Sequence record: PZ871100.1 | Direction: 5' to 3' (one strand) | Length of the DNA: 50,975 bases | From: a phage | In this document: in pieces, positions 1 through 50,975 of the stretch | Layout: the number at the start of each line of letters is the position of its first letter | How positions within the stretch are numbered: position 1 is the first letter of the stretch | Translations under genes and position numbers: made by a program | Notes under the pieces: model-generated | What the model saw: the letters and a program-made list of their open reading frames with translations, nothing else | Database searches by the model: none | What the model was told of the DNA's origin: nothing

Positions 1-522
1 ATGGCTAAAAACGTTGAGCCAGCCGTAAAGGCTTGCAATTTTAAAAAACTATATAATAAGCAATATGGCGATATAGCAAAAATGACAAAGGCGCACAAGT
101 ACACGCCGGAACAGGTATTTGATCTTGCTGTTCGTTACTTTACGTGGGCCGAGGAAAATCATATACAGGCTGCGGAAACGGCATCCTTTCAGGGTGACGT
201 ATACGAAAGCAAGATTCACAAGCCGCGAGTGTTCACCTTAAACGGATTCCGATTATTCGCTGGCCTTTCTGCTTCCGTACTTGAAAAATGGCGACGTGAG
301 CCAGGATTCAGCGAGGTTATGGACTTTATCGACGGCGTTGTTTACGAGCAAAAATTCCAGCTTGCTGCAAACAATATTGTTAACGCCGGATTCATTGGTA
401 AAGAGATCGGCATTGAAAAGCCAGCCACCGTTACCATTGAGAATAACACAAGCGCCAGCGTTGACGCTGTAACGGCGGAGGAAGTCAAAGAGGCGGTAAT
501 TGACATTCTGGAGAAGATATAA
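1..522 (+). CDS. terminase small subunit (putative)
   Basis: 173-aa ORF directly upstream of and overlapping (TAATG) the large terminase; position-based call; window starts at its ATG. Confidence 0.5.
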   Translation: MAKNVEPAVKACNFKKLYNKQYGDIAKMTKAHKYTPEQVFDLAVRYFTWAEENHIQAAETASFQGDVYESKIHKPRVFTLNGFRLFAGLSASVLEKWRREPGFSEVMDFIDGVVYEQKFQLAANNIVNAGFIGKEIGIEKPATVTIENNTSASVDAVTAEEVKEAVIDILEKI

Positions 523-2090
523 TGCTGATTTGGGAAGACTTAACAGCGGCGCAAAAACGCGCCGTTAAGGAAATGAGCGAATATTCATTCGAAAAGATGA
601 TCCGCATTTGGTTTCAGTTATTGCAAGGTCAGAAATTCTTAGGAAACTGGCATTTCAGTTACCTATGTAGCGAAGTTGAAAAAATCATCAAAGGCGAGTC
701 ACAGAATGTAATTTTCAACATAACGCCAGGTAGTGGTAAAACAGAGATATTCTCGATCCATATGTCACCTTATGCGTCATTGAAAAGTAAGAAGGTGCGA
801 AATCTTAATCTTTCGTTTAGTGATGGCCTTGTCCAGCAGAATAGCAACCGCATTAAGGAGATTATTGGTTCTCCAGAATGGCAGGAGCTATGGCCTGGAA
901 AGCTGGCAAAGGCGAGCGCAAAGGATTTGATTGTAACCGATGGCGGCAAGGTTAAATTACAAGTTAACTCGCGTTCTATCGGTGGTCAGGTTACTGGTCT
1001 GCGTGGCGGATACATGGACGATGGATTTACTGGTATGCTGGTTCTTGATGATCCAGACAAACCGGATGACATGCTTTCTAAGGTGAAGCGCGAAGCCGGA
1101 CACATGCGCCTAAAGAACACTGTTCGATCGCGTCGAATGAAGGACACCACGCCAATTGTGATGGTTCAGCAACGCCTACACGTCAATGATTCAACATGGT
1201 TCATGACAAACGGCGGCATGGGCGGCATCAAGTTTAAGGTGGTTAGTATTCCGGCGCTCGTTACTAAGGAATATCGCGAAACGCTTCCTGATTGGTTAAA
1301 GCCTGAGTTTGATCGCGATGTTTTGTCCAGTAAGCCAGTGATGATTGATGGAGTTGCTCATTATTCATTCTGGCCTGCTAAGGAAAGCGCTGAGGAATTG
1401 CTTGCGCTTCGCAATGCTGATCCGTACACGTTCGCTAGTCAGTATCAGCAACAGCCTGTTGCGCTTGGCGGTAACGTGTTTAAAACAGAGTGGTTTCAGT
1501 ATTACGGCAGCAGCGAGAAATGCACGTTACCCAAACCGGATCGCTTTGAATATACATTTATCACGGTTGATACCGCGCAGAAAACAGGGGAGCTTAACGA
1601 CTATTCCGTGATCTGTTATTGGGGGATGTATAAAGATCGTGTTTACTTCATTGATGGCGTGCGCGGAAAATGGGAAGCACCGGACCTTGAGACGAATTTT
1701 GTTGCATTCGTGAATCAGTGCTGGAAGCGCAATAAAGAATGCGGAACGTTGCGAAGGATTCATGTTGAAGATAAATCGTCTGGCACTGGATTGATTCAGA
1801 GTGCGGCGAAAAAAATCATGATCAAGATCAATCCCGTTCAGCGCGATAAAGACAAGGTTACTCGTGCAATGGACGCAGCACCAGTAATGCGCGCCGGACG
1901 CGTGGCACTTCCAGAATCGCATCCTATGATGGCTGAGATACTAGCTGAAGTTGCGGCGTTCACATTCGATGATTCGCATCCTCATGATGATATTGTTGAT
2001 AACATCATTGATGCGGTTAACATTGAAATGAACATGGCAGACGATCCGGTAGGAAGAATGAAAAAACTGGCAGGTTTGCGGAACAAATAG
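522..2090 (+). CDS. terminase large subunit
   Basis: 522 aa; N-terminal ATPase region (ITPGSGKTE) and C-terminal nuclease-like region; precedes portal. Confidence 0.85.
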   Translation: MLIWEDLTAAQKRAVKEMSEYSFEKMIRIWFQLLQGQKFLGNWHFSYLCSEVEKIIKGESQNVIFNITPGSGKTEIFSIHMSPYASLKSKKVRNLNLSFSDGLVQQNSNRIKEIIGSPEWQELWPGKLAKASAKDLIVTDGGKVKLQVNSRSIGGQVTGLRGGYMDDGFTGMLVLDDPDKPDDMLSKVKREAGHMRLKNTVRSRRMKDTTPIVMVQQRLHVNDSTWFMTNGGMGGIKFKVVSIPALVTKEYRETLPDWLKPEFDRDVLSSKPVMIDGVAHYSFWPAKESAEELLALRNADPYTFASQYQQQPVALGGNVFKTEWFQYYGSSEKCTLPKPDRFEYTFITVDTAQKTGELNDYSVICYWGMYKDRVYFIDGVRGKWEAPDLETNFVAFVNQCWKRNKECGTLRRIHVEDKSSGTGLIQSAAKKIMIKINPVQRDKDKVTRAMDAAPVMRAGRVALPESHPMMAEILAEVAAFTFDDSHPHDDIVDNIIDAVNIEMNMADDPVGRMKKLAGLRNK

Positions 2091-2120
2091 CACGAATCGA
2101 CAAACCAATATATAATCAAA

Positions 2121-2143
2121 GGCTGGTGAATCCAGCCTTTTTT
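2121..2143 (+). terminator. hairpin + T-run between terminase and portal
   Basis: GGCTGG tgaa TCCAGCC then TTTTTT, immediately followed by ATTGGAGG RBS. Confidence 0.5.
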
Positions 2144-2158
2144 ATTGGAGGAAAGATA

Positions 2159-3439
2159 ATGAGTAAATCACGAATCGTTAAGGCTGACGGCTATAACGAG
2201 ATCTTTAAAGGAGAGAATTGCAAATCGCGAGTAGAGCAACCATTCTACATGCAATCAATGCCATACAAGACACTTGCTGACTTTTACGAAAAAGACGGCC
2301 TGGCAAAAAGGGTTATTGACGTAGTACCAGAGGAAATGGTTTCCCCTGGCTTCACGGTTGACGGCGTGGCAGACGAGGCAGCATTCCGTTCTTTGTGGGA
2401 TGAGAAGCGATTGAATGCAAAAATTATTGATGCGCTTTGCTGGTCGCGTTTGTTTGGTGGATCTGCAATCATTGCTCTTGTTCAGGATGGGCGAGCGCTC
2501 AAATCACCTGTAAAGCCTGGTGCCATGTTGGAGGATGTGCGAGTTTACGATCGCTATCAGATTCGCGTTGAAGCGCGCGAAACTAATCCCCGCAAGGTTC
2601 GCTATGGTGAGCCAGTGCTTTACACTGTAACGCCAGGCGGAGACTTGCCGGAATACCAGGTACACTACACGCGCGTTTGCATTATCGACGGTGAGCGGAT
2701 ACCTAACGCAAAGCGACGCAGCAATGATGGCTGGGGTGAGTCAGTTCTTAACAAGCGACTTGTTGAGGCTATTGTTGATTATAACTATTGTGAAACATTG
2801 GCAACGCAATTATTGCGGCGTAAGCAACAGGCGGTATGGAAGGCTAAAGGACTCGCTGACTTGTGCGATGATGAGGAAGGTGTTAGCGCGGCACGCCTGA
2901 GACTTGCGCAGGTTGACGATGAGGGCGGCGTAGGCAAGGCCATTGGTATTGATGCTGAAGATGAGGAATATGATGTTCTTAACTCTGACATTAGCGGAGT
3001 TGATTCTTTTCTGGAAAAGAAAATGGATCGCATAGTTTCCCTTTCAGGTATTCATGAAATCATCCTGAAAAATAAAAACGTTGGCGGCGTTAGCGCAAGC
3101 CAAAACACGGCGCTTGAAACATTCTATAAGCTGATTGAACGAAAACGCGTTGAGGATTACAAGCCTATCCTTGAATTTCTATTGCCGTTCATCATTAGTG
3201 AGCAGGAGTGGAGCATTGAGTTTTCACCTTTGAGCGTGCCTAGCGATAAAGATCAGGCTGAAATTCTGAATAAGAATATCGACTCAATCAGCAAGGCTAT
3301 TGATGGTCAGTTCCTTGATGTTGAAGAAGCGCGAGACACGTTGCGAGCAATCGCCCCAAGCGTTAAACTAAAGGACACTAATAAAATCAAGCTGCCGGAG
3401 CCAGCGGAGCCGGAGCCAGGCACACAGGGGAATGAGTAA
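2159..3439 (+). CDS. portal protein
   Basis: ORF trimmed to ATG 2159 with GGAGG 9 nt upstream; ~426 aa, immediately downstream of TerL; acidic C-terminus. Confidence 0.75.
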   Translation: MSKSRIVKADGYNEIFKGENCKSRVEQPFYMQSMPYKTLADFYEKDGLAKRVIDVVPEEMVSPGFTVDGVADEAAFRSLWDEKRLNAKIIDALCWSRLFGGSAIIALVQDGRALKSPVKPGAMLEDVRVYDRYQIRVEARETNPRKVRYGEPVLYTVTPGGDLPEYQVHYTRVCIIDGERIPNAKRRSNDGWGESVLNKRLVEAIVDYNYCETLATQLLRRKQQAVWKAKGLADLCDDEEGVSAARLRLAQVDDEGGVGKAIGIDAEDEEYDVLNSDISGVDSFLEKKMDRIVSLSGIHEIILKNKNVGGVSASQNTALETFYKLIERKRVEDYKPILEFLLPFIISEQEWSIEFSPLSVPSDKDQAEILNKNIDSISKAIDGQFLDVEEARDTLRAIAPSVKLKDTNKIKLPEPAEPEPGTQGNE

Positions 3440-4203
3440 TGAAAGTGAAGGGCGTCGTTAAACAATGGCGCTTTCCTGAAGCAAGCGAGCGGCAATTTAG
3501 CCGCTCAATTCAGGAGGCAATTAGAGATCTTGTGGTTCTCATGCGCAAGCGAACAAAAGCGATGAAGTTTGACGCAACAGATAATGAGATCAACAGCGCA
3601 GAAGATGAAATTAACAGCCTGGCAACTGACCTTATAGCTGGCATTGTTTCAACTCTTCCTACAATCGCGTTGACCATTTATAAATTCAATGCGAAGCAGT
3701 TTATCAATGTTGCCAAGTCAACTGGCGGAAAGGATAATACGGCGGTAATTGTTTTGATCGCGGTTGGCGCTAACGCTAACGAGGATTGGTATCAGACGCT
3801 CTACGGTCAATGGCACGGGCTTACAGAATCATCGCTAAGGAAGTTGTTCACAAATATTGTGTCTGACTGGTCAACAAACATTCGCAATGCAAACTTTCGC
3901 GGAAGCGATGATAAACAGGTTAATGATCTTGCAGAAAAGAGATTTGCTGTTTATAGCTCTTGGGGCAAGACGAGATCAGAAAACATTATCGGAGCGTGGA
4001 ATAGTCGCCTGATGCGCCAGCGTCTTTATGATGCTAAGGTAACTCATTATTTCTGGCATGGAATGTTAGATGACAGAGAGCGTTTGCAACATGTATTATG
4101 GGAAGGAAAAAGAATAGCGCTTGATGCAATTCATGATTTCCCTGGTGAGCCGTGGGGTTGCCGTTGCTGGGCAATTCCAGATTGGAATAATAAAGGAGAG
4201 TGA
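3439..4203 (+). CDS. head morphogenesis protein (Mu F / SPP1 gp7-like, putative)
   Basis: 254 aa, follows portal in canonical order; ATG overlaps portal stop. Confidence 0.5.
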   Translation: MKVKGVVKQWRFPEASERQFSRSIQEAIRDLVVLMRKRTKAMKFDATDNEINSAEDEINSLATDLIAGIVSTLPTIALTIYKFNAKQFINVAKSTGGKDNTAVIVLIAVGANANEDWYQTLYGQWHGLTESSLRKLFTNIVSDWSTNIRNANFRGSDDKQVNDLAEKRFAVYSSWGKTRSENIIGAWNSRLMRQRLYDAKVTHYFWHGMLDDRERLQHVLWEGKRIALDAIHDFPGEPWGCRCWAIPDWNNKGE

Positions 4204-4206
4204 TTA

Positions 4207-5319
4207 ATGAAGGCAAAACAAAGATTTGATAGCGTCCAGGTTAAGGCGCATTTTGATGATAATGGCTTTTTAGTTGATCGCCCAATTGTGGCGAGAATTG
4301 GCTTGCAGGAGTACCGCACACCGTATGGAATCAGACGAGAGTTCCGTCCAGCGTCCGAGGTGTTCAAGGCTGATTCCCTTGCTACTTTCGCAGGTAAGCC
4401 GATCACTATCGGTCACGTCACAGTGACGCCAGATAATGCGGATCAGGTTGTTGTTGGTTCATGCGCTGGCGCTGGTGTTCCAAATGGGATTGGCGTTGAA
4501 GTTCCGTTAAGCATTTACTCAAAGCGAGCAATTGAGAGCGCAAAAAAGAAAGATACGGCTGAAATTTCAGTTGGTTACACATCAATTGATATTGATAAAC
4601 CAGGATGGGGCAACAATAAAACTGGTGATTACTTGTTTGAAGAAGACCTTAATGAAGACTGGAAGCCTGATTCTCCTGATTGGGTTAAATTTGACGCCAT
4701 TCAGACGAATATTCGTGTCAACCACATTGCGCTTGTCTTTCGTGGTCGTGCTGGCATTGCCAAATTAAATCTTGATAGTGAACAAGATTTTCCGTATAGT
4801 GACGAGGTTCTAAATGACAAAGGAGATGAGGAAATGACAGTAAAAATTAAACTTGATGGCGCGGTAGAATTTGATGTTCCAAAGGCCGTTGCTGATCATA
4901 TTGAGGCGTTAAAGGCAGATGCAAAAGCTGCAACCGAAAAAGCTGATGGCCTTGAGGCCGAGCGCGACGCCCTGAAAACTAAAGTCGATGGCATTCCGGC
5001 GCAGATTGCAGAAGCTGTTAAGAAGGCAAAGACTGACGCAGAAGAACATGCCAAGCTGGTTGCAGATGCAACTGAAATTGGCATCAAGTGTGACGGCTTG
5101 GACGCTAAAGCGATCAAGGTTGCTTACGTCAAAGAAGTCACTGGCGCTGATATTTCAGAAAAAGCCGATGCATATATTGAAACAGCTTTTGACCTTGCGA
5201 AGCAGTCTGATAAAATGGCGGCGCAGCGTAAATCTGTTAAGGGCGATTCTTTCGAATCTGGCAAGAGTGAAAAAACCGACTCCCTTGATCCTACTGCGCG
5301 TTTGAAAAAACTTAAATAA
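4207..5319 (+). CDS. capsid scaffolding protein (possible N-terminal protease-like domain, C-terminal Ala/Lys/Glu coiled coil)
   Basis: 370 aa; C-terminal half is low-complexity helical AKxAxEKA repeats typical of scaffolds; located before capsid genes. Confidence 0.5.
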   Translation: MKAKQRFDSVQVKAHFDDNGFLVDRPIVARIGLQEYRTPYGIRREFRPASEVFKADSLATFAGKPITIGHVTVTPDNADQVVVGSCAGAGVPNGIGVEVPLSIYSKRAIESAKKKDTAEISVGYTSIDIDKPGWGNNKTGDYLFEEDLNEDWKPDSPDWVKFDAIQTNIRVNHIALVFRGRAGIAKLNLDSEQDFPYSDEVLNDKGDEEMTVKIKLDGAVEFDVPKAVADHIEALKADAKAATEKADGLEAERDALKTKVDGIPAQIAEAVKKAKTDAEEHAKLVADATEIGIKCDGLDAKAIKVAYVKEVTGADISEKADAYIETAFDLAKQSDKMAAQRKSVKGDSFESGKSEKTDSLDPTARLKKLK

Positions 5320-5331
5320 GGAGAAATAAAC

Positions 5332-5844
5332 ATGGCTACAATTGGAGCAAGCTACTTTGCTGTAATGTCTCGTGCGTTACCTGGTCAGGTTTCTGACACT
5401 TCAGCTTATAATATTGATGGCGCTTGTGTTCTTGAGAATGCGGCAGGCAATCAGAATCAGTCTGTTTTTGTTGGTGTGGCGGTCCAGCATGGCGGCGTTG
5501 ACGCTATGGGCAATAAGCTAATTAAGCCGATGGCGGCAAGCGGCAAGGCTTACGGCGTTGCAATTCGATCTCACTTTCAGACAACTTCGTCTGACGGTCG
5601 AATGATTTATGAATCTGGCAGCGGAATCAACGTAATGACTGAGGGGCGTGTTTGGATGTTGACTAAAGACGCTTCCGCGCCAGCTTTCGGCACTGCAATC
5701 AAACTGTCTGATGATGGTCAGGTTGATACCACGTCTGGCACTATCGAAACAAACTGGATCGCGACTGGTGATTTCACCAAGTTTCAAGACTTGAAGCTGG
5801 TAGAGGTTCAGGTGCAAAAAGTTCCAGCAGTTTCAGCAGGTTAA
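5332..5844 (+). CDS. capsid-associated protein, paralog A (decoration/structural, putative)
   Basis: 170 aa; clear paralogy with next gene (ESGSGINVMTEGRVWMLTKDASAPAFG vs EEGDPVNVVSRGNVWCLTSESEAPEYG); RBS AAGGAG. Confidence 0.4.
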   Translation: MATIGASYFAVMSRALPGQVSDTSAYNIDGACVLENAAGNQNQSVFVGVAVQHGGVDAMGNKLIKPMAASGKAYGVAIRSHFQTTSSDGRMIYESGSGINVMTEGRVWMLTKDASAPAFGTAIKLSDDGQVDTTSGTIETNWIATGDFTKFQDLKLVEVQVQKVPAVSAG

Positions 5845-5851
5845 TAAATAT

Positions 5852-5874
5852 GGCGCTCAGTGAGCGCCTTTTTT
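5852..5874 (+). terminator. rho-independent terminator-like hairpin
   Basis: GGCGCTCA g TGAGCGCC then TTTTTT. Confidence 0.6.
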
Positions 5875-5889
5875 ATATTTGGAGTTCTC

Positions 5890-6324
5890 ATGAGTGATTA
5901 TTCAGTCATTGTTGGCGCTGAGTCGCCAGGGTGCATGGTCGATTCTTCAATAATGGTGATTAACGGATCTTTCGTGTGCGGAGATGAATTTATTGCGCCA
6001 GGTAAGATTGTGCGACTATCACATATAATAAATGGATACAAAATAGCAAGTGTTAATGGGGATCTCGTTATTGGCGTGGCAGTAAGGCCGCCGGACTCGT
6101 GCATATATGAGGAGGGCGATCCAGTTAATGTGGTTAGTCGGGGTAATGTTTGGTGCTTAACTTCTGAGAGCGAAGCGCCAGAATATGGAGATAAAGTATT
6201 TGTAACGCAAGATGGAGATGTGGCATACAGTGAAGGCGACTTGCTGATTGGTTGGATCTTTACTGGCGAACATGTAAAGGTTGATAATGATTCATATATT
6301 GTCGGGGTAAGCATTGACCCATAA
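5890..6324 (+). CDS. capsid-associated protein, paralog B
   Basis: ORF trimmed to ATG 5890 (GGAG upstream, after terminator hairpin); paralog of 5332..5844. Confidence 0.4.
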   Translation: MSDYSVIVGAESPGCMVDSSIMVINGSFVCGDEFIAPGKIVRLSHIINGYKIASVNGDLVIGVAVRPPDSCIYEEGDPVNVVSRGNVWCLTSESEAPEYGDKVFVTQDGDVAYSEGDLLIGWIFTGEHVKVDNDSYIVGVSIDP

Positions 6325-6407
6325 CACAAAATTATGTTGCACGTTTAACAAAAAATGCTATCATTGGTCCGTTACATACTAACGACCTTTATATATGGAG
6401 GAAGAAA

Positions 6408-7382
6408 ATGGAAAAAGAAAAATTTGATCAGCTAGATGCGGATATTGTTTCTAGCTATCTGGCTACTCGCGGCGTTAAAGGTGATGCGTCCGATATGGGT
6501 ATTTGGGCCGCTCAAGAACTGCATAAGATTCGCTCTAATGCTTACGAGAAAGAATATCCGGCAGGTTCAGCGCTTCGTGTATTCCCTGTAACTAATGAGC
6601 TTTCTGATACTGATAAGACTTTTGAATATCAGATGTTTGACAAAGTTGGTTACGCAAAAATTATCGCTGATTACACCGACGACCTGCCGACCGTTGACGC
6701 GCTGATGTCAAGCGAATTTGGTAAAGTATTCCGCCTGGGTAACGCGTTCTTGATCTCCATTGACGAAATCAAGGCTGGTCAGCGTACTGGTAAGAGCCTT
6801 TCCACTCGCAAGGCAAACGCAGCGCAAAACGCTCATGATCAGGAAGTTAACCGCCTGGTGTTTAAGGGTTCAAAGCCGCATAAGATTCTTTCGGTATTTG
6901 AACACCCTAACCTGACAAAGATCGTGTCAACTGGCTGGTTAAGTGCTGATGAAAACACTAAGTTCCCGCAGGCAGCATCTGATGAACTGGAAAAGGCTAT
7001 TGAAACCATTCAGACCATCACCAATGGTCAGCACCGGGCAACCAATATCTTGATTCCGCCGTCTATGCGCAAGGTTCTTTCCGTTCGAATGGAAAACACC
7101 ACTGAAAGTTATCTGGAATACTTCCAGAAACAAAACAGCGGAATCACCATCGACTCAATCGCAGAGCTTGAGGATATTGATGGCACTGGAACGAAAGGTT
7201 GCCTGGTATATGAAAAAGACCCGATGAACATGTCGATCGAAATTCCAGAAGCATTTAACATGCTTCCGGCGCAACCAAAAGATCTGCATTTCAAAGTTCC
7301 GTGCACTTCAAAATGTACTGGCCTGACGATTTACCGTCCGTTTACGCTAGTACTTATTACTGGCTTGAAAAAATCAGGTTAA
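6408..7382 (+). CDS. major capsid protein (putative)
   Basis: 324 aa, GGAGG RBS, followed by strong terminator hairpin; size and position consistent with HK97-fold MCP. Confidence 0.65.
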   Translation: MEKEKFDQLDADIVSSYLATRGVKGDASDMGIWAAQELHKIRSNAYEKEYPAGSALRVFPVTNELSDTDKTFEYQMFDKVGYAKIIADYTDDLPTVDALMSSEFGKVFRLGNAFLISIDEIKAGQRTGKSLSTRKANAAQNAHDQEVNRLVFKGSKPHKILSVFEHPNLTKIVSTGWLSADENTKFPQAASDELEKAIETIQTITNGQHRATNILIPPSMRKVLSVRMENTTESYLEYFQKQNSGITIDSIAELEDIDGTGTKGCLVYEKDPMNMSIEIPEAFNMLPAQPKDLHFKVPCTSKCTGLTIYRPFTLVLITGLKKSG

Positions 7383-7395
7383 TCGTATAACATTG

Positions 7396-7424
7396 GGGAA
7401 TCCTTAACTGGATTCCCTTTTTTA
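7396..7424 (+). terminator. rho-independent terminator after capsid gene
   Basis: GGGAATCC ttaact GGATTCCC then TTTTTT, then ATTGGAGG RBS. Confidence 0.65.
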
Positions 7425-7438
7425 TTGGAGGTTATGAA

Positions 7439-7711
7439 ATGGCTAAAGAAAAAACTGTAACGCTAAAGGTTTCCGGCGTGTGCCTTATCATTGTTGATGG
7501 TGAGCATTATCATCCAGGCAAAGAGTTTGACGTAGAAGAATCAAAATTGAAAACAAGCGCGTTTGAATATCTAATTGCAAAAGGCGATCTGGAGGTTAAA
7601 GACAACTCCGCATTGAACGAAGAAATCAAACAGAGCGCAGCAAGCAAACGTAAAAAAGACCCACGAGAGGGCAAGAGCAAAGCCGAACTTGAAGACGGCG
7701 GCATCTATTAA
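7439..7711 (+). CDS. hypothetical structural-module protein
   Basis: 90-aa ORF between terminator hairpins, RBS GGAGG. Confidence 0.4.
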   Translation: MAKEKTVTLKVSGVCLIIVDGEHYHPGKEFDVEESKLKTSAFEYLIAKGDLEVKDNSALNEEIKQSAASKRKKDPREGKSKAELEDGGIY

Positions 7712-7758
7712 TAAAGAGGGCGCTATAAGCGCCCTTTGTCATATCTGGAGGAAACACA

Positions 7759-8175
7759 ATGGTTGATGAATTTTTCACTGACGCAGAAATCACGCAGCAA
7801 ATCGTGAAATTAGCTCCACCGATGAAGCAGATTGATCCAGATTTAATGGTGGCATGGATTGGGCTTGCAAAGGAATTTGTTTGCAAGAAGCGGTTTAAAG
7901 AATCATATCCCAAAGCGGTTGCTCTTTATACGTTGCACCTTATGACGCTTGATGGAGCGATGAAACAGGAAGGGGAAAGCGTAGATAGTTACTCGCGGCG
8001 CGTGGCGTCATTTTCCCTGACTGGTGAATTTAGTCAGACATTTGATCGTGTGTCCGGCGATTCAAGCGGAAAAGAGATAAGGCAAACTCCGTGGGGTAAA
8101 ATGTATGAAACGTTAAATCGCAAAAAAGGCGGCGGATTTGGTCTTGTTACTGGATTTAGGAGACGTTGCAAATGA
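7759..8175 (+). CDS. head-tail connector/adaptor protein (putative)
   Basis: 138 aa, RBS GGAGG, position between capsid and tail genes. Confidence 0.4.
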
Positions 8176-8543
8176 ACTATAACGAGATCGCAAGAATGGC
8201 AACCGAAGGAATTAACTTCTTTAGTGATGGCAACGGTGAGTTTAAGTGCATAACGCAGCGTGGAAGCGTTGAAATCATCGGAGGCGAAGAAGTAGAAAAG
8301 CCAGAGATCAGTGTAATGATTAAGGGTTTAATTCGCTCCCCAAAAGTCCGCGAGATTGACGGCGAGACAATACGAGTAACCGATAAGTTGGGAGTTTTTA
8401 ACAATAAAGTTGAAATTAAGAACGGGTATCATATTGATGTTGATGGTGAATTATATGTTGTAGTTGAAGCAAGACCAATCAGACAAACCAATGTCACTGT
8501 TGCTTATCGGCCTATTTTGAGAAGGATTTCTGTACATGGCTAA
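8172..8543 (+). CDS. head closure / head-tail joining protein (putative)
   Basis: ATG 8172 overlaps upstream stop (ATGA); AGGAG RBS; position-based. Confidence 0.4.
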
Positions 8544-8979
8544 AAACTACACGATAAGGGAATTTCACGGCAACATTGATGCGTGGATAAACGCCGTTGA
8601 TAATGGCCTGAAAGATTGCGTGGAGTTGTTCGCCGAAAAAGTGCATACAGATCTTGTTAAGCGTTCTCCGGTAGATACTGGTCGTTACCGTGGAAACTGG
8701 CAGGTAACAGCAAATAAGCCGCCATTGTATGCGCTTAACCAGTACGATAAGCACGGCGACAAAACGATAGCGGAAGGTAAGCGAGCTATATACGCAATAT
8801 TGAGAGGTGGCGGAGCGGTAAGGGCCATTTATTTTTCAAATATGCTTATTTACGCTAACGCGCTTGAATACGGTCATTCAAAACAAGCGCCAGCGGGTGT
8901 GCTTGGTATTGTTGCCGTGAAGTTGCGTTCATATATGGCTGAAGCAATAAAAGAGTCGAGGGCTAAAAATGCACTATGA
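8536..8979 (+). CDS. tail completion/neck protein (HK97 gp10-like, putative)
   Basis: 147 aa; overlapping start; TGRYRGNW motif region; position-based. Confidence 0.4.
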   Translation: MAKNYTIREFHGNIDAWINAVDNGLKDCVELFAEKVHTDLVKRSPVDTGRYRGNWQVTANKPPLYALNQYDKHGDKTIAEGKRAIYAILRGGGAVRAIYFSNMLIYANALEYGHSKQAPAGVLGIVAVKLRSYMAEAIKESRAKNAL

Positions 8980-9367
8980 ATTAATGCTATCGGCGCGTAA
9001 GGCGCTGGCGACTGAATACGAGAGCAGATTCACGATCGCTTATGAAAACGTAGAGTTTACGCCACCTGGTGACGGTTCGCCGTGGTTAAAGTTTGACTAT
9101 GCCGAAGTTGACACAGAATACTTGTCATTGGATCGAAAATGCGTTTCATATATCGGAATGATTCAGGTTGGCATTGTGTTTCCACCAGGTTACGGAACTG
9201 ACAGGCCGCGCGTTCTAGCTAAAGAGATTGCGCAATTCTTTTACGATGGTAAAATGCTGGAGCATGGTTATATATATGAGGGTGCAAGAGTTCACAAGCC
9301 GCTCAAGAGTGAAAGCGGTTGGATTCTCCCAATAAGGTTTTATGTTCGAATTGAAACAAAGGAGTAA
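8969..9367 (+). CDS. tail terminator protein (putative)
   Basis: 132 aa immediately upstream of major tail protein. Confidence 0.35.
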   Translation: MHYELMLSARKALATEYESRFTIAYENVEFTPPGDGSPWLKFDYAEVDTEYLSLDRKCVSYIGMIQVGIVFPPGYGTDRPRVLAKEIAQFFYDGKMLEHGYIYEGARVHKPLKSESGWILPIRFYVRIETKE

Positions 9368-9372
9368 AAATT

Positions 9373-10035
9373 ATGCATTTACCAAATGGATCGCAAATTT
9401 TCGTTGAGAGCAATCGCGGAAGCGCTATTGAGGCAACGGCAGTATCAAACGCTAAAGATCCTGTATTCACCGTTGCATCTGGCGGTACTGCGTACAAGAA
9501 AGGTGATTATGTTATCATCACTGCGTCCTCCTGGGGCAAGCTGATTGATCGTGTTATGCGTGTAAAGGCTAACGGTGAAGAAACAAGCGTGACTCTTGAG
9601 GGTGTTGATACTACCGATCAGAACGTGTTCCCGACTGGCGGCACTGCATCTTTTGCCAAGATTGATGCATGGACTGAGATCCCTTGCGTTCAGGATTTGT
9701 CGCAGGACGGCGGAGAACAGCAATATTACACTTATCAGTGTTTGGCGGACGACCAGGAGCAGCAGTTACCTACCTATAAGAGCGCCGTTTCTCTGACCTA
9801 CACTTTTGCGCACGAATACGATAACGCGATCTATCCGTTACTTCGTGCAGCAGACGAATCCGGTGAAGTGACCGCGCTTCGCATGTATGTACCGAAAGCG
9901 AAAGAGATGCGTTGCTGGGCTGGTGTCCTTTCGTTTAACGAGATCCCACAAACGACCGTTAACGAAATGGAAACTGTTTCCCTGTCTGTATCCCTGAAAG
10001 GTCGATTCACCTTCCTACCTTCTCAAGTAGCATAA
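9373..10035 (+). CDS. major tail protein
   Basis: 220 aa, RBS AAGGAG, followed by strong rho-independent terminator; upstream of chaperone/tape measure. Confidence 0.6.
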   Translation: MHLPNGSQIFVESNRGSAIEATAVSNAKDPVFTVASGGTAYKKGDYVIITASSWGKLIDRVMRVKANGEETSVTLEGVDTTDQNVFPTGGTASFAKIDAWTEIPCVQDLSQDGGEQQYYTYQCLADDQEQQLPTYKSAVSLTYTFAHEYDNAIYPLLRAADESGEVTALRMYVPKAKEMRCWAGVLSFNEIPQTTVNEMETVSLSVSLKGRFTFLPSQVA

Positions 10036-10042
10036 TCACAAG

Positions 10043-10064
10043 GGGCGTTGCGCCCCTTTTTTTG
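10043..10064 (+). terminator. rho-independent terminator after major tail gene
   Basis: GGGGCG ttg CGCCCC then TTTTTTT. Confidence 0.7.
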
Positions 10065-10134
10065 TTACTGTACAATCATGCTACACGATTCATAATCAAT
10101 TCTTTTAACAAAAAGTGCTATCAAGGAGAAAGAA

Positions 10135-10452
10135 ATGTCAAAAATGAAATTGACGATTGGGCCGCTTCCTGACTTTAAATTACCAGTGAAATTTGCAATG
10201 CCTAACGGAGAAGATCAAACAATTATCTTCACAGTTCGCCACCGCAAAACAAGTGAGATTCACGAGCGCTACACGTCAGATACTCCAATGAGCGATGTTG
10301 AAATGATCACCTTCCTTGCTTCTGGTTGGAATCTTGATGATGAATTTAACGAAGAAAATATTAAACAGCTTCTTGATTACTACCCAGCAACAGCAATCGG
10401 ATTAACTAGCGCATACATGAAAGCGCTTGCTGGGCAGCGAGTAAAAAACTAA
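10135..10452 (+). CDS. tail assembly chaperone (lambda gpG-like)
   Basis: 105 aa; ends at slippery heptamer A AAA AAC; followed by -1 frame ORF. Confidence 0.7.
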   Translation: MSKMKLTIGPLPDFKLPVKFAMPNGEDQTIIFTVRHRKTSEIHERYTSDTPMSDVEMITFLASGWNLDDEFNEENIKQLLDYYPATAIGLTSAYMKALAGQRVKN

Positions 10453-10763
10453 AAAGGGCGGTTTACCTGTTTTATCAGAAACCGCCGACAGATGCAGAGC
10501 TTGAGGCCGTTGGCCTTACAAGGGCAGACTATGAAGGAGAAGATCCGCCAGAGGTTATATTTGATGAAAGCATGATGCAATCATGGGATATATTTTGCGC
10601 AATGCAAACGCAATGGAGATGTTCTGGCGGTGGCGCTTACGGATTTGATTATAATGTCTTGCCTATGCTTTTTGAGATTTACAAGGTTGAGGATCGCGAG
10701 ATGGCGCTAAACGACTTGCGAATAATGGAGCAAAAAGCACTTGAAATGATGCATTCAAAATAA
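10135..10763 (+). CDS. tail assembly chaperone frameshift product (gpGT-like), -1 slip at 10443-10449
   Basis: Frame -1 is open from 10443 to the TAA at 10761-10763 (codons read out by hand); classic position upstream of tape measure. Confidence 0.6.
10443..10449 (+). other. programmed -1 ribosomal frameshift slippery site AAAAAAC
   Basis: X XXY YYZ heptamer in zero frame 2 codons before the chaperone stop. Confidence 0.6.
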
Positions 10764-10784
10764 GCGCCTACGGGCGCTTTTTTA
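10763..10784 (+). terminator. terminator-like hairpin after chaperone ORFs
   Basis: AGCGCC tacg GGCGCT then TTTTTT. Confidence 0.55.
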
Positions 10785-10802
10785 TTACCTGGAGGATTAA
10801 TA

Positions 10803-13475
10803 ATGTCAGAACAATACGCAGGTTTGACGCTTGGGGTTGACGTTTCTCAACTCAACAATGCTGTAAAGTCTTTGCAGCAATTCAAGAAGGCAAACGACGA
10901 CGCAAAGGGGAGCGTTGAGAGTTTTGTTGATTCAGAGGTTGTTGCAAGACAAAGAGCCAAACAACTGGCTGAGGAATTGGCAAATCAGAAGCAAGAATTT
11001 AAAGCAATTCAGTCGGCAATAGATCCGACAGCAAGCAAAATGGATAAGTTGCGCCAGGCTGCGACACAGCTTGATGCGCTTTGGAAAAAAGGAATTGTGC
11101 CTGATGATACATTCTTTGAGTTAGGATCAATTCTTGAGACGCAGCAAAATAAACTGATCGCAACTAAAAAGGCACTAACTGAAGAAGGCCGCGCAGCGCT
11201 TGAGGAAGCAAAAAATAAGGCAAGAGCAGAGGCTGAGGCAAGAAAGTTCATTGCGGCATTGCAGGCGCAAGCTGACGCAGCGGAAAAAACAAAATCAGAG
11301 CTTGTAGAAATGAGAGCCGCACAACTTGGAGTTAGTGCAGAGGCCGCGCCATTTATTGCAAAAATGAAGGAGCAGGAAAAACAAGCCTCAAAACTTGGCG
11401 TTTCTATGGGGCAGTACAAGCAAGCAATGGCGCAATTGCCAATGCAGATTACTGACGTTGTTACTTCTCTTGCTTCAGGTATGCCAGTATGGATGATCGC
11501 AATCCAGCAGGGCGGGCAAATCAAGGACTCATTTGGCGGTGTTGCTAACACGTTTAAAGCGCTAATGACATTTGTCACGCCTTTAAGTGTAGGAATGACG
11601 GCGCTGACTGGTGCTCTTGGTTATGCTGCATATAATGCATACAAAGCAAATGCACAACTGAAGGAGATCACAAAAACCGTTCAGGAGGCAACTGGTCTTT
11701 CTGGTGATTTTGCGGAGCGGATTGCAACTGGAATCCAGGCGCTATCTGACAAGACAGGTGAGAGCGCCGATAATCTGGCAAAGGCATACATAAGCACTAA
11801 GGATGGAGCAACCGAGGCCATACAAAAACTCGTCGATGTTGGGTTTACCTATGACGAAGCAAAGGTAAAGGTAAACGAATACAAGAATGCATCAAGTTTT
11901 GTAAGTCTCAACAATGAGATTGCTGATCACAAAAACAAGGTTCTTGAGCTTGGCGATTCGTGGTATGAAGTCTTAAAAGCGAAGAATGATTATGCTTCAC
12001 CGTCCGGCGGGCTGTTGGGGAAAGAGCTTGGTTATGTAAATCCTATGTTGCAATTTGCGAAGAACACCTATGAGGATATAGGAAAGATCGTAAAAGATGC
12101 TAATAAGGATATGGCGGAACGAGCAGCACGCATCGACAGAGAAAATCTTTCCTTAAACAGAGTTCGAGCGGCGCAAGAGGCTTTAAACAAAGCCATAGAG
12201 GATCAGAAAAATGTAGCAAGGACAGCAGACGAAGAGTTGAAAAAACGAGCATCCGAGAACGTTGAGTTCAGGAGAAAAGAGCTTGAAGAGGCGAAGAAGG
12301 CACAGCAGCAAAAGGAGAAAGTTGGCGGAGTTGTAAAAGCACCAACAGAGCAGCTTGATAAGGAGCTATATGTGCTCAAGGCGCAACTTGAAACGCTGAA
12401 AGAGCACCGAACTGTAAATGATGTTATTTCACGCCAGAGGCAATCTTTGTGGAGTATTGAAAAGCAGATCCAGATCCTGGAGGAAGCGCAAAGCAAACGT
12501 AAGCTGACAAAAGCGGAACAGGCGTTACTAAACGAGCAAAAAACAGTTCTTGCCATGGCAAAAGAAAAGGCCGAGATAGGCGATCAGATTGTTTTGCAAC
12601 AGAGAAAGAACAAGCAATACCAGGAAGGGCTTAAATTCATTCAGCAAACATCGGATGCTATTGACGCTATGAACTTGCGACAGTCTGGAGCTACAGACCT
12701 GCAAATCCAGAGAGAGCTTGAGTTGAAGAAGTTGCGAACTGATTATGTTGCTGGCGGAGGTAGTATCGACGATGAAATTTATCAGCAGATGGAAGCAAAG
12801 CTGAAGGAGTATTACGCCACTGAGGATCAGCTTAGAAATAACTGGATTGCAGGAGCAAAAAACGCATGGGAGGTTTACGGACAAGATGCAATGGATATGT
12901 ACGGCAACGTGCAAGATATTGCAAGTGAGGCGCTCAACGGTCTAACCAACCAAATGGCTACATTCCTTGCAACAGGAAAGGCAAACTTTAAGAGCTTCGC
13001 AACGTCAATCATCCAAATGATTATCCAGATGATCACGAAGATGGTTATCTTTAATGCCATATCTGGTGCGATTGGCGGTGACACTTGGACGATTGGAAGC
13101 CTTCTTAAAAATGTTGGATTTGCAACTGGTGGATACACTGGAGACGGCGGGAAGTATGAGCCAGCAGGTGTTGTTCATAAAGGCGAGTTTGTCATGACGA
13201 AGGAGGCCACGAAGCGGATCGGAGTTGGAAATCTTTACAAAATGATGCGAGGTTATGCAAATGGCGGCGTTGTTGGCGGCACTTCATACACTGGCGGCGG
13301 AGTTTCATCTGGAGCAACAAATCTTAATATTGGCGGGATCAGCGTTGATATTAACAACGGAAGCGATCCGAAAGGGTTGGAGACTGGCGTAAAAATGATT
13401 TTCACTGATATGATTAAGCGTTCCTGTACGCAGGGTGGGGAAGTTTACGAATTTGTTATGTCTAAGCGGGGGTGA
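10803..13475 (+). CDS. tail tape measure protein
   Basis: 890 aa, long coiled-coil/Ala-Lys-Glu-rich regions, C-terminal glycine-rich region; canonical position. Confidence 0.9.
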
Positions 13476-13477
13476 TA

Positions 13478-13828
13478 GTGAAACTTGAGCAATTCAAATG
13501 GTGTACGCAAACGCAAGGAGGCGGCGGCACTATGACCACATCAAATAACGACAGGGAAATCTCATTTGGTAATGGTTACACGCAGGTTGCGTCAGGAGGG
13601 TTTAACACGGTACGCAGGGAGTTTTCCATTGTCTATGTTGGCAAGGATTACAGAAACGTTGTTGACTTCCTGAATGGACACAGGCTGAAGCCGTTTTTAT
13701 GGTTTATGCCTGACGGTCAACCTGGTCTATTCAGGGTAAAATCTGGTAGCGTTGGATTAACTCCAATATCAGCAACCGTTCAGGAAGTGAAAGCAACATT
13801 TACTGAGCAATTTACATCAATGCAATAA
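13478..13828 (+). CDS. minor tail protein (lambda gpM-like)
   Basis: GTG start proposed; N-terminus KLEQFKW...FGNGYTQVA resembles lambda M (MKTFRWK...FGDGYSQRA, recalled from memory). Confidence 0.65.
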   Translation: MKLEQFKWCTQTQGGGGTMTTSNNDREISFGNGYTQVASGGFNTVRREFSIVYVGKDYRNVVDFLNGHRLKPFLWFMPDGQPGLFRVKSGSVGLTPISATVQEVKATFTEQFTSMQ

Positions 13829-13832
13829 TTCA

Positions 13833-13856
13833 AGCCGCCTTTGTGCGGCTTTTTTA
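13833..13856 (+). terminator. terminator-like hairpin
   Basis: AGCCGC ctttgt GCGGCT then TTTTTT. Confidence 0.55.
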
Positions 13857-13889
13857 TTGATGATACAATGCACGAAAGGAGGTGCAATT

Positions 13890-14651
13890 ATGGCTAATGA
13901 AACAACAGGTCGCGCGGATCTTGAAAATTGTCTGCAAAGCCTTTACCCTGGCGAGATTATCACGCTAATTGAGATTGACGGCACAAAGTTTGGCGCAAAC
14001 ATTTACCGCATACACAATGAGAACATCTCATACACTGCGGAAGAATTATTGCAGGCGCGAGAAACTGGAGTTCTTCCGCCGAAAGAGATTACATTCCGTG
14101 GCGAGGTTTACGGCGCGCGCCCGTTTGGAATATCTGGAATCAACTTCACAAGCAACGGAAAGGCTGATAAGCCACAATTGATACTATCAAACCTTGATAG
14201 CCAGGTGAGCGCGATGATTCGCAACTTTAACGGCATGATGCAAGCTAAGGTTACAATTTGGATCACGCCAGCGGAATTAATGGGGAAAGATGGCAGCATT
14301 AAAGATGGAGCCTCAAGAAAGCTGGTTTACTACATTGAGCGCCCAAGCCATTACAATAGAATGATGGCGAAATTTGACCTGACATCGCCTTATGATATGG
14401 ATGGAATAATGATTCCTCCGCGAATAACTCAAAGCGTTTGTTATTGGGCGCAGCGTGGATGGTATCGAAGCGGAAAAGGTTGCGGATACAATGGATCGCG
14501 AATTTTTGACAAAGACAACAATCCTGTAACCGATCCATCTCAAGACTTTTGCGCCGGAACTGTAACAGCGTGCAAACTTCGTTTTGGTGCAGATAAGCAG
14601 CTTGATTTTGGCGGCGCACCAGTAGCAAGCCTGTTAAGGAGAAATCAGTGA
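13890..14651 (+). CDS. minor tail protein (lambda gpL-like)
   Basis: ATG 13890 with AAGGAGG RBS; C-terminal Cys cluster (CYW...CGYNG...C...C...C) like gpL. Confidence 0.8.
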   Translation: MANETTGRADLENCLQSLYPGEIITLIEIDGTKFGANIYRIHNENISYTAEELLQARETGVLPPKEITFRGEVYGARPFGISGINFTSNGKADKPQLILSNLDSQVSAMIRNFNGMMQAKVTIWITPAELMGKDGSIKDGASRKLVYYIERPSHYNRMMAKFDLTSPYDMDGIMIPPRITQSVCYWAQRGWYRSGKGCGYNGSRIFDKDNNPVTDPSQDFCAGTVTACKLRFGADKQLDFGGAPVASLLRRNQ

Positions 14652-15382
14652 TGATTAGTGCAAAAATAAAACTTGAAATAATGCAGCACGTAAAAGATGA
14701 ATACCCGCGCGAGGCGTGCGGGGTTATCACTCAAAAATCACGCGTGCAAAAATACCACCGCATAACCAACGTGCATGATGATCCTGAAAATCATTTTGAG
14801 ATGAACGCAATTGAATACGTTGAGGCGTGTGAAAGTGGCGAGCTTATTGCTGTTGTGCATAGCCACACTGGAGACGGGGCAAGTACAATTCCAAGCGCCC
14901 ATGATACATGCATGTGTGATGAGATGGGTGTTTCATGGGTTATTGTGTCATGGCCCGAAGGTGATATGAGAATCATTGAGCCTGAATCTCGTCCTCTGAT
15001 TGGTCGCCCGTGGTCGCTTGGGGCGTATGATTGCTGGGGGCTTATTATGGCATGGCATAAGCAACATGGCGTTATCCTGAATGATTTCAGGAAACCATAT
15101 GAATGGTGGAAGCATGAGCACGGCGAAAATCTTTACCAGGAGAATTATCTGAAAGAGGGTTTTGTTGAAACAGGAGAGCCGCCAAAACCTGGTGATATGG
15201 TTATCTTTCAGCTTTCCGCGCCAGTGTGGAATCATGCAGGCATTTATCTTGGAAACAATCAGTTGCTTCATCATGCCTTTGGCAAGTTGTCAAGGGTTGA
15301 TTTGTATTCTGGATGGTATCAGGAACATGCAAAAATGGTTTGTAGACATAAGGATCTGAAATATGACTTTGAAGGTAATTAA
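14651..15382 (+). CDS. tail assembly protein (lambda gpK-like; JAB/MPN + NlpC/P60)
   Basis: EACG and HSHTG..S..D JAMM motifs; YDCWGL and NHAGIY NlpC/P60-like motifs. Confidence 0.85.
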   Translation: MISAKIKLEIMQHVKDEYPREACGVITQKSRVQKYHRITNVHDDPENHFEMNAIEYVEACESGELIAVVHSHTGDGASTIPSAHDTCMCDEMGVSWVIVSWPEGDMRIIEPESRPLIGRPWSLGAYDCWGLIMAWHKQHGVILNDFRKPYEWWKHEHGENLYQENYLKEGFVETGEPPKPGDMVIFQLSAPVWNHAGIYLGNNQLLHHAFGKLSRVDLYSGWYQEHAKMVCRHKDLKYDFEGN

Positions 15383-15959
15383 ATTATCTGGATCTTTAGG
15401 CCGAAGATTTGGAGTATTTCATAAGCTGGCTGTTGATTCATACCCCGAAGCAATACGCGCACTATCTTCGCAGGTGGAAGGATTCAAGGACTACATGCAA
15501 AGCGAAGTAGGATCGCGAATGCGTTACGCTGTATTTGTTGACGGTAATAATGTAGGGCAGCACGATGAAAAAGCGTGGCAATGTGCAAAGGAAGTGAGGA
15601 TTATTCCAATCCCAACAGGTTCAAAGTCTGGCGGGTTGTTTCAGGTTGTTCTTGGCGCGGTTATTATGGCGACTGCATTTTTCACTGGCGGCGCTTCACT
15701 TGCGTTGATGGGTGCTTTTGCATCGTCTGCTTTCATGATGGGTGGAGCAATGGTACTTGGCGGAGTAATGCAAATGATTTCACCGCAGCAAGGCGGATCA
15801 AGATTGTCCTCGCAGTCAGCAGAAAACAAACCGTCTTATGCTTTCGGTGGCGCTGTTAACACAACGGCAGCAGGATACCCAATACCATTGCCATATGGTC
15901 AAAGGACAGTTGGGGGAGCTATCTGGTCGGCTGGCAGCTATGCAGAAGATAAGGCTTAA
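15363..15959 (+). CDS. tail assembly protein (lambda gpI-like)
   Basis: 198 aa; hydrophobic Gly/Ala/Met-rich core typical of gpI; overlaps gpK-like stop. Confidence 0.75.
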   Translation: MTLKVIKLSGSLGRRFGVFHKLAVDSYPEAIRALSSQVEGFKDYMQSEVGSRMRYAVFVDGNNVGQHDEKAWQCAKEVRIIPIPTGSKSGGLFQVVLGAVIMATAFFTGGASLALMGAFASSAFMMGGAMVLGGVMQMISPQQGGSRLSSQSAENKPSYAFGGAVNTTAAGYPIPLPYGQRTVGGAIWSAGSYAEDKA

Positions 15960-15968
15960 TATAAAAGA

Positions 15969-15993
15969 GTCGCGCGTTGCGCGGCTTTTTTTT
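15969..15993 (+). terminator. terminator-like hairpin before gpJ-like gene
   Basis: GTCGCGC gtt GCGCGGC then 8 T. Confidence 0.55.
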
Positions 15994-16038
15994 GCCCGTA
16001 TAATTCAACAAATCAAATAGCACAAAAGGTGAAAAAGC

Positions 16039-19000
16039 ATGGCTGAAAATATGATAACGGGCAGTAAGGGTGGATCATCAAAACCTTATGTGCCGAAAGA
16101 GATGGAAGATAACCTGATCTCAATCAACAAAATCAAAATCCTTCTTGCCGTTTCCGATGGTGAGTGCGATCCAGATTTCACGCTTCGCGATCTGTATCTC
16201 GATGATGTTCCGGTAATTGCAGATGATGGAACTGTTAACTATCAGGGTGTGAAAGCTGAATTTCGACCTGGAACGCAGACGCAAGATTACATCCAGGGGT
16301 TTACTGACACATCAAGCGAAGTGACGCTGGCGCGTGACATTACGACAACAAATCCTTATGTAATTTCCGTAACCAACAAAACATTATCGGCTATCAGAAT
16401 AAAAATGCTAATGCCAACAGGCATTAAGCAAGAGGATAACGGCGATCTTGTCGGCGTTAAGGTTACTTATGCTGTTGATATGGCTGTTGACGGAGACTCT
16501 TACAAAGAAGTATTGCGAGACACTATCGAAGGTAAAACGCGATCAGGTTACGACAGAAGCAGAAGGATTGACCTTCCGGCATTTAATGATCGCGTATTAC
16601 TTAGGGTTAGAAGGGTTACGGCAGACAGCACATCCTCTCGTGTTACTGATCTGATTAAACTACAAAGTTACGCTGAGGTTATTGATGCAAAATTCCGTTA
16701 TCCTCTGACTGGTCTTGTATACGTTGAATTTGACAGTGAGTTGTTCCCTAACCAGATCCCTAACATTTCAATCAAGAAGAAATGGAAGTTGATTAATGTT
16801 CCTAGCAATTACGATCCGGTAATGCGAGAGTATCACGGTTCATGGGATGGTACGTTCAAGAAAGCGTGGTCGAACAATCCGGCGTGGGTACTTTATGACA
16901 TTATCACAAACCAGCGATACGGATTAGATCAGCGAGAGCTTGGTGTACAGGTTGATAAATGGAGTCTTTACGAAGCGGCGCAATACTGCGATCAGAAAGT
17001 TCCTGGCGGGAAAGGCGGTACAGAGCCGCGTTATCTATGCGACGTTGTGATTCAAAGCCAGATTGAGGCTTATCAGCTTATTCGTGATATTTGCTCAATC
17101 TTCAGAGGCATGAGCTTTTGGAATGGAGAGAGCTTGTCAATCGTCATTGATAAGCCGCGCGATCCGTCGTACATCTTCACAAATGACAATGTTGTTGATG
17201 GTGATTTTCAGTACACAACAGCAAGTGAAAAGAGCATGTACACGCAGTGCAACGTGACGTTCGATGACGAACAAAACATGTATCAACAGGACGTAGAGGG
17301 TGTATTCGACACAGAGGCCGCATTGCGATTTGGATACAATCCTACAAGCATAACCGCGATCGGATGTACACGCAGGAGTGAGGCTAATCGGCGCGGTCGA
17401 TGGATACTAAAAACCAACTTGCGCAGCACTACGGTAAACTTTGCTACTGGACTGGAAGGCATGATCCCATCAATAGGTGATGTGATTGCTATTGCTGACA
17501 ACTTTCACAGCAGCAACCTTAAATTAAACCTATCAGGGCGCGTGATGGAAGTTTCCGGCTTGCAGGTGTTCGTTCCGTTTAAGATTGACGCGCGACCAGG
17601 TGATTTCATTATCATCAACAAGCCGGACGGAAAGCCAGTTAAGCGCACAATCTCAAAAGTAAGCGGCGACGGAAAAACCATTGAACTAAACATTGGGTTT
17701 GGGTTTGAAGTTAAACCGGATACAGTTTTTGCAATCGACCGCACTGATATTGCATTGCAGCAATACGTTGTAACGAGTATCGGCAAAGGTGATGATGATG
17801 ATGAATTTACATACTCCATCACGGCTGTTGAATATGACCCGAACAAATACGACGAGATTGATTATGGAGTAAATATTGACGACAGGCCAACTTCAATTGT
17901 CCAGCCTGACACAATGGCAGCGCCTGAAAATGTGCAAATATCCTCATACTCGCGAATTGTCCAGGGTGCAAGCGTTGAAACAATGGTTGTGTCGTGGGAT
18001 AAAGTACCTTACGCATCGCTGTATGAAATGCAATGGCGAAAAGGTGATGGCAACTGGCTGAATACACCACAGACCGCAAACAAAGAAATTGAGGTTGAAG
18101 GTATTTATTCGGGAAACTACCAGGTAAGGGTTAGATCTGTTTCTGCTTCAGGTTCTACTTCTCCGTGGTCCAGAATTGTAACAGCCTCACTGACAGGTAA
18201 GGTAGGAGAGCCAGGCGCTCCAGTTAACTTAACCGCATCCGACAATGAGGTGTTTGGCATTCGTGTTAAGTGGGGGATGCCAGAAGGGAGCGGAGACACG
18301 GCATACATTGAACTTCATCAGTCGCCAGATGGAACAGCGGAAAACTCAAGCCTGTTAACGCTGATCCCATATCCACAATATGAATACTGGCACGGTACGC
18401 TTCCGGCTGGTCATGTTGTCTGGTATAGAATCCGCAGCGTTGACAGAATCGGCAACGTTTCCGGCTGGACTGATTTTGTTAGAGGCATGGCTTCAGATGA
18501 TGTGGAGGCTGTTTTAGGTGATATTCTTGATAAGATTTTTGATACAGAAGCAGGCAAGGATCTGAAAGAGAATGCCATTGATAGCGCAAACAAAATCAAG
18601 GATCAGGCACAAAGCATCATTCAAAACGCATTGGCGAATGATGCAGACGTTAGGATTATGAGGAAGGAAAACGGAAAACGCAAAGCCGAGTTTAGACAAT
18701 CAATCCAATTGATCGCAAGTGAAACTGAAGCGCGCGTCACAGCAATGACACAACTCAAGGCTGAATTTGACGAGGAAATAACTAGCGAAGTAACGAGGCT
18801 TGATCAGGCAATTGCAACAGAATCGGAAACGCGAGCCACAGCCATTGAGGAATTGAAATCACAGATTGGAGATGATATTCAGGGGCAATTAACGAGAGTT
18901 GAGGAGGCGATTGCAAGCGAAACAGAGGCGCGCGTTTCGGCTGATACAGCATTAACAGCGAAGTTTGGAGATGTTGAATCAGCGCTGACCGAGAAACTTG

Positions 19001-19464
19001 ATTCATGGGCTGGCGTTAATGGAGTTGGCGCACAGTACGCAATGAAACTTGGATTGACATACAACGGGCAGAAGTACAGCGCCGGAATGGTCATGCAGTT
19101 ATCAAACAGCAATCAAGGGTTGATATCACAAATCCTGTTTGATGCTGGAAGATTTGCGATCATGACGAGTTCTACTGGAGGTTCGTATACATTGCCTTTT
19201 GTGGTCGAAAATAACCAAGTTTTCATTAACAGCCTGTTAGTGAAAGACGGATCAATCACAAACGCCATGATCGGTAACTTCATCCAATCAAACAATTACG
19301 TTTGGAATCAAACAGGATGGAGGCTTGATAAAAACGGCACGTTTGAAAATTATGGTTCTACTCCTGGAGAGGGAGCCATGAAAATGACAAACGAAACGAT
19401 CAGTGTTAGGGATGCAAACGGCGTTTTGCGTGTTCAGATTGGTAGGCTGACTGGTACGTGGTAA
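16039..19464 (+). CDS. central tail fiber / host specificity protein (lambda gpJ-like)
   Basis: 1141 aa directly after gpI-like gene; large multidomain protein. Confidence 0.85.
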   Translation: MAENMITGSKGGSSKPYVPKEMEDNLISINKIKILLAVSDGECDPDFTLRDLYLDDVPVIADDGTVNYQGVKAEFRPGTQTQDYIQGFTDTSSEVTLARDITTTNPYVISVTNKTLSAIRIKMLMPTGIKQEDNGDLVGVKVTYAVDMAVDGDSYKEVLRDTIEGKTRSGYDRSRRIDLPAFNDRVLLRVRRVTADSTSSRVTDLIKLQSYAEVIDAKFRYPLTGLVYVEFDSELFPNQIPNISIKKKWKLINVPSNYDPVMREYHGSWDGTFKKAWSNNPAWVLYDIITNQRYGLDQRELGVQVDKWSLYEAAQYCDQKVPGGKGGTEPRYLCDVVIQSQIEAYQLIRDICSIFRGMSFWNGESLSIVIDKPRDPSYIFTNDNVVDGDFQYTTASEKSMYTQCNVTFDDEQNMYQQDVEGVFDTEAALRFGYNPTSITAIGCTRRSEANRRGRWILKTNLRSTTVNFATGLEGMIPSIGDVIAIADNFHSSNLKLNLSGRVMEVSGLQVFVPFKIDARPGDFIIINKPDGKPVKRTISKVSGDGKTIELNIGFGFEVKPDTVFAIDRTDIALQQYVVTSIGKGDDDDEFTYSITAVEYDPNKYDEIDYGVNIDDRPTSIVQPDTMAAPENVQISSYSRIVQGASVETMVVSWDKVPYASLYEMQWRKGDGNWLNTPQTANKEIEVEGIYSGNYQVRVRSVSASGSTSPWSRIVTASLTGKVGEPGAPVNLTASDNEVFGIRVKWGMPEGSGDTAYIELHQSPDGTAENSSLLTLIPYPQYEYWHGTLPAGHVVWYRIRSVDRIGNVSGWTDFVRGMASDDVEAVLGDILDKIFDTEAGKDLKENAIDSANKIKDQAQSIIQNALANDADVRIMRKENGKRKAEFRQSIQLIASETEARVTAMTQLKAEFDEEITSEVTRLDQAIATESETRATAIEELKSQIGDDIQGQLTRVEEAIASETEARVSADTALTAKFGDVESALTEKLDSWAGVNGVGAQYAMKLGLTYNGQKYSAGMVMQLSNSNQGLISQILFDAGRFAIMTSSTGGSYTLPFVVENNQVFINSLLVKDGSITNAMIGNFIQSNNYVWNQTGWRLDKNGTFENYGSTPGEGAMKMTNETISVRDANGVLRVQIGRLTGTW

Positions 19465-19471
19465 AATCAAA

Positions 19472-19494
19472 GCGGGGCTTTTGCCCCGCATTTA
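19472..19494 (+). terminator. terminator-like hairpin after gpJ-like gene
   Basis: GCGGGGC tttt GCCCCGC then ATTTA. Confidence 0.5.
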
Positions 19495-19507
19495 TGGAGG
19501 TTTAATA

Positions 19508-19813
19508 ATGGCTGAATATGGGATCTCAACTTGGGATGCAAACGGAAAATATAATAACTACGGGATTAAGCCAGTTTCCGTTGTTGGTGTCATCAGTCTT
19601 GCCGCTGGTCAGACGAGCGGATCGTGGAGCTTTAGCATTCCAAGTGGTTTTAAGGTTGGGTATGTTGTTTCACTTGATGAAGGTGCCAGAGGAGTTGGAA
19701 GGGAAATAGTAGCATCTGGAAATACAATAAGAATTAATCCTACATCGTCAGTTGGTCCAAATAGGTATTCTTCTTCAAAGTGCGAGTTAGTTGTTTTTCT
19801 TGAGAGGGCTTAA
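19508..19813 (+). CDS. hypothetical tail-associated protein
   Basis: ATG 19508 after GGAGG; N-terminus MAEYGISTWDANGK is paralogous to the next gene. Confidence 0.4.
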   Translation: MAEYGISTWDANGKYNNYGIKPVSVVGVISLAAGQTSGSWSFSIPSGFKVGYVVSLDEGARGVGREIVASGNTIRINPTSSVGPNRYSSSKCELVVFLERA

Positions 19814-19814
19814 A

Positions 19815-20456
19815 ATGGCTGAATATGGAGCAATGTTATCATTATCAAATGGGAATCCATTTGTTACACCAAAATCAACGCCATTTTGCTTATATGGCAA
19901 GTACATTTATTCATCTTCTGGTACTTCTGCATATCATAGCGCAAGCGCAAATATACCAGTAAATCAATCTTATCCATGTATGGCATTTATAAAAACAACA
20001 AACACACAACAGCCAACCGCATTAATAGCTTACAGGAACGGTGGCAACATTTATGTAAACGGAGGCAATCCATACGGGCAATCATTTACAATGACTGTTT
20101 ATATATTTGCCATATTCCCTCAAACTCTACCAAAATATGGCATGGCTATATGGGATGCAAGCGGCAAGTTAGTTTTAACTAATGAAAGCAGGGTGCTAAC
20201 AGACCTTGTGACAATTGGTACTCCTGGTTCTTCAGGGGGAACTAATATAGATCAGACATTATCTGGTTCTTATGCCGTTTGCCCATCAAGGCTTGGTGCG
20301 GTTATAGGTATGGGTGCGTCTGACATATATACATCATGCAGGTATGATGGTTCAAGCACAAGGATAGGTGCGGCAAGGACAACTCCAGGAACAGGTTCTA
20401 TAACGAATAACGGAAATTCAATAATTGCCATCAAGACTGATATTTACGACCAATAA
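19815..20456 (+). CDS. hypothetical tail-associated protein (paralogous N-terminus, internal repeat GMAIWDASGK)
   Basis: ATG 19815; MAEYG start and second copy of the WDA-GK segment. Confidence 0.4.
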   Translation: MAEYGAMLSLSNGNPFVTPKSTPFCLYGKYIYSSSGTSAYHSASANIPVNQSYPCMAFIKTTNTQQPTALIAYRNGGNIYVNGGNPYGQSFTMTVYIFAIFPQTLPKYGMAIWDASGKLVLTNESRVLTDLVTIGTPGSSGGTNIDQTLSGSYAVCPSRLGAVIGMGASDIYTSCRYDGSSTRIGAARTTPGTGSITNNGNSIIAIKTDIYDQ

Positions 20457-20484
20457 AAAGGGGCTTTCGCCCCTTTATTTTTAT
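20455..20484. terminator. bidirectional terminator between convergent tail and lipoprotein genes
   Basis: AAAAA GGGGC tttc GCCCC TTTATTTTTATTT. Confidence 0.65.
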
Positions 20485-20712
20485 TTACAGACTGCAATCA
20501 GCGTTTTTAAAGTTGTCAATGCTTACCCACTGAAAATTAAACGGATAGCCAGCCTTAACAAGAGTTCGATCGCCAACTCGTTTTACTCCAAAAATAGCAA
20601 CTGAATACTGCATGCCGCTATTTTCATAAATACCCGTGCATTCACGCTTAGGCATATTTGCGCAACCAGTCAGGGCAACGGCTGCAATCAAAACGGCGAT
20701 TAACTTTTTCAT
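20485..20712 (-). CDS. small lipoprotein, Cor-like superinfection-exclusion candidate
   Basis: 75 aa; signal peptide with lipobox LTGC; convergent with tail genes; own promoter unit. Confidence 0.55.
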   Translation of the reverse strand: MKKLIAVLIAAVALTGCANMPKRECTGIYENSGMQYSVAIFGVKRVGDRTLVKAGYPFNFQWVSIDNFKNADCSL

Positions 20713-20743
20713 CTTTGCGTCTCCTTCGTTGTTGTTGGTTGCA

Positions 20744-20787
20744 ACTATACACGATCTTGCGGTTGGCGTTTAGCAAAAAGTGCTATT
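20744..20787 (-). promoter_or_regulatory. conserved-box promoter-like unit driving Cor-like lipoprotein gene
   Basis: Minus-strand reading AATAGCACTTTTTGCTAAAC then 17 nt then TATAGT (plus 20744-20749). Confidence 0.55.
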
Positions 20788-20899
20788 CTTGTTCTTTTTG
20801 TTATCCGGTGTTCTCAAATCTGCGGAGTCTTAAATTTAGCTCAAAAAGCGAACAACAATAGAGCGCAATACATACAGATAAATATATATACATACATAT

Positions 20900-21050
20900 A
20901 AATCAATAAGTTAGTAGTATATATATTCATGTTTGTTCTTTATTGTTATCTATGTTTTGTGTGATTTTGTGTGTCTGGTGATTTTTCTGTGGTTATGCAT
21001 GTGTCATTGGTTATATGTGTCTATATATCTATATCCGGCGCAAATTGAGG
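20900..21050. repeat. GT-rich noncoding element A (homolog of 42403-42600)
   Basis: Shares exact 16-mer AAATCAATAAGTTAGT (20900-20915) and diverged GT-rich tract with element B. Confidence 0.6.
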
Positions 21051-21156
21051 AACAAGAGAACAAAAGATAACAAAGATATTTATCAATCACTTACATGTAA
21101 GTTTTGTTATCTAAGTTGGTTATAACGTTATTAGAACAGAAAAAACAAAATAACTA

Positions 21157-21184
21157 TTGACTAAACGCATCAAATAGCTACAAT
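21157..21184 (+). promoter_or_regulatory. sigma70-like promoter (TTGACT - 16 nt - TACAAT) upstream of exonuclease gene
   Basis: -35 at 21157-21162, -10 at 21179-21184, about 30 nt upstream of the ATG. Confidence 0.5.
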
Positions 21185-21213
21185 GCAGAAATACCAACCA
21201 ATGAGGGCAAATC

Positions 21214-22275
21214 ATGAATAAGTTTATGGCGTACACCAGCGAAGAAATGAGCAATGAGCTTTATCACGATCCAGAAGCGTTGACGGCTGATTATGTTAGT
21301 GGATCAAGCCTTGCAGAGATTTACAGCACATGCCCGGCAGCGTGGAAGTTCAAGCCGCGTGAAGATAAGAGCAAGGCGCTAGTTTTCGGTACGCAGTCGC
21401 ATACCAACTTTGAAAGCAAGGAGCTTTTCGAAAAAACCTACCGCCGTGCACCAGCGCCAGAAGACTTTAAGGATCTGATAACCAGCCAAACGGCGCTTGC
21501 TGCAAAGCTAAAATCATTTGGCCTGAAAGGTACAACAGGAAAGACTTACCCTGAACTTATAAAAATGTTGGTTGACTGCGGAGAAGACCTTAACGTTATG
21601 TGGTTAATCGACATGATCGCAGAAAGCCAGGCCAGGGCCGATGGGGTTCAGTTAATCGAAGCTAAAGATTACGATGCGTGCGTGGCAATGCGCCAGGTTC
21701 TTGAATCAATACCGGAACATAACGCATGTATGAATAGCAAGACGGCACAACGTGAATTATCGTTGTTCGGTGAAATCAACGGCGTAAAAGTCAAAGTGCG
21801 ATGCGATCACGTTGACGTAACAAAGAATGTGACAGCAACTCTGATTGATGGTTACGATGAAAAAGGTCAGCCGATTTGCCGCGATATTATTTATCCAGAA
21901 GCTATTGTGATCACTGACTACAAAACAACAATGAGCGCTAATCCGGTTGAGTTTATGCGCCTGGCTTACAATCACGGCTATTATTTGAAAATGGCGTTGC
22001 AATGTGATTTATTCAGAAAAGCGTATCCAGAAGAAAAGCGACCTATAGTTGTTCGACTGTTAGCGCAAGAGAAGAAAGAGCCTTATTTGCCGTTGGCTTT
22101 CCGCATGAACAGCGAGCAATTGAAGATCGGGCGCATTCAGTACATGAGCGTAATTAACCAGTTTGCCATGTGCCAGCAACATGACGTTTGGCCTTCGTAT
22201 TCAAACGGCGAGCCGGAGGTTTGCCTTGATACTCCTGATTGGGTGCGACGCCAGTTTAAGCAATATCTTATTTAA
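21214..22275 (+). CDS. PD-(D/E)XK-type exonuclease (RecE/YqaJ-like, putative)
   Basis: 353 aa; D...ITDYKTT motif; immediately upstream of ERF and SSB; sigma70-like promoter upstream. Confidence 0.5.
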   Translation: MNKFMAYTSEEMSNELYHDPEALTADYVSGSSLAEIYSTCPAAWKFKPREDKSKALVFGTQSHTNFESKELFEKTYRRAPAPEDFKDLITSQTALAAKLKSFGLKGTTGKTYPELIKMLVDCGEDLNVMWLIDMIAESQARADGVQLIEAKDYDACVAMRQVLESIPEHNACMNSKTAQRELSLFGEINGVKVKVRCDHVDVTKNVTATLIDGYDEKGQPICRDIIYPEAIVITDYKTTMSANPVEFMRLAYNHGYYLKMALQCDLFRKAYPEEKRPIVVRLLAQEKKEPYLPLAFRMNSEQLKIGRIQYMSVINQFAMCQQHDVWPSYSNGEPEVCLDTPDWVRRQFKQYLI

Positions 22276-22284
22276 ACAGCACAA

Positions 22285-22318
22285 ATAGCTAAACAAATGA
22301 AAAATGCGGTGTTATAAT
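22285..22318 (+). promoter_or_regulatory. variant box-like element with TATAAT inside a hairpin
   Basis: AAATAGCTAAACAAATGAAAA then GCGGTG TTATAAT TCACCGC; upstream of gene 22357. Confidence 0.35.
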
Positions 22319-22356
22319 TCACCGCATAAGTTAACAACAAGCGTAAGGAAATAAAC

Positions 22357-22635
22357 ATGGAAAACAAACAAGTGTCAGAGGTAGCAGTTCATATCAATAA
22401 TTTTGCAACTGGCATGGCTATGTTGCTTCGTGACTTTGTGGCGCCGCTTGATCCAGCGGCAGGCGCAGAAGAAATGGAGTACATCAGAAAAGTAATGGAT
22501 GCAGTCGATAACGTCGTACTTGTTGCAACAATGAGCGAAGACAACGAGGAAGCAATCAAGGCGGTAAAAGAAAGTTCTGATCGCATGATGGAAAATCTGA
22601 TTAAATTACACACCAAAGAAGAAACAAAACATTAA
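22357..22635 (+). CDS. hypothetical protein
   Basis: 92-aa acidic ORF with AAGGAA RBS. Confidence 0.4.
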   Translation: MENKQVSEVAVHINNFATGMAMLLRDFVAPLDPAAGAEEMEYIRKVMDAVDNVVLVATMSEDNEEAIKAVKESSDRMMENLIKLHTKEETKH

Positions 22636-22680
22636 CAGCAATAAGGCGGCGAAAGCCGCCATTAATTACGGGAATTAATC

Positions 22681-23337
22681 ATGAAACTATCAGAGCAATT
22701 CGACAAGGTTTTACCAGCACTGCATAAGGCGCGTAGTTTGTTTGTAAAGGTGAAGAAGGATAAGCAAAATACGCACCTTAAAAACCGTTACGCAACGCTT
22801 GATGCCGTACTTGATGCAATCACTCCAGCATTGAATGATAACGAGCTAATGTTGATGCAGGACATGATTGAAAGCGAACAACCAAACAGAATCAAGGTTG
22901 AGACAACCGTTCTTCATGTTTCCGGTCAGTGGGTGAAATTTTACGCAGAGCTACCAATCGTTAAAAACGACCCTCAAGGTGTCGGATCTGCATTCACATA
23001 CGCGCGTCGATATGCAGCAGCAGCAGCATTTGGCTTAAGCCAGGCAGACGATGACGCACAGATTGCCGTTAAATCCGCAAACGACTGGAAGCGTGACATT
23101 GAGAAATGCGAAAGCGTAAACGAATTACAAGAAGTGCTCAAATCAGCATGGAAGGCAAGCGATCCGGCAAGCAAGCAGGTAATTAAAGAGCATTACGAAA
23201 AGCGCAAGGCAGAACTTGAGATCGGAAAAGCACGAGGATTTAATCCAGCGCAACCAAAACAAAATCTTGCCGATCAAGACGTTGACACAAAAAACGACGA
23301 GCAAGTAAAATCACAAAGCATAACTGATTTTGAATAA
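22681..23337 (+). CDS. ERF-family single-strand annealing protein
   Basis: [13 protein letters not shown] and [18 protein letters not shown] motifs characteristic of ERF. Confidence 0.75.
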
Positions 23338-23381
23338 TTGACATGGGGCGCTTGCGCCCCTTTCTTACAGGAGAATAAATA

Positions 23382-23822
23382 ATGCATATTATTACTGGTG
23401 AGATCCGAAAAGAGCCGCGAGTAAAGCAAATGCCTAACGGCAGCACGCTTTATGTGGTTGAACTTTCAGAGCGATACAAAGATAAAGATGGAAATTGGCA
23501 ATATACAAACTACAGTTTCTTTTTTAATGCCAAAACAGAAGGTCTTAATGGTTGGTATGCTGAGGCGTTCCAGGTTGGAAAGGTTATTTCTGTATCTTGC
23601 GACACGCTGCGCATAGAAACGCGTGAATATAACGGAAAGATGTATTCAAGTTTATTGCCTGGTGGATTCGCAAATCTTATATTCAGCCAGCGCGGAGAAG
23701 GCCAGCCGCAACAGCAACAACAAGGAGGATGGGGCCAGCCACAGCAACAGAATCAACAGCAACAACAACCCAAACAAAGCAATCAACCTCCTATGGACTT
23801 TGACGACGACATTCCTTTCTGA
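23382..23822 (+). CDS. ssb: single-stranded DNA-binding protein
   Basis: OB-fold N-terminus, Gln/Gly-rich linker, acidic tail MDFDDDIPF. Confidence 0.9.
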   Translation: MHIITGEIRKEPRVKQMPNGSTLYVVELSERYKDKDGNWQYTNYSFFFNAKTEGLNGWYAEAFQVGKVISVSCDTLRIETREYNGKMYSSLLPGGFANLIFSQRGEGQPQQQQQGGWGQPQQQNQQQQQPKQSNQPPMDFDDDIPF

Positions 23823-23827
23823 TCAAC

Positions 23828-23850
23828 AAAGGGGCATTACGCCCCTTTTT
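23828..23850. terminator. bidirectional terminator between ssb and convergent minus block
   Basis: AAA GGGGC attac GCCCC TTTTT. Confidence 0.65.
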
Positions 23851-24094
23851 CACTTTCAGCGATTCCAAGCACGGCAATAACCTTGACAGCAATTCGCTTT
23901 GCAAGTTCAGTTTGATTCGCGTTCAGCTTTCCGGTGGTCATTATTGACAACATTCCGCTCATACTTCCAAGACCGTTAAAATCTGACATTGCCGATTTCA
24001 TGATTGATATTGGTGAATGACCTTCATCAGCTATTGTGTGCGCTCTCTCTGACAGGTCTTTAACTACCTGATCAATTCCTTCACTTTTCGTCAT
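23837..24094 (-). CDS. hypothetical protein
   Basis: 85-aa ORF with AAGGAAAA RBS, last gene of the minus block. Confidence 0.35.
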   Translation of the reverse strand: MTKSEGIDQVVKDLSERAHTIADEGHSPISIMKSAMSDFNGLGSMSGMLSIMTTGKLNANQTELAKRIAVKVIAVLGIAESEKGA

Positions 24095-24572
24095 TTGCTT
24101 TTCCTTCAGTAGTTGATTGCTGTTCTGGCATTATAGGCCACGGGCTAATTGATTCCCTTTCTGCTACTGGTTTTTCAGGTTCAATACCTAAAAACTTTCC
24201 TACAAACTCACCAACAAAATTTGAGCTATCGCTTACATAAACATGCATCCTGTCTAGATCTGCAACCGTAACGCTATTTGGTGCGATCATGATCCTCTGT
24301 TGGTGAAAACCGATATACATCACATTTGCCGGACGCTCAATAGTTCCCATATTTGGCGCAATTACGCCCATTATCCAACAATAATGAATGTTGCCATCAA
24401 GCGGCTCACATCCAGCGTTAAGCCAGTTTACTTTCTGGTGTGGGAATGCCATTGATGAATCAGTAGCATCACGCCGCAACGACCATTTAACGCCTCCAAT
24501 CTCAATGATTTGTTTTGGCCTCATTCCGTTGAATTGAGTCACGCCAGCGCCATTTTGATTAATGTTTTGCAT
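24081..24572 (-). CDS. hypothetical protein
   Basis: 163-aa ORF, RBS AAGGTGA. Confidence 0.45.
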   Translation of the reverse strand: MQNINQNGAGVTQFNGMRPKQIIEIGGVKWSLRRDATDSSMAFPHQKVNWLNAGCEPLDGNIHYCWIMGVIAPNMGTIERPANVMYIGFHQQRIMIAPNSVTVADLDRMHVYVSDSSNFVGEFVGKFLGIEPEKPVAERESISPWPIMPEQQSTTEGKANDEK

Positions 24573-24586
24573 ATCGGTTCACCTTG

Positions 24587-24910
24587 TTACATTGATTTCA
24601 TTTTACGCAATGCGCAGACACAAGCGGCAGCAAGATCGGTTAATTCTTTCTCAATGCCATGATGCGATCCGTCTGCCTTTTCGGTCATTAGCTCTTTGTA
24701 TTCCATTTCTACAATCGACATTAAGCCGCCAGGCTTGTCAATGTGCGCGTCCCAGGTCTTAGGATGGTGCTTAGTTCTTTCAATAACACTTCCCATAACT
24801 GCATCATGTTCATGATCTCGATCATAATCTCTATCATGGCCATTTCCTCCAATTACTACTCGCGGCAAATGCACGCGTGGTAAATGATAGCCAGCGACAC
24901 GAATTTTCAT
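24587..24910 (-). CDS. hypothetical His/Asp-rich protein (tandem HLPRV)
   Basis: 107 aa; GAGGA RBS immediately after terminator hairpin; HLPRVHLPRV and DRDYDRDHEHD. Confidence 0.45.
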   Translation of the reverse strand: MKIRVAGYHLPRVHLPRVVIGGNGHDRDYDRDHEHDAVMGSVIERTKHHPKTWDAHIDKPGGLMSIVEMEYKELMTEKADGSHHGIEKELTDLAAACVCALRKMKSM

Positions 24911-24926
24911 GAGTATATCCTCTTAT

Positions 24927-24949
24927 AAAAAAGCGCCCCGAAAGGCGCT
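24927..24949 (-). terminator. terminator-like hairpin after glycine-rich protein gene
   Basis: Minus strand AGCGCC tttcgg GGCGCT then TTTTTT, then RBS of next gene. Confidence 0.55.
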
Positions 24950-24959
24950 TGATTTATTA

Positions 24960-25661
24960 TCAGCCGCAACAGCCAGTAGGCGGAGTCTGCGGAGTAGGCA
25001 ACTTGAAGTTTACCAATTGCTCTACCTGGTTGATTTTGCAATTCAGTGCGGCGGTCTGGTTTGCCTGAGATAGAGCAAATCGCGCCTCCTGCAACTGAGC
25101 TTTCATATCGCAAATCAATACAGCCTGAGAATCAGCGAACTGTTGACGCATCAGATCTCGCGTTGCGTTACCTTGTCGCTCAATGTTCAGGTTTGTCTCG
25201 CAGCAACATCTCTCGGCTGCAATCTGTGCCTGATAGGAACGCTCAAGAGCATTAACATCAGCAGCATTAATCGCAGCAACTGTCTGGTTAGTACCGCTAA
25301 CAATCGCGGTATTCAGTCCGGCGAAACCTTGCACCGATGCAAGCAGGCTTTGCGTATTCTGGCTGGTAATGCCGTTAAAGGTTGATGCTGCGGAGCGCTC
25401 AACGGTAAGGTTTGTTGAGTTTTGGCCTTGCAGAGTTTGCAGACCCAGGTTGTTTACGCCTGTCTGGATGTTATTAATACCATCAAGAACAGCGTTAGCA
25501 CCGACAGCAACAGCAGCACCATCACCACCATAACCACCACGACCATTAAAGCCGTTACCAAACCATGAACCAATCAGGCCGCCAACAGCACCACCAAGTC
25601 CAGCCGCGCCAGCTTCGCCACCAAAACCACCACCAGTAGGGAGTAAAGTCATATCTGACAT
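24960..25661 (-). CDS. glycine-rich protein with CCC / CCG cysteine clusters (function unknown)
   Basis: ATG 25661 with AGAGGA RBS; ~60-aa Gly-rich N-terminus, Gln/Asn/Thr-rich middle, CCCETN and C-terminal GCCG. Confidence 0.6.
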   Translation of the reverse strand: MSDMTLLPTGGGFGGEAGAAGLGGAVGGLIGSWFGNGFNGRGGYGGDGAAVAVGANAVLDGINNIQTGVNNLGLQTLQGQNSTNLTVERSAASTFNGITSQNTQSLLASVQGFAGLNTAIVSGTNQTVAAINAADVNALERSYQAQIAAERCCCETNLNIERQGNATRDLMRQQFADSQAVLICDMKAQLQEARFALSQANQTAALNCKINQVEQLVNFKLPTPQTPPTGCCG

Positions 25662-25838
25662 AGTAAATTCCTCTTTGACGTTAAAAAAAATTAAAAAAGT
25701 TTGCAACATTTATGTTACGACAAAGAGTATGCGCCTAACTGTCGGGAATAGATATAAATCATTTGTAAGCGATATGTAAGCAACTGGCATAAAGACGAAA
25801 AAAGCGCAGCCTGAGCCGCGCCTTTTGATTATTTTTTG

Positions 25839-27425
25839 TTAATTATCAGAAGTTTTATTCTTGTTGATAAATGCAGAAACAACAGCTTTCAGTTCTTCAA
25901 CCTCCTTTTCAAGATTTGAAACAATCTCTTTAAATTCGCTAATCTCATTCTCAAGAGCTAATACCTTGTTAGAGCTGTAAACGAATGCAGAACACAAATC
26001 CATCAACAGCACGTTACTATCAAGAGTCAGCACATCGTCTGTATACCCGATTTCCTTTCTGTCGACTACTACCTCGTTCCCGTCCTCGTCCACCCCCTTG
26101 ATGTCCTCATAGATGGCGTAACCAGGCAGCAAATGCACGTATTCCGGGTCAATCCTTGCCAGGTCCTGCGCGATAAGGCCGTATCGCTGTACGTCCGACT
26201 CCTTATACTTGAACATTGCCGGAAGCCATTGACGAACGCGGTTGTAGCTTTCCTCGCCGTCAGTGTATTGGATTTCTTTTTTAAGGTCGCGGTCCGATAG
26301 CGGCGCTTTCTGGAACTCGTTAACCGAAGGTTTGACGGAGTTACCACTAATCAGCCTTTGGTCTGGCATGAAGCGGAATAGCGCCTCACTATAACCATCC
26401 TTCCACACGTGGACACGGTAGTCCGATAAGTGGGTATCGCCGCCCCTAACCAAGCCAGATCGCGTCCAATCCGTGTACCACTTATGCATCGTCTGCCCAG
26501 CCCAACTATCAATCCCGAAAGACGCGTTAGATAGAATCAAACCGTTTCTTTCGACATCATTGAAGGTTAGCGATTCGCCTCCGTTCAGGCGGAGCGATGC
26601 GTGCTTAACGTTACTATCGTCGCCAACCCCTAGATTGGCGCGTGCCGCCGCTGCCGTTGTTGCTGCCGTGCCGCCTTTTTCGATGGGAACGGTGTTCTCC
26701 GTAGCTACAGACCCCAAACCAAGATTAGTGCGCGCCTCCGATTTATCCGCCAGCCCTGCCAGGTTGTCGGTTTTAGTTAGCAGGTTGCCTGGGTTTACGC
26801 TTTGCGCCCATTGCTCGGCATTAATTTCAGATTGCTTTGCGTTGACTTCAGAAGTTTTAGATTTTGTTTCCGATAACTTTGCTGCATCCTCAGATGATTT
26901 AGCTGCATTCTTCGATGCAAGTGCTTCTGACGCTGAATTGCTTGCGTTTGTCTCAGAAGTCTTCGCGGCGACCTCTGACAATTTGGCCTTATCCTCTGAT
27001 GACTTCGCTTCATTTTTACTGGCCTCAGTTTTAGCGGTGTTTTCCGCCACCTGATCAACCATCACCTTAAACGCTTCCCAATCAAACGTTTTGAAAAATT
27101 CAATAGCTTCCTCGATCTGAGTTTCTTTGCTTTGATAGTAACGCAGCGTTTCCGCAACATCTTGCGCCAGGCCGTCAACAGTGATTGAGTCATGCAGCAA
27201 AATAATGTAGTTACTTCGCCCAATTTCAGCGCCGCCAGTTGTGATGGCGCGGATTTGTGTATCGCTGATAACTTCACTGATCACAGCCGCTTGAAATGGT
27301 GCATCAATGAAAAAGATTGTTGCACCAGGGCGAATGAGTGTTAGTTGCTCTCGCCATTTTGTGTCGTATCCAGTGATATAACCTTGCGCGTCCATTGACG
27401 CTTGTCCGGTTCTGTAAATTGCCAT
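25839..27425 (-). CDS. tail fiber protein with C-terminal intramolecular chaperone (peptidase S74-like) domain
   Basis: ATG 27425 with GGGAGA RBS; Ser/Ala/Lys repeat region, NLGLG/NLGVG motifs, C-terminal chaperone-like region (RYGLIAQDL..., coiled coil). Confidence 0.8.
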   Translation of the reverse strand: MAIYRTGQASMDAQGYITGYDTKWREQLTLIRPGATIFFIDAPFQAAVISEVISDTQIRAITTGGAEIGRSNYIILLHDSITVDGLAQDVAETLRYYQSKETQIEEAIEFFKTFDWEAFKVMVDQVAENTAKTEASKNEAKSSEDKAKLSEVAAKTSETNASNSASEALASKNAAKSSEDAAKLSETKSKTSEVNAKQSEINAEQWAQSVNPGNLLTKTDNLAGLADKSEARTNLGLGSVATENTVPIEKGGTAATTAAAARANLGVGDDSNVKHASLRLNGGESLTFNDVERNGLILSNASFGIDSWAGQTMHKWYTDWTRSGLVRGGDTHLSDYRVHVWKDGYSEALFRFMPDQRLISGNSVKPSVNEFQKAPLSDRDLKKEIQYTDGEESYNRVRQWLPAMFKYKESDVQRYGLIAQDLARIDPEYVHLLPGYAIYEDIKGVDEDGNEVVVDRKEIGYTDDVLTLDSNVLLMDLCSAFVYSSNKVLALENEISEFKEIVSNLEKEVEELKAVVSAFINKNKTSDN

Positions 27426-27483
27426 GCGTTTTCTCCCATGTTGCATGTTAATGTCAATGCAGATAATAGCATTTGATAAGGCC

Positions 27484-27506
27484 AAAAAAAACCCCGCAAT
27501 GCGGGG
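27484..27506 (-). terminator. terminator after primase gene
   Basis: Minus strand CCCCGC att GCGGGG then 8 T. Confidence 0.65.
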
Positions 27507-27524
27507 TAAAAGTAGCAGTGACAT

Positions 27525-28457
27525 TTAGAGAAGAGATTCAGGTTTATAAACCTTCCTCTCTATCCCTTGCCTGTAATTATCATTAATCGGCATCATAATT
27601 TCAAGTCCTCTTTCCTCGGCAGCAATGATCGCGTCACGATCTGTGCTCTTACAGACAACTCGCATTCTTCTGTTGCCTTTATACCTGTAAGCTACAATCT
27701 CAATGTTAGTTGCATCAAAGCAGGCCCAAACCTCTTGACCAGTTGCAAGGTGAATATGTTGCGCATCAATCCAGTCAACGCAAAGATAGATCGTCTTATC
27801 TGTGCTTCCTGTTCTCACAACCGACCCGCGCGTGTAGTCCTTTGCGAGAAAAGACCGTTTACCTTCTTCATCAATGAAAAGCACATTGCACATTTCATCA
27901 TCAATCTCATCTGAGTGTACCATGTGACAAGGTAGCGCGTGAATGTATCTACCATCTTTTACGCCGCAATCATAATGACCATCTTCAGGCGGGTATATTC
28001 CTTCATATGTGCTTAACGGCGTTCGATTAAATTTTAGTGTTTTTGACATAACGCGCTCGCAGCATTCATGGCTTGCCTGTTTACCAAACGAATAACCAGA
28101 ATCACGAGATACTCGCTTATTTGCCTTGATTCTATAGTCCTGCGGAACTTTTCCAAGAAAGCGACCCAAAATATTGATCACTTCGCTGTAAGGTTCTCCG
28201 GTTAGCTTCATGATCCAACCAATTCCAGTATCATTACCGCACACGTTGCAGATCGCACCGCCATCGCCTTTTTTATCGCCAAGTTTATCTGTCCACCTGA
28301 ATCGATCTTTTCCGCCGCAGTGGGGGCAAGATTGATGCTTGCCGTTAAAAACTTCATTTGGAAGACCGCAAATACTTTGTAGCGCCTCACGCCATAATCC
28401 TTGCATATATGGGAGAACATCTTCCTTTTGATAAACCATAAAGTTTTCGTTGTTCAT
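27525..28457 (-). CDS. DNA primase (zinc-binding CPxCGG type)
   Basis: ATG 28457 with GAGGTG RBS; CPHCGGKDRFRW...CNVCGN zinc-ribbon; followed by terminator. Confidence 0.65.
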   Translation of the reverse strand: MNNENFMVYQKEDVLPYMQGLWREALQSICGLPNEVFNGKHQSCPHCGGKDRFRWTDKLGDKKGDGGAICNVCGNDTGIGWIMKLTGEPYSEVINILGRFLGKVPQDYRIKANKRVSRDSGYSFGKQASHECCERVMSKTLKFNRTPLSTYEGIYPPEDGHYDCGVKDGRYIHALPCHMVHSDEIDDEMCNVLFIDEEGKRSFLAKDYTRGSVVRTGSTDKTIYLCVDWIDAQHIHLATGQEVWACFDATNIEIVAYRYKGNRRMRVVCKSTDRDAIIAAEERGLEIMMPINDNYRQGIERKVYKPESLL

Positions 28458-28512
28458 ATGCACCTCAAACAAAAAAGCCTGACAGATGATAACATCATGA
28501 CAGGCATTGTTT

Positions 28513-28986
28513 TTAGCAATTAGTGCTTTCAGGTTTATACAGGAATCCGCCAGGTTCATAATCTGACATTCTTACCACTCGCAACATTTCACGCTTATCA
28601 CATCTCTTTGTGAGCGGTTTTCCATTGGAATCAAATCGCAGATCTGGACGGCAGAATGAAGCGCGATAACCTTGACAGCCATACTTTTTATAATCATTGT
28701 GCACCTTTTGAGCGCCAGCGGCTGAAATCATACCGCGAACTCGCCACTGATTTACAGTTTGCTGGCTAACGTTAAGACGTTTTGCCATTGCTGACACACT
28801 TCCGTAATACTCAATAAGGATGTCAAGGCGTGCTTTTAGTCCGGCTCGCACTTCATCTTTTAAAACATAGTATCCTGTAGGGCGCTTGCGCTTCTTCTTG
28901 TCCTTGCCTCGTCTTGTTCCGTTATTGCCATTAATTGTGCGCTTGTCAATCTTTCCTGTTGATACTGCGATTCGTTGTTCTTTCAT
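28513..28986 (-). CDS. helix-turn-helix DNA-binding protein (putative regulator)
   Basis: 157 aa; basic N-terminus KDKKKRKRP; HTH-like SVSAMAKRLNVSQQTVNQW; heads the minus replication block. Confidence 0.5.
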   Translation of the reverse strand: MKEQRIAVSTGKIDKRTINGNNGTRRGKDKKKRKRPTGYYVLKDEVRAGLKARLDILIEYYGSVSAMAKRLNVSQQTVNQWRVRGMISAAGAQKVHNDYKKYGCQGYRASFCRPDLRFDSNGKPLTKRCDKREMLRVVRMSDYEPGGFLYKPESTNC

Positions 28987-28999
28987 TATTCATTCTCCA

Positions 29000-29042
29000 A
29001 TAGCATTTTTTGTTAAACGATGATTTAATGATTGTGTATTAT
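29000..29042 (+). promoter_or_regulatory. conserved-box promoter-like unit (box ATAGCATTTTTTGTTAAACG + 17 nt + TATTAT), helicase operon
   Basis: Box 29000-29019, -10-like hexamer 29037-29042; divergent from HTH gene. Confidence 0.55.
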
Positions 29043-29075
29043 ACACGCCAAATGGCATTACTCAAAGGTTTTAGA

Positions 29076-31121
29076 ATGATTCCAAACATTGAAAAGCAAA
29101 TATCAGCACTTGGCGAAGCGGTAATTAAATCCATTCAGGAGAGATTCACTGTTGGCGATATTGTGCCTTACCCTTACCAGTGCGTTGCATACGCTGAGAT
29201 CGCAAAGCGTATGAAAAATTATGAGCATCCATTCTTTGTTAAAGCGTCCGTATCTGCTGGCAAAACATTGATGTTTGCAATGGTTGCTCACCAGTGCCGG
29301 AAAATGGGCTTGAAAATGATGGTCCTTGCTCGCCAGGCTGAGATTGTAGATCAGGATTCTGAAGAGATAACAAATCTTGGTGTGCCGAACTCCATCTATT
29401 GTGCAGGACTGAAGACAAAAAGCGCATACTTTCCGATCGTTGTTGGTTCTGAGGGAACTGTAGTTAATGGACTGTTTAAAGCGCTTGGCGACTATGTTCC
29501 GCACGTTATCGGGATTGACGAATGTCACCAGGTGGATTGGGAAGACCTTGCCGACGCAATAGAGAAAGACGAATCATTTTTACAAATGACGACGAAGAAA
29601 GGCGAAAAAGTACCAAATCCAGATTATGACATAACAAAGGGAAGCAGGAACAGAAATACAGAGTTCCTGATTGGTGAGGATGGCTTGCCAATAGAGGGAA
29701 CAGGCCGCACACAATACACTGTCATTATCATGGAAATGATGCGCCGCTGCAGGAAAGCATATGGCCATGAACTGCGCATATTTGGCATGACTGGATCGGA
29801 GTTTCGCGGCGTAGTCCCGATCTTGGTAGAAGACAAAAAACAGAAAGGATTCTGGCGTGAACAGGTTACTAATATTGACACCAACTACCTGATCAAATTC
29901 GGTTCTGTTGTGCCAACAAATTTTGGCGACGTTGGCGATCTAGGGTATGACCTTTCAGAGTTTGAGGCATCCAGTGAGGATGGGGTTGCAGACTTTGACG
30001 CTAAAACGCTTCGCAGGATGGAACAAAAAATTCATGAAGAAGCGACCATGACAAAGCGCATCATGGCGAAAGTTCACGAGATCTGTAAAAACCGTAACGG
30101 CGTACTTGTGACATGTGCAGGAGAAAGGCATTGCAAAGAGGCTTCGGCGGCGTTGCCGCCTGGAACGACTTACAGGATCATTACTGGTAAGACTGGCGAT
30201 AACCAGCGCAAGGAGTGGTTGAAAGAAGCATACGAGGGAAAGGTTAAATACATCTTCCAGGTGCAGGCGCTAACTACTGGCGTTAACGTGCCGTTTTGGG
30301 ATACGTCTGTTATTCTGCGTAAGATTGGATCTCTTACGTTGCTGATTCAGCTTTTAGGGCGCGGAATGCGACTACTTAAGAAGTGGCATAAGGAGCAAGG
30401 ATTCCAGAAAGATGATCATCTCGTCATGGATTTTTCAGGAACGATGGACGAGCTGGGTGAGCTTTATTTTGATCCGATACTGGAACAGGCGCAGCACCAG
30501 AAGCGATTCAGAAATGGTAAAGATCCGAAGCCTTGTCCTGTTTGCGGAACTCTTAACAGCTATTATGCTCGTCGTTGTATGCACGTAGACGAAAACGGCA
30601 ACAGATGCGAGTGGTTCTTTAAATTCAGGACATGTGATGATCAGATTGACCCGCGCACTAAAAAGATTATTCATCGCGGTTGCGGAACTAAGAATGATAT
30701 TGCGGCCAGGGTATGCAGACATTGCGACATGTCATTGATTGACCCTAACGAGAAGTTAAGCGGAAAGCACTACACAAAAAACGACTGGTTCCAAGTGCAA
30801 TCTTTCGCGGTTGATATGACGAAAAACCAGAAAGGGATAATATTTAATTATGAGCTTTCCGATGGCATAGATACTTTCAAGGCGAGAGAGATATTTTTCC
30901 CTGAGTCTGAGAGCCAAATTTGCCGCGCAAAATGGCGAAGCGTTGCTCTTAAGCATATACCGGATCGCCGTGTCGCTGGTATGGTGGCGAGCTATCGCAA
31001 TGCGCGTAAAATCATGCAATATGTGAATCACATCATGCCGCCATCGCGTGTGACTCACCGCAAGACTAGCAAGGGCGAAGATAATTTGTACAAGAAGGAA
31101 TTTAATTATGGCAATGACTGA
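29076..31121 (+). CDS. SF2 helicase (DECH box) with C-terminal Cys-rich zinc-finger-like region
   Basis: Walker A-like SAGKTL, DECH motif GIDECHQ, C-terminal CPVCG...C...C clusters; start ambiguous (29052 or 29076). Confidence 0.75.
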   Translation: MIPNIEKQISALGEAVIKSIQERFTVGDIVPYPYQCVAYAEIAKRMKNYEHPFFVKASVSAGKTLMFAMVAHQCRKMGLKMMVLARQAEIVDQDSEEITNLGVPNSIYCAGLKTKSAYFPIVVGSEGTVVNGLFKALGDYVPHVIGIDECHQVDWEDLADAIEKDESFLQMTTKKGEKVPNPDYDITKGSRNRNTEFLIGEDGLPIEGTGRTQYTVIIMEMMRRCRKAYGHELRIFGMTGSEFRGVVPILVEDKKQKGFWREQVTNIDTNYLIKFGSVVPTNFGDVGDLGYDLSEFEASSEDGVADFDAKTLRRMEQKIHEEATMTKRIMAKVHEICKNRNGVLVTCAGERHCKEASAALPPGTTYRIITGKTGDNQRKEWLKEAYEGKVKYIFQVQALTTGVNVPFWDTSVILRKIGSLTLLIQLLGRGMRLLKKWHKEQGFQKDDHLVMDFSGTMDELGELYFDPILEQAQHQKRFRNGKDPKPCPVCGTLNSYYARRCMHVDENGNRCEWFFKFRTCDDQIDPRTKKIIHRGCGTKNDIAARVCRHCDMSLIDPNEKLSGKHYTKNDWFQVQSFAVDMTKNQKGIIFNYELSDGIDTFKAREIFFPESESQICRAKWRSVALKHIPDRRVAGMVASYRNARKIMQYVNHIMPPSRVTHRKTSKGEDNLYKKEFNYGND

Positions 31122-31527
31122 TAAAGGCGATTATCTGGAGTTTTACGAAAGAGATCCGACAGATACGCTAAAAGAGGAATCGCACCAGATCGGGGCGTTT
31201 CAATGGTTGACTTATGCATACCCTGAATTGCTGGCATGGCATACGAAAAACGAGGGCGACAAGGGGATCGCTACAGCAATGATGGATCAGCAAGCTGGGC
31301 TTGTTAAGGGCGTAAGTGATTTTATCATCCTGATTGGATTAAAAGGCCGTTACCCGTTCGCGGCAATTGAGATGAAGCGCGTCAATAAGTCCGGCAAGGG
31401 TAAGGCTTCACCAGTCAGCAAAGAGCAAAAAGCCTTCTTGCGACGTGTGCGTGAGCTTGGCGGATTCGCCGCCGTAACATACGGATATAAGCAATTCATG
31501 ATCGCTGTAGAATACATGATGAAATAG
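31108..31527 (+). CDS. VRR-NUC domain nuclease
   Basis: 139 aa; SDFIIL...AIEMKR...KEQKAF motif arrangement of PD-(D/E)XK VRR-NUC. Confidence 0.65.
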   Translation: MAMTDKGDYLEFYERDPTDTLKEESHQIGAFQWLTYAYPELLAWHTKNEGDKGIATAMMDQQAGLVKGVSDFIILIGLKGRYPFAAIEMKRVNKSGKGKASPVSKEQKAFLRRVRELGGFAAVTYGYKQFMIAVEYMMK

Positions 31528-31567
31528 CACTTTTTGTTAAAACAGGCGCGAAGGATTGCGCCATAAT
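31524..31567 (+). promoter_or_regulatory. conserved-box promoter-like unit upstream of Dam-like gene
   Basis: Box ATAGCACTTTTTGTTAAAAC 31524-31543, inverted repeat GGCGCG...CGCGCC in spacer, CATAAT 31562-31567; upstream stop TAG inside box. Confidence 0.6.
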
Positions 31568-31601
31568 AACACCAGTTCAACAAGCAACAGGTAATTAAGA
31601 A

Positions 31602-32303
31602 ATGAGCAAAGAAACCGAAGTGACATTTGAACAAATAGAACGCGAAACATTCATTGGCAATGCTCTTGCTACTGGTGGTCATTACCAGGCTGTTAAACCA
31701 AATCAATATTTCAAAGTGACTGGCAACCGCTATAACGGCAGCAATACGCCGGACGTTGTGCGCGATTTGTGGTCTACGCCGTCTGAGGTTGTCACATGGA
31801 TGGAAAGCGAATACGGTGATTATGACATCGACGCGGCTGCAAGCAAAGAAAATTCTGTATGTGAAAAATTCTACAGCAAGGAAACAAATTGCTTAAAGCG
31901 TTGGTGGGGTAGTAACAAGCATATATGGCTGAATCCGCCGTACAGCAATATAACGCCTTTCGTTAAGAAAGCGATTGAGCAAATGGAGCACAATAACCAG
32001 ATCGACATTCTGTTACCTTGCGACACATCTACAGGATGGTTTTATGAGGCACAACAGAAAGCAGCGGAAATTATCTGGATCACTGGCGAAGTTTATCAGG
32101 AGGAAGGAACAGAATATTCCCGCACAGGACGCCTTGCGTTTACCTCGGCTCTTACAGGTAAACCAGTGCAGGGCAACAACAAAGGAAGCGTTATTTTCAT
32201 CATGCGCGAACTTAAAGAAGGTGAGCAGCAGAAAACGCGATACGTTAAAATCAGCGACATTTGCCCTTCGGTGGCAGACCGTCGCGCACGGAAACGGAGC
32301 TAA
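31602..32303 (+). CDS. DNA N6-adenine methyltransferase (phage Dam-like)
   Basis: 233 aa; catalytic NPPYS motif (WLNPPYSN). Confidence 0.7.
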   Translation: MSKETEVTFEQIERETFIGNALATGGHYQAVKPNQYFKVTGNRYNGSNTPDVVRDLWSTPSEVVTWMESEYGDYDIDAAASKENSVCEKFYSKETNCLKRWWGSNKHIWLNPPYSNITPFVKKAIEQMEHNNQIDILLPCDTSTGWFYEAQQKAAEIIWITGEVYQEEGTEYSRTGRLAFTSALTGKPVQGNNKGSVIFIMRELKEGEQQKTRYVKISDICPSVADRRARKRS

Positions 32304-32307
32304 AGCC

Positions 32308-32565
32308 ATGCAAAAAGAAAGAAGCATTTATTTAAATGAAACTGGAAAGTGGTTGTTATTTCGCGCTATGGTATGCGATGCACTTGATAAAAACCCTAAC
32401 GTGAAAAAGATGATTGATTGCGATCCGTGGGAATTTTCAAGCGCATTAGATATGAGCTTTGAGGAGACAAAAAAACTACCGCTTGAAAAATGGAGCGAGC
32501 AAATCAGAAATGACATGCAAGAATTTGTCGATTCGTGGAATTTTCAGCACGGAATGATCCACTAA
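32308..32565 (+). CDS. hypothetical protein
   Basis: 85 aa from ATG 32308; stop TAG embedded in promoter box. Confidence 0.4.
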   Translation: MQKERSIYLNETGKWLLFRAMVCDALDKNPNVKKMIDCDPWEFSSALDMSFEETKKLPLEKWSEQIRNDMQEFVDSWNFQHGMIH

Positions 32566-32608
32566 TAGCACTTTTTGTTAAAACGCCCGACCTTGTGTCG
32601 GGCATAAT
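32565..32608 (+). promoter_or_regulatory. conserved-box promoter-like unit
   Basis: Box 32565-32584, spacer inverted repeat GCCCGAC...GTCGGGC, CATAAT 32603-32608, leader CATCAAAACGA. Confidence 0.6.
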
Positions 32609-32640
32609 TATTTCATCAAAACGAACAAGAGGAAAATAAA

Positions 32641-32820
32641 ATGGTTGTTTACGATCCACGCGCTTTTAAAATTGCTCAAGAAGTTTCACGCGAATCTGTT
32701 GCTGGCGGTTCGGTTAACGGCTATCAGTTTGATTGGTCGGCAGCAATGACCCTGCTTAAGGTTGCATATGGTCACGCGCCAATTGAAACAGCGGAGGAAT
32801 ATTATAAGCATGAAGGTTGA
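32641..32820 (+). CDS. hypothetical small protein (59 aa)
   Basis: Below ORF-track cutoff; ATG 32641 with AGAGGA RBS downstream of promoter unit. Confidence 0.4.
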   Translation: MVVYDPRAFKIAQEVSRESVAGGSVNGYQFDWSAAMTLLKVAYGHAPIETAEEYYKHEG

Positions 32821-33052
32821 ACAAGGTAGGCAGGCCGTATGGGATCACGCAAAGGAATGCGGGATAGCAGAAGACATAGCCAGGATAGCGAAATATTTTG
32901 ATATTGCTGACATAAGCATTATCAGCGGCGACAAAATGACATTTCTCAATGAACGACCGCGCAAGATGCATCGCGTACCAGCAATACCAACAAAGATTGA
33001 TTTCAAAGAGGCTATGGCGAAAATTCGCGAGCCGCGCAAATACTACAAATGA
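32810..33052 (+). CDS. hypothetical protein
   Basis: ATG 32810 with GGAGGA RBS; 80 aa. Confidence 0.4.
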   Translation: MKVEQGRQAVWDHAKECGIAEDIARIAKYFDIADISIISGDKMTFLNERPRKMHRVPAIPTKIDFKEAMAKIREPRKYYK

Positions 33053-33150
33053 GGATTATTATCATGTGGCGTTTGTTACTTTTGCCCTTACCTGTTATGA
33101 TGGCGATCTCTATTGTATATGTTGTCATAATGAGATAAGGAGAATTTTTG

Positions 33151-34266
33151 ATGAAGCAAATCAAAATCACAGATGAACAATTTATCAATGAGCGCAAGCA
33201 GGGAAAGACATATAAGCAGATCGCTAGTGAGTATGGCATGAACGTTCGCAGCATTGAGCGACGCGCGGCACGATTAGCAAAGCAAGGTAAAGTTACAACC
33301 ATCGGATCACCTGGTTTTGGTGTTACTGGAGAATCAAAGCTAATTGATAAAGATGGCAATGTGGTTATGACATGGATTAAGACAAGCAAAGACCGCGAAC
33401 AGTTAGAAGCATTAATGCAGGCCGCTATGGATGCATTTAGCGAAGAGGTTCCTCGACTTGATCCACAGCCAGAATCACAAAAGAATTATAGCGAGACGCT
33501 ATCACTGTATCCGATCTTTGACATGCACTTGGGCGCAATGGCGCATAAGCATGAATGCGGCGAGAATTGGGATACAGCAACAGCAGAGCGCGTAATGAAT
33601 AATTTCATTGATTATTCCATCCAGTGTGCGCCGGATAGTGAAAAAGCTGTTTTGCTGATTGGTGGTGATATGCTTCACAGCGACGGACTGGAAGCGGTGA
33701 CACCTGCAAGCGGTCACGTATTGGATCAAGATAGTAGATATGCAAAACTTGTTTATGTTGCCATCCGGTCAGTGCGTCGAGCAATTACAAAGCTGTTATC
33801 AAAACACAAAAACGTCGAGATTCAGATCATTGAAGGCAACCACGACCAAAGCGGCATGATCTGGTTGCGCGCAGCAATGGCGGCAGCATATGAGAATGAG
33901 CCACGAGTGCATGTTGATGTGTCTCCGCGAGTGGTTCATCACACACAATATGGCAAAACGTTCCTGGCATACCATCACGGGCATACTATCCGCAAACCTG
34001 AAACATTGCTAATGATGTGCGCGGCAGACTGGCGCGAAGACTTCGGCAATTCAAAAATGATGTATGCTCACGTAGGGCACTGGCATCATCAAACAGTAAC
34101 TGAAACAAGCCTGGGAATTGTTGAAGTGCATAGCACTATGGCGGCAAAAGATGCATATGCTGCGCGCGGTGGATGGCGTTCTCGTCGCCGTGCGGCTGTT
34201 ATTGTTTATGATAAAGAATACGGAGAAGTAGGGCGATTTATGCATTATCCAGAAATGGCTGGTTGA
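33151..34266 (+). CDS. HTH domain fused to calcineurin-like metallophosphoesterase
   Basis: N-terminal HTH-like KTYKQIASEYGMNVRSIERRAARL; phosphoesterase motifs DMHLG, GGDMLHSDG, EGNHDQ. Confidence 0.6.
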   Translation: MKQIKITDEQFINERKQGKTYKQIASEYGMNVRSIERRAARLAKQGKVTTIGSPGFGVTGESKLIDKDGNVVMTWIKTSKDREQLEALMQAAMDAFSEEVPRLDPQPESQKNYSETLSLYPIFDMHLGAMAHKHECGENWDTATAERVMNNFIDYSIQCAPDSEKAVLLIGGDMLHSDGLEAVTPASGHVLDQDSRYAKLVYVAIRSVRRAITKLLSKHKNVEIQIIEGNHDQSGMIWLRAAMAAAYENEPRVHVDVSPRVVHHTQYGKTFLAYHHGHTIRKPETLLMMCAADWREDFGNSKMMYAHVGHWHHQTVTETSLGIVEVHSTMAAKDAYAARGGWRSRRRAAVIVYDKEYGEVGRFMHYPEMAG

Positions 34267-34309
34267 ACTTTTAATCATTAAAATATAAATATAAATCATC
34301 AATTTAATT

Positions 34310-34339
34310 GGGCGTGGCATTTTGCTTCGCCCTTTTTTT
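34310..34339 (+). terminator. terminator-like hairpin before lysis cassette
   Basis: GGGCG...CGCCC hairpin then TTTTTTT. Confidence 0.5.
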
Positions 34340-34412
34340 ATTCCTTTTTGTGCGTTCAATGGTTAGGATACAATCAATTAATTGTTGACTTTTATCTACA
34401 GGAGATCTAATC

Positions 34413-34628
34413 ATGAAAGATTTTTTAAACGCTGCAACTTCCGGCACTGGCGGCGCGTCAATCACTGGCGCGGTAACTGGTCAAACAACTATTGCAATAG
34501 CCAGCTTCGTTTTGATGGCTGCATTTGGTATGTGGGGCGCTTATCTTCGCTGGCGTGATAGTAAGGCGCTACGTGACGCGCTTGAATGCGGTGATATTAA
34601 GAAAGCTATTGAGATCAGAGGTAAATAA
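34413..34628 (+). CDS. holin (putative, single TM)
   Basis: 71 aa; one hydrophobic helix; charged C-terminus; directly upstream of endolysin with ATGA overlap. Confidence 0.6.
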
Positions 34629-35116
34629 TGAGTATAAAACAAAGAGTGACAGCTGCGGCTTTTGGCGTTGCTCTTGCCCTTACTTCTCCGCTACTGGAGG
34701 AAATAGAAGGAGTAAAACATAAGCCGTACAAAGATATTGCTGGGATATGGACGGTTTGCGCCGGAATAACTGGACCTGACGTAATACCAGGCAAAACGTA
34801 CACACAGAGAGAGTGCGATGCGCTACTGGCAAAGCATATCAAGATCGCAAAGGATGAAGTTGATAAACGTGTGAAGGTTGAGATTCCTGATACAATGCGC
34901 GCAGCGATGTATTCATTCACATACAATGCTGGCACTGGTGCTTTTAGAAATTCAACCATGCTTAAGCTGATTAATAACGGTCGTTATATGGAAGCGTGCA
35001 ATCAGTTATGGCGATGGACAAAATACACCAATCCAAAAACAGGAAAGAAAGAAACGTCTAAAGGACTGCGCAACCGCCGCGCGGTGGAATTTAAATATTG
35101 CATTAAGGATCTGTAA
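34628..35116 (+). CDS. endolysin (phage lysozyme, GH24-like)
   Basis: 162 aa; [26 protein letters not shown] signature region. Confidence 0.8.
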
Positions 35117-35118
35117 TC

Positions 35119-35517
35119 ATGAGAAAGTTATCAGCAATCGCGATCGCTGTTATTTTGTCTGGATGTTCAAGCGTTACGCCACTGACCGGATTAATCGGTA
35201 GTAAGCCGGAAATCACAGCACAGGCAGGAGCGGAGAACGTAAAGCAGACCGTTGGCGTTACCGCAAAGCAGGACACCAGCACGAAACAGGAAACTACAAT
35301 AAAGGAATCTGCGGTTGATAAGGTGGACACTTCCAGCAAGAAGGATTTCACTACGTCAACCATTCAGGCAAACACCATCAAGGCTGATAAAATCCAGGTT
35401 GTGCAGGGTGAGCAAAGGAAGTGGTACGATCCTATAATCTATTGCGCTGCAATTTTCAGTGGTCTTTTGACTATGCTTTACTTTTCCTACCGCAAAGATA
35501 ACAAAAAGGAGGCTTAA
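35119..35517 (+). CDS. unimolecular spanin (T1 gp11-like)
   Basis: 132 aa; N-terminal lipobox ILSGC and C-terminal TM helix; last gene of lysis cassette. Confidence 0.7.
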   Translation: MRKLSAIAIAVILSGCSSVTPLTGLIGSKPEITAQAGAENVKQTVGVTAKQDTSTKQETTIKESAVDKVDTSSKKDFTTSTIQANTIKADKIQVVQGEQRKWYDPIIYCAAIFSGLLTMLYFSYRKDNKKEA

Positions 35518-35533
35518 CGCCTCCTTTATTTTT
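35508..35533. terminator. terminator at end of lysis cassette (convergent junction)
   Basis: GGAGGC ttaac GCCTCC then TTTATTTTTAT; spanin stop codon in loop. Confidence 0.55.
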
Positions 35534-35750
35534 ATGCATCGGGCCATTCGTGGGAATGGTTTGTTAATTGTTGGTTTTCTTGAAACTCAATATCGTAATT
35601 ACCAGCCATCACGCGCATTGCCATGTTTTCAACATATTCTACAGCTTGCTCACGAGTCAATGAGTCGGCTGGGAACTTTGTAGGAATTTCAGTAGTAGTT
35701 CCGTTTTCATGCTTGACAACCAGCGCCACGGTGAAAAATTTGTTGCTCAT
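35532..35750 (-). CDS. hypothetical protein
   Basis: 72 aa; preceded by promoter unit and conserved leader. Confidence 0.45.
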   Translation of the reverse strand: MSNKFFTVALVVKHENGTTTEIPTKFPADSLTREQAVEYVENMAMRVMAGNYDIEFQENQQLTNHSHEWPDA

Positions 35751-35786
35751 GGTAACTTCCTTTTGTTGTTTCGTTTCGATGAAACA

Positions 35787-35830
35787 AATATACCCGATAC
35801 GAGATCGGGAGTTTTAACAAAAAGTGCTAT
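35787..35830 (-). promoter_or_regulatory. conserved-box promoter-like unit
   Basis: Minus-strand box (plus 35811-35830), spacer inverted repeat CCCGAT...ATCGGG, TATATT (plus 35787-35792), leader CATCGAAACGA. Confidence 0.6.
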
Positions 35831-35947
35831 TCAATACGCTTTACAGTAACCAACAAAACGCCGTCCTCATCACACAAATTATGCTCTGATATATCAAGCG
35901 CTCGCATGTCAGAATGAATGAGCGTTAACATTGCGTGCATGAAGTCG

Positions 35948-36340
35948 TCATGTGAGATTGAACTTACGGCGCAGAACTTCAATATTTTGTCTATTAGCAT
36001 TTGACGTAAACAATTCTTCATCGCTCATTTCTCCGATCCTTAAAACATCCCTTACCCATTCGTTTTGCATACCTTCCAGACTGTAAAGTTCAAACGAGAA
36101 AGGTCGATTTGCAGACCCTTTCTTACACCAGAACTTTCCACCAACTCCATCAAGATAACCAGCGGTCATCATTCTTGCGCAAAACTCTTTTGAAACGGCG
36201 GTTGCAAACATTCTCGGCGTAAATCCTGCGGCCCTTGCGAGCCGCTCACATTCTCTATGCTGAAATATAAATTTTGCGATATGTTGACGTGTAAACCATT
36301 CGAATGACTCACACCAGCGATACAGATCCAGAAGAAACAT
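35948..36340 (-). CDS. hypothetical protein
   Basis: 130 aa; start 2 nt after the upstream stop. Confidence 0.45.
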   Translation of the reverse strand: MFLLDLYRWCESFEWFTRQHIAKFIFQHRECERLARAAGFTPRMFATAVSKEFCARMMTAGYLDGVGGKFWCKKGSANRPFSFELYSLEGMQNEWVRDVLRIGEMSDEELFTSNANRQNIEVLRRKFNLT

Positions 36341-36342
36341 AA

Positions 36343-37926
36343 TTACCCCAGCAATGTTGGATTTACGAAAACAACGCCATTAATCACACAAATATAATTT
36401 CTTTCTTCAAGCATCGGCAGCAGTTGCGTTTCCATACGCTTCATTACGCCAGCCTGACCAACAAACGGCTTAACTTTTCGTGCAGCCTCATATATGGCGC
36501 GAACATTCAAGATTCCCTTGTTAGCCTTACCGTGTCGAGTGATAATCTCGATTAGTTTACCCATTTCAGCATCATCACCAGCATAGCCAGAAGCGTTGGC
36601 GGCGCTAATGTATGTTTTGCTCAACTCGCTAAACATCAGCAGTGCTTCCTGAACGGTTTCAACCTCAATCTCTTTCGACTTTTGAGGGTATCCGCCAGGA
36701 TTAAACCAATTGCGGATAGTGTGCAAAACCGAAGCAATCCTGATCACCTGCTTATCCATTTTGCCAAGCGCACCGCGCAGCATTGTATGCGAATACTTTC
36801 CGCCATCGGCAAGGTGCGGTTCCATCTCCTGACGAGCCATGTTAAGAACTCGCATTGCGGATTTGCTGATCTTAAGCTGGATGTTTGATTCACTCATGAT
36901 GTTATGGATCAGCTTGAAATATTGGCTTTTCAGTTCTCCATCAACAGGTTCATAAGTAGAATCACCGTTATCATCAACAAACTTTCTACGGCCTAAAAAT
37001 GATTCCTCACGCACAAGCAAATAACGCTCACTTACACCGATACCGCGAGATCCTGCATCCATGATGGCATTGATTGTTTCATCCTGGGCAATTACCGCCA
37101 TACAGCCAAGAGCTTTAAAACTCATATTGTTGTCAGCGTTTGCACGAGCTATAGAAACATGACCATGATCCCATGCTTTTAGCACAAGTTCGCTGTTGGT
37201 TTTACGTTCGCTATTGGCATATGTCAGACCTAAAAGGCTGTTAATACTTGTTGCCTCGTCTGAAATCACAGCAAAGTTACCCTGGCGATTGTTGATTCTT
37301 GCAAGTCCTTCCGGCGTTGTGTCGGACACAGGGAAAACGATGTCACACATCTTTTCCAGTTTTTCTTCCAGATCTTCTTTCTCCTGGTACAGGGATTCCA
37401 TATCAGCGCCGGAGCGCTCGCTTTTCATCTCTTTTGCAAGACCTGCCAACTTTGCCTGAATCTTTTTTCTTTCCTTCTTTCTCTGATCGTTAATTCTTTC
37501 CACTTCTGCAACCATTGGAGCAAGTGCCAGGCTGTTAACGGCAGATTTACCAGTTGAAGGAGGCTGGCTTGTGACAACATAAAGAGCGGTCGGCTGATCC
37601 GTTCCGTGATACTCAACAGTGAAGCGTCCAAGCATTGCAGCAGACACACATCCGATAAAATGCATATATGCCGATGATTCAGGAAATTGAACAGATCGAG
37701 CAATATTGCGCGCCAGCTTACCAACAATATCAACATCATTGCCGAGAGAAATTACAGGGTAGCGATCGTTTCCGTTATTAACATCATTAACCTCACCCCA
37801 AAAGCTGGACGATTGACGGTATCCGTTTGCCTGAATGGACACGCGCACAGGAGACAATCCTTGTGCATCAGCTAATTCGATAATTTGTTTTGGTGTTAGT
37901 TTATTGGTTTCAAACGAAAAATTCAT
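36343..37926 (-). CDS. P-loop NTPase, replication-associated (DUF3987-like, putative)
   Basis: ATG 37926 with AAGGAG RBS; Walker A-like PPSTGKS; acidic coiled region; own promoter unit. Confidence 0.4.
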   Translation of the reverse strand: MNFSFETNKLTPKQIIELADAQGLSPVRVSIQANGYRQSSSFWGEVNDVNNGNDRYPVISLGNDVDIVGKLARNIARSVQFPESSAYMHFIGCVSAAMLGRFTVEYHGTDQPTALYVVTSQPPSTGKSAVNSLALAPMVAEVERINDQRKKERKKIQAKLAGLAKEMKSERSGADMESLYQEKEDLEEKLEKMCDIVFPVSDTTPEGLARINNRQGNFAVISDEATSINSLLGLTYANSERKTNSELVLKAWDHGHVSIARANADNNMSFKALGCMAVIAQDETINAIMDAGSRGIGVSERYLLVREESFLGRRKFVDDNGDSTYEPVDGELKSQYFKLIHNIMSESNIQLKISKSAMRVLNMARQEMEPHLADGGKYSHTMLRGALGKMDKQVIRIASVLHTIRNWFNPGGYPQKSKEIEVETVQEALLMFSELSKTYISAANASGYAGDDAEMGKLIEIITRHGKANKGILNVRAIYEAARKVKPFVGQAGVMKRMETQLLPMLEERNYICVINGVVFVNPTLLG

Positions 37927-37953
37927 TGGTGATAACTCCTTTTTGATGCGGCA

Positions 37954-37997
37954 ATAATACCGCACCAATGCTACCCGCATTTAACAAAAAATGCTAT
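37954..37997 (-). promoter_or_regulatory. conserved-box promoter-like unit upstream of P-loop NTPase gene
   Basis: Minus-strand ATAGCATTTTTTGTTAAAT, 18 nt, TATTAT (plus 37954-37959). Confidence 0.55.
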
Positions 37998-38215
37998 TTG
38001 ATCCGCTCTATGCTAACTAAGATTTTTTCTGGTTCCTTTGCACTATGGCAATGCGCGGTTACAGAATCAACAAAATCAAAGTAAAGTGATTTGTGATATG
38101 AGAATCCAATCAGCCACCCAACCATCGTTTTCTTTATTGGCCTGACTATATCGCCAGGCTTAAAGGTTTTTGTTGCCGAATGAGTCACCTTATAGCGATG
38201 TTCAGCCTTGATCAC
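37994..38215 (-). CDS. hypothetical protein (GTG start)
   Basis: GTGA overlap with upstream stop. Confidence 0.3.
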   Translation of the reverse strand: MIKAEHRYKVTHSATKTFKPGDIVRPIKKTMVGWLIGFSYHKSLYFDFVDSVTAHCHSAKEPEKILVSIERIK

Positions 38216-38598
38216 TTATACATAGCCTCAAACAAATGACAGCCACCAGCGGAAAATCCAACTTCTTCGCGGTACAGCGTCCAGCGGTCGCCAGCTTCAT
38301 CAAACACATAACCAGCAACAGCGCCAAGCGCGCGGCCTTGCTCAATCTGGTAGCGCTTTCCTTCTTTGAAATGCTTTTTGCAAGGGATCTTGTGATCTAC
38401 AAAGGTGCATTTAATTGTTTTTGTCTTGATATGACGATAGTCAGACTCAACCGCGTTTTGCCACTTGCTACCATTTGTAATGCTCTTTACCTGGAATTGT
38501 TCCAACTCGATCACATCATCGCTACCAGCAATTTTTTCGTATACGGTTTTATAGCGCCCGTTCATCAAAACGTTGGTTTTATTGCAGATAACTTTCAT
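38212..38598 (-). CDS. hypothetical protein
   Basis: 128 aa; AAGGAG RBS; promoter unit upstream. Confidence 0.45.
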   Translation of the reverse strand: MKVICNKTNVLMNGRYKTVYEKIAGSDDVIELEQFQVKSITNGSKWQNAVESDYRHIKTKTIKCTFVDHKIPCKKHFKEGKRYQIEQGRALGAVAGYVFDEAGDRWTLYREEVGFSAGGCHLFEAMYK

Positions 38599-38629
38599 CG
38601 TTTATTTCTCCTTTCGTTTCGGTGAAATG

Positions 38630-38673
38630 ATTATGCCAGGCTTTTACACCTGGCTTTTAACAAAAAGTGCTAT
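38630..38673 (-). promoter_or_regulatory. conserved-box promoter-like unit
   Basis: Minus-strand box (plus 38654-38673), spacer inverted repeat GCCAGG...CCTGGC, CATAAT (plus 38630-38635), leader CACCGAAACGA; methyltransferase-like stop TAG in box. Confidence 0.6.
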
Positions 38674-39380
38674 TTTGCGTTTGCTTCAAAGACGGCGCGA
38701 GCAAAGCCGCGCGGAGTGAGGGAGCGGATCATCTTTGTGCGCGATGATTTTCCGCCAGTTTTGGCCCAACCAGGATTATCCTTGTCACCCTCTTTCGGAA
38801 GGATTGTTGAGCGCGGAGGAATAACAAATCCGTTTCCAGTCCAAAGGCATGTTTTCTTAAAGTACCGATCCCGCGCCGGAATAATATCAGGGAAGTCGGG
38901 ATGCTTATCATCTTCCTGCAGATAGCCAGCATAATCGCACGGATGGAACGTATAATCAGGCTTACGCCATAACGTTGACAGCTTGCCTACAGGATTTTCG
39001 ATCATGTAAGGAACGCCGAAATAATCAGCGATATGCGCCGCGATTCTGCAAGTGTCGGCGGCCTCATCCTGGAAAGAGGGATTCTCAAGGCGTTTTTTGG
39101 ACCAATGGCGAGATCCGCTATTTGCAAGGTCAGTGCACGGCGGAAATGCCATAATGAAATCAGGCTTGCCCCAATTTTCAAGTTTTGCGGTATATTTGAA
39201 TAGCTCATCAATCCACACATTAACGTAAAAAATATTATCATGGATTATGCGCACTGATTGGTAATCTCCATGATCTGCATCATCGTAATTAAAGCAAATG
39301 CATTTATATCCAGCATCAGCCCAATCTTTAACGGCTTTACCAGATCCATCAAACAAAGAGAATATTAAACCTTTATACAT
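38670..39380 (-). CDS. DNA C5-cytosine methyltransferase-like protein (putative)
   Basis: Motif I-like FSLFDGSG, motif IV-like FPPCTD, motif VI-like MIENPVG; stop TAG inside promoter box. Confidence 0.5.
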   Translation of the reverse strand: MYKGLIFSLFDGSGKAVKDWADAGYKCICFNYDDADHGDYQSVRIIHDNIFYVNVWIDELFKYTAKLENWGKPDFIMAFPPCTDLANSGSRHWSKKRLENPSFQDEAADTCRIAAHIADYFGVPYMIENPVGKLSTLWRKPDYTFHPCDYAGYLQEDDKHPDFPDIIPARDRYFKKTCLWTGNGFVIPPRSTILPKEGDKDNPGWAKTGGKSSRTKMIRSLTPRGFARAVFEANAK

Positions 39381-39389
39381 TTCATCACC

Positions 39390-39614
39390 TCAAAACGGAA
39401 AGCATCTAGGGCAGTTCGGATCAAAATTGCAACCACAATCATTAACAATCATGGTTGGATCTGCAAATGCAGCGCCGCATTCATGGTCCATATCCATTTC
39501 ACCCAACGCATCATCAAGCGTCCTGATTTTATATGCGACCTCAAGCGCGGCCTCTTTATTCAGTCCGGCATCTTCTGCTTTTTGCAGTCGCTCAAAAAAA
39601 CCGTCTTGACTCAT
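39390..39614 (-). CDS. hypothetical Cys-rich protein
   Basis: 74 aa; C-terminal DHECG...DCGCNFDPNCPRC; 9 nt upstream of methyltransferase-like gene. Confidence 0.4.
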   Translation of the reverse strand: MSQDGFFERLQKAEDAGLNKEAALEVAYKIRTLDDALGEMDMDHECGAAFADPTMIVNDCGCNFDPNCPRCFPF

Positions 39615-39724
39615 TTAATAAACTCCTTAACAACAGCAAGAATAATCACAAGCCCAGCAGTAAAAACAAGCAAACCGACAAGGCCAATCATAACACCAAA
39701 TAAAATATCAAGCGCCTTAATCAT
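39611..39724 (-). CDS. small membrane peptide (37 aa)
   Basis: Not in ORF track; MIKALDILFGVMIGLVGLLVFTAGLVIILAVVKEFIK; ATGA overlap with downstream gene. Confidence 0.35.
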   Translation of the reverse strand: MIKALDILFGVMIGLVGLLVFTAGLVIILAVVKEFIK

Positions 39725-39771
39725 TTATTCACCATTGATAAAATGGGAGGCGGCAACCTCCCATTGATTAA

Positions 39772-39999
39772 TCATACAGCCTTCCAGCTTTCAATAAACA
39801 TGCTGTTTTCTTCCAGAAGTTTAATCAATTCTTCGCGCGTATATTTGCGGATTTTACTACCTGGATGTGAGCCAACAACAAACACACCTTTACCACTCGT
39901 GATGGTTAACTGGTTGATTCCGCAAGATTTATCCATTTTCACGGCGACGCGGTGATGTGCATCAACAGTGTGCATGATGTTAGTGACTTTAGCTTTCAT
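39772..39999 (-). CDS. hypothetical protein
   Basis: ATG 39999 with GAGGA RBS and promoter unit upstream; 75 aa. Confidence 0.45.
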   Translation of the reverse strand: MKAKVTNIMHTVDAHHRVAVKMDKSCGINQLTITSGKGVFVVGSHPGSKIRKYTREELIKLLEENSMFIESWKAV

Positions 40000-40029
40000 T
40001 ATGCAATCCTCATTATATTTGGTTTGGTA

Positions 40030-40072
40030 ACTATACCAGGTTTGAGAAATATTGTTTAGCAATTCGTGCTAT
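40030..40072 (-). promoter_or_regulatory. conserved-box promoter-like unit (variant ATAGCACGAATTGCTAAAC)
   Basis: Minus-strand box (plus 40054-40072), 18 nt, TATAGT (plus 40030-40035). Confidence 0.55.
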
Positions 40073-40173
40073 AAGTTGAAATAGCTATGGCGCTTTGCTC
40101 GCTTGCCGTCTCCGCCATAATGATCATTTGCAACAGCTACCATCCAGGAATTATGGAATATTATTAGCTTCAT

Positions 40174-40455
40174 CTAATTAATGCCAACAACGTTAAAACT
40201 TACAGCTTTTGTTGCGCTAAATACATACGCTTCAACAGCCTCACCAAATACACGAATTTTTCCATAGCCGTACTGCGCATTCATATTGCGCCAAACCGTC
40301 CTGTTAGAGCAGAACGCGTTACCAGTCTTGATAAGATTATCCATCTCTTTTCTTAGATCATGATAATCAAGCCAAAATCTATAAGCGCGTTGTTTAATGA
40401 GTTTCGCTTTGATTGTTTCGGCTGAGTTTTTAAAATCGCTGTTTTTGTAGGCCAT
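40174..40455 (-). CDS. hypothetical protein
   Basis: 93 aa; TAATG overlap with upstream gene. Confidence 0.4.
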   Translation of the reverse strand: MAYKNSDFKNSAETIKAKLIKQRAYRFWLDYHDLRKEMDNLIKTGNAFCSNRTVWRNMNAQYGYGKIRVFGEAVEAYVFSATKAVSFNVVGIN

Positions 40456-40649
40456 TACACAACCTCCATAATAGTATTGAATCCACGCAGTTTGAAAGCA
40501 TTTCCATGTTTAACAACGTTCCATGTCAGGCCGGAGTGATACGCAACCATATCCTCAAGATCAATGGTGATGATAGCGCCTTTTTTAAAGATTCCTTTCT
40601 CGTGAGTGGTGTCACGCTGTACAACTTTAACATCAACTTGATTTTCCAT
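40455..40649 (-). CDS. hypothetical protein
   Basis: 64 aa; promoter unit and conserved leader (CATCGACAACGA...GAGGA) upstream. Confidence 0.45.
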   Translation of the reverse strand: MENQVDVKVVQRDTTHEKGIFKKGAIITIDLEDMVAYHSGLTWNVVKHGNAFKLRGFNTIMEVV

Positions 40650-40680
40650 TTTTAAATCCTCGTTCGTTGTCGATGCGCTT

Positions 40681-40724
40681 AATATACCAATCAGAGGCGC
40701 ATAGGTTTTAACAAAAAGTGCTAT
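40681..40724 (-). promoter_or_regulatory. conserved-box promoter-like unit
   Basis: Minus-strand box (plus 40705-40724), 18 nt, TATATT (plus 40681-40686), leader CATCGACAACGA. Confidence 0.55.
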
Positions 40725-41011
40725 TCAACAACAGATCCAGTTAAAGAGATAAGTGCTCTTGTGATCTTGTGTCTGCGATACTGACGCGCAACAACCGGAA
40801 GATTTTCACCGCTCTGATGACCCAAACAGATCGGCAACTCACCCTCAAGAGAGCGGAAGCCGCCAAATTCAAGATCCCGCACTGGCTTTGAGCGCCACGC
40901 TTCAATAAATCCGCGTTCGTCACGAGTGATATAGCGGTATATGTTAGGGAGGGGCAATTGTATCCCCTCAAAATCCACGGTATCGGTATAGCTGTAAAAC
41001 TTAGAACTCAT
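40721..41011 (-). CDS. hypothetical protein
   Basis: ATG 41011 with GGAG RBS; 96 aa. Confidence 0.4.
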   Translation of the reverse strand: MSSKFYSYTDTVDFEGIQLPLPNIYRYITRDERGFIEAWRSKPVRDLEFGGFRSLEGELPICLGHQSGENLPVVARQYRRHKITRALISLTGSVVE

Positions 41012-41153
41012 AGTCAACAACTCCAAATTCGTTAACAATTTGCGCCTTATAGAAGCCGCCATTTTTCGCAAGGTTGTAGCATGCCGCCACAGTTTCAAAT
41101 TCGCGCACTTCCGGCTTGCTGTTTTCGTGTTCCCAGGTAATCAGAGTAACCAT
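41001..41153 (-). CDS. hypothetical small protein (50 aa)
   Basis: Not in ORF track; GAGGA RBS; leader near-identical to that of 40455..40649. Confidence 0.35.
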   Translation of the reverse strand: MVTLITWEHENSKPEVREFETVAACYNLAKNGGFYKAQIVNEFGVVDYEF

Positions 41154-41186
41154 TTTTAAATCCTCGTATTCGTTGTCGATGTGTGT

Positions 41187-41230
41187 AATGTACAGGAATA
41201 CGAGGATTGAGTTTTAACAAAAAGTGCTAT
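41187..41230 (-). promoter_or_regulatory. conserved-box promoter-like unit
   Basis: Minus-strand box (plus 41211-41230), 18 nt, TACATT (plus 41187-41192), leader CATCGACAACGA. Confidence 0.5.
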
Positions 41231-41497
41231 TTAGTCCAGGAATTCGATTTCGCGCTCGCCAGTTAACGGATCTTTGATCCAGAATCCGAGCGCCTCACCG
41301 TAAATGCCGCCATAGAATCCAAGCGCCGACAGATCCTCACCTTTAACAAATACCAGATCACCGCTACGGCTTACGTGAGACACGTTAACGATAACCGGAA
41401 ATGTGCGGTTTTTAAATGCAGGCCGCAGGACGTAGCATCCATTGTTAAGCAGTCGTGCTTTGCGTTTCACCGGAATAGGTGCATTGATTCGCGCCAT
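41231..41497 (-). CDS. hypothetical protein
   Basis: ATG 41497 with AAGGAG RBS; 88 aa. Confidence 0.4.
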   Translation of the reverse strand: MARINAPIPVKRKARLLNNGCYVLRPAFKNRTFPVIVNVSHVSRSGDLVFVKGEDLSALGFYGGIYGEALGFWIKDPLTGEREIEFLD

Positions 41498-41510
41498 CTT
41501 TATTTCTCCT

Positions 41511-41756
41511 TCATTGTTGATCGTGTTTAACGGCAATCAGAACATCACAGGACTCGTTAATGAATTTAGCCATGCGCTTATCATCACCAACAGGTATTAG
41601 CGCATTAAACTCGCGTTTGCTACTGAATACCGTCACTTTATGAAATGATGCGAACGGCATCGACGGGAACTCTACTGTTTGCGTCAGTATACGCAATCCC
41701 ATCTTTTTGGCCCTTACTTGGGCCTCAGCGAGTTCAAAATCCACTTCATTAATCAT
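41511..41756 (-). CDS. hypothetical protein
   Basis: 81 aa; ATGA overlap with upstream gene. Confidence 0.4.
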   Translation of the reverse strand: MINEVDFELAEAQVRAKKMGLRILTQTVEFPSMPFASFHKVTVFSSKREFNALIPVGDDKRMAKFINESCDVLIAVKHDQQ

Positions 41757-42025
41757 TTCTTGATCTCCTCAGCAATAAACTTCAGGACTTTGCGCAAAAA
41801 CACTTCATTATTGATGGTCGCTGGCAATTCTTCTTTTACTTCTTGCGGCAGGTAAACGTTGCCATGCCAGGTTAAGCAATCGTAGTTGATACGATAAGAG
41901 CAAAGCCACTCGCAATCGTTATCCGCTTCCCAAATGCAGAGTTGCAGAACATCGCCGAAATTCTCAACAGTCAGGTCCAGACCATGACGCTTGGCGAAAT
42001 TGAAAGTGGTTTTGCTGATGTTCAT
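41753..42025 (-). CDS. hypothetical protein
   Basis: 90 aa; AGGAG RBS; promoter unit and conserved leader upstream. Confidence 0.45.
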   Translation of the reverse strand: MNISKTTFNFAKRHGLDLTVENFGDVLQLCIWEADNDCEWLCSYRINYDCLTWHGNVYLPQEVKEELPATINNEVFLRKVLKFIAEEIKK

Positions 42026-42064
42026 TTGCTTTCTCCTGATTGGTATCTCGTTTCGATGTATGCA

Positions 42065-42107
42065 TTATGACAAATACAGTCAGGCACGTTTTAACAAAAA
42101 GTGCTAT
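42065..42107 (-). promoter_or_regulatory. conserved-box promoter-like unit (first of the minus small-gene block)
   Basis: Minus-strand box (plus 42088-42107), 17 nt, CATAAT (plus 42065-42070), leader CATCGAAACGA. Confidence 0.6.
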
Positions 42108-42402
42108 TTGCTGACTGGTCATTATTCCATATATTCCATTAATCAGGAATAACAGGAATAACTCATTCGCGATCACCTGGATTGGGAGACTTTGAGTTTG
42201 GTCAATTTTAATCAAGTGATTAACTTTTTGTGTGGAGGGGATAGAGAAACGCGATCCTCTCGCACCCTTTCCGGCAATCCTGGCGCGCAACATGTTCATT
42301 ATGTTTCCAGCCGTTCACGCAAATAAGCCTCCGCAGTTCTTCCACGTTTCATGCTGTCATGCACACAAAAGAAACAATGTAAAATCTATATAAATACACA
42401 TT

Positions 42403-42600
42403 AAATCAATAAGTTAGTTATATATGTATTTATATTTGTTTCTTATTGTTCTTGTTGTGTGATGGTTATTGGTATATGTTGCGATTTTTGTGTTGGTGGA
42501 TATTGATTGTTTATTGTTCGATTTGGTTGATGATTATGGTTGCTCATGGTTGCGTATGATTCTTGATGTATTTATGTATATATCCGCGAAAATTCGCGAA
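42403..42600. repeat. GT-rich noncoding element B (homolog of 20900-21050)
   Basis: 16-mer AAATCAATAAGTTAGT at 42403-42418, GT-rich tract, inverted repeat CGCGAA aa TTCGCG near 3-prime end. Confidence 0.6.
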
Positions 42601-42707
42601 CAGCCACACAGCCAAAAAACATGATGAGGATTCTTTTGAAATCATGCACTTAACTGCGAATTTTGTTTCCGCGCAATCTCCACACGTATAGCGAACAATT
42701 AGAACGC

Positions 42708-42737
42708 TTGACATAGGCGCGGCGTGGTGGCAACATT
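42708..42737 (+). promoter_or_regulatory. possible sigma70-like promoter (perfect TTGACA, weak -10) with adjacent inverted repeat
   Basis: TTGACA 42708-42713; weak -10 CAACAT/AACATT about 17-18 nt downstream; GGTGG...CCACC inverted repeat overlaps. Confidence 0.3.
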
Positions 42738-42774
42738 GCAACCACCAAAAACAGAGCAAATAGGAGTTACACCC

Positions 42775-43236
42775 ATGACCATGACAAGCAAGGAATTTTG
42801 CGATATGTTGCGAGTTAATGCAGCCTCACTAGCTAACGGGGATGTTAGCGAACTGCAAATCAAGGAGCTTGACTTGCAATGTAATATTGCGCCGGAAGAC
42901 TTGAGGAAAATTAACGCCTCATACATCCGAACGATTATGAATCGAACGCCGGAGGTGAAAGCCGTTGGCGTGGTGAAGGTTGAACGCGTTCGAGGCGATG
43001 CTGACATTCCTGATTGTTATCGCGTAACAATTAACCAGAATCCAAAGCGCCGCTTGCTGACAGATGAAGAACTGCCAAAACTTGAAAGTAAGTGGCGAGC
43101 AAAGTTTATTGCTCAACTGCTTAAAACACAGCCGCGAATCAGCGATCTGGAAGGTGAGCGCCTGGAAGGTGCGGCAATCGCACTTGAGCGAATGAATGAA
43201 ATGCTTAACGATATGGTAAAGATGGAGGATGAATAA
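42775..43236 (+). CDS. hypothetical protein (first gene after noncoding region B)
   Basis: ATG 42775 with AGGAG RBS; 153 aa. Confidence 0.45.
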   Translation: MTMTSKEFCDMLRVNAASLANGDVSELQIKELDLQCNIAPEDLRKINASYIRTIMNRTPEVKAVGVVKVERVRGDADIPDCYRVTINQNPKRRLLTDEELPKLESKWRAKFIAQLLKTQPRISDLEGERLEGAAIALERMNEMLNDMVKMEDE

Positions 43237-43496
43237 TGACTAAGGCATTAATTGGAGTTTTGATTGCAATCGCTACCCTGACCGGATGCGAAAAGGCATC
43301 GGAATCAACGGTTGTAGCAGGCGTGGAGTCAGATTTCAAAGTCGGTCGCCTGTTCACTGTTGACGGATGCACAGCATACAGATTCTATGATAACGGTCGC
43401 GCGATCTATTACACCAATTGCAAAGGCGCAACGAATAGCACGCGCAACAGCGGAAAGTACATAATGCACCAGCAAGTCACAACAGATATTGAATAG
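43236..43496 (+). CDS. small lipoprotein (second Cor/Llp-like candidate)
   Basis: 86 aa; signal peptide and lipobox LTGC; GGAGG RBS; TAATG overlap. Confidence 0.5.
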   Translation: MTKALIGVLIAIATLTGCEKASESTVVAGVESDFKVGRLFTVDGCTAYRFYDNGRAIYYTNCKGATNSTRNSGKYIMHQQVTTDIE

Positions 43497-43536
43497 CACT
43501 TTTTGTTAAAACGCCAGGTGCGAATCCTGGCATAAT
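43493..43536 (+). promoter_or_regulatory. conserved-box promoter-like unit
   Basis: Box 43493-43512, spacer inverted repeat GCCAGG...CCTGGC, CATAAT 43531-43536, leader CATCGAAACGA. Confidence 0.6.
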
Positions 43537-43569
43537 AGCCTCATCGAAACGAGATTGAGGAAAACAAAA

Positions 43570-43755
43570 ATGGCACGTCGCATCACCAAAGACCTTAAAG
43601 TCCTGAACAAAGAAAACGTAGTTAAAATCCTGGTTATCTGGGGATACAACGAAGAAGCAGCAAAGCAGAAGGTAGAGGCAGGTTATGACCTGGCTGTAAA
43701 AGCAATGCCAAACGACGACGCAAAAGGCATTGCAAACTATGTGGCTTTCTTTTAA
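43570..43755 (+). CDS. hypothetical protein
   Basis: 61 aa from ATG 43570; GAGGAAAA RBS after promoter unit. Confidence 0.4.
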   Translation: MARRITKDLKVLNKENVVKILVIWGYNEEAAKQKVEAGYDLAVKAMPNDDAKGIANYVAFF

Positions 43756-43770
43756 TTAGCAGGTGAATAA

Positions 43771-43956
43771 ATGAAAACGAAATTAGTCCATAAATCAGAA
43801 ATCAAGATCGGCGATACTGTGATTCACAACGGCGAGCTTAGAACGGTTGGCAAAGAGTCAATAAGCCACGATGAATTTATGGGGATCTTGTTGTTCGGTG
43901 ACTCTTATCGTCTTGGTTATAAAATGGTTGAGCTTGTGGAAGAGGTAAAATTCTAA
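43771..43956 (+). CDS. hypothetical protein
   Basis: 61 aa; RBS AGGTGA. Confidence 0.4.
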   Translation: MKTKLVHKSEIKIGDTVIHNGELRTVGKESISHDEFMGILLFGDSYRLGYKMVELVEEVKF

Positions 43957-44000
43957 ATAGCACTTTTTGTTAAAACTTAAAAACGATAACCAGGCATAAT
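43957..44000 (+). promoter_or_regulatory. conserved-box promoter-like unit
   Basis: Box 43957-43976, 18-nt spacer, CATAAT 43995-44000. Confidence 0.55.
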
Positions 44001-44054
44001 AAATCACATAGGGCGGCACGGCGTCGCCCGGTAAACCAATCAGGAGAAAGCACC

Positions 44055-44945
44055 ATGTTAAAACTTGCTGACATTAAATTCCCGATCACCTTCGAATCTC
44101 GCGGCGTTGGTCATTTCATGTTTACCGATGAGAAGACATGCACTAAGTTTAACGAATACGGAAGTCCAAACGCTTCAACAATGGAGGTTGAACACTTCAT
44201 TGAAGCGCACAATAAACACTACAACTCACTCAGAGACTACGGTTACGCAATGCCAGGATACACATGTTTTCACTACAAGCCATATAAGGGTCAGGTGTTA
44301 CCAGTGCGCTCACCGGAACGCGCAGAGATTCCGATGGTCAATATGAAAACGTGCGACTATAAAAAATTGTGGTGCTTAAGCGTGGATAACATCAAGTATC
44401 CGATCGTATTCCGCACGGTTGGTAACTCAACGATTCGCTATACGTCACCAGACAACGGCGTTTATAGCGATGGTCAGAAATCAGAGTTGAAAGTTGATTT
44501 CTTTGTCAATGGTCACAACAAATTCAATCCACACAATGAAGAAGATAAGGTGTACTACGTGGAAGATATTACAAAACACTTGTTTGGAGAAACACCATTC
44601 GGCTACGGGAAGACGTCAATTCAACAAATCATTGGCGAGGAGATCCACAAGGCAGCCGTTGAAATGAAAGCGCCTGGAGGCTGGCGTATTGATAAGAGCG
44701 CCTTTGCTTATCAAGAAATCGTAACGCAGGGCGCTATTGAAGACATGCCAGTTGCCGCCACGCTAAAAGGCGTTCAGCTTGATGACGGCGTGTGGTATGA
44801 ATTAACAGCTAAGCCAAAGACGATCGAGATTCATGATGATGTTGTTATTCTTCTGCTTCATTACGGTAGCGCAAAAAACCGTGCCGTTGCTGGCGAGATT
44901 AGCATCAAGCGCGGAACGATGGTTAAGTGGAAGGTGAAAGTGTAA
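44055..44945 (+). CDS. hypothetical protein with internal tandem duplication
   Basis: 296 aa; two similar ~100-aa segments (IKFPITFESRGVG / IKYPIVFRTVGNS; EHFIEAHNKH / DFFVNGHNKF); AGGAG RBS. Confidence 0.5.
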   Translation: MLKLADIKFPITFESRGVGHFMFTDEKTCTKFNEYGSPNASTMEVEHFIEAHNKHYNSLRDYGYAMPGYTCFHYKPYKGQVLPVRSPERAEIPMVNMKTCDYKKLWCLSVDNIKYPIVFRTVGNSTIRYTSPDNGVYSDGQKSELKVDFFVNGHNKFNPHNEEDKVYYVEDITKHLFGETPFGYGKTSIQQIIGEEIHKAAVEMKAPGGWRIDKSAFAYQEIVTQGAIEDMPVAATLKGVQLDDGVWYELTAKPKTIEIHDDVVILLLHYGSAKNRAVAGEISIKRGTMVKWKVKV

Positions 44946-44988
44946 ATAGCACGAATTGTTAAAACTCAAATGTGGGGCCAGGTATAAT
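44946..44988 (+). promoter_or_regulatory. conserved-box promoter-like unit (variant box ATAGCACGAATTGTTAAAAC)
   Basis: Box 44946-44965, TATAAT 44983-44988 inside inverted repeat GGCC...GGCC. Confidence 0.55.
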
Positions 44989-45018
44989 GGCCTCACTTTC
45001 AATGAAGGAGATAAAACT

Positions 45019-45249
45019 ATGTACATTAACAAGAAGATGAAATGCATTTCCGTTAACTATGGTTGCGCTGGCATGTTCAAGCCTGGCGAAATCTATATGG
45101 CGCAAAAGTTGAAATCATCAACCGGATCCTTTTACGTTAGTAATAGTAAGGGGCATCGCATGTTCCTGAACGGTGGTGAAGGTACTAATGTTATGGCACA
45201 CGCTATGGTAATTGCTGAATTTGAGGAAGTGAAAGATGAAAACAAATAA
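45019..45249 (+). CDS. hypothetical protein
   Basis: ATG 45019 with AAGGAG RBS after promoter unit. Confidence 0.4.
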   Translation: MYINKKMKCISVNYGCAGMFKPGEIYMAQKLKSSTGSFYVSNSKGHRMFLNGGEGTNVMAHAMVIAEFEEVKDENK

Positions 45250-45457
45250 GCGCGTCAAGCACAGGTTTACTGATAACCACGGCGACGCGATCGATGTATA
45301 CAAGTTCGGCGATCGCGTTTTTATTGACGGCACGTTTGAAGGTGGGAGCAGTCCGGATTTTAGGTCGATACTCACCGTTGACCAGGTGCGAAAGCTGGCG
45401 GATAAGTTAAATGATCTGGCAGATGAAATCGAATACAAGCAAATTCATTTTAATTGA
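45236..45457 (+). CDS. hypothetical protein
   Basis: 73 aa; GAGGAAG RBS. Confidence 0.4.
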   Translation: MKTNKRVKHRFTDNHGDAIDVYKFGDRVFIDGTFEGGSSPDFRSILTVDQVRKLADKLNDLADEIEYKQIHFN

Positions 45458-45468
45458 TAGGTTTGATA

Positions 45469-46008
45469 ATGAAAAAATACGAATTTGAACTTTGGGGCAG
45501 CAAATACCATTTTTCAACGAGCAAGCCGATTGTTATCGTTGACCTGGACGGAACGTTATCAGACGGAACGCATCGCTTACACCTTCTTCCGACAGAAGAT
45601 TTGCACCTTACAGAAAGCTGGTCTGAGTTCAATAAGGCGGCTGTTGGCGATTCGCCGATTAAGAGCACGGTTGCAGTGGTTAACGGTTTGTGGATGTCAG
45701 GATTTGCCATCGTTATCCTGACCGGACGCAGCGATGAAGTGATGGAGGACACCTGCAAATGGCTTAACGAAAACGGCATCAAGTACGATGCGTTAATCAT
45801 GCGCCGCAAGGAAGACAATCGCAAAGACACAATAATCAAAGAGGAAGTCTTGCGCGCTATCGGACTGGAAAACATTGTGTGCGCTTTTGATGATTCTCCG
45901 AACGTGGTTAAGCACTTCCGCAGCCTGGGAATCACAACCTATCAGGTAACGGAATACGACAAGCCACATAATCATATCCAATCGCATGGCGTGGAGGAAT
46001 TGAAATGA
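45469..46008 (+). CDS. HAD-superfamily phosphatase (nucleotidase or polynucleotide 3-phosphatase-like)
   Basis: Motif I IVIVDLDGTL (DxDxT), later ILTGR and FDDSPN motifs. Confidence 0.6.
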   Translation: MKKYEFELWGSKYHFSTSKPIVIVDLDGTLSDGTHRLHLLPTEDLHLTESWSEFNKAAVGDSPIKSTVAVVNGLWMSGFAIVILTGRSDEVMEDTCKWLNENGIKYDALIMRRKEDNRKDTIIKEEVLRAIGLENIVCAFDDSPNVVKHFRSLGITTYQVTEYDKPHNHIQSHGVEELK

Positions 46009-46166
46009 CATGGATTCTATTTGTGATTATCACAAGCTACAATTCAGCCGCAATTGAGTCTCGCGAGTTCCACGGTGAATCAAGATGTCAGGCCGCGAGA
46101 GAGCAAGTAATTTTGCATATGTCAGATAACGATAAAGAAGTTGAAGTATTCTGTGTTCGTAAATAG
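46005..46166 (+). CDS. hypothetical small protein (53 aa, hydrophobic N-terminus)
   Basis: Not in ORF track; ATGA overlap with phosphatase stop; stop TAG inside promoter box. Confidence 0.35.
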   Translation: MTWILFVIITSYNSAAIESREFHGESRCQAAREQVILHMSDNDKEVEVFCVRK

Positions 46167-46206
46167 CACTTTTTGCAAAAACAGATTATCGGGCTTGCTG
46201 TATAGT
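46163..46206 (+). promoter_or_regulatory. conserved-box promoter-like unit (variant ...TTGCAAAAAC)
   Basis: Box 46163-46182, TATAGT 46201-46206, inverted repeat GGGCTT...AAGCCC. Confidence 0.55.
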
Positions 46207-46236
46207 AAGCCCATCTACAAAAACGAGGATTAAATC

Positions 46237-46500
46237 ATGGTTAATAAAGTTGAGTTTTTCAAAGCGGTAGACAAGATTGACGGCGCGCCAAGTTTCTTTG
46301 CTATCCATTCCATTGACGGCGAAGACGTTGCATACAACGTGATTAGTCGAGACGGTATATCAAAACTTAGTGACCTGGTGGGTTATATTGTGGCGAACGG
46401 GAAATGTGCATGGCCCGATTCACCACGAGAGCCGCGCCGCCGCGACATGCAAAATCCAGTTCTGCTTTACACTCTGGTAATTGAAGGAGTCAACAAATGA
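46237..46500 (+). CDS. hypothetical protein
   Basis: 87 aa; GAGGA RBS after promoter unit. Confidence 0.4.
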   Translation: MVNKVEFFKAVDKIDGAPSFFAIHSIDGEDVAYNVISRDGISKLSDLVGYIVANGKCAWPDSPREPRRRDMQNPVLLYTLVIEGVNK

Positions 46501-46682
46501 TTTGGTTACTTGTATTTTTAGTGGTTTTCTTTTATATTTCAGGCTTATTCATCTTCCGAGCGCTGGTGAAAACATGCGATTGCACTGATAAAGATCAGCC
46601 TCTTGTTCTGATGTTCTGGTTTGTGTGGTTTTGGGTGGCGCTTTACCAGATTGTACGGGATGAAAGCGGCTTTAAGTGGTGA
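46497..46682 (+). CDS. small membrane protein (2 predicted TM)
   Basis: 61 aa; two hydrophobic helices; ATGA overlap. Confidence 0.4.
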   Translation: MIWLLVFLVVFFYISGLFIFRALVKTCDCTDKDQPLVLMFWFVWFWVALYQIVRDESGFKW

Positions 46683-46876
46683 TTCTTACTATAGCGCATT
46701 CACGCAGTGCGCTATGTTGAGATAACAACATGAGATCATGAAGATGCGAAACTTCGAAAAAATCGTATCCAAGAAGAAGCGATACAGCTACTACGAGCAC
46801 CAAGAGATGAATCAACGCTATCGCAAAAAGCGCCAGCGAAAAGGTAAAAATTCCAGTAAACATGGAGAAAATCAAT

Positions 46877-47467
46877 ATGAAACGCGACATTATCATTCTT
46901 AACGGACCGCCAGGAGTTGGCAAAGATACGCTTGCGGCATACTTAACTGGCCATCGTTACGCAGCCGTTAAAGCGTCGTTTAAGCAACCGATGTTTGATA
47001 TTGCATTCTCCATGCTTGGCGTTTACCTATATGACGAGTTCATTGATCTGTATAACGACCGCGAGCAGAAAGAAAAGCCTCAAGCAATCTTGCAAGGCAA
47101 GTCTCCGCGACAATTCATGATCTGGATTAGCGAAGAAGTCATGAAGCCAGCTTTTGGCGAGCAATATTTTGGGAATCGCATGGTTGAGCAAGTACACGAG
47201 ATGTACAGAGATTTAGCTGTTGTAATTAGTGATGGCGGATTCCCTGAAGAAATCAAACCGCTCGTTAAGGCAGGCCATGAAGTGCACATTTGCCGACTGC
47301 ATCGCGAAGGATTCACGTTTGATGGCGATTCGCGAAACTATATTGACCTGAACGGATACCATCACCGAGTCAAGCATTACGACTTCACAATGATTGATGG
47401 CGAGCCAGAAAAGACTGTTGACGAGATCATCAAAACGGTGCAGTGGAAACACACAAAGATTGAATAG
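46877..47467 (+). CDS. P-loop nucleotide kinase (dNMP kinase or polynucleotide kinase-like)
   Basis: ATG 46877 with GGAG RBS; Walker A NGPPGVGKDT. Confidence 0.55.
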   Translation: MKRDIIILNGPPGVGKDTLAAYLTGHRYAAVKASFKQPMFDIAFSMLGVYLYDEFIDLYNDREQKEKPQAILQGKSPRQFMIWISEEVMKPAFGEQYFGNRMVEQVHEMYRDLAVVISDGGFPEEIKPLVKAGHEVHICRLHREGFTFDGDSRNYIDLNGYHHRVKHYDFTMIDGEPEKTVDEIIKTVQWKHTKIE

Positions 47468-47507
47468 CACGAATTGCTAAAAGCGGGGCGCAATGCCTCG
47501 CTATAAT
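47464..47507 (+). promoter_or_regulatory. conserved-box promoter-like unit (variant ATAGCACGAATTGCTAAAAG)
   Basis: Box 47464-47483, TATAAT 47502-47507. Confidence 0.55.
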
Positions 47508-47537
47508 GCAAACACCAATCAACGAGAGGAAATCATC

Positions 47538-47939
47538 ATGGTAGAGTTAAACAACATCCGCATTGGAACAAAATTTCGCGTAACCTGGGCAGATAAATAT
47601 TGCGGAGTTAGCAAGGGCCAGGTTGTTACTGTGGATAGTATTTATCGCGGATGCAGCAAAGACTTTCGCCGCCCACGCATCACGAATGGCTATATCATTA
47701 CTCGCCGTTTTGGCTTTGATCATTATTGCGTAGTGGCGACTCAAGGAGTTTTGATTGAGCTTCAGCGAATCAGCGATCATCGCGGCTGTCATGTCAAAAC
47801 AACGAAGATACCATCTCAGCGATCGCGATACGATGCGCGCAGGATGCGCAGGCTTGCACGAAACGCGATCAAGTTCAAAAAGCATGGTGGTAACTTTTAC
47901 CGAATGTACAAAGGGATTGCGCGAAATGCTGGAAAATAA
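47538..47939 (+). CDS. hypothetical protein (basic C-terminus)
   Basis: ATG 47538 with GAGAGGAAA RBS after promoter unit; 133 aa. Confidence 0.4.
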   Translation: MVELNNIRIGTKFRVTWADKYCGVSKGQVVTVDSIYRGCSKDFRRPRITNGYIITRRFGFDHYCVVATQGVLIELQRISDHRGCHVKTTKIPSQRSRYDARRMRRLARNAIKFKKHGGNFYRMYKGIARNAGK

Positions 47940-48057
47940 CAACAACGCAACAAATCCAAAGCCGCCATTTGATTTTCATGAAATCATGATTGTGTTATTC
48001 TTGATTCTCTTAGTTGTTTATTCAGTGAGGGCCGCAATATGGTTTTTAATGCACTAA
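47926..48057 (+). CDS. small membrane peptide (43 aa)
   Basis: Not in ORF track at this start; hydrophobic helix IMIVLFLILLVVYSV. Confidence 0.25.
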   Translation: MLENNNNATNPKPPFDFHEIMIVLFLILLVVYSVRAAIWFLMH

Positions 48058-48302
48058 AACGAATCTTTAAACCTGAATACCGGATCGTTGCTTGCACAGA
48101 ATGCAAGATTTATTATCTGCAACGCCGCCGCGTTATTAGTGGGGATTGGGAATATCTGACTGATGATGCTTTCGGCTTTTGGGCTATGGAGTTCAATAGC
48201 TACAGCGAAGCGCGTGAATACGCTAAAAAGTTGCACAAGTTCAGACCTTACAAGCTGCGTTTGCTGGTTGTCAAAAAATGCGATGTGTGGGATCACGAAT
48301 GA
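48039..48302 (+). CDS. hypothetical protein
   Basis: 87-aa ORF. Confidence 0.35.
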   Translation: MVFNALKRIFKPEYRIVACTECKIYYLQRRRVISGDWEYLTDDAFGFWAMEFNSYSEAREYAKKLHKFRPYKLRLLVVKKCDVWDHE

Positions 48303-48478
48303 AAAGAGTAATTATCATTTTTATTGCCATTATCGCTGGTTGCTACCTGGCTTATAATTATAGCGGCATTGTTGAGTCAATCGGCGGATTGATTATCTTC
48401 ATGGCTGGCGGGTATGCTGGCTATTGTGATGGATTCGAAAACGGAAAGCGTTACATGCTGACCGGAAAAAAGAAGTAA
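48299..48478 (+). CDS. small membrane protein
   Basis: ATG 48299 in ATGA overlap; two hydrophobic segments. Confidence 0.35.
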   Translation: MKRVIIIFIAIIAGCYLAYNYSGIVESIGGLIIFMAGGYAGYCDGFENGKRYMLTGKKK

Positions 48479-48521
48479 TGTTAACCGCGCCGCTTCGGTG
48501 GCGCTAAAAGGAGGAAACAAA

Positions 48522-48809
48522 ATGGCTAAAAGCAATCGTAAAATGTTGATTAACGCATTCGAAAAGGCGGCGCTTGAGCGTGGTTGGAATGACTCATTTC
48601 ACACAGCAAACTGTATCCGCCATTACGGATTCAAGAATTGCCGATCCTGGGCGCGTGAAATGGCTTCATGGTATGATCTTGATGCGCATTACCTTGATAT
48701 GGATTGCGCCCTTGTTGAAATGATTGAGCAGGCCGCACTAGAGGATCGACCATTAACGCAATCTGATTTTGACGATTTTGTGCGCGATGAAATTTATTAT
48801 ATGAGCTAA
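48522..48809 (+). CDS. hypothetical protein
   Basis: ATG 48522 with AAGGAGG RBS; 95 aa; stop adjacent to promoter box. Confidence 0.4.
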   Translation: MAKSNRKMLINAFEKAALERGWNDSFHTANCIRHYGFKNCRSWAREMASWYDLDAHYLDMDCALVEMIEQAALEDRPLTQSDFDDFVRDEIYYMS

Positions 48810-48852
48810 TAGCACTTTTTGTTAAAACTTCCGCGAGGGCATTTGTTAAAGT
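48809..48852 (+). promoter_or_regulatory. conserved-box promoter-like unit
   Basis: Box 48809-48828, 18-nt spacer, weak hexamer TAAAGT 48847-48852, leader TTGAAGCGAAACAGAGGAAA. Confidence 0.45.
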
Positions 48853-48884
48853 GTCCTCATTGAAGCGAAACAGAGGAAATCAAA

Positions 48885-49097
48885 ATGAAAATTCGAATCA
48901 CCAAGGTTGACATTGACCGCAACGACGGAAGCATTACCCTTGAGCAATGCGGGTTTAAAGTTGGTGACATTGTAGATGTTGACGGATTCTTTCGCGATGG
49001 TTCTTACTGCGTGTTGGCAATCCGCAACACGGAAGAAATTCGAATCGGTGATAACATCGGCGTAAACCATGACGAATGCGAGGTAGTAGAAGAATGA
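48885..49097 (+). CDS. hypothetical protein
   Basis: 70 aa; AGAGGAAA RBS after promoter unit. Confidence 0.4.
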   Translation: MKIRITKVDIDRNDGSITLEQCGFKVGDIVDVDGFFRDGSYCVLAIRNTEEIRIGDNIGVNHDECEVVEE

Positions 49098-49402
49098 TCA
49101 CGATTAACCTTTCAGAAGAACAAGCAAAGAAACTCCTGCACGCTGTAGGTTCTCGTGCACTTTGCGGATCAACTGATGAAATGATTATTGATCATGAGGT
49201 TGCAAGAGAGCTTTTTACTCAGCTTGATCAAAAATTCTCACCACGTCCGACTGACGCGGCAGAAACTGCAAAATGGCTTGCTGAGAATGGATACACGGCT
49301 TTAAAAGTTCACAACTGGAAACGAAAGCGCAAAAAGACTATTGATCGTGTATCTGGTGTTGTTTCTCGCTGCATTATGGTTGATGTGGAGAAATTAAAAT
49401 GA
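49094..49402 (+). CDS. hypothetical protein
   Basis: ATG 49094 in ATGA overlap; 102 aa. Confidence 0.4.
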   Translation: MITINLSEEQAKKLLHAVGSRALCGSTDEMIIDHEVARELFTQLDQKFSPRPTDAAETAKWLAENGYTALKVHNWKRKRKKTIDRVSGVVSRCIMVDVEKLK

Positions 49403-49710
49403 TTTACATTCACACTTACGGGATCGGGAAGTTTGCCAACAAGCAGATCCGAAATATTCACGACACGCTCGACGATGCTAAAGCACAGCAACGCGTTTTG
49501 GGTGGTGTAATTCAGGCTTTTGAGCCTGTGGAAGATATTGAGCACCGCGAGCATTTAAAAGATGTTGTCATTGATGAGATCTCTTGCTTGATTGATGATA
49601 TGACAAATCACGGGCCTGGTTCTCCGTGGGAAGAAGCCGGATCGACGGAGTGGGATTGCGCTAAAGTTGCAACGCTTAACAAATTTCGTGAGTTGCTCGA
49701 CGATTTTTAA
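49399..49710 (+). CDS. hypothetical protein
   Basis: 103 aa; followed by terminator-like hairpin. Confidence 0.4.
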   Translation: MIYIHTYGIGKFANKQIRNIHDTLDDAKAQQRVLGGVIQAFEPVEDIEHREHLKDVVIDEISCLIDDMTNHGPGSPWEEAGSTEWDCAKVATLNKFRELLDDF

Positions 49711-49780
49711 TTAAAATTGAATGCCTCATACAGCGAACAGGACGCATTTTGACGAGGCATTTTTAAGGTAAGGTGATTCA

Positions 49781-49909
49781 ATGGATAACTACATAAAACC
49801 GTCGCAGTGGTGCTCACAGAAGCAAGAGGAAGCATTAGAACGCGGCGACACTGAAACGGCAATGCACTATTTCGAAATGTACAACTTGTGGAAGGGTAGA
49901 GGTCTGTAA
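49781..49909 (+). CDS. hypothetical small protein (42 aa)
   Basis: Not in ORF track; AAGGTGA RBS; TAATG overlap with next gene. Confidence 0.3.
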   Translation: MDNYIKPSQWCSQKQEEALERGDTETAMHYFEMYNLWKGRGL

Positions 49910-50139
49910 TGTTTGGAATGAACGAGGCACAATTCAACGCTGCAAAACGCCAGGCTAAGAAGTGCGGCGAGGCAATGAAGGCGGATGTTGAAAAGCGCGG
50001 GAAGTATGTTGATGAAGTTATGAAGGGCATTATTGCCGAACATTATCAGCCAGTTGCGCCAATGCTGACAATCACCCAATTCATCTGGTTGTGTGGTTAT
50101 CTTCGCGGGAGATGGGGAAGCGCATTTGACCGCGAATGA
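49909..50139 (+). CDS. hypothetical protein
   Basis: 76-aa ORF. Confidence 0.4.
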   Translation: MFGMNEAQFNAAKRQAKKCGEAMKADVEKRGKYVDEVMKGIIAEHYQPVAPMLTITQFIWLCGYLRGRWGSAFDRE

Positions 50140-50229
50140 TTGACAACGATTTCCTGATTGGATAGCATATCAATCGTTTACATAAGAGCGGCTAAGGCCG
50201 AACGGGTGGCGCGGTTGCCACGCAACAAC

Positions 50230-50271
50230 GGCGATATGCAGGTTTTTACCGTAAGACGTATCGCCTTTTTT
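50230..50271 (+). terminator. terminator-like hairpin
   Basis: GGCGATA...TATCGCC then TTTTTT. Confidence 0.5.
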
Positions 50272-50283
50272 ATAGGTGAATAT

Positions 50284-50517
50284 ATGGAAAAGTACAAATT
50301 AACTTTCATGTTTGATGGCATGGTGATGAATCCAATAAATGGTTACGCTTGCAATAGCTTTTCTGTTACCGTGAATGAGGATGGAATTGATGATGATGGT
50401 AAATTTATTCGAATAGGTGATTACATTTATCCTATTCACAATATCAATTGCATCAAGCGCGAGATTGTTAATGATGAAGTACAAAGTAAAGCTGACAATC
50501 AGACGAATTGGGCGTAA
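50284..50517 (+). CDS. hypothetical protein
   Basis: ATG 50284 with AGGTGA RBS just after terminator-like hairpin; 77 aa. Confidence 0.35.
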   Translation: MEKYKLTFMFDGMVMNPINGYACNSFSVTVNEDGIDDDGKFIRIGDYIYPIHNINCIKREIVNDEVQSKADNQTNWA

Positions 50518-50659
50518 TTGCTCTTCATGCAAACAAATTTTTGAATGTGAGGTTGAAGCGCGCGGAGAGCTTGAGGCAGCAGCAAGAGCAAAAGAGTTGT
50601 CCGGCGCTAATCAAGACACTCACCAGTTTTCAATAGATCTTGTAAGGAAAATATCATGA
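50471..50659 (+). CDS. hypothetical protein
   Basis: 62 aa; stop in ATGA overlap with next gene supports reality. Confidence 0.35.
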   Translation: MMKYKVKLTIRRIGRNCSSCKQIFECEVEARGELEAAARAKELSGANQDTHQFSIDLVRKIS

Positions 50660-50895
50660 GTTCTGTAATTATTGGTTTGGTTTCTTTAATCATTGGTGTT
50701 CTAATCGGCTTTGTTGCTGTATCTTTCGTGGTGGCTGTTGGCGTTCGCTATAAGTCAAAAAAGGGTGAATTTGCTTTAGCGTTTTGGGATGAAGAGCAGA
50801 AAGTTTGGCAGGTTCGCGGTCACTATTTATCAATCGGTGGCAGGATTCACAGCACTATGAAAACAAATCCAGAGAAAGTAAAATACAAGTATTGA
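50656..50895 (+). CDS. small membrane protein (N-terminal TM)
   Basis: 79 aa; N-terminal hydrophobic helix; followed by strong terminator. Confidence 0.45.
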   Translation: MSSVIIGLVSLIIGVLIGFVAVSFVVAVGVRYKSKKGEFALAFWDEEQKVWQVRGHYLSIGGRIHSTMKTNPEKVKYKY

Positions 50896-50902
50896 CCAAC
50901 TA

Positions 50903-50924
50903 CCCGCCAAATGGCGGGTTTTTT
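50903..50924 (+). terminator. rho-independent terminator at right end of window
   Basis: CCCGCC aaat GGCGGG then TTTTTT. Confidence 0.7.
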
Positions 50925-50975
50925 ATTGCCTGCAATTTGTCTATAATGATGCTTTGTTATAAAGGAGGGCGCATT

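Follow-up and report, generated by a model that had tools for sequence, protein, structure and literature searches.

A repeated box of a T1-like phage matches the marbox of class II MarA/SoxS/Rob promoters in sequence and position

In 2024 an intergenic direct repeat of 21 nt, aaATAGCACnnnTTGnTAAAA, was described in phage TLS and also found in T1, Rtp and Rogue1; it is directed with transcription, lies about 76 nt upstream of start codons and divides into TTT, GAA and AAA subgroups, and its function was listed as an open question, with a stoperator, an enhancer site and a UP element as ideas and no link drawn to a -10 hexamer or a marbox (PMC11447400). The repeat is also annotated as repeat_region in Citrobacter phage Stevie. 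Class II MarA/SoxS/Rob/RamA promoters of E. coli and Salmonella, such as micF, fumC, rfaY, lpxC P2 and inaA, have an asymmetric 20-bp forward marbox centred near -40/-41, which is separated by 17–19 bp from a canonical -10 with its start site. Such forward sites near -41 (reported at -41 in rfaY and -39 in fumC) lie over the -35 region, where no -35 is recognisable, and sigma region 4 is displaced (PMC10268841; PMC8811837). T4 middle promoters are multi-copy -35-less sigma70 promoters of a virulent phage, in which an activator over the -35 region replaces sigma region 4; their MotA box (TGCTTtA) is centred at -30, 11–13 bp from the -10. The middle and late promoters of phage Mu, which also have no -35, carry an activator site at about -43 and need contacts with alpha-CTD and sigma region 4, and their activators, Mor and C, are encoded by the phage and bind as dimers to sites of dyad symmetry. 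UP elements, as in rrnB P1 and T5 early promoters, are upstream elements with A/T runs, composed of A and T only, at -59..-38 that raise promoter strength without a dedicated activator.

The window, which is the whole stretch of 50,975 nucleotides analysed here, is a complete Hanrivervirus genome (T1-like, Drexlerviridae) and carries the same element as TLS. It contains 22 matches to ATAGCACnnnTTGnnAAAA with at most 2 mismatches, for which shuffles predict 0.78, and scoring with the published marbox consensus gives 23 boxes; looser scans yield no further credible copy. A qualifying hexamer, defined by A at position 2, T at position 6 and at least 4 of 6 matches to TATAAT, follows 20 of the 23 boxes; the gap from the 20-nt box is 18 nt in 16 of these 20 cassettes and 17 nt in 4. 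An earlier note on this DNA had described a reiterated box-spacer-hexamer cassette on both strands, which is confirmed, with the hexamer always at 17-18 nt, which holds for these 20 boxes and fails for the other three, which have no usable -10. It had also counted at least 17 copies within 28997-48855: 16 lie inside this range and the 17th (28510-28529) just outside. The seven boxes beyond the range are 2087+, 6361-, 10121-, 16017+, 20786-, 22276+ and 28529-. The motif scan of related phages that the note had suggested finds the cassettes conserved in seven Drexlerviridae genomes of several genera, with 9–18 in each, and none in lambda and T7.

Of 101 consensus hits, 58 have the 18-nt gap, against a background of 2.3% per offset, and the phage gaps are 18 (58 cases), 17 (8) and 19 (3) nt. 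The box of the phage cassettes spans -50..-31 and positions -35..-30 read AAAACn, so that a -35 hexamer is absent, in agreement with the claim that no TTGACA-like -35 is found. Canonical sigma70 promoters show no enrichment in 28-48 kb (29 found vs 40 expected). G occupies -14 in 45/58 cassettes, and an extended -10 TG is present in about half of the cassettes and missing from the other half. A start-site signature, C at -1 and A at +1 (A in 52/58), lies 6–7 nt past the hexamer and is followed by the conserved leader AUCGAAACGA; the start codon mostly follows the hexamer at 27–38 nt, with a single copy at 54 nt. As the note had also claimed, the upstream gene's stop codon, judged from ORF ends, is a TAG inside the box in at least eight in-range copies (31524, 35830, 37997, 38673, 40724, 43493, 46163 and 47464), and in several more it lies directly against the box's first base or includes it. 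Stable hairpins sit in the spacer or around the -10; hairpins 3' of boxes average -10.9 kcal/mol vs -6.0 in random windows, most of them have no U-tract, and several carry a terminator annotation in T1, KP36 and G29-2. Judged from its sequence, the repeated box is a real promoter cassette, and the earlier proposal of -35-less promoters in which the box substitutes for the -35 is well supported by the fixed gap, the C/A start signature and the conservation.

The rightward cassettes of the range begin with that of the helicase gene (29000..29050, +), which has a marbox at 29000-29019 (ATAGCATTTTTTGTTAAACG), a 17-nt gap, TATTAT at 29037-29042 and a predicted +1 at about 29050, an arrangement kept in T1, TLS, Rtp, KP36, Stevie and ESP2949-1. 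The Dam methylase cassette (31524..31574, +) has its marbox at 31524-31543, an 18-nt gap with a hairpin, CATAAT at 31562-31567 and +1 at about 31574, and the cassette at 32565..32615 (+) has a marbox at 32565-32584, the spacer hairpin GCCCGAC/GTCGGGC, CATAAT at 32603-32608 and +1 at about 32615. Further rightward cassettes are found at 43493..43543 (marbox 43493-43512, spacer hairpin, TGgCATAAT 43531-43536, +1 about 43543), at 43957..44006, which has no hairpin (marbox 43957-43976, CATAAT 43995-44000) and a longer leader with 54 nt from hexamer to ATG, and at 44946..44995 (GAA-variant marbox 44946-44965, 17-nt gap), in which TATAAT (44983-44988) lies in the loop of a GGCC/GGCC hairpin. At 46163..46213 (+) the hairpin GGGCTT/AAGCCC brackets the hexamer TATAGT (46201-46206; marbox 46163-46182), and at 47464..47514 (+) a GAA-variant marbox (47464-47483) is followed by a spacer hairpin and TATAAT (47502-47507). 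The last one, at 48809..48859 (+; marbox 48809-48828, TGtTAAAGT 48847-48852, hairpin GAGGGC/GTCCTC bracketing the hexamer), is identical to those at TLS 6478 and Stevie 47545.

On the minus strand, the leftward small-gene cluster has its first promoter at 42057..42107 (marbox 42088-42107, TGtCATAAT 42064-42069, +1 about 42057). The other leftward cassettes are at 41180..41230 (marbox 41211-41230, TACATT 41187-41192, +1 about 41180), at 40674..40724 (marbox 40705-40724, TGgTATATT 40681-40686, +1 about 40674) and at 40023..40072, whose marbox 40053-40072 (ATAGCACGAATTGCTAAACA) has 0 mismatches to the 20-nt consensus and a 17-nt gap to TGgTATAGT (40030-40035). The cassette at 38623..38673 (marbox 38654-38673, spacer hairpin GCCAGG/CCTGGC, TGgCATAAT 38630-38635, +1 about 38623) has a counterpart in phage G29-2 whose hairpin is annotated as a terminator. 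The gene of a 527-aa helicase has its cassette at 37947..37997 (marbox 37978-37997, TATTAT 37954-37959, +1 about 37947), and another, with a spacer hairpin, is located at 35780..35830 (marbox 35811-35830, TATATT 35787-35792, +1 about 35780).

Outside the range, the cassette between the regulator and primase genes (28479..28529, -; marbox 28510-28529, TATCAT 28486-28491) sits in an intrinsic terminator, with TATCAT in the hairpin loop followed by a T6 run, and this layout recurs at T1 35995-, TLS 35240- and Rtp 34831-. The cassettes at 22276..22324 (+; marbox 22276-22295, ACAGCACAAATAGCTAAACA, TGtTATAAT 22313-22318) and of the Cor-like lipoprotein gene (20736..20786, -; marbox 20767-20786, TATAGT 20744-20749) both have 0 mismatches and a 17-nt gap. 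A cassette antisense to tail genes (10071..10121, -; marbox 10102-10121, TAGCAT 10078-10083, +1 about 10071), conserved at T1 18850-, runs directly into a bidirectional terminator, so that its predicted RNA is about 35 nt. Among the boxes without a usable -10, the one between the large terminase and portal genes (2087..2106, +) has no hexamer at the right gap and precedes a terminator hairpin, and the variant ATAGCACAAAAGGTGAAAAA at 16017..16036 (+), conserved at TLS 24908 and Stevie 16265, has no -10 hexamer and overlaps the ribosome-binding site of the J-like tail tip gene. The third, a reversed marbox (6342..6361, -), lies across the spacer and the -10 of the major capsid gene's promoter, a canonical sigma70 promoter with an extended -10 (6337..6364, +; TTGCAC, 16 nt, TGcTATCAT); the pair is conserved in T1, TLS and Stevie. 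The gene of a 157-aa Cro-like HTH regulator (28513..28986, -) has a canonical sigma70 promoter (29038..29065, -; TTGAGT, 16 nt, TATAAT), whose -10 overlaps that of the helicase cassette on the opposite strand. A small palindrome lies at 29047-29056. These two canonical sigma70 promoters are the only conserved ones, and both overlap reversed marboxes.

By sequence the phage box is a near-perfect E. coli marbox, which matches both published consensus forms, AYNGCACNNWNNRYYAAAYN and gcannwwntgnnaaa (PMC2064960; PMC12052159), and this identity is the new finding here, as the repeat itself is already known. Perfect matches to the second form number 21 in the window, 20 in T1, 19 in TLS and 14 in Rtp (shuffle means 0.8–1.9), and matches to AYNGCACNNWNNRYYAAAYN with at most 1 mismatch number 21, 21, 21 and 16, respectively (shuffles about 1). 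The phage marbox is forward-oriented, 17–19 bp from the -10 hexamer, and its variation is confined to degenerate marbox positions: -42/-41 are A or T only (consensus WW), -37 takes only C or T (Y) and -43 varies freely, while GCAC (-47..-44) and AAA (-35..-33) are invariant. In a divergent Cronobacter phage the marbox core alone stays fixed. In the K-12 sequence, micF has the box ACAGCACTGAATGTCAAAAC, an 18-bp gap and TAGAAT, and shares 15 of 20 bases with the phage box, AAAAC end included; the gaps of fumC and rfaY are 17 and 19, and the mar operon marbox ATGCCACGTTTTGCTAAATC is identical to the phage box at 16/20 positions. Since the box matches the marbox in the exact class II position, the phage probably uses host MarA/SoxS/Rob, and we lean towards these proteins (RamA in Klebsiella) reading the box and substituting for -35 recognition. 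All host genera concerned are Enterobacteriaceae that encode MarA/SoxS/Rob-type activators. Binding and activation by host proteins, and the choice among them, are inferred. Unlike chromosomal marboxes, the phage boxes are far nearer to the consensus and to each other, and unlike class II host promoters about 20 of them are packed in a 51-kb virulent phage genome, where they would drive most non-structural genes, and in most of them a stable hairpin occupies the spacer or surrounds the -10.

Several points stand against a host reader. Cells that are not stressed contain little MarA or SoxS, and most Rob is sequestered unless an inducer is present (PMC2787020; PMC10268841), yet T1-like phages thrive in ordinary laboratory culture. 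We know of no host-factor screen that points to rob, marA or soxS, but these genes could escape notice through their threefold redundancy. The phage boxes are also more conserved than the marbox consensus demands, with A at position 3 and T at position 11 nearly invariant in coliphages, which might point to another reader or to paralogous cassettes that spread recently. At position 19 most boxes have A against Y in the 20-nt consensus, and micF likewise has A. The cassettes with an extended -10 TG, about half, might work without any activator. A phage protein, either the Cro-like regulator or an unrecognised small early protein, could read the box instead, which we consider unlikely: the regulator would be made first from its canonical promoter (29065->29038), activate all box promoters from the class II position and, by way of the reversed box in the leader, turn off the promoter from which it was made. 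Its place next to a box is conserved in all seven genomes, it holds the region's best canonical sigma70 promoter (score 9–11 of 12), whose conservation is expected of an early-made activator, and the leader of its mRNA reads as a box in reverse complement. The partial dyad TAGCA-N5-TG(C/T)TA, centred near -42, could suit a dimer, and the coliphage boxes exceed the marbox consensus in conservation, but the asymmetric features (C-44, AAA at -35..-33, strict orientation) are ill-suited to a symmetric one. The regulator has a single Cro-like HTH and not the dual AraC-type HTH, and its predicted recognition helix varies among phages (SQQTVNQW, SNQTVQGW, NLKTVWGW, TPQAVEEW, SIQVVQQW, SMGTVQQW) whereas the core of the box stays constant. 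An unrelated protein could read the box only by convergence on the marbox consensus with its degenerate positions, on the orientation and on the 17-19-bp gap, and if the regulator repressed the capsid gene through the reversed box, capsid would presumably be made early and shut off late, the reverse of the expected order. The phage encodes no AraC/MarA-like, MotA/AsiA or Mor-like protein that we could find, and the phage-encoded activator or sigma-appropriation factor of the earlier note becomes less likely.

It is very unlikely that no activator is involved and that these are extended -10 promoters for plain sigma70 holoenzyme with the box as a UP-like (alpha-CTD) or DNA-shape element. The frequent G at -14 and the good -10 hexamers would suit this, but TG is missing in half of the cassettes; the T-run and A-run resemble TWTTTTnnnAAA, but the central T-run is freely swapped for GAA, AAA or TAA, and the most conserved positions, G-47, C-46, A-45 and C-44, are not UP-like. 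The orientation-specific box also lies about 8 bp downstream of the UP consensus positions, reportedly defined by Estrem et al. in 1998, so that the UP-like element of the note, an idea also raised by the TLS authors (PMC11447400), fits poorly. The least probable proposal is that the box is not chiefly promoter but a stoperator roadblock, a MarA/SoxS/Rob decoy or a terminator or RNA-processing signal with the adjacent hairpin. The boxes lie at gene ends oriented with transcription, as the TLS authors noted for stoperators (PMC11447400), and the hairpin stability, the terminator annotations and the three boxes without a usable -10 favour it; it leaves unexplained the 18-nt hexamer relation, the C/A start signature and the constant RBS/ATG distance, most hairpins have no U-tract, and no gene that would need a terminator lies upstream of the first promoters of the two divergent clusters (42107-, 29000+). 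A box could be a decoy and still part of a promoter, so that a decoy role is no true alternative. The likeness to T4 middle promoters drawn in the note holds functionally, as an activator displaces sigma region 4 and takes its place at the -35, and fails in sequence, position (about -41 and 18 bp here) and factor, the reader here being probably a host protein. Mu promoters share the activator-type site without a -35, but the phage box is asymmetric and no Mor/C homolog is found. The note's overall interpretation is thus sustained for a -35-less promoter with a substitute box, and less so for its UP element or phage factor.

In the host-activator model, each cassette would be a class II sigma70 promoter like those activated by MarA, SoxS or Rob, with the marbox recognition elements GCAC at -47..-44 and AAA at -35..-33 and the box where the -35 hexamer would be. 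A monomer of a host AraC-family activator would bind the box and hold RNA polymerase by touching the alpha C-terminal domain and sigma region 4. This activator could be Rob, which is constitutive, or MarA or SoxS, which are inducible, and where the host is Klebsiella, Citrobacter or Salmonella it could also be RamA. Region 2 of sigma70 would read the -10, often with the extended -10 TG, 17–18 bp downstream, and transcription would start at the conserved A 6–7 nt past the hexamer, giving a leader of about 20–30 nt ahead of the start codon. Because the canonical promoter of the major capsid gene has a reversed marbox over it and that of the regulator has one downstream, both may be repressed by the same factor, which fits a single dual activator/repressor. 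Nearly every cluster of non-structural genes, on either strand, would be under the control of these cassettes, about 20 in all, and as phage DNA replicates, titration of the marbox factor could help to bring about the early-to-late switch. As far as the sequence tells, the host stress and antibiotic-resistance activators MarA, SoxS and Rob probably turn on most early genes of the phage.

The window is the full genome of a siphophage that is T1-like and belongs to Hanrivervirus, a genus of the Drexlerviridae (Tempevirinae). Long stretches of it are 94-98% identical to phages aaroes, JakobBernoulli, pSf-1 and SFP17, and its gene order is colinear with that of the annotated BASEL phage JakobBernoulli. 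Genes for structural proteins fill about 1-20.5 kb of the plus strand, and 29-49 kb holds replication, methylase and lysis genes together with many small genes in divergent clusters. The ATAGCACnnnTTGnnAAAA box, a 20-nt element, occurs 22 times at two mismatches or fewer in the window against 0.78 expected, which confirms that the promoter-like cassette described in the earlier note is recurrent. Scoring with the consensus of the marbox, the E. coli site of MarA, SoxS and Rob (RamA in Klebsiella-type hosts), gives 23 boxes in the window, and 20 of the 23 are followed by a qualifying -10-like hexamer, after a gap of 18 nt in 16 of these cassettes and of 17 nt in the other four, the same 17-18 nt that had been read before. 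Sixteen boxes lie within 28997-48855, where at least 17 had been counted; the seventeenth is just outside, at 28510-28529, and relaxed scans returned no credible further copy beyond those boxes. A TAG within the box serves as the stop codon of the upstream gene, as judged from ORF ends, in at least eight copies of that range (the earlier note gave at least ten copies), and the upstream stop codon abuts the box in several further copies.

A fixed 18-nt geometry, a C/A start-site signature and a constant distance to the ribosome-binding site make a strong case, at the sequence level, that the cassettes are promoters, so the earlier promoter reading was right. The stretch from -35 to -30 (positions relative to the predicted start site) reads AAAACn and matches TTGACA in at most three of six positions, so there is no -35 hexamer, as had been noticed. 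The -10 element has a TATAAT-like consensus, and the predicted start sites show C at -1 and A at +1; the predicted +1 lies 6-7 nt past the hexamer and is A in 52 of 58 cassettes, G is found at -14 in 45 of 58, and an extended -10 TG is present in about half. The start codon follows the hexamer by 27-38 nt in most copies, which places the beginning of the box 20+18+6+(27-38) = 71-82 nt upstream of the ATG. Between 28 and 48 kb there is no excess of canonical sigma70 promoters (29 found, 40 expected). Most cassettes carry an A/C-rich leader, AUCGAAACGA(A/G), at +1 to +11 from the predicted start (e.g. 43543-43553, 42047-42057), which may be a translation-enhancing or processing signal.

As a repeat, the element is already published. 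A 21-nt direct repeat, aaATAGCACnnnTTGnTAAAA, has 18 intergenic copies in phage TLS, oriented with transcription and about 76 nt upstream of start codons, and is also present in T1, Rtp and Rogue1; the TLS authors found just three sigma70-like promoters, suggested that the repeat could represent stoperators, enhancer sites or UP elements, and left its function as an open question in 2024 (PMC11447400). The window box has the same sequence, orientation and distance of about 76 nt to the start codon, at about 18-21 copies per genome, and in the record of phage Stevie these boxes are labelled repeat_region. The finding holds up; what is new, and open to test, is the claim that the repeats are class II marbox promoters. 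Literature searches found no transcript-mapping study of T1-like phages and nothing relevant linking marbox, Rob, MarA or SoxS to these phages. The motif scan over related phages that the earlier note had proposed recovers the cassette in all seven Drexlerviridae genomes compared, of several genera: T1, TLS, Rtp, KP36 (Klebsiella), Stevie (Citrobacter), ESP2949-1 (Cronobacter) and the window, with 9-18 cassettes in each; scans of lambda and T7 gave none. Among 101 consensus hits in four genomes the best hexamer offset is 18 nt in 58, 17 nt in eight and 19 nt in three, where the background chance of a qualifying hexamer at any single offset is 2.3%. A weight matrix trained on T1, TLS and Rtp alone recovers 19 cassettes of the window.

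The box reads A-T-A-G-C-A-C-n-n-W-T-T-G-Y-T-A-A-A-A-C. It fits the 20-nt form of the marbox/soxbox consensus, AYNGCACNNWNNRYYAAAYN (PMC2064960), except at position 19, which is usually A in the phage boxes and Y in the consensus, and fits perfectly the ChIP-seq-derived form gcannwwntgnnaaa (PMC12052159). Perfect matches to the latter number 21 in the window, 20 in T1, 19 in TLS and 14 in Rtp against 0.8-1.9 in shuffles, and matches to the 20-nt form with at most one mismatch number 21, 21, 21 and 16, respectively, against about 1; for the window alone, the shuffles give 1.8 for the 15-nt form and 0.9 for the 20-nt form, and each window box has 0-2 mismatches. Variation among phage boxes coincides with the degenerate marbox positions N, W and Y: positions -42 and -41 take only A or T, -37 takes C or T, -43 varies freely, and GCAC and AAA are invariant. 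In the Cronobacter phage, the most divergent genome, the coliphage-specific ATA prefix drifts and the marbox core stays. The marbox of the mar operon in the K-12 sequence, ATGCCACGTTTTGCTAAATC, is identical to the phage box at 16 of 20 positions, and the micF box, ACAGCACTGAATGTCAAAAC, shares 15 of 20, including the AAAAC end. A weak point of the marbox reading is that the coliphage boxes are conserved beyond what the consensus requires.

In class II promoters activated by MarA, SoxS, Rob or RamA, a forward marbox lies over the -35 position, centred near -41, no -35 is recognisable and region 4 of sigma70 is displaced onto the activator (PMC10268841; PMC8811837; PMC12052159). Three validated class II promoters were measured directly in the K-12 sequence: the gap after the 20-bp box is 18 bp in micF (-10 TAGAAT), 17 bp in fumC (-10 AATAAT) and 19 bp in rfaY (-10 TAAAAT), consistent with the tabulated positions of -39 for fumC and -41 for rfaY. 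The phage gaps of 17-19 bp, overwhelmingly 18, span the range of these three promoters, and the 15-nt core of the phage box is centred at -40, compared with -41 in rfaY and -39 in fumC. All 20 hexamer-bearing cassettes of the window have the orientation of micF, with GCAC farther from the -10 than AAA on the transcribed strand, which is forward as defined in PMC12052159 and PMC10268841. The cassettes combine a marbox match, the forward orientation, a position over the -35 and a canonical -10 and predicted start site with no -35, the last as PMC10268841 describes for class II promoters.

Other promoter and operator classes agree less well with the cassette. The T4 middle promoter, to which the architecture had been likened, has a MotA box, (a/t)(a/t)(a/t)TGCTT(t/c)A, at -30 and 11-13 bp from the -10, and depends on phage-encoded MotA and AsiA; the phage box is centred near -41, 18 bp from the -10, and has another sequence. 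The likeness holds in function but not in sequence or position, and Pfam scans of 30 non-structural ORFs gave no match to MotA or AsiA. Promoters of Mu Mor/C have a dyad-symmetric site near -43.5 bound by a dimer of the phage Mor/C family, whereas the dyad of the box is merely partial (TAGCA-N5-TGyTA), its asymmetric AAA and C-44 are conserved, and no Mor/C domain was found in the same 30 ORFs. A dimeric operator of the lambda cI or CRP type, suggested by the partial dyad TAGCA-N5-TGCTA at -42, was rejected because the asymmetry and the marbox match explain the box better, and the marbox consensus itself contains GCA-N5-TG. The arms of the Lrp site, YAGHAWATTWTDCTR, match TAGCA/TGCTA; Lrp was set aside since the middle of its site does not fit, little Lrp is present in rich medium, and the box matches the marbox far more completely. 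Promoters of sigma54 (-24/-12, TGGCAC-N5-TTGC) have GG and GC exactly 12 nt apart and no sigma70 -10 hexamer; the box, TAGCAC-N3-TTGC, is 2 nt short in spacing, has AG for GG and is followed by such a hexamer at a fixed distance, which excludes this class. The TTGTTA within the box is 22 nt from the hexamer, too far for a displaced -35.

The reader of the box is probably a host protein, namely Rob, MarA or SoxS (RamA in Klebsiella-type hosts), as judged from the match in sequence and geometry. That plain holoenzyme or a UP-like element would suffice, with no activator, is very unlikely: UP elements are A/T-only, span -59 to -38 with the consensus nnAAAWWTWTTTTnnnAAAnnn and are read by the alpha C-terminal domain, whereas the box has invariant G-47, C-46 and C-44, spans -50 to -31 and has a central run replaceable by GAA, and the earlier suggestion of a UP-like element is disfavoured on these grounds. 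The extended -10 half of the cassettes may nevertheless have substantial basal activity, a weak point of the host-activator reading. Another weak point is that unstressed cells contain little MarA or SoxS, and most Rob is sequestered when inducers are absent (PMC2787020; PMC10268841), yet T1-like phages thrive in ordinary culture. Roles of the box other than in promoters are highly improbable. The stoperators of mycobacteriophage L5, a temperate phage that has a repressor, are asymmetric sites for that repressor; they point in the direction of transcription, block elongation and have no fixed relation to promoter elements. The Drexlerviridae are a virulent family. The orientation and intergenic placement of the box fit such sites; its fixed 18-nt relation to hexamer and start does not.

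A phage factor would be the serious rival, if an unlikely one, above all the Cro-like regulator acting as an early-made activator. This 157-aa protein with a single Cro-like HTH (gene at 28513-28986 on the minus strand) is the sole conserved DNA-binding candidate, it has a good canonical sigma70 promoter in all seven genomes, the -10 of which overlaps that of the helicase cassette on the opposite strand, and its leader is the reverse complement of the helicase-promoter box; the conserved promoter and this leader are what give the rival its weight. Its predicted recognition helix, however, differs among phages and the box core does not, a symmetric dimer leaves the conserved asymmetric features of the box unexplained, and an unrelated protein would need to converge on the marbox consensus, degeneracy and geometry. 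For these reasons the host reader is favoured. Searches by tblastn and Pfam found no phage homolog of MarA: tblastn of MarA against 50,697 phage records had no Drexlerviridae among the matches listed, the best local tblastn match had E = 0.63, and no AraC-type domain was found in the Pfam scans of 30 non-structural ORFs. The variable helix, with the lack of Pfam matches to MotA, AsiA and AraC-type domains, speaks against the phage-encoded factor that the earlier note had put forward. The literature search found no published binding of the box by MarA, SoxS, Rob or RamA.

The regulator promoter runs from 29065 to 29038 on the minus strand (TTGAGT, 16 nt, TATAAT), and its -10 and that of the helicase cassette (TATTAT, 29037-29042) overlap on opposite strands with an offset of 1 nt. 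This divergent switch, 28987-29076, is conserved in the window, T1, TLS, Rtp, KP36, Stevie and ESP2949-1. Between the two promoters lies a small palindrome of variable sequence, GCCAAATGGC (29047-29056), which was rejected as a repeated operator, with seven matches against 5.4 expected. The regulator has an invariant N-terminal basic motif (residues 13-36, DKRTINGNNGTRRGKDKKxRKR) and a conserved C-terminal motif containing Cys (residues 106-129, GFRASFCRPDLxFDxNGKPLxxRC). Residues 11-47 of the 372-aa 'DNA repair exonuclease' (33148-34266, plus strand) give sub-threshold matches to HTH_28 (E = 0.002) and sigma70 region 4 (E = 0.012), and the KP36 record carries the same note on the N-terminus of this protein.

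Some boxes are reversed or have no hexamer. The promoter of the major capsid gene, at 6337-6364 on the plus strand, is canonical and of the extended -10 type (TTGCAC, 16 nt, TGcTATCAT), and a reversed marbox at 6342-6361 on the minus strand overlaps its spacer and -10. T1, TLS and Stevie share this arrangement, KP36 has a degenerate form of it and Rtp does not have it. The genes hdeA, purA and rob are listed as MarA targets, and MarA represses them via overlapping sites. By analogy, a marbox reader could hold the capsid promoter down early. Reversed boxes do not qualify as class I marboxes of downstream genes, since start codons are too near (47 nt at 6361, 14 nt at 10121). At 16017-16036 on the plus strand, a box variant, ATAGCACAAAAGGTGAAAAA, that has no -10 hexamer lies across the ribosome-binding site of the gene for the J-like tail tip and is kept in three genomes (the window, TLS at 24908, Stevie at 16265). 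An AT-rich gene-free stretch at 42360-42600, between divergent small-gene clusters, contains imperfect inverted repeats of 40 nt as well as degenerate direct repeats, and a lone TTGACA (42708-42713) lies just upstream of the DUF7174 gene. The stretch may serve as an origin, in packaging or in early control.

The region from -30 to +14 of the cassettes folds with a mean of -10.9 kcal/mol, against -6.0 kcal/mol for random windows of the same length from the same genomes (Mann-Whitney p about 2e-16), and 46% of cassettes reach -12 kcal/mol or below, against 6% of random windows. In one layout a stem-loop within the spacer is followed by the T-rich hexamer and discriminator, and annotations of T1, KP36 and G29-2 list several of these hairpins as terminators; in the other the -10 hexamer sits between the two arms, with the 3' arm ending at -1. 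Arm sequences vary from copy to copy yet stay complementary, and most hairpins have no U-tract (e.g. 48829-48872, 46183-46226, 32585-32628). Covariation in a fixed register was rejected (maximum z 3.5 over 820 column pairs, about chance); the hairpins are real but have no single register. RNA that begins at +1 does not contain the 5' arm, and the full hairpin therefore forms in read-through RNA alone; with low confidence, these hairpins would insulate the promoter or stabilise the 3' end of the upstream transcript. Between the genes of the regulator and the primase, a true terminator with a T-run encloses the cassette at 28529 on the minus strand, and T1, TLS and Rtp show the same layout. At 2087-2150 on the plus strand, between the large terminase and portal genes, a box that has no hexamer at the right distance runs directly into a strong hairpin of a terminator, AAGGCTGG/CCAGCCTT with a T-run. 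A well-formed cassette at 10040-10121 on the minus strand runs antisense into the bidirectional terminator of the major tail protein gene, with a predicted RNA of about 35-40 nt, and is conserved in T1 at about 18790-18850 on the minus strand.

A wider scheme is possible, although doubtful as a whole, in which the Drexlerviridae delegate their early promoters to host MarA, SoxS, Rob or RamA. Nearly all early promoters of these virulent phages would then be read by host stress and multidrug-resistance activators, phage gene expression would be wired to the bile, oxidative and antibiotic stress state of the host, and a strain in which mar, sox or ram is constitutively active would make a better host. 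The same factor would repress the two canonical promoters that are conserved, those of the capsid gene and of the Cro-like regulator, through the reversed marboxes that lie over them; hundreds of marboxes on replicating phage DNA would titrate it, as a copy-number timer for the early-to-late switch; and the nested hairpins would shield every promoter against read-through.

T1-like phages, classic contaminants of the laboratory, are common in gut and sewage and are candidates for therapy against E. coli and Klebsiella. The compact cassette, with its stop codon in the box, promoter with nested hairpin and short leader, is a ready part for synthetic biology. If the box is a marbox, the question posed by the TLS repeat becomes directly testable with existing reagents. 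If the reading is true, an open question on T1-like phages would be answered and their expression tied to host multidrug-resistance regulators, a rare case of a virulent phage that uses a host stress activator for most early genes, in contrast with strong -35/-10 promoters or a phage factor of its own. Phage productivity would then be linked to clinical multidrug-resistance regulators (marR, soxR and ramR mutants), and, as those regulators up-regulate TolC, the receptor of some T1-like phages, this suggests predictable interactions between phage and antibiotic.

Follow-up and report, generated by a model that had tools for sequence, protein, structure and literature searches.

Why should a phage promoter carry an inverted repeat whose symmetry is kept from copy to copy while its sequence is not? 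A preliminary description of sequence record PZ871100.1 (50,975 nucleotides, all of it referred to here as the window) raised this question by reporting such repeats in the spacers between a repeated box and the -10 hexamer of many cassette copies. It suggested a structural role, as a cruciform or stem-loop or as a hairpin at the 3' end of the upstream gene's transcript, rather than a sequence-specific operator. In the window, the complete genome of a T1-like phage (Hanrivervirus), there are 21 promoter-like cassettes, which extend beyond its 31.5-43.5 kb part and comprise a 21-nt box, an 18±1-nt spacer, a -10 and an A(+1)TCGAAAC leader. The box lies at about -51 to -31 and usually holds the stop codon of the upstream gene. 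The spacer is followed by a G at -14, the -10 hexamer (yATAAT), a C-rich 6-nt discriminator, the leader (A(+1)UCGAAAC as RNA), a Shine-Dalgarno sequence and ATG, and the spacer and discriminator are the only sequence-free positions. Spacing between box and -10 is rigid (18 nt in 409 of 460 copies), and the box's TTGYTA, at 22 bp from the -10, is too distant to be a normal sigma-70 -35. Promoter activity, start site and 3' ends of these T1-like phage cassettes are predictions throughout.

We folded the 34-nt promoter cores as RNA and compared them with 200 dinucleotide shuffles, which gives the z-scores below. The five spacer repeats of the preliminary description are all in place between box and -10. 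They fold at -7.5 to -13.9 kcal/mol as RNA (z -2.3 to -4.7) and at -6 to -9 kcal/mol as DNA, on either strand and significantly on both. The repeat at 31545 is genuine, but it had been misread as GGCGCG...CGCGCC. Location in the spacer proved true of one class of hairpin, with both arms inside the spacer (class A); the commoner placement, with the arms on either side of the -10 hexamer (class B), had been overlooked. Among the 21 window cassettes, six hairpins lie wholly within the spacer (the five cited and one more at 47483-47501), seven flank the -10 and eight cassettes have none, so that 'many copies' was right in part.

31524..31574, plus strand: class A; box 31524-31543, stem-loop 31545-31562 (arms GGCGCGA/UUGCGCC, perfectly paired as GGCGC/GCGCC), -10 CATAAT 31562-31567, predicted +1 31574; upstream stop TAG within the box; -11.4 kcal/mol, z -3.2
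32565..32615, plus strand: class A; box 32565-32584, stem-loop 32585-32603 (7-bp stem GCCCGAC/GTCGGGC, U-rich tail AUAAUUAUUU, flagged as terminator-like), -10 32603-32608, predicted +1 ~32615; -13.6 kcal/mol, z -4.7
35780..35830, minus strand: class A; box 35830-35811, stem-loop 35809-35793 (arms CCCGAT/ATCGGG, tail UAUAUUUGUUU), -10 TATATT 35792-35787; -7.5 kcal/mol, z -2.3
38623..38673, minus strand: class A; box 38673-38654, stem-loop 38654-38635 (arms GCCAGG/CCTGGC), -10 CATAAT 38635-38630; -13.9 kcal/mol, z -4.3
43493..43543, plus strand: class A; box 43493-43512, stem-loop 43513-43531 (arms GCCAGG/CCTGGC), -10 43531-43536; -11.3 kcal/mol, z -2.5
47464..47514, plus strand: class A, absent from the preliminary description; GAA-type box 47464-47483, hairpin 47483-47501, -10 TATAAT 47502-47507; -13.1 kcal/mol, z -2.65
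22276..22327, plus strand: class B; variant box 22276-22295, hairpin 22304-22327, -10 TATAAT 22313-22318 in the loop; upstream exonuclease gene stop at 22273-22275; -13.2 kcal/mol, z -5.2
28470..28529, minus strand: class B; hairpin 28505-28477, -10 TATCAT in the loop, then a T7 run, the full intrinsic-terminator shape; 3' of the HTH regulator gene, upstream of the primase gene; counterpart of TLS T57/DR10; -13.5 kcal/mol, z -3.4
37945..37997, minus strand: class B; hairpin 37966-37945, -10 TATTAT 37959-37954 in the loop; -14.9 kcal/mol, z -3.2
40673..40724, minus strand: class B; hairpin 40702-40673 (AUGCGC/GCGCAU), -10 40686-40681; borderline, -8.3 kcal/mol, z -1.7
44946..44996, plus strand: class B; GAA-type box, 17-nt spacer, hairpin 44972-44996, -10 TATAAT 44983-44988; -16.4 kcal/mol, z -4.4
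46163..46213, plus strand: class B; hairpin 46191-46212, -10 TATAGT 46201-46206; -14.8 kcal/mol, z -4.3
48809..48859, plus strand: class B; hairpin 48835-48858 including G·U pairs, -10 TAAAGT 48847-48852; compensatory G-C to A-U change in L031; -14.2 kcal/mol, z -5.3
41159..41230, minus strand: no local hairpin; 13-bp long-range helix of spacer 41208-41196 with the leader/Shine-Dalgarno region 41171-41159; compensatory change in L003/L004; -17.5 kcal/mol, z -3.6
43957..44029, plus strand: no promoter-core hairpin (core fold 0 kcal/mol); small GC hairpin at ~44011-44029, directly downstream of the predicted start
29000..29049, plus strand: no hairpin, z -0.7; first promoter of the rightward helicase operon, no upstream co-directional gene
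42057..42107, minus strand: no significant hairpin, z -0.7; divergent intergenic region heading the leftward early operon
40022..40072, minus strand: GAA-type box; weak 5-bp pairing only, z -1.4
20737..20786, minus strand: no hairpin, z 0.07; upstream of a 75-aa Cor-like gene, no upstream co-directional gene
10071..10121, minus strand: degenerate cassette-like copy, no hairpin, z -0.2; antisense to tail genes
6311..6361, minus strand: degenerate cassette-like copy, no hairpin, poor -10 TATGGG, z 0.4; antisense to head genes

Across T1-like phages (162 to ~180 orthologous groups), 75% of cassette representatives fold at -8 kcal/mol or below, against 11% of column-permuted controls and 12% of random genomic windows, and the mean minimum free energy of 162 orthology-group representatives is -10.75 kcal/mol against -4.5 in permuted controls. 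Spacer pairing exceeds that of controls: 33% of 148 orthology-group representatives have a helix of at least 6 bp in the 20-nt spacer against 8.5% after column permutation (200 permutations, maximum 14.9%), and 66% against 10.8% have one of at least 7 bp between box and +3. The position weight matrices are G-enriched at -23..-20 and C-enriched at -5..-2, and a G-rich spacer beside a C-rich discriminator might pair by chance or as a by-product of composition. The permuted controls, identical in composition, refute such an origin, and we give it next to no weight.

From copy to copy the arms vary, and inside an orthologous group, too, they change in sequence and in position or register, with compensatory changes. 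For class B, a fixed register is paired in 54.0% of cells against 46.9±1.0% when shuffled (none of 500 shuffles reaches it), the covariation score is 0.262 against 0.180, and the fixed register scores above all slid registers. This symmetry without shared sequence supports the earlier rejection of a sequence-specific operator. Dyad symmetry within a promoter spacer does recall the operators of dimeric, MerR-style DNA-binding proteins, and the phage encodes a candidate binder, a Cro/YdaS-like HTH protein (28513-28986). Nevertheless, the half-sites have no common sequence among copies or orthologues, the 5' arm starts anywhere from -31 to -22, and G·U wobble is tolerated, making an operator hardly credible.

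At which level, then, is the pairing kept? Single stem mismatches, counted after leaving out conserved promoter positions, are G·U in 40 cases and A·C in 6 (p = 3e-7; this and the other p-values are approximate because cassette copies are phylogenetically related), whereas the column-permuted control gives 48:58. Sense RNA exceeds antisense in stability by 2.0 kcal/mol, and is the more stable in 74% of copies. Class A tetraloops, counted by group and loop, comprise 18 GNRA, 5 UNCG and 15 others, where composition predicts about 9% for GNRA and UNCG together; a C-G pair closes 33 of 36 GNRA loops, the enriched types being C(GNRA)G and C(UNCG)G. These patterns indicate that the variable GC-rich stem-loops are selected as sense-strand RNA. 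A sense-strand single-stranded DNA hairpin would also fit the mismatch bias, because G·T is the best-tolerated mismatch in single-stranded DNA.

The same asymmetry bears on promoter DNA structure. The repeats lie exactly between box and +1, the -10 hexamer sits in the class B loop, TTGYTA is beyond the reach of a normal sigma-70 -35, and in the window both strands fold significantly as DNA; the -10 might thus be presented or repositioned, or the 22-bp distance shortened, by a cruciform or extruded hairpin. A cruciform needs both strands, though, and only the sense strand tolerates G·T. With arms of 5-8 bp, loops of 4-8 nt and only -6 to -9 kcal/mol per strand, the stems are short for cruciform extrusion. 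A fixed geometric role cannot be reconciled with stems that vary in position and register. Roughly one cassette in four lacks a hairpin, and hairpins are rarer at operon-head cassettes, which still need promoter function. The hairpin promoters of the phage N4 virion RNA polymerase likewise have an inverted repeat around -12. Those, however, are DNA hairpins whose position is fixed and whose sequence is conserved, and a phage RNA polymerase reads them, whereas pairing here is RNA-like, strand-asymmetric and variable in position, and no phage RNA polymerase gene is reported in the literature. We consider a promoter DNA structure, including the cruciform first proposed, very improbable.

The hairpins follow the upstream gene. 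Of 421 cassettes, 272 have the box-internal TAG as that gene's stop codon, and in another 97 the stop codon overlaps the edge of the box. Where a group has an upstream co-directional ORF, a hairpin is present in 115 of 142; where it has none, in 7 of 16 (Fisher p = 0.002), these seven being exceptions that keep a hairpin without a long upstream ORF. In the window, the cassettes lacking hairpins include the operon heads 29000, 42107 and 20786. Because the stems appear to be selected as sense-strand RNA and are tied to an upstream co-directional gene, cruciform, dyad operator and antisense terminator are all unlikely. The best reading, to which we assign a probability of about 0.6, is the other option of the preliminary description, now strengthened by the mismatch bias, strand stability, loop types and ORF association: the hairpin would be the 3' stem-loop of the upstream cistron's transcript, nested in the next promoter. 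In both classes the 3' arm precedes the cassette's predicted start, so the hairpin would form only in read-through transcripts from the upstream gene. The cassette would then be a very compact intergenic module, about three-quarters of copies encoding a GC-rich stem-loop in the sequence-free positions, nested in the promoter because there is no other space. Nesting seems to come at a price: C at -12 (CATAAT) is found in 47.5% of class A copies against 14% of class B, suggesting that class A stems recruit this base in a stem-promoter trade-off. A TTT run occupies the discriminator in 22% of class A copies and 3% of cassettes that lack a hairpin, and never (0%) in class B.

Most of these hairpins are not canonical intrinsic terminators, so termination may be weak or absent. 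They resemble Rho-independent terminators in their GC-rich 5-10-bp stems, frequent C(GNRA)G or C(UNCG)G loops and position 17-30 nt after the stop codon, and some also carry a U-rich tail (28477 with T7; 32585; 35809). Full intrinsic terminators, such as 28505-28477 and 32585-32603, are nonetheless a minority: about 90% of hairpins have no U-tract, class B averages 1.1 U in the 8 nt 3' of the stem, and five or more U follow the stem in only 26% of class A. Since most hairpins lack a U-tract, transcripts would not necessarily end at them. Elsewhere the phage uses canonical U-tract terminators, as at 35505-35527. Intercistronic stabiliser hairpins (REP-type elements and 3' stem-loops) are barriers to PNPase and RNase II, and the cassettes are like them, as judged from sequence, in having stable U-tract-less hairpins of variable sequence and conserved pairing on the 3' side of a cistron. 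REP elements, however, are conserved in sequence, which the stems here are not.

The hairpin, with or without the AU-rich box RNA, might instead act forwards on the downstream gene in read-through transcripts, by masking or insulating its Shine-Dalgarno sequence, as a 5' stabiliser after processing in the AU-rich box, or as a nut-like box and hairpin that modify RNA polymerase. Read-through and promoter-initiated transcripts would then differ in behaviour. All the sense-strand RNA-level evidence applies equally, and the upstream-ORF association is compatible with either direction. In addition, the 13-bp spacer/Shine-Dalgarno helix at 41230 exists in read-through RNA only and has its compensatory change in relatives, CCUC at -4..-1 pairs with the Shine-Dalgarno sequence in several orthologues, and a conserved box followed by a variable hairpin is a boxA/boxB-like layout. 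Yet family-wide Shine-Dalgarno accessibility in read-through RNA does not differ when spacer and discriminator are shuffled (0.380 against 0.394, p = 0.30). The variable distance from hairpin to box is unlike a rigid two-part RNA signal, and the rigid spacing from box to -10 is what a DNA promoter element would show. We regard forward action as possible but rather unlikely.

The closest known system is the PeSL (promoter-early stem-loop) cassette of the T4-like phages RB49/phi1, PST and nt-1 (Arbiol et al., 2010, PMC2839356; Comeau et al., 2014, PMC4122927). Both are repeated intergenic modules in which an upstream stop in the A/T-rich upstream part is followed by promoter, Shine-Dalgarno and ATG. 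In both, a stem-loop of variable sequence with G-run/C-run stems is nested in the promoter, mostly placed so that it overlaps the -10 or lies between it and the upstream element. Both are concentrated among small early genes and bound indels between relatives, including here a cassette-to-cassette deletion in vB_EcoP_06. The present cassettes differ in coming from Drexlerviridae siphoviruses, another virus family, without sequence homology; in having as upstream promoter element a 21-nt box that hardly varies, its TTGYTA 22 bp from the -10, where PeSL has a consensus -35 at 17-bp spacing; and in a stop codon that is usually the box-internal TAG. PeSL promoter and terminator activities were measured, whereas the cassettes here are known from sequence alone.

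PeSL-type modular shuffling and mini-circles suggest a further role, in which the repeats are kept mainly as recombination-prone DNA structure or homology that makes cassettes mobile, any RNA role being secondary. RB49 crossovers map to the stem-loop, and 11 of 43 early-region homology breakpoints fall no more than 20 nt from a cassette core, where area predicts 5.5%, an enrichment that is inflated because breakpoints are expected at any gene boundary. What is missing from phage vB_EcoP_06 is precisely the module bounded by the minus-strand cassettes 40072 and 40724 (window 40015-40655), and further indels adjoin cassettes 43957, 44946, 46163 and 35830. The vB_EcoP_06 junction, however, lies in a shared GAGGAT in the Shine-Dalgarno region, outside the hairpin; variable arms provide no homology from cassette to cassette; and a duplex-DNA role predicts neither the G·U/A·C asymmetry nor the GNRA/UNCG loops. 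Recombination is accordingly an improbable main reason for the repeats.

The box itself, here aaATAGCACnnnTTGnTAAAA, was already known from TLS, T1, Rtp and Rogue1 as a direct repeat of 21 nt between genes (PMC11447400), with the same orientation relative to transcription, T/G/A subtypes and position upstream of start codons. That paper treats the 21-nt repeat only and does not decide whether it works as a stoperator, as an enhancer or in a UP-like manner; its table places terminators T62 and T57 directly after DR12 and DR10, uncommented. The fixed-distance -10, the conserved leader and the systematic nested hairpins are not described in it, the sole description of the repeat that we found in the literature, and the nested hairpin is what is new here. 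By analogy, we consider the cassettes the T1-family counterpart of the T4-like PeSL cassettes. Their hairpins would attenuate or terminate read-through, block 3'-to-5' exonucleases, or both, and each small gene unit would thereby be partly insulated.

The window is the complete genome of a T1-like siphovirus, 50,975 bp long. It shares 99.7% identity over 5 kb with Escherichia phage EC147 and is ~95% identical to phage damhaus (Drexlerviridae, Tempevirinae, Hanrivervirus); the genome that carries the cassettes is that of a Hanrivervirus of the Drexlerviridae, not of a T4-like myovirus with hyperplastic regions. Scanning the whole window against Rfam at the gathering score returned 0 matches, a tRNA scan of the window found no tRNA gene, and our search of the literature on the T1 family found no transcriptome, transcript map or start-site map. 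One relative, MG065640.1, a record flagged UNVERIFIED under the name 'Campylobacter phage A14b', belongs to Hanrivervirus too, at 88-92% identity to this coliphage. The query matches 20 'Campylobacter' records of this kind, and the host given is therefore probably a mislabelling or a sign of contamination.

The cassettes are built around the box AGCACTTTTTGTTAAAAC, which occurs 17 times in the window at up to 3 mismatches, against 0.1 expected. A looser pattern admitting the known GAA and AAA subtypes gave 21 cassettes in the window. For a family-wide view, an exact-match box scan of IMG/VR (120 loci from T1-like contigs) was combined with five related genomes, yielding 483-519 unique cassettes, with the -10 at 17-19 nt in 460 and at exactly 18 in 409. 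The copies align without gaps, in the following order:

5' part: box (a)aATAGCACnnnTTGyTAAAAc, then a variable spacer of 18 nt (17-19), then the hexamer CATAAT or TATAAT
3' part: discriminator of ~6 nt, then CATCGAAACGA, then a Shine-Dalgarno sequence, then ATG

In the family-wide position weight matrix the box is invariant, and the -10 hexamer yATAAT has A at position 2 in 88% and T at position 6 in 88%. G occupies -14 in 85%, resembling an extended -10, and A occupies +1 in 83%, followed by TCGAAAC; these elements keep a fixed distance from the box, 18±1 nt. Positions -5 to -2 are C-rich, and in hairpin-less cassettes too the discriminator (-6 to -1) is rich in C and poor in G (36% C, 9% G). 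The predicted start is the A of CAUCGAAAC (the A of CATC), 7 nt past the -10, with the Shine-Dalgarno sequence and ATG 25-45 nt further downstream. The initial nucleotides of the predicted transcripts are kept across the family, reading A-U-C-G-A-A-A-C-G-A and then A-rich (+1 to about +12), for example at:

32615-32626: conserved initial transcript
43543-43554: conserved initial transcript

From this layout we infer both promoter activity and the start site, and treat the cassette as a predicted promoter. No consensus -35 stands 17 bp from the cassettes' -10; TTGYTA of the box lies 22 bp from it. With G-14 and the C-rich discriminator, this is not a standard sigma-70 arrangement, suggesting that the box is recognised by a factor of the phage or its host. 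The one evident candidate is a putative HTH protein of 157 aa (28513-28986, minus strand); its Cro/YdaS-like HTH match stays below threshold (Pfam, 29.8 bits, cut-off 30), and in PHROG it matches 2856, 'transcriptional regulator'. Two other readings of the box were set aside. As a sigma-54 promoter (TGGCAC-N5-TTGC) its spacing is 2 nt short, judged by eye, and an extended -10 reading (TGnTAAAAC) puts C in the critical last position, with a good -10 lying 18 nt downstream. Two degenerate box copies also occur in intergenic gaps of the late region, among head and tail genes (6342-6361 and 10102-10121, minus strand). Both run antisense to the structural genes, with poor -10 elements and without a hairpin, and relatives retain them; the copy at 10102-10121 directly follows a canonical terminator (AAGGGGCGTTGCGCCCCTTTTTTT on the plus strand).

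Nested in or overlapping this predicted promoter, 13 of the 21 window cassettes carry a stable stem-loop of variable sequence, in one of two placements. In class A both arms lie within the spacer. The preliminary description had listed five such spacer repeats (at 31545, 32585, 35793, 38636 and 43513), and all are present: the RNA folds of their promoter cores reach -7.5 to -13.9 kcal/mol (z -2.3 to -4.7), and the DNA folds -6 to -9 kcal/mol for each of the two strands. One arm given for 31545 was misspelled, the real pairing of that repeat being GGCGCGA/UUGCGCC with a G·U pair. The pattern was correctly recognized but is broader than described, taking in a sixth spacer hairpin and seven of class B, in which the arms flank the -10. 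There the 5' arm lies in the 3' half of the spacer, the 3' arm is the discriminator, and the -10 hexamer sits in the loop; these seven hairpins equal the spacer hairpins in stability. The additional hairpins are:

47483-47501: sixth class A (spacer) hairpin
22304-22327: class B hairpin
28505-28477: class B hairpin
37966-37945: class B hairpin
40702-40673: class B hairpin
44972-44996: class B hairpin
46191-46212: class B hairpin
48835-48858: class B hairpin

Folding of the cores showed no local hairpin in the remaining eight window cassettes. A dyad-symmetric operator would have a conserved half-site, and there is none: the arms differ among the 13 window hairpins and within orthologous groups, which bears out the earlier view that the repeats are not a sequence-specific operator.

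The tendency to pair extends across the family. Clustering the cassettes by the gene that follows them gave 181 orthology groups, each represented by a single cassette. The 34-nt core of these representatives folds at a mean of -10.75 kcal/mol, with 75% at or below -8, compared with -4.5 kcal/mol and 11% (maximum 17% in 20 runs) for column-permuted controls, which preserve positional composition exactly, and with 12% of random genomic windows. Counted without regard to register, a helix of at least 7 bp is found in 66% vs 10.8% (maximum 18.9%, 200 permutations), and one of at least 6 bp within the spacer in 33% vs 8.5% (maximum 14.9%), so that spacer pairing, as first proposed, exceeds that of controls. 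Fixed registers were examined in 148 representatives, aligned without gaps and without selection. In the main class B register (columns 27-33 with 44-50), 54.0% of cells are paired vs 46.9±1.0%, a level reached by 0 of 500 shuffles, and the covariation score of 0.262 vs 0.180 lies above that of every slid register. A single fixed class A register in the same alignment gives no signal (42.8% vs 42.2%) because class A stems spread over at least four registers, which is why the register-free tests were used.

Symmetry is kept without sequence, as the preliminary description had put it: within orthologous groups the stems differ in sequence, in register and even in class. In group 1, defined by one downstream gene, they read CCGGTCAGAGCGATCGGG, TGCCCCGCGCGAGTGGGG and GGGGTAAC..tatagt..TATCCC. 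Compensatory changes are seen in GAGGGCA/TGTCCTC vs AAGGGCA/TGCCCTT, and in the series GGGGTG/CACCCC vs GGGGTA/TACCCC vs GGGGCA/TGCCCC.

Such pairing could act in DNA or in RNA, and from either strand. Cores were folded with G·U forbidden, and single mismatches between Watson-Crick pairs were listed. Counted by unique group and context, there were 75 G·T/T·G and 6 A·C/C·A mismatches. With cases involving the conserved -14 to -7 positions removed, 40 G·T vs 6 A·C remained (p = 3e-7) on the sense strand, whereas column-permuted controls gave 48 G·T vs 58 A·C. Mismatches of the GG, TT and CC type, dominant in the control, are nearly absent from the real stems. The antisense RNA is less stable than the sense by a mean of 2.0 kcal/mol, sense being the better in 74% of copies. 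Class A loops are mostly tetraloops; by group and loop, 18 are GNRA, 5 UNCG and 15 other, while local composition predicts ~9% for GNRA plus UNCG, and a C-G pair closes 33 of 36 GNRA loops. The mismatch, strand-stability and loop data are signatures of a structure read as sense-strand RNA.

These data also separate the structural roles that had been proposed. A DNA cruciform, or a hairpin promoter of the N4 type, calls for equal pairing of both strands or pairing of the template strand, and for a fixed position. The 40:6 ratio is found on the sense strand and the stem registers are spread over more than 10 positions; since both strands of a cruciform must pair, that part of the proposal is unsupported. 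An antisense or bidirectional terminator was considered on account of GUUUUAAC, which follows class A stems on the opposite strand (a scan flagged 31562, minus strand), and was rejected because the G·U tolerance is that of the sense strand and class B stems do not adjoin the box. The data do fit the other role first envisaged, an RNA hairpin on the upstream transcript's 3' side.

The predicted start is downstream of the 3' arm in class A and class B alike, so that RNA arriving from upstream can form the hairpin and the cassette's own transcript cannot. We examined the upstream gene in 421 cassettes with a co-directional upstream ORF of at least 50 codons. The upstream stop codon is the TAG of aTAGcac in 272 of the 421 and overlaps the box edge in 97 more, so that it lies inside or touches the box in 369. 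A hairpin at or below -8 kcal/mol is present in 80% of cassettes with an upstream co-directional ORF vs 41% of those without, or, by groups, in 115 of 142 vs 7 of 16 (Fisher p = 0.002). Three hairpin-less cassettes of the window head transcription units:

29000, plus strand: divergent from the regulator/primase operon
42107, minus strand: divergent early control region
20786, minus strand: upstream of the Cor-like gene

The stem-loop follows the stop codon by 17-30 nt, a position typical of terminators and 3' stabilisers, and, as in a rho-independent terminator, it is GC-rich and shortly follows the stop. The U-tract of such terminators accompanies a minority of the hairpins, single copies such as 28477, 32585 and 35809 among them. 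The first 8 nt after the stem hold a mean of 3.5 U in class A (at least 5 U in 26%) and 1.1 in class B (at least 5 U in 2.5%). A TTT run in the discriminator accompanies 22% of class A, 3% of hairpin-less and 0% of class B cassettes, and the class A copies that bear it may be a subset selected for termination. C at -12 (CATAAT for TATAAT), a cost to the promoter, occurs in 47.5% of class A vs 14% of class B. The hairpin at 28505-28477 with its T7 run has a textbook terminator shape, with the -10 in its loop, and is the counterpart of T57/DR10 of TLS, a T1-like phage. Full U-tract terminators are used at other sites of the phage, such as 35505-35527. There, between convergent genes, a perfect 9-bp hairpin is flanked on each side by T-runs and makes a canonical bidirectional terminator, in contrast to the U-less cassette hairpins. 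Most likely, the nested stems would not be full stops but would attenuate in part and/or hold back 3' exonucleases.

The cassette at 28529 (minus strand) also bears on gene annotation. The primase ORF on this strand is usually annotated from the ATG at 28559, as in damhaus, which overlaps the regulator gene and lies upstream of the cassette and its terminator hairpin. The ATG at 28457, with a GAGG Shine-Dalgarno sequence directly past the cassette, looks like the true primase start.

A hairpin in read-through RNA could also act forward, by masking or insulating the next gene's Shine-Dalgarno sequence. As a general role this was rejected, accessibility being 0.380 with real and 0.394 with shuffled spacers (p = 0.30). 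In individual cassettes a forward-acting RNA role may exist. In cassette 41230 on the minus strand (window 41159-41208), the spacer AAUCCUCGUAUUC forms a 13-bp helix with the leader/Shine-Dalgarno region of the next gene, GAAUACGAGGAUU, which is possible only in read-through RNA and not in the cassette's own transcript. The helix covaries, CGUA/UACG becoming CGCA/UGCG in the relatives L003 (phage vB_EcoP_06) and L004 (MG065640.1), with a G·U intermediate in a third, L049. A bolder proposal, which we consider improbable, is that the cassette is a dual signal, a phage-specific promoter as DNA and a nut-like or processing signal as RNA that decides the fate of read-through. The AU-rich conserved box and the adjoining variable hairpin would together form an RNA signal in transcripts from upstream, and this would settle whether read-through polymerases or transcripts go on. 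Read-through and promoter-initiated mRNAs of one gene would then be treated differently, as the Shine-Dalgarno-masking helix of 41230 hints. If true, T1-like phages, for which neither an RNA polymerase nor a sigma factor is known, would have a temporal or insulation switch built in.

A 21-nt direct repeat has been described in TLS, T1, Rtp and Rogue1; in 2024 its function was listed as an open question, with a stoperator, enhancer or UP-like element suggested (PMC11447400). The box is the same repeat, with the consensus aaATAGCACnnnTTGnTAAAA, intergenic and co-oriented with transcription. The TLS description places two terminators directly after two repeats and does not mention a systematic hairpin, -10 or leader (PMC11447400). 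The closest known system is the promoter-early stem-loop (PeSL) of T4-like phages. PeSLs are repeated early promoters whose A/T-rich upstream part holds the upstream stop and which are followed by a Shine-Dalgarno sequence and ATG; one PeSL stem-loop cut lacZ expression as strongly as rrnB T1, and PeSL-PeSL recombination shuffles ORFans (PMC2839356, PMC4122927). The T1-family cassette has equal architecture, with the upstream stop in its A/T-rich 5' part, the Shine-Dalgarno sequence and start codon in its 3' part, and both placements of the stem-loop. It differs in its upstream element, a near-invariant 21-nt box with TTGYTA 22 bp from the -10. The two systems belong to different virus families and share no sequence similarity; they are analogous, not homologous.

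There are hints of PeSL-like genome dynamics as well. Between this phage and its relatives, 11 of 43 homology breakpoints in the early region fall within 20 nt of a cassette core, vs 5.5% expected by area, an enrichment we take as suggestive since it lacks an ordinary gene-boundary control. vB_EcoP_06 lacks exactly the two-gene module of small genes between the minus-strand cassettes 40072 and 40724 (window 40015-40655), and one chimeric cassette, joined in a common GAGGAT, is left; the stretch of its sequence compared with the window here is 35169-35177. The deletion looks like cassette-to-cassette recombination.

The 21-nt repeat now has its place, as the box, in a defined module that also comprises -10, start and leader, and the comparisons made here show selection at the module's remaining free positions for an RNA stem-loop of the upstream transcript. 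Most cassette sites are missed by terminator and promoter predictors, which matters for annotation, and for engineering of Drexlerviridae phages the cassettes are natural self-contained insertion units. The interpretation first given is partly supported, and we class the feature as a PeSL-like composite cassette in a family in which the function of the repeat was an open question. The analysis suggests that T4-like and T1-like phages came independently to composite promoter/stem-loop cassettes, as a means of packing and shuffling small early genes.

Follow-up and report, generated by a model that had tools for sequence, protein, structure and literature searches.

Two phage-encoded DNA methyltransferases have been described that are close to the proteins considered here. 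The first is the Dam protein of phage T1 (ST20, YP_003925.1; M.EcoT1Dam type), which methylates GATC (m6A), as established by DpnI/MboI digestion and by deletion of the gene; the deletion brings the burst size down to about 60%, and T1 DNA is methylated only in part by the host Dam (PMC10470545). The second is the Dcm protein of phage K42 (KarlJaspers strain Hzau42), the product of a gene of 711 bp, which reportedly puts 5-methylcytosine (5mC) on the msDNA of retron Ec86 and triggers the defence; the modified base was identified by LC-MS against a synthetic 5mC standard, it was lost in the C82A/E128A/K175A/K176A mutant, where C82 had been picked as the catalytic residue, and loss of dcm was selected in the phages that escape the retron (bioRxiv 10.1101/2023.08.16.553469; journal version, as cited: Wang et al., Cell Rep 2024;43:114857). 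The selection of dcm loss shows expression and activity of the gene in a phage that is near-identical to the one analysed here.

Here, we compare with these systems the two methyltransferase genes of the window, i.e. the whole stretch of 50,975 nucleotides of phage DNA that was analysed (sequence record PZ871100.1). Both genes are already known, with annotations in close relatives and experimental tests in relatives.

The two genes and their neighbourhood

By its sequence, the source phage belongs to the Drexlerviridae (T1-like coliphages) and is Hanrivervirus-like: the region is 96-98% identical to phages EC147, KarlJaspers and pSf-1, and in a 9-kb comparison the identity is 98.2% with EC147 and 96.7% with KarlJaspers. 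The two ORFs on opposite strands that the original prediction had proposed are present exactly where it placed them (Table 1), and both start with ATG.

The rightward block comprises helicase, dam, exonuclease and lysis genes, the leftward block comprises dcm and a helicase gene, and the terminator-like hairpin is located between them; the two blocks are convergent, each combining one methyltransferase with replication, recombination and helicase genes, and the gene order suggests that both are expressed early. The order of the helicase, the VRR-NUC-like gene and dam is the same as that of ST22-ST21-ST20 in T1, with dam at the same locus, 3' of these two genes and 5' of a small ORF and an exonuclease gene. 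Among the ORFs that adjoin dcm, no vsr partner has been seen. Upstream of dcm, the plus-strand base at 39389 is C, which corresponds to position -9 of the gene.

Table 1. Features of the two gene blocks, with the positions of the conserved motifs of the two proteins
Feature	Position	Strand	Basis and remarks
VRR-NUC nuclease-like gene	31108..31527	+	PF08774, E=1.3e-9; immediately 5' of dam
dam, phage-type N6-adenine DNA methyltransferase, 233 aa	31602..32303	+	PF05869, TIGR01712, phrog_111, motifs
NPPYS of Dam, aa 111-115	31932-31946	+	
Terminator-like hairpin, bidirectional	35505..35527	.	9-bp stem found on both strands by a terminator scan; pattern match only
DUF3987 helicase gene	36343..37980	-	PF13148, E=1.9e-43; phrog_2373, E=1.9e-245; leftward block with dcm
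dcm, minimal C5-cytosine DNA methyltransferase, 236 aa	38670..39380	-	motifs, DNMT3-like predicted fold
Motif VI of Dcm, ENPV, E128-N129-P130-V131	38988-38999	-	
Motif IV of Dcm, PPC, aa 80-82	39135-39143	-	catalytic cysteine C82
Motif I of Dcm, FDGSG, aa 10-14	39339-39353	-	F-x-G-x-G, SAM binding
Shine-Dalgarno GAGGTGA of dcm	39385..39391	-	read from the upstream sequence; a good one, 5 nt before the ATG

The Dam protein and the GATC sites

The product of the plus-strand ORF had been predicted to be a Dam-like N6-adenine methyltransferase on account of its NPPYS motif, and its sequence clearly identifies it as a methyltransferase of this kind, of the phage type: it scores far above the cut-offs of PF05869 (E=1e-60, 204.7 bits; cut-off 28.1) and of the equivalog model TIGR01712 (E=9.6e-54, 181.4 bits; cut-off 97.05), it matches phrog_111 (E=6e-82), and the acidic/Ala-rich SAM-binding motif DIDAAAS (aa 75-81) is located upstream of NPPY (aa 111-114). 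A sequence search of the PDB found no solved relative of Dam, only chance matches with toxins. The protein is 97% identical to the Dam of KarlJaspers and 66% identical, over 218 aa, to the Dam of T1; in the latter, the catalytic NPPY is kept and DLDAAAS takes the place of DIDAAAS, with about one third of the residues being different and an unaligned stretch of 15 aa at the N-terminus.

By analogy with T1, we infer that the product of this enzyme is m6A at GATC: as a T1/HP1-type Dam, it would most likely methylate the GATC adenine on replicating phage DNA, where the host Dam lags; the progeny DNA would thereby be fully methylated, methylation-sensitive nucleases that cut at GATC would be blocked, and a normal burst size would be supported.

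The genome contains 269 GATC sites and 114 CCWGG sites, neither of which is avoided: their observed-to-expected ratios (O/E) are about 1 against the Markov expectation and the counts are above the expectation from dinucleotide shuffles. The same genome strongly avoids 6-bp palindromes, many of which are nearly absent. The non-avoidance of GATC and CCWGG fits with the sites being harmless because they are methylated. As an indicator of the target of Dcm, however, site statistics are non-discriminating, since CCWGG, which occurs here at its Markov expectation, is also retained in T1, a phage without dcm (83 sites vs 53 from shuffles; O/E 0.63 for CCAGG and 0.98 for CCTGG).

Class, fold and target of the Dcm-like protein

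The product of the minus-strand ORF had been tentatively assigned to the C5-methyltransferases from three short motifs. Two of these, F-x-G-x-G (as FDGSG) and PC (as PPC), are found in the protein; the literal tripeptide ENV, which is motif VI in C5 enzymes of the PF00145 class and whose glutamate protonates cytosine at N3, is absent, its place being taken by ENPV. The assignment itself has held, through invariant motifs, a confident predicted fold and 97% identity to a protein of KarlJaspers whose annotation reads “Dcm-like C5 cytosine methyltransferase” (bas06_0055, QXV82308.1). The latter has the same length (236 aa, 711 bp) and the same neighbours, and differs by six substitutions, none of which is located inside the conserved motifs.

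The ordered pattern FxGxG..PC..EN(x)V did not occur in any of 20000 composition-preserving shuffles of the protein. Across 22 diverse homologues, G12, S13, G14, P81, C82, E128, N129, P130 and V131 are invariant, F10 and D11 are at least 90% conserved, and the catalytic and cofactor motifs are unbroken in homologues as low as 55% identity; also invariant in the homologue alignment is the C-terminal block RSLTPRG (aa 219-225), which resembles motif IX (R-LTPRE) of E. coli Dcm. No motif VIII (RxR) can be made out by eye, the candidates being the invariant W138-R139 and K175/K176. The four residues that were mutated in K42 Dcm, C82, E128, K175 and K176, are all present in the protein, at invariant or near-invariant columns of the alignment; because the genomes of K42 and KarlJaspers (Bas06) are 95.4% identical (bioRxiv 10.1101/2023.08.16.553469), the protein should be near-identical to the tested enzyme.

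At the sequence level, this family, which is found in 1504 phage records, is a divergent outlier of the PF00145 class: a Pfam and NCBIfam search with the protein gave no match at E<=0.1, and no NCBIfam model, while PF00145 scores 10.8 bits (E=0.32), under its gathering score of 22 bits, and is matched at E<=1 by 13 of the 22 homologues (best 1.3e-6). As direct assignment by Pfam and NCBIfam had failed, the protein was placed through homologue-level matches and structure. Sequence searches of the PDB with the protein and with the family profile returned DNMT3B only, at sub-significant values (E=0.97 and 0.2); the link, weak but specific, spans motifs I-IV, FDGSG being aligned with LFDG and P81-C82 with PC of DNMT3B, and is consistent with a C5-methyltransferase, being insufficient alone.

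The predicted structure is confident, and its top structural matches by two methods are C5-methyltransferases; the nearest structures are those of DNMT3A/B, M.HhaI and M.HaeIII (PF00145), the best matches being DNA enzymes. These enzymes are only 13-18% identical to the protein, and the compact bacterial enzymes among the structural matches, at 320-333 aa, exceed it by about 90 aa. The motifs, the predicted fold and the orthology to a tested protein confirm that it is a genuine minimal C5-cytosine DNA methyltransferase, in which C82 would be the nucleophile, E128 would protonate the flipped cytosine, and the target-recognition region (roughly aa 140-212) would be very short and DNMT3-like. By analogy with K42, the enzyme probably forms 5mC and triggers the retron.

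Dcm would make 5mC in double-stranded DNA, presumably at CCWGG, a target that we assume by analogy, and would thus protect against EcoRII-type enzymes. The CCWGG target of K42 Dcm was likewise assumed by analogy, and tested solely by msDNA site mutants in a dcm+ host: a change of the hairpin CCTGG to AATGG, ACTGG or CATGG abolishes the anti-phage defence (bioRxiv 10.1101/2023.08.16.553469). In dcm+ MG1655, 5mC on the msDNA is low until the phage enzyme is expressed (bioRxiv 10.1101/2023.08.16.553469), so that, on msDNA, the phage Dcm acts differently from the CCWGG enzyme of the host. The E. coli K-12 Dcm (b1961, 472 aa, CCWGG) belongs to the same enzyme class and possibly has the same target, but it is twice as long and not orthologous: no similarity to the MG1655 protein is detectable (BLASTP E=1.6; hhalign probability 1.2%), apart from a local one, confined to the surroundings of PC and R-LTPR. 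“Dcm-like” is thus a functional label and does not denote membership of the CCWGG-specific orthologous group of E. coli Dcm and M.EcoRII, and CCWGG specificity is not transferable by homology.

The lack of similarity extends to the target-recognition domain of E. coli Dcm, and the structurally nearest enzymes are DNMT3A/B, whose target is 2 bp and whose recognition regions are the shortest; together with the low methylation of msDNA in dcm+ MG1655 and with the literature, where nothing specific was found on the methylome of T1-like phages or of any phage that carries the 236-aa family, these points argue for an alternative where a genuine C5-cytosine DNA methyltransferase has a target other than simple host-like CCWGG, i.e. 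a motif that is shorter or relaxed, methylation at each of the two cytosines of CCWGG, or a preference for hairpin or single-stranded DNA, and would add a pattern that the host does not supply. The loss of defence in all three hairpin mutants speaks against this alternative, as do the non-avoidance of CCWGG in the phage genome and the name Dcm that its relatives bear in several databases, by annotation only; we consider it unlikely, if worth weighing. Far less probable is a C5-methyltransferase fold that transfers another group (e.g. carboxymethyl, with carboxy-SAM as the donor) or, as DNMT2 does, has RNA or tRNA as its substrate, given that DNA enzymes are the best structural matches and that the K42 orthologue, and not its catalytic mutant, put C5-methylcytosine on msDNA, a DNA substrate (LC-MS).

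Role of the two methyltransferases

Since GATC and CCWGG are methylated in E. coli K-12 hosts anyway, the added benefit of a phage Dam and Dcm is not obvious. A search for a Dcm homologue in T1 found none, and in the BASEL study the methyltransferase content of the Drexlerviridae was not linked to restriction resistance. These observations favour a reading where at least one of the two genes is an inactive remnant or a regulatory paralogue (cf. the dead DNMT3L) in a phage that uses the host Dam and Dcm; it is the least probable of the alternatives, since each ORF has its full length and shares 97% identity with its relatives, the catalytic and cofactor motifs are all intact, the Dcm family is widespread in phage records, and deletion of dam in T1 lowers the burst size. 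A pseudogene or dead paralogue is rejected for either ORF on motif conservation and on the published escaper genetics.

It is highly probable, in our view, that the phage encodes two orphan SAM-dependent DNA methyltransferases, i.e. without a paired nuclease, a T1/HP1-type Dam and a minimal C5 Dcm, which act as proposed above; an anti-restriction role may be supposed for both. As a side effect of Dcm, the hairpin of the msDNA of retron Ec86 (Retron-Eco1) would be methylated and the abortive-infection system would be switched on, the Dcm orthologue being the published trigger of this retron. Hosts with Retron-Eco1 (Ec86), e.g. E. coli B/BL21, are accordingly predicted to block this phage, with escape via loss of dcm. 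The underlying trade-off has already been described: orphan methyltransferases may blunt restriction and aid replication, yet second-line defences sense the same activities.

That the DNMT3-like 236-aa phage family (about 1500 sequenced phages) has a specificity of its own (shorter, relaxed or hairpin-preferring), instead of copying the CCWGG of the host, seems to us rather unlikely. If it were true, Dcm would rank among the smallest C5 DNA methyltransferases in nature, perhaps dimeric like DNMT3, and its own specificity would explain why Ec86 is triggered in a dcm+ host, where the host Dcm fails to do so, and might play a part in the broad resistance to restriction that is reported for hanriverviruses.

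Genomic setting of the two methyltransferase genes

The 9 kb of the window that lie between positions 31000 and 40000 are 98.2% identical to Escherichia phage EC147 and 96-97% identical to Escherichia phage KarlJaspers (Bas06), phiE31-2 and Shigella phage pSf-1; KarlJaspers belongs to Hanrivervirus (Drexlerviridae, Tempevirinae). Since no tRNA genes were found in the whole window and its base 1 is the start of an ATG-initiated ORF, which is followed by a 522-aa ORF, the window resembles a complete phage genome of ~51 kb; it appears to be a complete genome that has been rotated to begin at a gene, and this gene is probably the small terminase, judged by the gene order of phage T1.

The two methyltransferase genes are located in convergent gene blocks: the rightward block contains genes for a helicase, a VRR-NUC protein, dam, an exonuclease and the lysis proteins, while the leftward block contains dcm and a helicase gene. 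The hairpin that is situated between the ends of the spanin gene and of the last leftward gene is likely the bidirectional terminator where the blocks converge.

Separately, the 130-aa ORF has a full-length match to PHROG 2794 (E=3e-59), and T1 has an ORF of about this length (ST10) after its helicase; in KarlJaspers Bas06 the 130-aa ORF is unannotated, a gap occurring there at 6021-6343 of the KarlJaspers sequence (L001).

Features of the window discussed in the text
Feature	Position	Strand	Remarks
dam gene	31602-32303	+	233 aa, ATG start
Small ORF	32305-32565	+	directly 3' of dam
Terminator-like hairpin	32585-32603		after the small ORF
Bidirectional terminator-like hairpin	35505-35527	both	9-bp stem, then T-runs; splits the convergent blocks
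End of spanin gene	35517	+	
End of last gene of leftward block	35532	-	
64-aa ORF	35827-36021		shares 74 nt with the 130-aa ORF; annotated in KarlJaspers Bas06
130-aa ORF	35948-36340	-	
dcm-like gene	38670-39380	-	236 aa, 711 bp, ATG start
Position -9 of dcm	39389		+ strand base C; falls opposite the Shine-Dalgarno sequence (GAGGTGA)

The Dam methyltransferase

The original prediction of two DNA methyltransferase genes, the second of them called tentatively, is supported for both, and the two ORFs are found at exactly the coordinates that were claimed. The first is a Dam-like N6-adenine methyltransferase, as indicated by its matches to Pfam PF05869 (Dam; E=1e-60, 204.7 bits, cut-off 28.1), to the NCBIfam equivalog TIGR01712, "phage N-6-adenine-methyltransferase" (181.4 bits, cut-off 97.05), and to PHROG 111 (E=6e-82); the expected NPPYS motif is present at aa 111-115, with DIDAAAS located N-terminal to it, at aa 75-81. 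The protein shares 97% identity with the "Dam-like N6-adenine methyltransferase" of KarlJaspers and 66% with T1 Dam (ST20, YP_003925.1), the gene of which occupies the same genomic place, after a helicase and a VRR-NUC-like gene. GATC methylation by T1 Dam has been demonstrated by DpnI/MboI digestion of phage from a dam- host, deletion of T1 dam abolishes methylation and lowers the burst size to ~60%, and host Dam methylates T1 DNA only in part (2023 mBio, PMC10470545). The Dam assignment is secure and unremarkable.

The small ORF next to dam, which is kept in KarlJaspers (L001 2309-2569) and in T1 (ST19, overlapping the dam stop codon), may be co-transcribed with dam; the terminator-like hairpin that follows it is likewise seen in T1.

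The Dcm-like methyltransferase

Three motifs had been named for the second protein, where F-x-G-x-G (as FDGSG) and PC are present, while the literal ENV is in fact ENPV, the one correction to the observation. In an alignment of 22 family members, with identity down to 55%, the residues G12-S13-G14 of motif I, P81-C82 of motif IV, E128-N129-P130-V131 of motif VI and the C-terminal block R219-S-L-T-P-R-G225 are invariant, and the ordered motif combination occurred in none of 20,000 shuffles of the protein. The profile search placed the protein in PHROG 757, "DNA methyltransferase" (E=1.5e-85), with no match in Pfam (E<=0.1) or NCBIfam; the C5 DNA methylase model PF00145 gives 10.8 bits (E=0.32), below its cut-off of 22, and is matched at E<=1 by 13 of 22 homologues (best 1.3e-6). 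The family profile also aligns weakly with DNMT3B (E=0.2), over motifs I to IV. The conserved motifs, the PF00145 matches among homologues and an experimentally studied orthologue together support the C5-methyltransferase call.

That orthologue has already been characterised as the trigger of retron Ec86. KarlJaspers Bas06 encodes a "Dcm-like C5 cytosine methyltransferase" (bas06_0055) of the same length and 97% identity, and the genome of KarlJaspers strain Hzau42 (K42) is 95.4% identical to Bas06 (bioRxiv 10.1101/2023.08.16.553469, later cited as Wang et al., Cell Rep 2024;43:114857). According to this preprint, 4 of 4 K42 escapers of the retron carry lesions in the dcm gene, 711 bp long as in the window, or 9 bp upstream of it; dcm expression is toxic only to retron-bearing cells; and LC-MS detects 5mC on the retron msDNA with wild-type Dcm, and none with the C82A/E128A/K175A/K176A mutant, whose four altered residues fall in invariant or near-invariant columns of our alignment. 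The upstream point mutation, reported as "dC-to-dA", coincides in position and base with the C at position -9 in the window, and we infer that it would weaken the initiation of dcm translation, consistent with its location opposite the Shine-Dalgarno sequence.

"Dcm-like" is a functional label only: neither BLASTP (E=1.6) nor hhalign (probability 1.2%) detects sequence similarity between the protein and E. coli Dcm, which is twice the size of the phage protein. For CCWGG specificity, the preprint relies on analogy and on mutants of the msDNA site, assayed in dcm+ MG1655, where msDNA 5mC is low without the phage enzyme, and our literature search found no methylome for any phage with this family; a specificity that differs from CCWGG or is relaxed is therefore possible, if rather improbable. 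Transfer of a chemical group other than methyl, raised only by a structural similarity to a Cx-SAM enzyme, is unlikely because of the LC-MS detection of 5mC.

The database search returned 3305 homologues, nearly all of 225-260 aa. Of 50,697 phage records searched with tblastn, 1504 contain a member of the family, among them rV5-like, 9NA-like and Klebsiella T1-like phages. T1 (NC_005833) has a Dam orthologue and no Dcm homologue (best tblastn match E=0.022, over 42 aa); absent from T1, yet present across many phage groups, dcm thus behaves as a mobile accessory gene.

Restriction sites and the proposed roles

Neither GATC (269 sites in the genome, 185 expected from dinucleotide shuffling) nor CCWGG (114 sites, 48 expected) is avoided, and both occur at Markov expectation (observed/expected ratios of 0.98, 1.06 and 0.93).

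As a separate observation, 6-bp palindromes are strongly avoided across the whole window (1-50975): the 52 palindromic 6-mers expected three or more times under the Markov model have a median ratio of 0.80 (mean 0.67), compared with 1.00 (mean 1.01) for 3627 non-palindromic 6-mers, and 20 of them have ratios <=0.5. AAGCTT, AGGCCT and CCGCGG are absent (expected 15.6, 10.6 and 9.6), while GGCGCC, TCCGGA, GAATTC, GGATCC and GATATC occur once each (expected 19.5, 19.2, 15.6, 12.1 and 10.3). The avoidance in T1 is partly different, with GATATC (19 found, 20.1 expected) and ATCGAT (19 found, 23.5 expected) not being avoided. The resistance of pSf-1 to at least six restriction enzymes has been attributed to methylation in the literature; missing sites are an alternative explanation.

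Nothing in the finding is new: close relatives already carry annotations for the two genes, GATC methylation by T1 Dam has been demonstrated, and the Dcm orthologue has been described as the trigger of retron Ec86. According to the BASEL study, the sets of adenine and cytosine methyltransferases encoded by Drexlerviridae vary, with no pattern that ties these to restriction resistance; an anti-restriction purpose of the enzymes is presumptive. Both are orphan methyltransferases, without a paired nuclease; Dam would most likely ensure the full GATC methylation of fast-replicating phage DNA, and Dcm would introduce 5mC, presumably at CCWGG.

Follow-up and report, generated by a model that had tools for sequence, protein, structure and literature searches.

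Probable start and initially transcribed sequence conserved in a repeated promoter cassette of a T1-like phage

The sequence CATCGAAACGA and its variants CATCGACAACGA, CATCAAAACGA, and CACCGAAACGA, which recur in a phage genome at the beginning of the leaders of many genes, probably (we put it at roughly 0.7) represent the start site, with A at +1 preceded by C at -1, and the initial ~10 bases transcribed from a repeated promoter of the sigma-70 type. In our best reading, they form the start and initial sequence of PeSL-like promoter-terminator cassettes, and selection would have favored accurate initiation, rapid promoter escape, and a leader free of structure. The window, i.e., the entire 50,975 nucleotides of DNA analyzed (PZ871100.1), derives from a T1-like phage (Drexlerviridae) with about 94% identity to phages herni and pSf-1.

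A preliminary description had reported near-identical leader starts just downstream of the -10 hexamers, and these proved to be real. With at most one mismatch, CATCGAAACGA occurs six times in the window compared to a mean of 1.46 in dinucleotide-shuffled sequences, and six or more matches were found in 0 of 100 shuffles; five of the six reside in promoter cassettes. About 20 copies of one such cassette are present. It consists of a 19-nt box (ATAGCACnnnTTGnTAAAA), a variable hairpin spacer of 19 nt, a -10 hexamer, in many copies with TG in front of it, 5 nt, and CA; downstream come TCGA(A/C)AACGA, a leader rich in A and poor in U, and finally a Shine-Dalgarno site with the ATG. Sixteen of the 20 box copies fall within 31-49 kb, and those read there possess a Shine-Dalgarno site and an ATG on their 3' side. 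The cassettes are repeated intergenic units that extend from stop codon to ATG, are co-oriented with transcription, and cluster at small ORFan genes. Two box copies located in the late module run antisense to the genes next to them. The individual sites are:

32565..32643 (+), cassette: box 32565-32583; hairpin GCCCGAC..GTCGGGC, flagged as terminator-like; -10 CATAAT 32603-32608; predicted start A 32615; leader CATCAAAACGA 32614-32624; ATG 32641
34507-34517 (-), CATCAAAACGA match: no box or -10 sequence 5' of the site, apparently inside coding sequence; probably a chance occurrence outside the cassette system
35748..35830 (-), cassette: box 35812-35830; hairpin CCCGAT..ATCGGG; -10 TATATT 35787-35792; predicted start 35780; leader CATCGAAACGA 35771-35781; ATG 35750-35748
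37924..37997 (-), cassette with shortened leader: -10 TATTAT 37954-37959, bracketed by hairpin GCGG..CCGC; predicted start 37947; leader CATCAAAAAGGA 37937-37948
38596..38673 (-), cassette: box 38655-38673; hairpin GCCAGG..CCTGGC; -10 CATAAT 38630-38635; predicted start 38623; leader CACCGAAACGA 38614-38624; ATG 38598-38596
40647..40724 (-), cassette: box 40706-40724; -10 TATATT 40681-40686; predicted start 40674; leader CATCGACAACGA, the variant one base longer than CATCGAAACGA, 40664-40675; ATG 40649-40647
41151..41230 (-), cassette whose orthologous promoters were compared: box 41212-41230; -10 TACATT 41187-41192; predicted start 41180; leader CATCGACAACGA 41170-41181; ATG 41153-41151
42023..42107 (-), cassette: box 42089-42107; -10 CATAAT 42064-42069; predicted start 42057; leader CATCGAAACGA 42048-42058; ATG 42025-42023
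43493..43572 (+), cassette: box 43493-43511; hairpin GCCAGG..CCTGGC; -10 CATAAT 43531-43536; predicted start 43543; leader CATCGAAACGA 43542-43552; ATG 43570
46163..46239 (+), cassette with diverged leader: -10 TATAGT 46201-46206, bracketed by hairpin GGCTT..AAGCC; predicted start 46213; leader CATCTACAAAAACGA 46212-46226
48809..48887 (+), cassette of another leader family: -10 TAAAGT 48847-48852; predicted start 48859; leader CATTGAAGCGAAACAGAGG 48858-48876; ATG 48885

The motif sites of the preliminary description were recovered, although its positions were approximate (0-21 nt off) and the one given as 35750 is a start codon rather than the motif. Its example at 48860 does not carry the same leader; the CATTGAAGCGAAACAGAGG family found there, which is also present in T1 and other genomes, shares with the motif no more than the CAT start and CGAAAC.

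The motif starts at a constant distance of 5 nt past the -10 hexamer in all cassettes, a coincidence so well anchored that it lies far beyond chance; it is this hexamer, and not the ribosome site, to which the motif is tied. Since the motif is locked to the -10 sequence, its C would fall at -1 and its A at +1, as at a canonical sigma-70 start. The shared initiation signal suggested earlier is thus supported in the form of a motif that extends from -1 to +10 in an extended -10 promoter of the sigma-70 type. C is found at -1 in 74% and A at +1 in 84% of 222 cassettes, and T accounts for only 5-10% at +4 to +18. In a non-redundant set of 165 cassettes, CA is located at hexamer+6/+7 (-1/+1) in 108 and a pyrimidine-purine step in 139, while ACGA ends at +10 or +11 in 51, compared to 3.2 expected from leader composition. 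Forty-six of the 165 match CATCGAAACGA with at most two mismatches, and the three main leader families together cover only about 28-43% of the set. Other cassettes begin differently (e.g., with TATTGAAGCA or TCGTTGAGTTAA), and the exact motif is therefore not required for cassette function. The literature searched yielded no experimental start-site map for T1-like phages (Drexlerviridae); judged from this geometry, transcription would start at the A of CAT.

The distance from the box to the -10 hexamer is 19 nt in 185 of the 222 cassettes, which places the conserved 19-nt box at about -50 to -32 relative to the predicted start. All 222 retained cassettes have A as the second and T as the sixth base of the hexamer (TAnnnT form), a result to be read with the heavy weight that our -10 finder gives to these two positions; TATAGT, CATAAT, TATTAT, and TATAAT are the most frequent hexamers. 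Upstream of it, the TGn element is represented by G at -14 in 170 cassettes (77%) and by T at -15 in 98. A consensus scan for a -35 hexamer at 17±1 bp recovered almost no cassettes; the box stands in its place, with TTGnTA positioned 21-22 bp upstream of the -10 sequence. Recognition by the unmodified sigma-70 holoenzyme is only assumed here because the cassettes lack a -35 hexamer at this distance. The box is the 21-nt intergenic direct repeat aaATAGCACnnnTTGnTAAAA of TLS and other T1-like phages, which is oriented with transcription, lies some 76 nt ahead of start codons, and is reported from T1, Rtp, and Rogue1 as well (PMC11447400). With up to three mismatches, 17 copies of it are present in the window compared to 0.13 expected, and the box begins ~74-85 nt before the ATG in the leader-bearing window cassettes. 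The authors of that study posed the function of the repeat as a question (stoperator, enhancer site, or UP element) and considered it in isolation; the extended -10 sequence at fixed distance, the CA start, and the conserved leader are undescribed there (PMC11447400).

A stem-loop is a regular part of the promoter: 87% of 165 cassettes reach -4 kcal/mol or lower across -33 to +2, with a mean folding energy of -10.5 versus -4.2 for shuffled sequences. The hairpin arms vary in sequence among orthologous promoters and complementarity is kept; in some copies, the hairpin in the spacer would act as an intrinsic terminator of the upstream gene. The motif is retained in T1, TLS, and Rtp. A comparison of leaders in related phages, as proposed in the preliminary description, found it conserved rather than absent at homologous promoters, where box, -10 sequence, and leader persist and spacer and discriminator are entirely replaced.

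The motif-bearing leaders are 21-32 nt long and possess almost no structure. The motif RNA, AUCGAAACGA, folds at 0.0 kcal/mol, leaders are almost structure-free (-0.2 to -2.3 kcal/mol over 39-47 nt, where genome windows of equal length reach about -5 to -7), and a search against Rfam gave no family match; an RNA-level regulatory site in the sense of a structured element, as considered previously, is not supported by these data. We rejected an ompA-type 5'-terminal stabilising stem-loop on the grounds that AUCGAAACGA folds at 0.0 kcal/mol and that variants break its 3-bp pairing without compensating changes. The first bases could instead mark or protect the mRNA, for example against RppH or RNase E, or they could be recognized by a host or phage RNA-binding or processing protein. 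The motif does form the very 5' terminus of the predicted transcript, the scarcity of U eliminates AU-rich sites of the kind typical for RNase E, and the phages that share the motif have the host as their sole common factor. Yet the RNA is unfolded and without an Rfam family, CATCAAAACGA, CACCGAAACGA, and CATAGAAACGA break the potential UCG/CGA pairing without compensation, and the window holds no trans-acting complementary sequence. From sequence alone, such a determinant is inseparable from a DNA-level signal, and we regard it, in either form, as rather improbable.

We are similarly doubtful about a translation enhancer or ribosome standby site, in which the A-rich leader start would recruit 30S subunits or S1 and boost the small early genes. 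Leader composition (47% A, 11% T), the near absence of structure, and the strong Shine-Dalgarno site with ATG that closes all cassettes are in its favor. However, the motif is tied to the -10 hexamer, its spacing from the Shine-Dalgarno site ranges between ~1 and 14 nt among the window cassettes (that from the ATG is variable as well), and complementarity to 16S rRNA extends over at most 6 nt, a length at which three matches are expected by chance. Moreover, the HK639 pL transcript starts with the same motif, and the next annotated gene is located ~185 nt downstream. An epsilon-type enhancer that acts by 16S pairing was discarded on the basis of this chance-level complementarity and variable spacing, and the earlier suggestion of a translation enhancer is likewise unsupported in the sense of a specific element. 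An A-rich, unstructured leader may nevertheless aid translation in a generic way.

The preliminary description, supported on the point of a shared signal, missed its presence outside T1-like phages. The motif resembles the transcribed starts of T7 A1 (CATCGAGAGG), T7 A3 (CATGAAACGA), and lambda pL (CATCAGCAGG). The annotated T7 starts at 498 (A1) and 750 (A3) read CC followed by ATCGAGAGGG and AC followed by ATGAAACGAC, respectively, and lambda pL reads GATACT, gagca, CATCAGC, again with 5 nt between the -10 sequence and CA. As predicted for the cassettes, all three are strong promoters of Escherichia coli sigma-70 polymerase and start at the A of CAT (T7 A1 CATCGAGAGGG, T7 A3 CATGAAACGAC, lambda pL CATCAGCAGGA); unlike the cassettes, they have good -35 hexamers and lack the box. 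To our knowledge, no function has so far been assigned to the likeness among these three starts. The 'putative pL' of HK639 is followed by taatc and CATCGAAACGAAAC, and the transcript start of this HK639/HK022-type pL, upstream of the putL antiterminator RNA, is identical to that of the cassettes; the pL family accounts for 35 unique matches among viral contigs. There, the start precedes a long structured leader with the put RNA from ~67 nt downstream of the motif. Since cassette leaders are short (21-32 nt) and unstructured, they are not put-type antiterminator RNAs (~70 nt, two stem-loops), a candidate that we rejected.

The T4-like phages KP15 and CfP1 contain literally the same cassette and leader as the T1-like window. 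The motif is also present behind independent promoters: many TTGACA-N17-TATAAT promoters carry it at their start. When viral contigs were scanned with TANNNT-N5-CATCGAAACGA and the T1-like and pL families were set aside, 62 unique matches were obtained, 34% of which had both a -35 match and a Shine-Dalgarno-ATG, compared to 1.5% of control TANNNT sites and 3.4% when the pattern was sought in bacterial genomes. This distribution bears on the idea that the motif, with its inverted repeat TCG-AAA-CGA, is the DNA site through which a phage regulator turns the cassette promoters off or on. Its overlap with +1 is typical of a repressor site, and a candidate regulator exists in the conserved Cro/YdaS-like helix-turn-helix protein of 28513-28986 (-), which has homologues in 843 phage records; among the matches listed, all are Drexlerviridae-sized (~22-53 kb). 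None of the unrelated phages with the motif is found among these listed matches, however, the inverted repeat has merely 3 bp per arm and is lost in variants, and the more strongly conserved box is the better candidate for a protein site. We therefore consider an operator very improbable.

Like the PeSLs of T4-like phages, as portrayed in passages of Arbiol 2010 (PMC2839356) and Comeau 2014 (PMC4122927), the cassettes combine a host-type promoter with a stem-loop that lies between -35 and -10, over the -10 sequence, or just upstream of the start, and they concentrate at small ORFan genes. In the same passages, promoter and attenuator activity of PeSLs is demonstrated; a start or leader consensus is not mentioned in them. 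The cassettes differ from the PeSLs described there by their T1-like siphovirus genome and by a specific 19-nt box, 19 nt from an extended -10 sequence, instead of a near-consensus -35 hexamer. One 244,834-bp viral contig is a candidate match to the nt-1/KVP40 PeSLs, as far as these are described in the passages.

By analogy, whole cassettes might be copied or exchanged through short homologies, with box and leader as homology arms and the leader conserved without any sequence-specific function. PeSL crossovers have been mapped between the -10 sequence and the Shine-Dalgarno site/ATG (PMC2839356); orthologous genes carry different cassette types depending on the genome (e.g., w48809 versus L072, L075, and L084); and identical cassettes occur in the unrelated phage families of KP15 and CfP1. 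In addition, the cassettes 40724 (-) and 41230 (-) have the same sequence from CATCG up to and including ATGG and differ in their spacers, and T1 encodes RecE-like and Erf-like recombination proteins. Against this stands the finding that leaders are not homogenized within genomes (identity 0.455 within versus 0.467 between genomes; permutation p = 0.86). The spacer between the two conserved blocks is fully turned over and the leader kept, which favors selection on the leader over simple co-copying, and the motif also follows otherwise dissimilar promoters (T7 A3, HK639 pL, and many of the TTGACA-N17-TATAAT type). Passive conservation is an unlikely account of the leader.

Under the preferred reading of the motif as a start and initial sequence, host RNA polymerase would open the -10 region and initiate seven bases farther downstream, at the A. 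The initial sequence, rich in purines and with no T past +2, would avoid initiation pauses and -10-like sequences, so that the polymerase, as we propose, quits these strong promoters fast; the resulting 5' untranslated region would have no structure able to mask the ribosome site. In a library study, slow-escaping initial sequences contained 2-3 T within their first 7 nt, escape was delayed by TG or TA close to +5/+6 or by sequences resembling a -10 element, GA or GG near +6 was favorable, and CG near +5/+6 was mildly unfavorable (PMC5961368). The fast-escape features of these libraries, randomized from +2 to +10, and of T5 N25 variants correspond to the T-poor, purine-rich +3 to +10 region of the cassettes, which is devoid of TG, TA, and -10-like sequences; selection of this region for promoter escape is consistent with that correspondence. 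Since the motif has CG at +3/+4 and +8/+9, it is not obviously an optimum, and the escape literature (T5 N25 variants, PMC5961368) contains no published consensus equal to it. The position-specific conservation of C3, G4, C8, and G9 exceeds what 'U-poor, A-rich' accounts for and counts against our explanation.

A more far-reaching, tentative idea, which we hold to be possible and rather unlikely, is that CATC-GAAAC-GAAAC is a discrete, transferable 'start module' that T1-like, T4-like, lambdoid, and T7 phages acquired independently or exchanged, and that is advantageous for transcripts made by host polymerase. If so, neither an A-rich composition nor common descent would suffice to explain the motif in these phages of enterobacteria and their relatives: it might, for instance, be an initial sequence close to the optimum for leaving very strong promoters, or a tag at the 5' end for a conserved host factor.

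Between 30 and 51 kb, the window shares ~94% identity with two T1-like siphoviruses of the Drexlerviridae, Escherichia phage herni and Shigella phage pSf-1. The conserved leader sequence that the preliminary description had placed behind the -10 hexamers is real: six copies of CATCGAAACGA at ≤1 mismatch occur in the window against a mean of 1.46 in shuffled sequence, and none of 100 shuffles reached six. The coordinates first assigned to it were inexact by up to 21 nt; the copies and a one-base-longer form are located as follows.

32614-32624 (+), CATCGAAACGA-type copy in the shared promoter context
35771-35781 (-), CATCGAAACGA-type copy in the shared promoter context
38614-38624 (-), CATCGAAACGA-type copy in the shared promoter context
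42048-42058 (-), CATCGAAACGA-type copy in the shared promoter context
43542-43552 (+), CATCGAAACGA-type copy in the shared promoter context
34507-34517 (-), CATCGAAACGA-type copy without promoter context, probably a chance match
40664-40675 (-), one-base-longer form CATCGACAACGA
41170-41181 (-), one-base-longer form CATCGACAACGA

The leader at 48860, initially grouped with these, belongs to a separate family (CATTGAAGCGAAACAGAGG) and has only the CAT start and CGAAAC in common with the motif.

The motif makes up the downstream end of a recurring intergenic cassette, in which a conserved upstream element (the box) is followed by a variable spacer of 19 nt, a -10-like hexamer (CATAAT, TATATT, TATAGT and similar), exactly 5 nt, CAT, CGA(A/C)AACGA and then, ahead of the ATG, an A-rich stretch and a Shine-Dalgarno site. 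The box TAGCACTTTTTGTTAAAA is present in 17 copies in the window at ≤3 mismatches (0.13 expected), and the degenerate pattern ATAGCACnnnTTGnTAAAA finds 20 copies there and 21 in phage T1. Under the name 'intergenic 21-base repeat', it is known from TLS, T1, Rtp and Rogue1, where it lies ~76 nt upstream of start codons (PMC11447400); that study reported three sigma-70-like promoters only, listed the repeat's role among its open questions and made no mention of a -10 element, start site or leader consensus. Since these 21-nt repeats stand a fixed 19 nt from an extended -10 that is followed by a CA start and a conserved leader, they would represent the upstream elements of the phage's main promoter class. 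A consensus promoter scan did not detect the cassettes because they possess no -35 hexamer at 16-18 bp. Our literature searches yielded nothing relevant on the motif string, the box string, or start-site or transcriptome data for T1-like phages.

We collected cassettes from T1 and from viral-contig fragments by the box pattern alone and aligned the 222 unique ones on the -10 hexamer, counting positions from the predicted start, the A of CAT (+1). The box was 19 nt from the -10 in 185 of them, and the extended -10 had G at -14 in 77% and T at -15 in 44%. C occupied -1 in 74% and A occupied +1 in 84% of these cassettes, followed by T (53%), C (47%), G (48%), AAA (62-69% each) and C (44%); the share of T was down to 5-10% across +4 to +18. 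In a reduced set of 165 cassettes with downstream coding sequences <70% identical, CA was found at -1/+1 in 108 and a pyrimidine-purine pair in 139, and in 51 the tetramer ACGA had its last base at +10 or +11, a placement for which leader composition predicts 3.2 cassettes. At ≤2 mismatches, 46 of these 165 cassettes carried CATCGAAACGA, 14 CATCGACAACGA and 11 CACACCAAACGA. E. coli RNA polymerase normally starts at the seventh base after the -10 and prefers a pyrimidine-purine start. Because the motif begins constantly 5 nt past the hexamer whereas its spacing to the Shine-Dalgarno site is variable, it is tied to the promoter, at the place of this usual start. Among the roles proposed for the leader at the outset, a shared initiation signal is the one supported: locked to the -10, the motif covers positions -1 to +10 of an extended -10 promoter, and it is conserved family-wide and at orthologous sites. 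It is also unstructured.

In T1, which belongs to a different subfamily, CATCAAAACGA, CATCGACAACGA (twice), CACCAAAACGA and CATAGAAACGA occupy the same position, and motif-type leaders likewise occur there in TLS, Rtp and other contigs. Nine clusters of at least three sequences among the viral contig fragments were too few for a within-orthologue substitution profile, and we compared orthologues directly instead. Absence from homologous promoters of related genomes, which the preliminary description had named as evidence against the element, was not what we found, since the box, -10 and leader persist at promoters of orthologous genes while the spacer and discriminator are replaced beyond recognition; the orthologues of the gene after 41230 (-), for example, have CATCGACAACGA, CAACGAAACGA, CATCGAAACGA or CATTGAAATGA as their leader. 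Within-genome concerted evolution of the leaders was not seen (identity 0.455 within genomes versus 0.467 between genomes, p = 0.86), so their similarity does not stem from recent gene conversion. The leader might also be a pure passenger of a recombining cassette, as the different cassette types upstream of orthologous genes and the sharing of the cassette by several phage families would suggest; its persistence while the spacer turns over, and the presence of the motif behind otherwise unrelated promoters, are not explained in this way, and we regard passenger carriage as a plausible contributor.

This wider distribution of the motif as a promoter start emerged from a scan of viral contigs with the pattern TANNNT-N5-CATCGAAACGA, for which all counts refer to the matches listed. 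Only 21 of the 136 occurrences listed, over all loci, had a T1-type box, and we took the 99 unique matches from new loci for context analysis. Two of these had a T1-type box, and 35 formed a single family with the leader CATCGAAACGAAACATCGACAGCTGAGCG, which BLAST assigned to the pL region of HK639-type lambdoid phages; the record of HK639 has a 'putative pL' annotation whose end lies 5 nt ahead of CATCGAAACGA, and a putL-like antiterminator RNA starts ~67 nt further on. The other 62 matches listed had a -35 match of ≥5/6 at 16-18 bp in 29% of cases, versus 2.3% of control TANNNT sites from the same loci, and a -35 (≥4/6) together with Shine-Dalgarno-ATG in 34%, versus 1.5%. The motif recurs behind independent host-type promoters. 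Bacterial genomes, scanned with the same pattern as a control only, gave matches in all phyla that were mostly background, only 3.4% having the -35 plus Shine-Dalgarno-ATG context; several of the best bacterial matches were prophage pL promoters of the HK639-type family. The motif is also resembled by the annotated starts of T7 A1 (ATCGAGAGGG, preceded by CC) and T7 A3 (ATGAAACGAC, preceded by AC) and by lambda pL (GATACT gagca CATCAGCAGG), where the A at 35582, unannotated in the record, is the pL start. As a separate observation, HK639 (34187-34414, reverse complement) and ~35 related viral contigs contain a strongly conserved AACATCGACAGCTGAGCGAAGTTAGCCAGCGGCGAAGTGG between the pL start CATCGAAACGA and the putL-like RNA, for which Rfam gave no match.

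Two loci belong to T4-like myoviruses, Klebsiella phage KP15 and the RB16-like Citrobacter phage CfP1. KP15 possesses an exact T1-type cassette (TAATAGCACTTTTTGTTAAAA cattctGGGGTAgctttgg TATAGT TACCC CATCGAAAC), labelled in its record as 'putative middle promoter; discovered using MEME'.

GU295964 10042-10075, KP15 cassette
GU295964 10386-10425, KP15 cassette

In a second form found in KP15 and CfP1, the box lies 30 nt instead of 19 nt from the -10, and the interval contains a TTGCAT -35 and a terminator hairpin; the two spacings differ by 11 bp, one helical turn. Sharing of the cassette by T4-like myoviruses, in forms one turn apart, argues that the box would act from one helix face and that its reader would not be a Drexlerviridae-specific protein. 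The window encodes a candidate regulator of the cassette promoters.

28513-28986 (-), Cro/YdaS-like helix-turn-helix protein of 157 aa, between the primase and helicase genes, without a box cassette of its own

This protein matches Pfam PF15943 (29.8 bits) and PF14549 (25.2 bits), both just below the curated cut-offs, and has homologues in 843 phage records. Because the homologues listed are all in Drexlerviridae-sized genomes, it fails to explain the T4-like cassettes and was rejected as their shared factor. That distribution among the matches listed, together with the spread of the motif across phage families, also disfavours the notion that the motif is an operator.

The spacer, 'variable' as its 19 nt are, almost always provides one or both arms of a hairpin (e.g., 32584-32602, 43512-43530 and 46182-46211; loci L001, which is T1, to L121). 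The segment from -33 to +2 folds at ≤-4 kcal/mol in 87% of the cassettes (mean -10.5 versus -4.2 for shuffles; z < -2 in 73%), and between orthologous promoters the arms have changed in sequence with complementarity kept. Some of the hairpins precede the -10 and have a T-rich tract behind them; three cassette hairpins are annotated as terminators in the T1 record, and one in the window was flagged as terminator-like. In many others the loop contains the -10 hexamer, and the hairpin stops precisely at -1 (GGGGTA..TATAGT TACCCC, followed by ATCG). Since only some precede a T-rich tract, the hairpins lacking one are unlikely to be simple intrinsic terminators. The promoter-early stem-loop (PeSL) cassettes of T4-like phages combine a host-type promoter with a stem-loop at any one of five sites; promoter and attenuator activity has been demonstrated for them, and their recombination crossovers were mapped between the -10 and the SD/ATG (PMC2839356). 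The T1-like cassettes share this architecture of promoter plus stem-loop; we call them PeSL-like rather than PeSLs because they lack the near-consensus -35 that is a defining PeSL feature and belong to a different virus family. A 244,834-bp viral contig carries AAAAGGGTTGC-ttcg-GCAACCCTTTTT gcg TATTAT agcta CATCGAAACGA, an element that fits the published description of the nt-1/KVP40 PeSLs.

Several further elements of the window deserve mention. At 28461-28529 (-), ahead of the primase-like gene, a variant box AAAGCACTAATTGCTAAAA is followed by the long hairpin CCTGTCATGATGTTATCATCTGTCAGG, which encloses a TATCAT hexamer, and then by TTTTTTG; the element resembles a complete intrinsic terminator that overlaps a promoter, and its T1 counterpart is annotated as a terminator. 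In the late + strand structural module, box copies at 6343-6361 (-) and 10103-10121 (-) run against their neighbouring genes in the gaps 6324-6408 and 10035-10135 (T1 equivalents at 15086 (-) and 18850 (-)), an antisense arrangement conserved in T1 and another contig. For the copy at 10121 (-), the -10 is TAGCAT at 10078-10083 and the start is predicted at 10071; downstream lies the hairpin AAAAAAAGGGGCGCAACGCCCCTTGTG, the reverse of a + strand terminator, and an antisense or non-coding RNA of ~40-50 nt could result. A weak Rfam match to Trp_leader at 50829-50927 (+) (24.9 bits, gathering score 41, E = 0.31) adjoins a terminator-like hairpin at 50902-50919 and has probably arisen by chance, owing to the terminator.

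AUCGAAACGA and its variants fold with 0.0 to -0.1 kcal/mol. An RNA mini-hairpin, UCG-AAA-CGA, was considered and rejected: its energy is 0.0 kcal/mol with RNA parameters and no lower than -0.8 with those for DNA, and its UCG/CGA pairing is broken in natural variants without compensation. Taken from +1 up to 15 nt beyond the start codon, motif-bearing leaders fold with -0.2 to -2.3 kcal/mol, compared to ~-5 to -7 kcal/mol for genome windows of equal length, and the leader is confirmed as unstructured and U-poor. Neither the leaders of the window nor the pL leader of HK639 had an Rfam match. Complementarity to E. coli 16S rRNA extended over at most 6 nt (at chance level, with three such matches expected), and no separate complementary copy of the motif is present in the window. 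On account of the missing fold, compensation and Rfam match and the chance-level 16S pairing, we reject a structured RNA element and a 16S-pairing enhancer, the specific forms of the RNA-level regulatory site and the translation enhancer that had been offered as alternatives. The anchoring of the motif to the -10 and the HK639 pL case likewise disfavour a specific translation enhancer. As a less likely reading, the motif may be a determinant of 5'-end stability or recognition.

As a promoter start region, the motif would be used by the host sigma-70 polymerase, which we infer to start at the A of CAT. The T-free, purine-rich stretch from +3 to +10 would be under selection because these would be strong promoters where escape limits output, and the U-poor, A-rich leader would keep the ribosome site open and offer few AU-rich nuclease sites. 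In libraries randomised from +2 to +10, slow templates contained two or three T residues within their first seven bases; escape was slowed by TG or TA near +5/+6 or by -10-like sequences, speeded by GA or GG near +6, and CG near +5/+6 was mildly unfavourable in two of three promoter contexts (PMC5961368). The motif has GA at +4/+5 and AAA at +5 to +7, and T is absent beyond +2. It also has CG at +3/+4 and +8/+9, so that it fits the library data while not being demonstrably the optimum.

While the box and the PeSL concept are already known, we found no description in the literature of a fixed-distance extended -10, a CA start or a leader consensus in T1-like phages, nor of the same start recurring in unrelated phages. 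As judged from sequence comparison, the motif remains a promoter start region, which reframes the open question on the role of the 21-nt intergenic repeats in T1-like phages. Since the same eleven to fifteen transcribed bases stand behind strong promoters of unrelated phages, including the well-studied ones of T7 and lambda, our data point to a preferred initial transcribed sequence for the enterobacterial RNA polymerase. Such a preferred start, if true, would be of use for understanding promoter escape and for the design of strong, well-insulated synthetic promoters.

Follow-up and report, generated by a model that had tools for sequence, protein, structure and literature searches.

Among the closest described systems, Mre11 and SbcD have a capping domain and a C-terminal element that binds Rad50 or SbcC. 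In phage T5, a metallophosphoesterase (MPE) and a DNA-binding module are supplied as two proteins: A1 (556 aa), a putative metallophosphatase without which host DNA is not degraded, reportedly pairs with the DNA-binding protein A2 as a heterodimer (bioRxiv 10.64898/2026.04.02.716235; 10.1101/866236). The nuclease A10ZJ24 gp48 causes damage to the host genome (PMC12287305). It belongs, together with gp47 of mycobacteriophage Bxb1, which acts both in replication and as a recombination directionality factor, to PHROGs 221 and 20266, and both proteins have about 255 aa and no HTH. PdeM and the Pseudomonas "Nuclease MPE", a ligase-associated ssDNA endonuclease, are small stand-alone enzymes tied to DNA repair genes; PdeM is without an HTH and is found in a bacterial context with ligase and the Lhr helicase.

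The DNA analysed in this work (50,975 nucleotides, hereafter the window) covers all or nearly all of the genome of a siphovirus in the T1-like genus Hanrivervirus (Drexlerviridae). One gene of this genome encodes an N-terminal HTH fused to an MPE domain, a protein here called HTH-MPE. HTH-MPE is similar to Mre11 and SbcD in its fold and motifs, including the DxHLG form of motif I and the GDxxH form of motif II, which we take to be the Mre11/SbcD forms. However, it has no capping domain, because the MPE domain ends six residues before the C-terminus, and no Rad50/SbcC-binding element. A partner of the Rad50/SbcC-type SMC ATPase is also missing from the window, which contains no long coiled-coil ATPase ORF; its large ORFs encode tail and tape-measure proteins, helicases and terminase. 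Furthermore, HTH-MPE differs from Mre11/SbcD in its N-terminal HTH and beta-hairpin and in a family-specific insert after motif II, and the sequence similarity between them is below threshold. Due to the absence of a capping domain and of a Rad50/SbcC partner, HTH-MPE is not a true Mre11/SbcD protein. A reading of this DNA made from the sequence only had suggested an Mre11/SbcD-like nuclease or a phosphatase; its nuclease-like interpretation is reasonable but unproven.

The modules that are separate in T5 A1 and A2 are fused in HTH-MPE, and the place of T5.005, a small membrane-protein gene beside the T5 MPE gene, is taken here by a hydrophobic mini-ORF. However, A1 resembles HTH-MPE only at the superfamily level (hhalign probability of 17%, 20 columns around GNHD), A2 has no similarity to the HTH of HTH-MPE, and the two-step DNA injection of T5 is absent from T1-like phages. 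Bxb1 gp47 and A10ZJ24 gp48 are not in PHROG 704, the family of HTH-MPE (hhalign 4.6%), and HTH-MPE, which matches PHROG 20266 only at E=0.008, does not belong to PHROG 221 or 20266. The sequence matches to PdeM and "Nuclease MPE" are weak and lie around GNHD, with 20.2 bits for the PdeM model (TIGR04123, NCBIfam) against a cut-off of 150. By analogy, the other stand-alone phage MPEs, including A10ZJ24 gp48 and T5 A1 and all linked to HTH-MPE by superfamily membership alone, make a nuclease role plausible for HTH-MPE.

The gene and its domain architecture

HTH-MPE is a real and intact phage gene, and its novelty is low because it is an ordinary, already catalogued core gene of T1-like phages. 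PHROG 704, "DNA repair exonuclease", matches the protein over its full length (residues 5-370, E=2e-151), and the DNA identity over the gene is 99.7% with EC147, 97.6% with vojen, 97.1% with Bas07 JakobBernoulli and 97.0% with pSf-1. The T1 orthologue, ORF16 (CPTT1_064), has a protein identity of 56.6%, does not differ in structure from HTH-MPE of the window, and shares its gene order (helicase, VRR-NUC/resolvase, Dam, small ORFs, HTH-MPE, terminator, lysis genes), an order that is identical in vojen, JakobBernoulli and T1. ORF16 was annotated as an "exonuclease" because of an HHpred match of 99% to E. coli SbcD (4LTY, T1 record), and the name of the PHROG 704 family likewise derives from HHpred similarity to SbcD, without experiment. 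GenBank records of relatives carry the labels "putative phosphoesterase", "DNA repair exonuclease", "calcineurin-like phosphoesterase domain-containing protein" and "hypothetical protein". The N-terminus of HTH-MPE is fixed by an in-frame TAA just upstream of the ATG, and the gene and the protein contain the following features:

33137 to 33142, + strand: Shine-Dalgarno sequence AAGGAG, identified from the sequence, 8 nt 5' of the HTH-MPE ATG and overlapping the stop codon of the mini-ORF
33151 to 34266, + strand: HTH-MPE coding sequence, 371 aa plus stop (ORF list, PHROG 704, DNA identities, T1 annotation)
33172 to 33282, + strand: three-helix HTH, residues 8-44 (helices 8-16, 21-28 and 32-44), LuxR/GerE/sigma-region-4-like
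33316 to 33441, + strand: beta-hairpin, residues 56-80, then a helix, residues 82-97, joining the HTH to the catalytic domain (secondary structure, conservation)
33490 to 34245, + strand: calcineurin-like MPE domain, residues 114-365, with no capping domain after it
33520 to 33528, + strand: motif I, D124-M-H126, followed by L-G (DxHLG form), invariant in alignments A1 and A2
33664 to 33684, + strand: motif II, G172-D173-M-L-H176-S-D178 (GDxxH form), D173 invariant, H176 and D178 at least 90% conserved
33835 to 33846, + strand: motif III, G229-N230-H231-D232, N230 and H231 invariant
33976 to 33984, + strand: motif IV, H276-G277-H278, H276 invariant
34075 to 34086, + strand: motif V, G309-H310-W-H312, G309 and H312 invariant, H310 at least 90% conserved

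The sequence-only reading had described an HTH-like segment in front of a complete MPE motif set, and this observation was confirmed, while its interpretation as a whole was partly supported. D124xH126, GD173xxH176SD178 and GNHD are all present, as are H276 and GH310xH312, and the catalytic site is intact with all five metal-ligand motifs of the superfamily (DxH, GD, GNH[DE], H, GHxH). In the diverse alignment A2, which comprises 73 relatives with no more than 30-66% identity to the query, D124, H126, D173, N230, H231, H276 and H312 are invariant. Motif II is followed by a near-invariant, family-specific stretch (V183-T184-P185...L191-D192-x-D194-x-R196), in which T184 is invariant and L191, D192, D194 and R196 are at least 90% conserved among the 73 diverse members; the structure model is weak at this stretch (pLDDT <50, residues 178-194). 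The C-terminal domain has the MPE beta-sandwich fold, and the nearest folds are SbcD, Mre11 and PolD-DP1. At the sequence level, the PF00149 score of HTH-MPE (14.1 bits) is under the gathering cut-off of 21.5; 15 of the 73 relatives match PF00149 at E<=0.01, and one of them, P0145, exceeds the cut-off at 25.1 bits. With HTH-MPE alone as the query, PDB sequences gave no match, and the A2 family profile found T. maritima SbcD/Mre11 weakly (E=0.08-0.2) as well as the Pseudomonas ssDNA "Nuclease MPE".

The N-terminal segment has the three-helix HTH fold and is basic, with a net charge of +7 over residues 1-50. For HTH-MPE alone, the Pfam scores are below the cut-offs (HTH_28, 18.6 versus 25, E=0.002; Sigma70_r4_2, 15.7 versus 25.7, E=0.012). 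Across the family, HTH_1, HTH_8, HTH_50, Sigma70_r4_2, HTH_28, HTH_23 and GerE each match 6-19 of the 73 relatives, the relative P0224 clears the curated cut-offs for Sigma70_r4, HTH_11 and HTH_24, and the family profile finds GerE, RhlR and NarL-type domains in PDB with E-values from 0.011. Because of these matches across the relatives and of the profile in PDB, the segment does score as a DNA-binding fold, which the sequence-only reading had named as the point on which its view could fail, and the HTH is predicted to bind DNA. The HTH is also the fastest-evolving region of the protein, with 16% identity to distant members versus 40% for the MPE domain; in the hairpin, W75 is invariant in two of three alignments and nearly so in the remaining one. 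A search for operator-like or iteron-like repeats near the gene (32300 to 34700) found only short repeats at chance level, and the "site-targeted" action proposed in the earlier reading gained no support.

Distribution and genomic context

The HTH-MPE fusion is old and widespread. At E<=1e-3, 5,291 clusters (50% identity) match, and 1,317 do so at E<=1e-30; among the best 150 clusters, 137 have lengths of 355-425 aa, nearly all of the top matches measuring 370-420 aa, and most start with an HTH-like segment, so that the fusion is conserved in related phages, a point that the sequence-only reading had put forward for checking. By tblastn, the family was found in 2,048 of 50,697 phage records (about 4%), with at least 80% of the query covered in 1,955 of these. 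The lineages include Drexlerviridae, Dhillonvirus, Jerseyvirus, Kagunavirus, lambdoid mEp phages and E. coli prophages, and phages of Vibrio, Rhizobium and Sulfitobacter. An exonuclease-holin-endolysin-spanin block has been reported in 508 of 522 Drexlerviridae (PMC13164509). The homologue of the Campylobacter myovirus CP30A (317 aa) is without the HTH and keeps the hairpin and the MPE domain, aligning from profile position 78. A profile search of genome contigs with alignment A1 gave two loci only, both probably phage contigs within assemblies.

In the window, HTH-MPE ends a plus-strand block that consists of a helicase gene (29010-31121), a VRR-NUC gene (31108-31527), Dam (31602-32303), three small ORFs and the mini-ORF. 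The features that border HTH-MPE, and a gene pair that follows it in other phages, are:

33049 to 33138, + strand: hydrophobic mini-ORF, 29 aa from the ATG at 33049 (or 24 aa from the ATG at 33064), MRIIIMWRLLLLPLPVMMAISIVYVVIMR, GRAVY 1.88
34310 to 34339, + strand: intrinsic-terminator-like hairpin (GGGCG.GGCA...UGCU.CGCCC) with a U7 run, between HTH-MPE and the holin promoter and lysis cassette
L018 5128-6185, L019 5156-6279 and L023 2666-3732: pair of HAD_PNKP and PHROG 139 genes after HTH-MPE

The hairpin at 34310-34339 has a predicted RNA folding energy of -14.6 kcal/mol (z=-3.58), and none of 200 shuffled sequences was equally stable; the T1 record contains an annotated rho-independent terminator at the matching position. 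The holin, endolysin and spanin genes (34413-35517) lie past this hairpin. A second terminator-like hairpin on the plus strand (32585-32603, GCCCGAC...GTCGGGC with a T-rich tail) lies in the gap that separates the 80-aa ORF following Dam from the small ORF after it, and may split the region from Dam to HTH-MPE into two transcription units.

The mini-ORF is unannotated in any record. Its ATG at 33049 overlaps the TGA of the upstream gene (ATGA), and equivalents of 23-29 codons (GRAVY 1.6-1.9, one predicted transmembrane helix) are present in T1 (L003 5919-5990), LeonhardEuler (L024 1419-1490), Kyungwonvirus ESP2949-1 (L021 3908-3991) and Webervirus KLPPOU149 (L023 1417-1494). It is found directly 5' of HTH-MPE in four Drexlerviridae genera, in which the peptides have diverged while the frame and the hydrophobicity are kept. 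The stop codon of the mini-ORF ends 3-12 nt upstream of the start of the MPE gene, whose Shine-Dalgarno sequence it overlaps or abuts in all but Webervirus. No match to the mini-ORF was found in Pfam or PHROG. It is predicted to encode a single transmembrane peptide, and it is likely to be translationally coupled to the HTH-MPE gene. A sigma-70-like promoter match at 33073-33101 was discounted, being inside the mini-ORF in a region with fewer promoter-like matches than shuffled sequence.

Elsewhere, the neighbours of HTH-MPE vary and are mostly genes of DNA or nucleotide metabolism: a replisome-organiser-like gene and DnaB in lambdoid prophages, DNA ligase and RusA genes in CP30A, a DNA polymerase A gene in L016, and dUTPase and thymidylate synthase genes in an N4-like phage. 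In at least eight unrelated lineages (L005, L007, L008, L012, L014, L015, L016 and the window, 34413-35517), HTH-MPE also borders the lysis cassette on one side or the other; the coding regions overlap in some of the lineages, and in several HTH-MPE is the last gene of the operon of lysis or late genes. It lies well away from the lysis genes in lambdoid prophages and in CP30A. In the phage of the window, a functional tie to the lysis cassette was rejected in view of the strong terminator-like hairpin and the annotated T1 terminator. In Guernseyvirinae (Jerseyvirus, Kagunavirus), HTH-MPE is located within a small opposite-strand island of the tail-gene module, and a superinfection-immunity gene of the Imm_superinfect type (PF14373), with two transmembrane helices, is directly 5' of it (L006 4747-4926, L018 3772-3963).

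Proposed function and rival explanations

With a probability that we put at roughly 0.55, HTH-MPE is a DNA-tethered metal-dependent nuclease for phage DNA replication, recombination or host-DNA breakdown. Within the calcineurin-like superfamily it would fall in the nuclease branch, as a stand-alone phosphodiesterase with two metal ions, probably Mn2+, and its basic N-terminal LuxR/GerE-type HTH would hold the enzyme on double-stranded DNA, the presumed substrate. The most likely activity would be exo- and/or endonucleolytic DNA cleavage, and the most likely biological role would be in the phage's own DNA metabolism, where ends or intermediates could be processed for recombination-dependent replication and/or host DNA could be broken down to nucleotides for a phage without polymerase or nucleotide-synthesis genes. 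The phage encodes a RecE-like exonuclease, Erf, SSB, a primase and two helicases, and no polymerase; genes for nucleotide synthesis are also absent. T1 has a mapped host-DNA-degradation gene. Literature searches for the classical T1 work ("gene 2.5 / host DNA degradation") and for PHROG 704 or VOG9929 found nothing, and Drexlerviridae go unmentioned in two phage gene-essentiality preprints. The family, a core family in T1-like phages, is one of the commoner phage genes without a tested function, and among its T1-like carriers are phages that are simple to work with in the laboratory, for instance T1 and the BASEL Drexlerviridae phages. Knowledge of the substrate of the enzyme and of the target of the HTH would clarify replication or nucleotide supply in polymerase-less siphoviruses, and would show whether the label "DNA repair exonuclease", carried by many phage records on fold similarity alone, is right or needs correction.

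A more specific form of this proposal, which we regard as quite doubtful, is that HTH-MPE and the coupled single-pass membrane micro-peptide form a membrane-proximal DNA nuclease, comparable to a fused T5 A1-A2, that degrades host or superinfecting DNA at the envelope. Such an arrangement would explain the recurrent adjacency to lysis and membrane-protein genes, the adjacency to Imm-type superinfection-immunity genes in Guernseyvirinae, and a DNA-binding domain that is conserved in function and yet fast-evolving in sequence.

Four rival explanations were considered, all of which are weaker than the reading of HTH-MPE as a DNA-tethered nuclease. The HAD_PNKP (Pfam 71-81 bits, cut-off 27.6) and P-loop kinase (PHROG 139) genes directly 3' of HTH-MPE in Webervirus, Kagunavirus and Klebsiella phage RCIP0053 suggest end-healing or repair, in which the MPE would remove a 3'-phosphate, a 2',3'-cyclic phosphate or other 3'-blocking groups and, with the PNKP-type HAD 3'-phosphatase, the P-loop kinase and a ligase, mend DNA or RNA after cleavage by defence nucleases of the host or after damage in replication. 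The PNKP phosphatase and kinase are the commonest genes directly after the exonuclease in SH3-less Drexlerviridae (PMC13164509). Both genes are present in the window (45454-46008 and 46862-47467), the CP30A homologue lies beside a DNA ligase gene, and the weak match to the ligase-associated nuclease PdeM is in agreement with this explanation. Bacterial Pnkp carries an MPE-type end-healing domain. However, the adjacency is not universal, and in the window the two genes are 11-13 kb from HTH-MPE and about 850 nt apart. PHROG 139 is named dNMP kinase, for which nucleotide salvage fits equally well, the PdeM score is 20 bits where the cut-off is 150, and an HTH of the dsDNA type would be unexpected for tRNA repair. 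End-healing is thus considered unlikely. A transcription regulator, in which the LuxR/sigma-region-4-like HTH controls late or lysis genes and the MPE is a sensory or effector module, is less likely still. HTHs of this type are frequent in transcription activators, and the lysis-cassette adjacency in at least eight unrelated lineages is the place of late regulators such as lambda Q, but the invariance of the catalytic residues in a protein whose HTH is the least conserved region, and the existence of the HTH-less CP30A member, argue against regulation as the function. In addition, both here and in T1 a terminator stands between the gene and the holin promoter, no repeated operator-like sequence is nearby, and lambdoid prophages and CP30A have the gene away from the lysis genes.

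A small-molecule phosphodiesterase could, for example, break down immune signals made of cyclic nucleotides or oligonucleotides, or second messengers of another nucleotide type, and would then act in anti-defence. A counter-defence role had been among the possibilities raised in the sequence-only reading; it found no support here. It is hard to see what such an enzyme would do with a conserved DNA-binding domain, no PADLOC match was obtained, the best matches of HTH-MPE are nucleases, and the gene belongs to the core of 508 of 522 Drexlerviridae (PMC13164509), unlike accessory anti-defence genes, all of which makes this explanation very unlikely. A protein Ser/Thr phosphatase resembling lambda NinI would belong to the same superfamily as HTH-MPE, and lambdoid phages do carry a Ser/Thr phosphatase of the NinI type. 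However, the PPP signatures (GDxHG, GDxVDRG, GNHE) are missing from HTH-MPE, which reads FDMHLG, GGDMLHSD and GNHD at these places, and this explanation is the most improbable of those considered.

HNH genes beside HTH-MPE and unexpected host labels

HNH endonuclease genes, labelled in the records as HNH or homing endonucleases, are located directly 3' of HTH-MPE in four unrelated lineages, represented by T1 (L003 7207-7689), the lambdoid mEp515 (L004 6070-6624), Jerseyvirus Ijeoma (L006 6159-6659) and Vibrio phage 98E28-2 (L007 7160-7669), with 34-62% mutual identity; the window does not contain this HNH gene. This recurrence suggests that the downstream HNH gene encodes a free-standing homing endonuclease aimed at the conserved HTH-MPE gene or its flank. 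The possibility that HTH-MPE itself is a homing endonuclease was rejected, since it is core and syntenic in Drexlerviridae, whereas homing genes are sporadic.

T1-like versions of HTH-MPE were also found in about 20 records labelled "Campylobacter phage", with an identity of up to 95% for MG065636 "Campylobacter phage A16a", and in one labelled "Streptococcus phage" (MBBL140), with an identity of 79%. Furthermore, a Nitratidesulfovibrio assembly (L026, a Nitratidesulfovibrio liaohensis contig) and a Bacillota MAG contain HTH-MPE at 56-58% identity. These oddly labelled Campylobacter, Streptococcus and assembly hits resemble cases of coliphage contamination or of mislabelled hosts.
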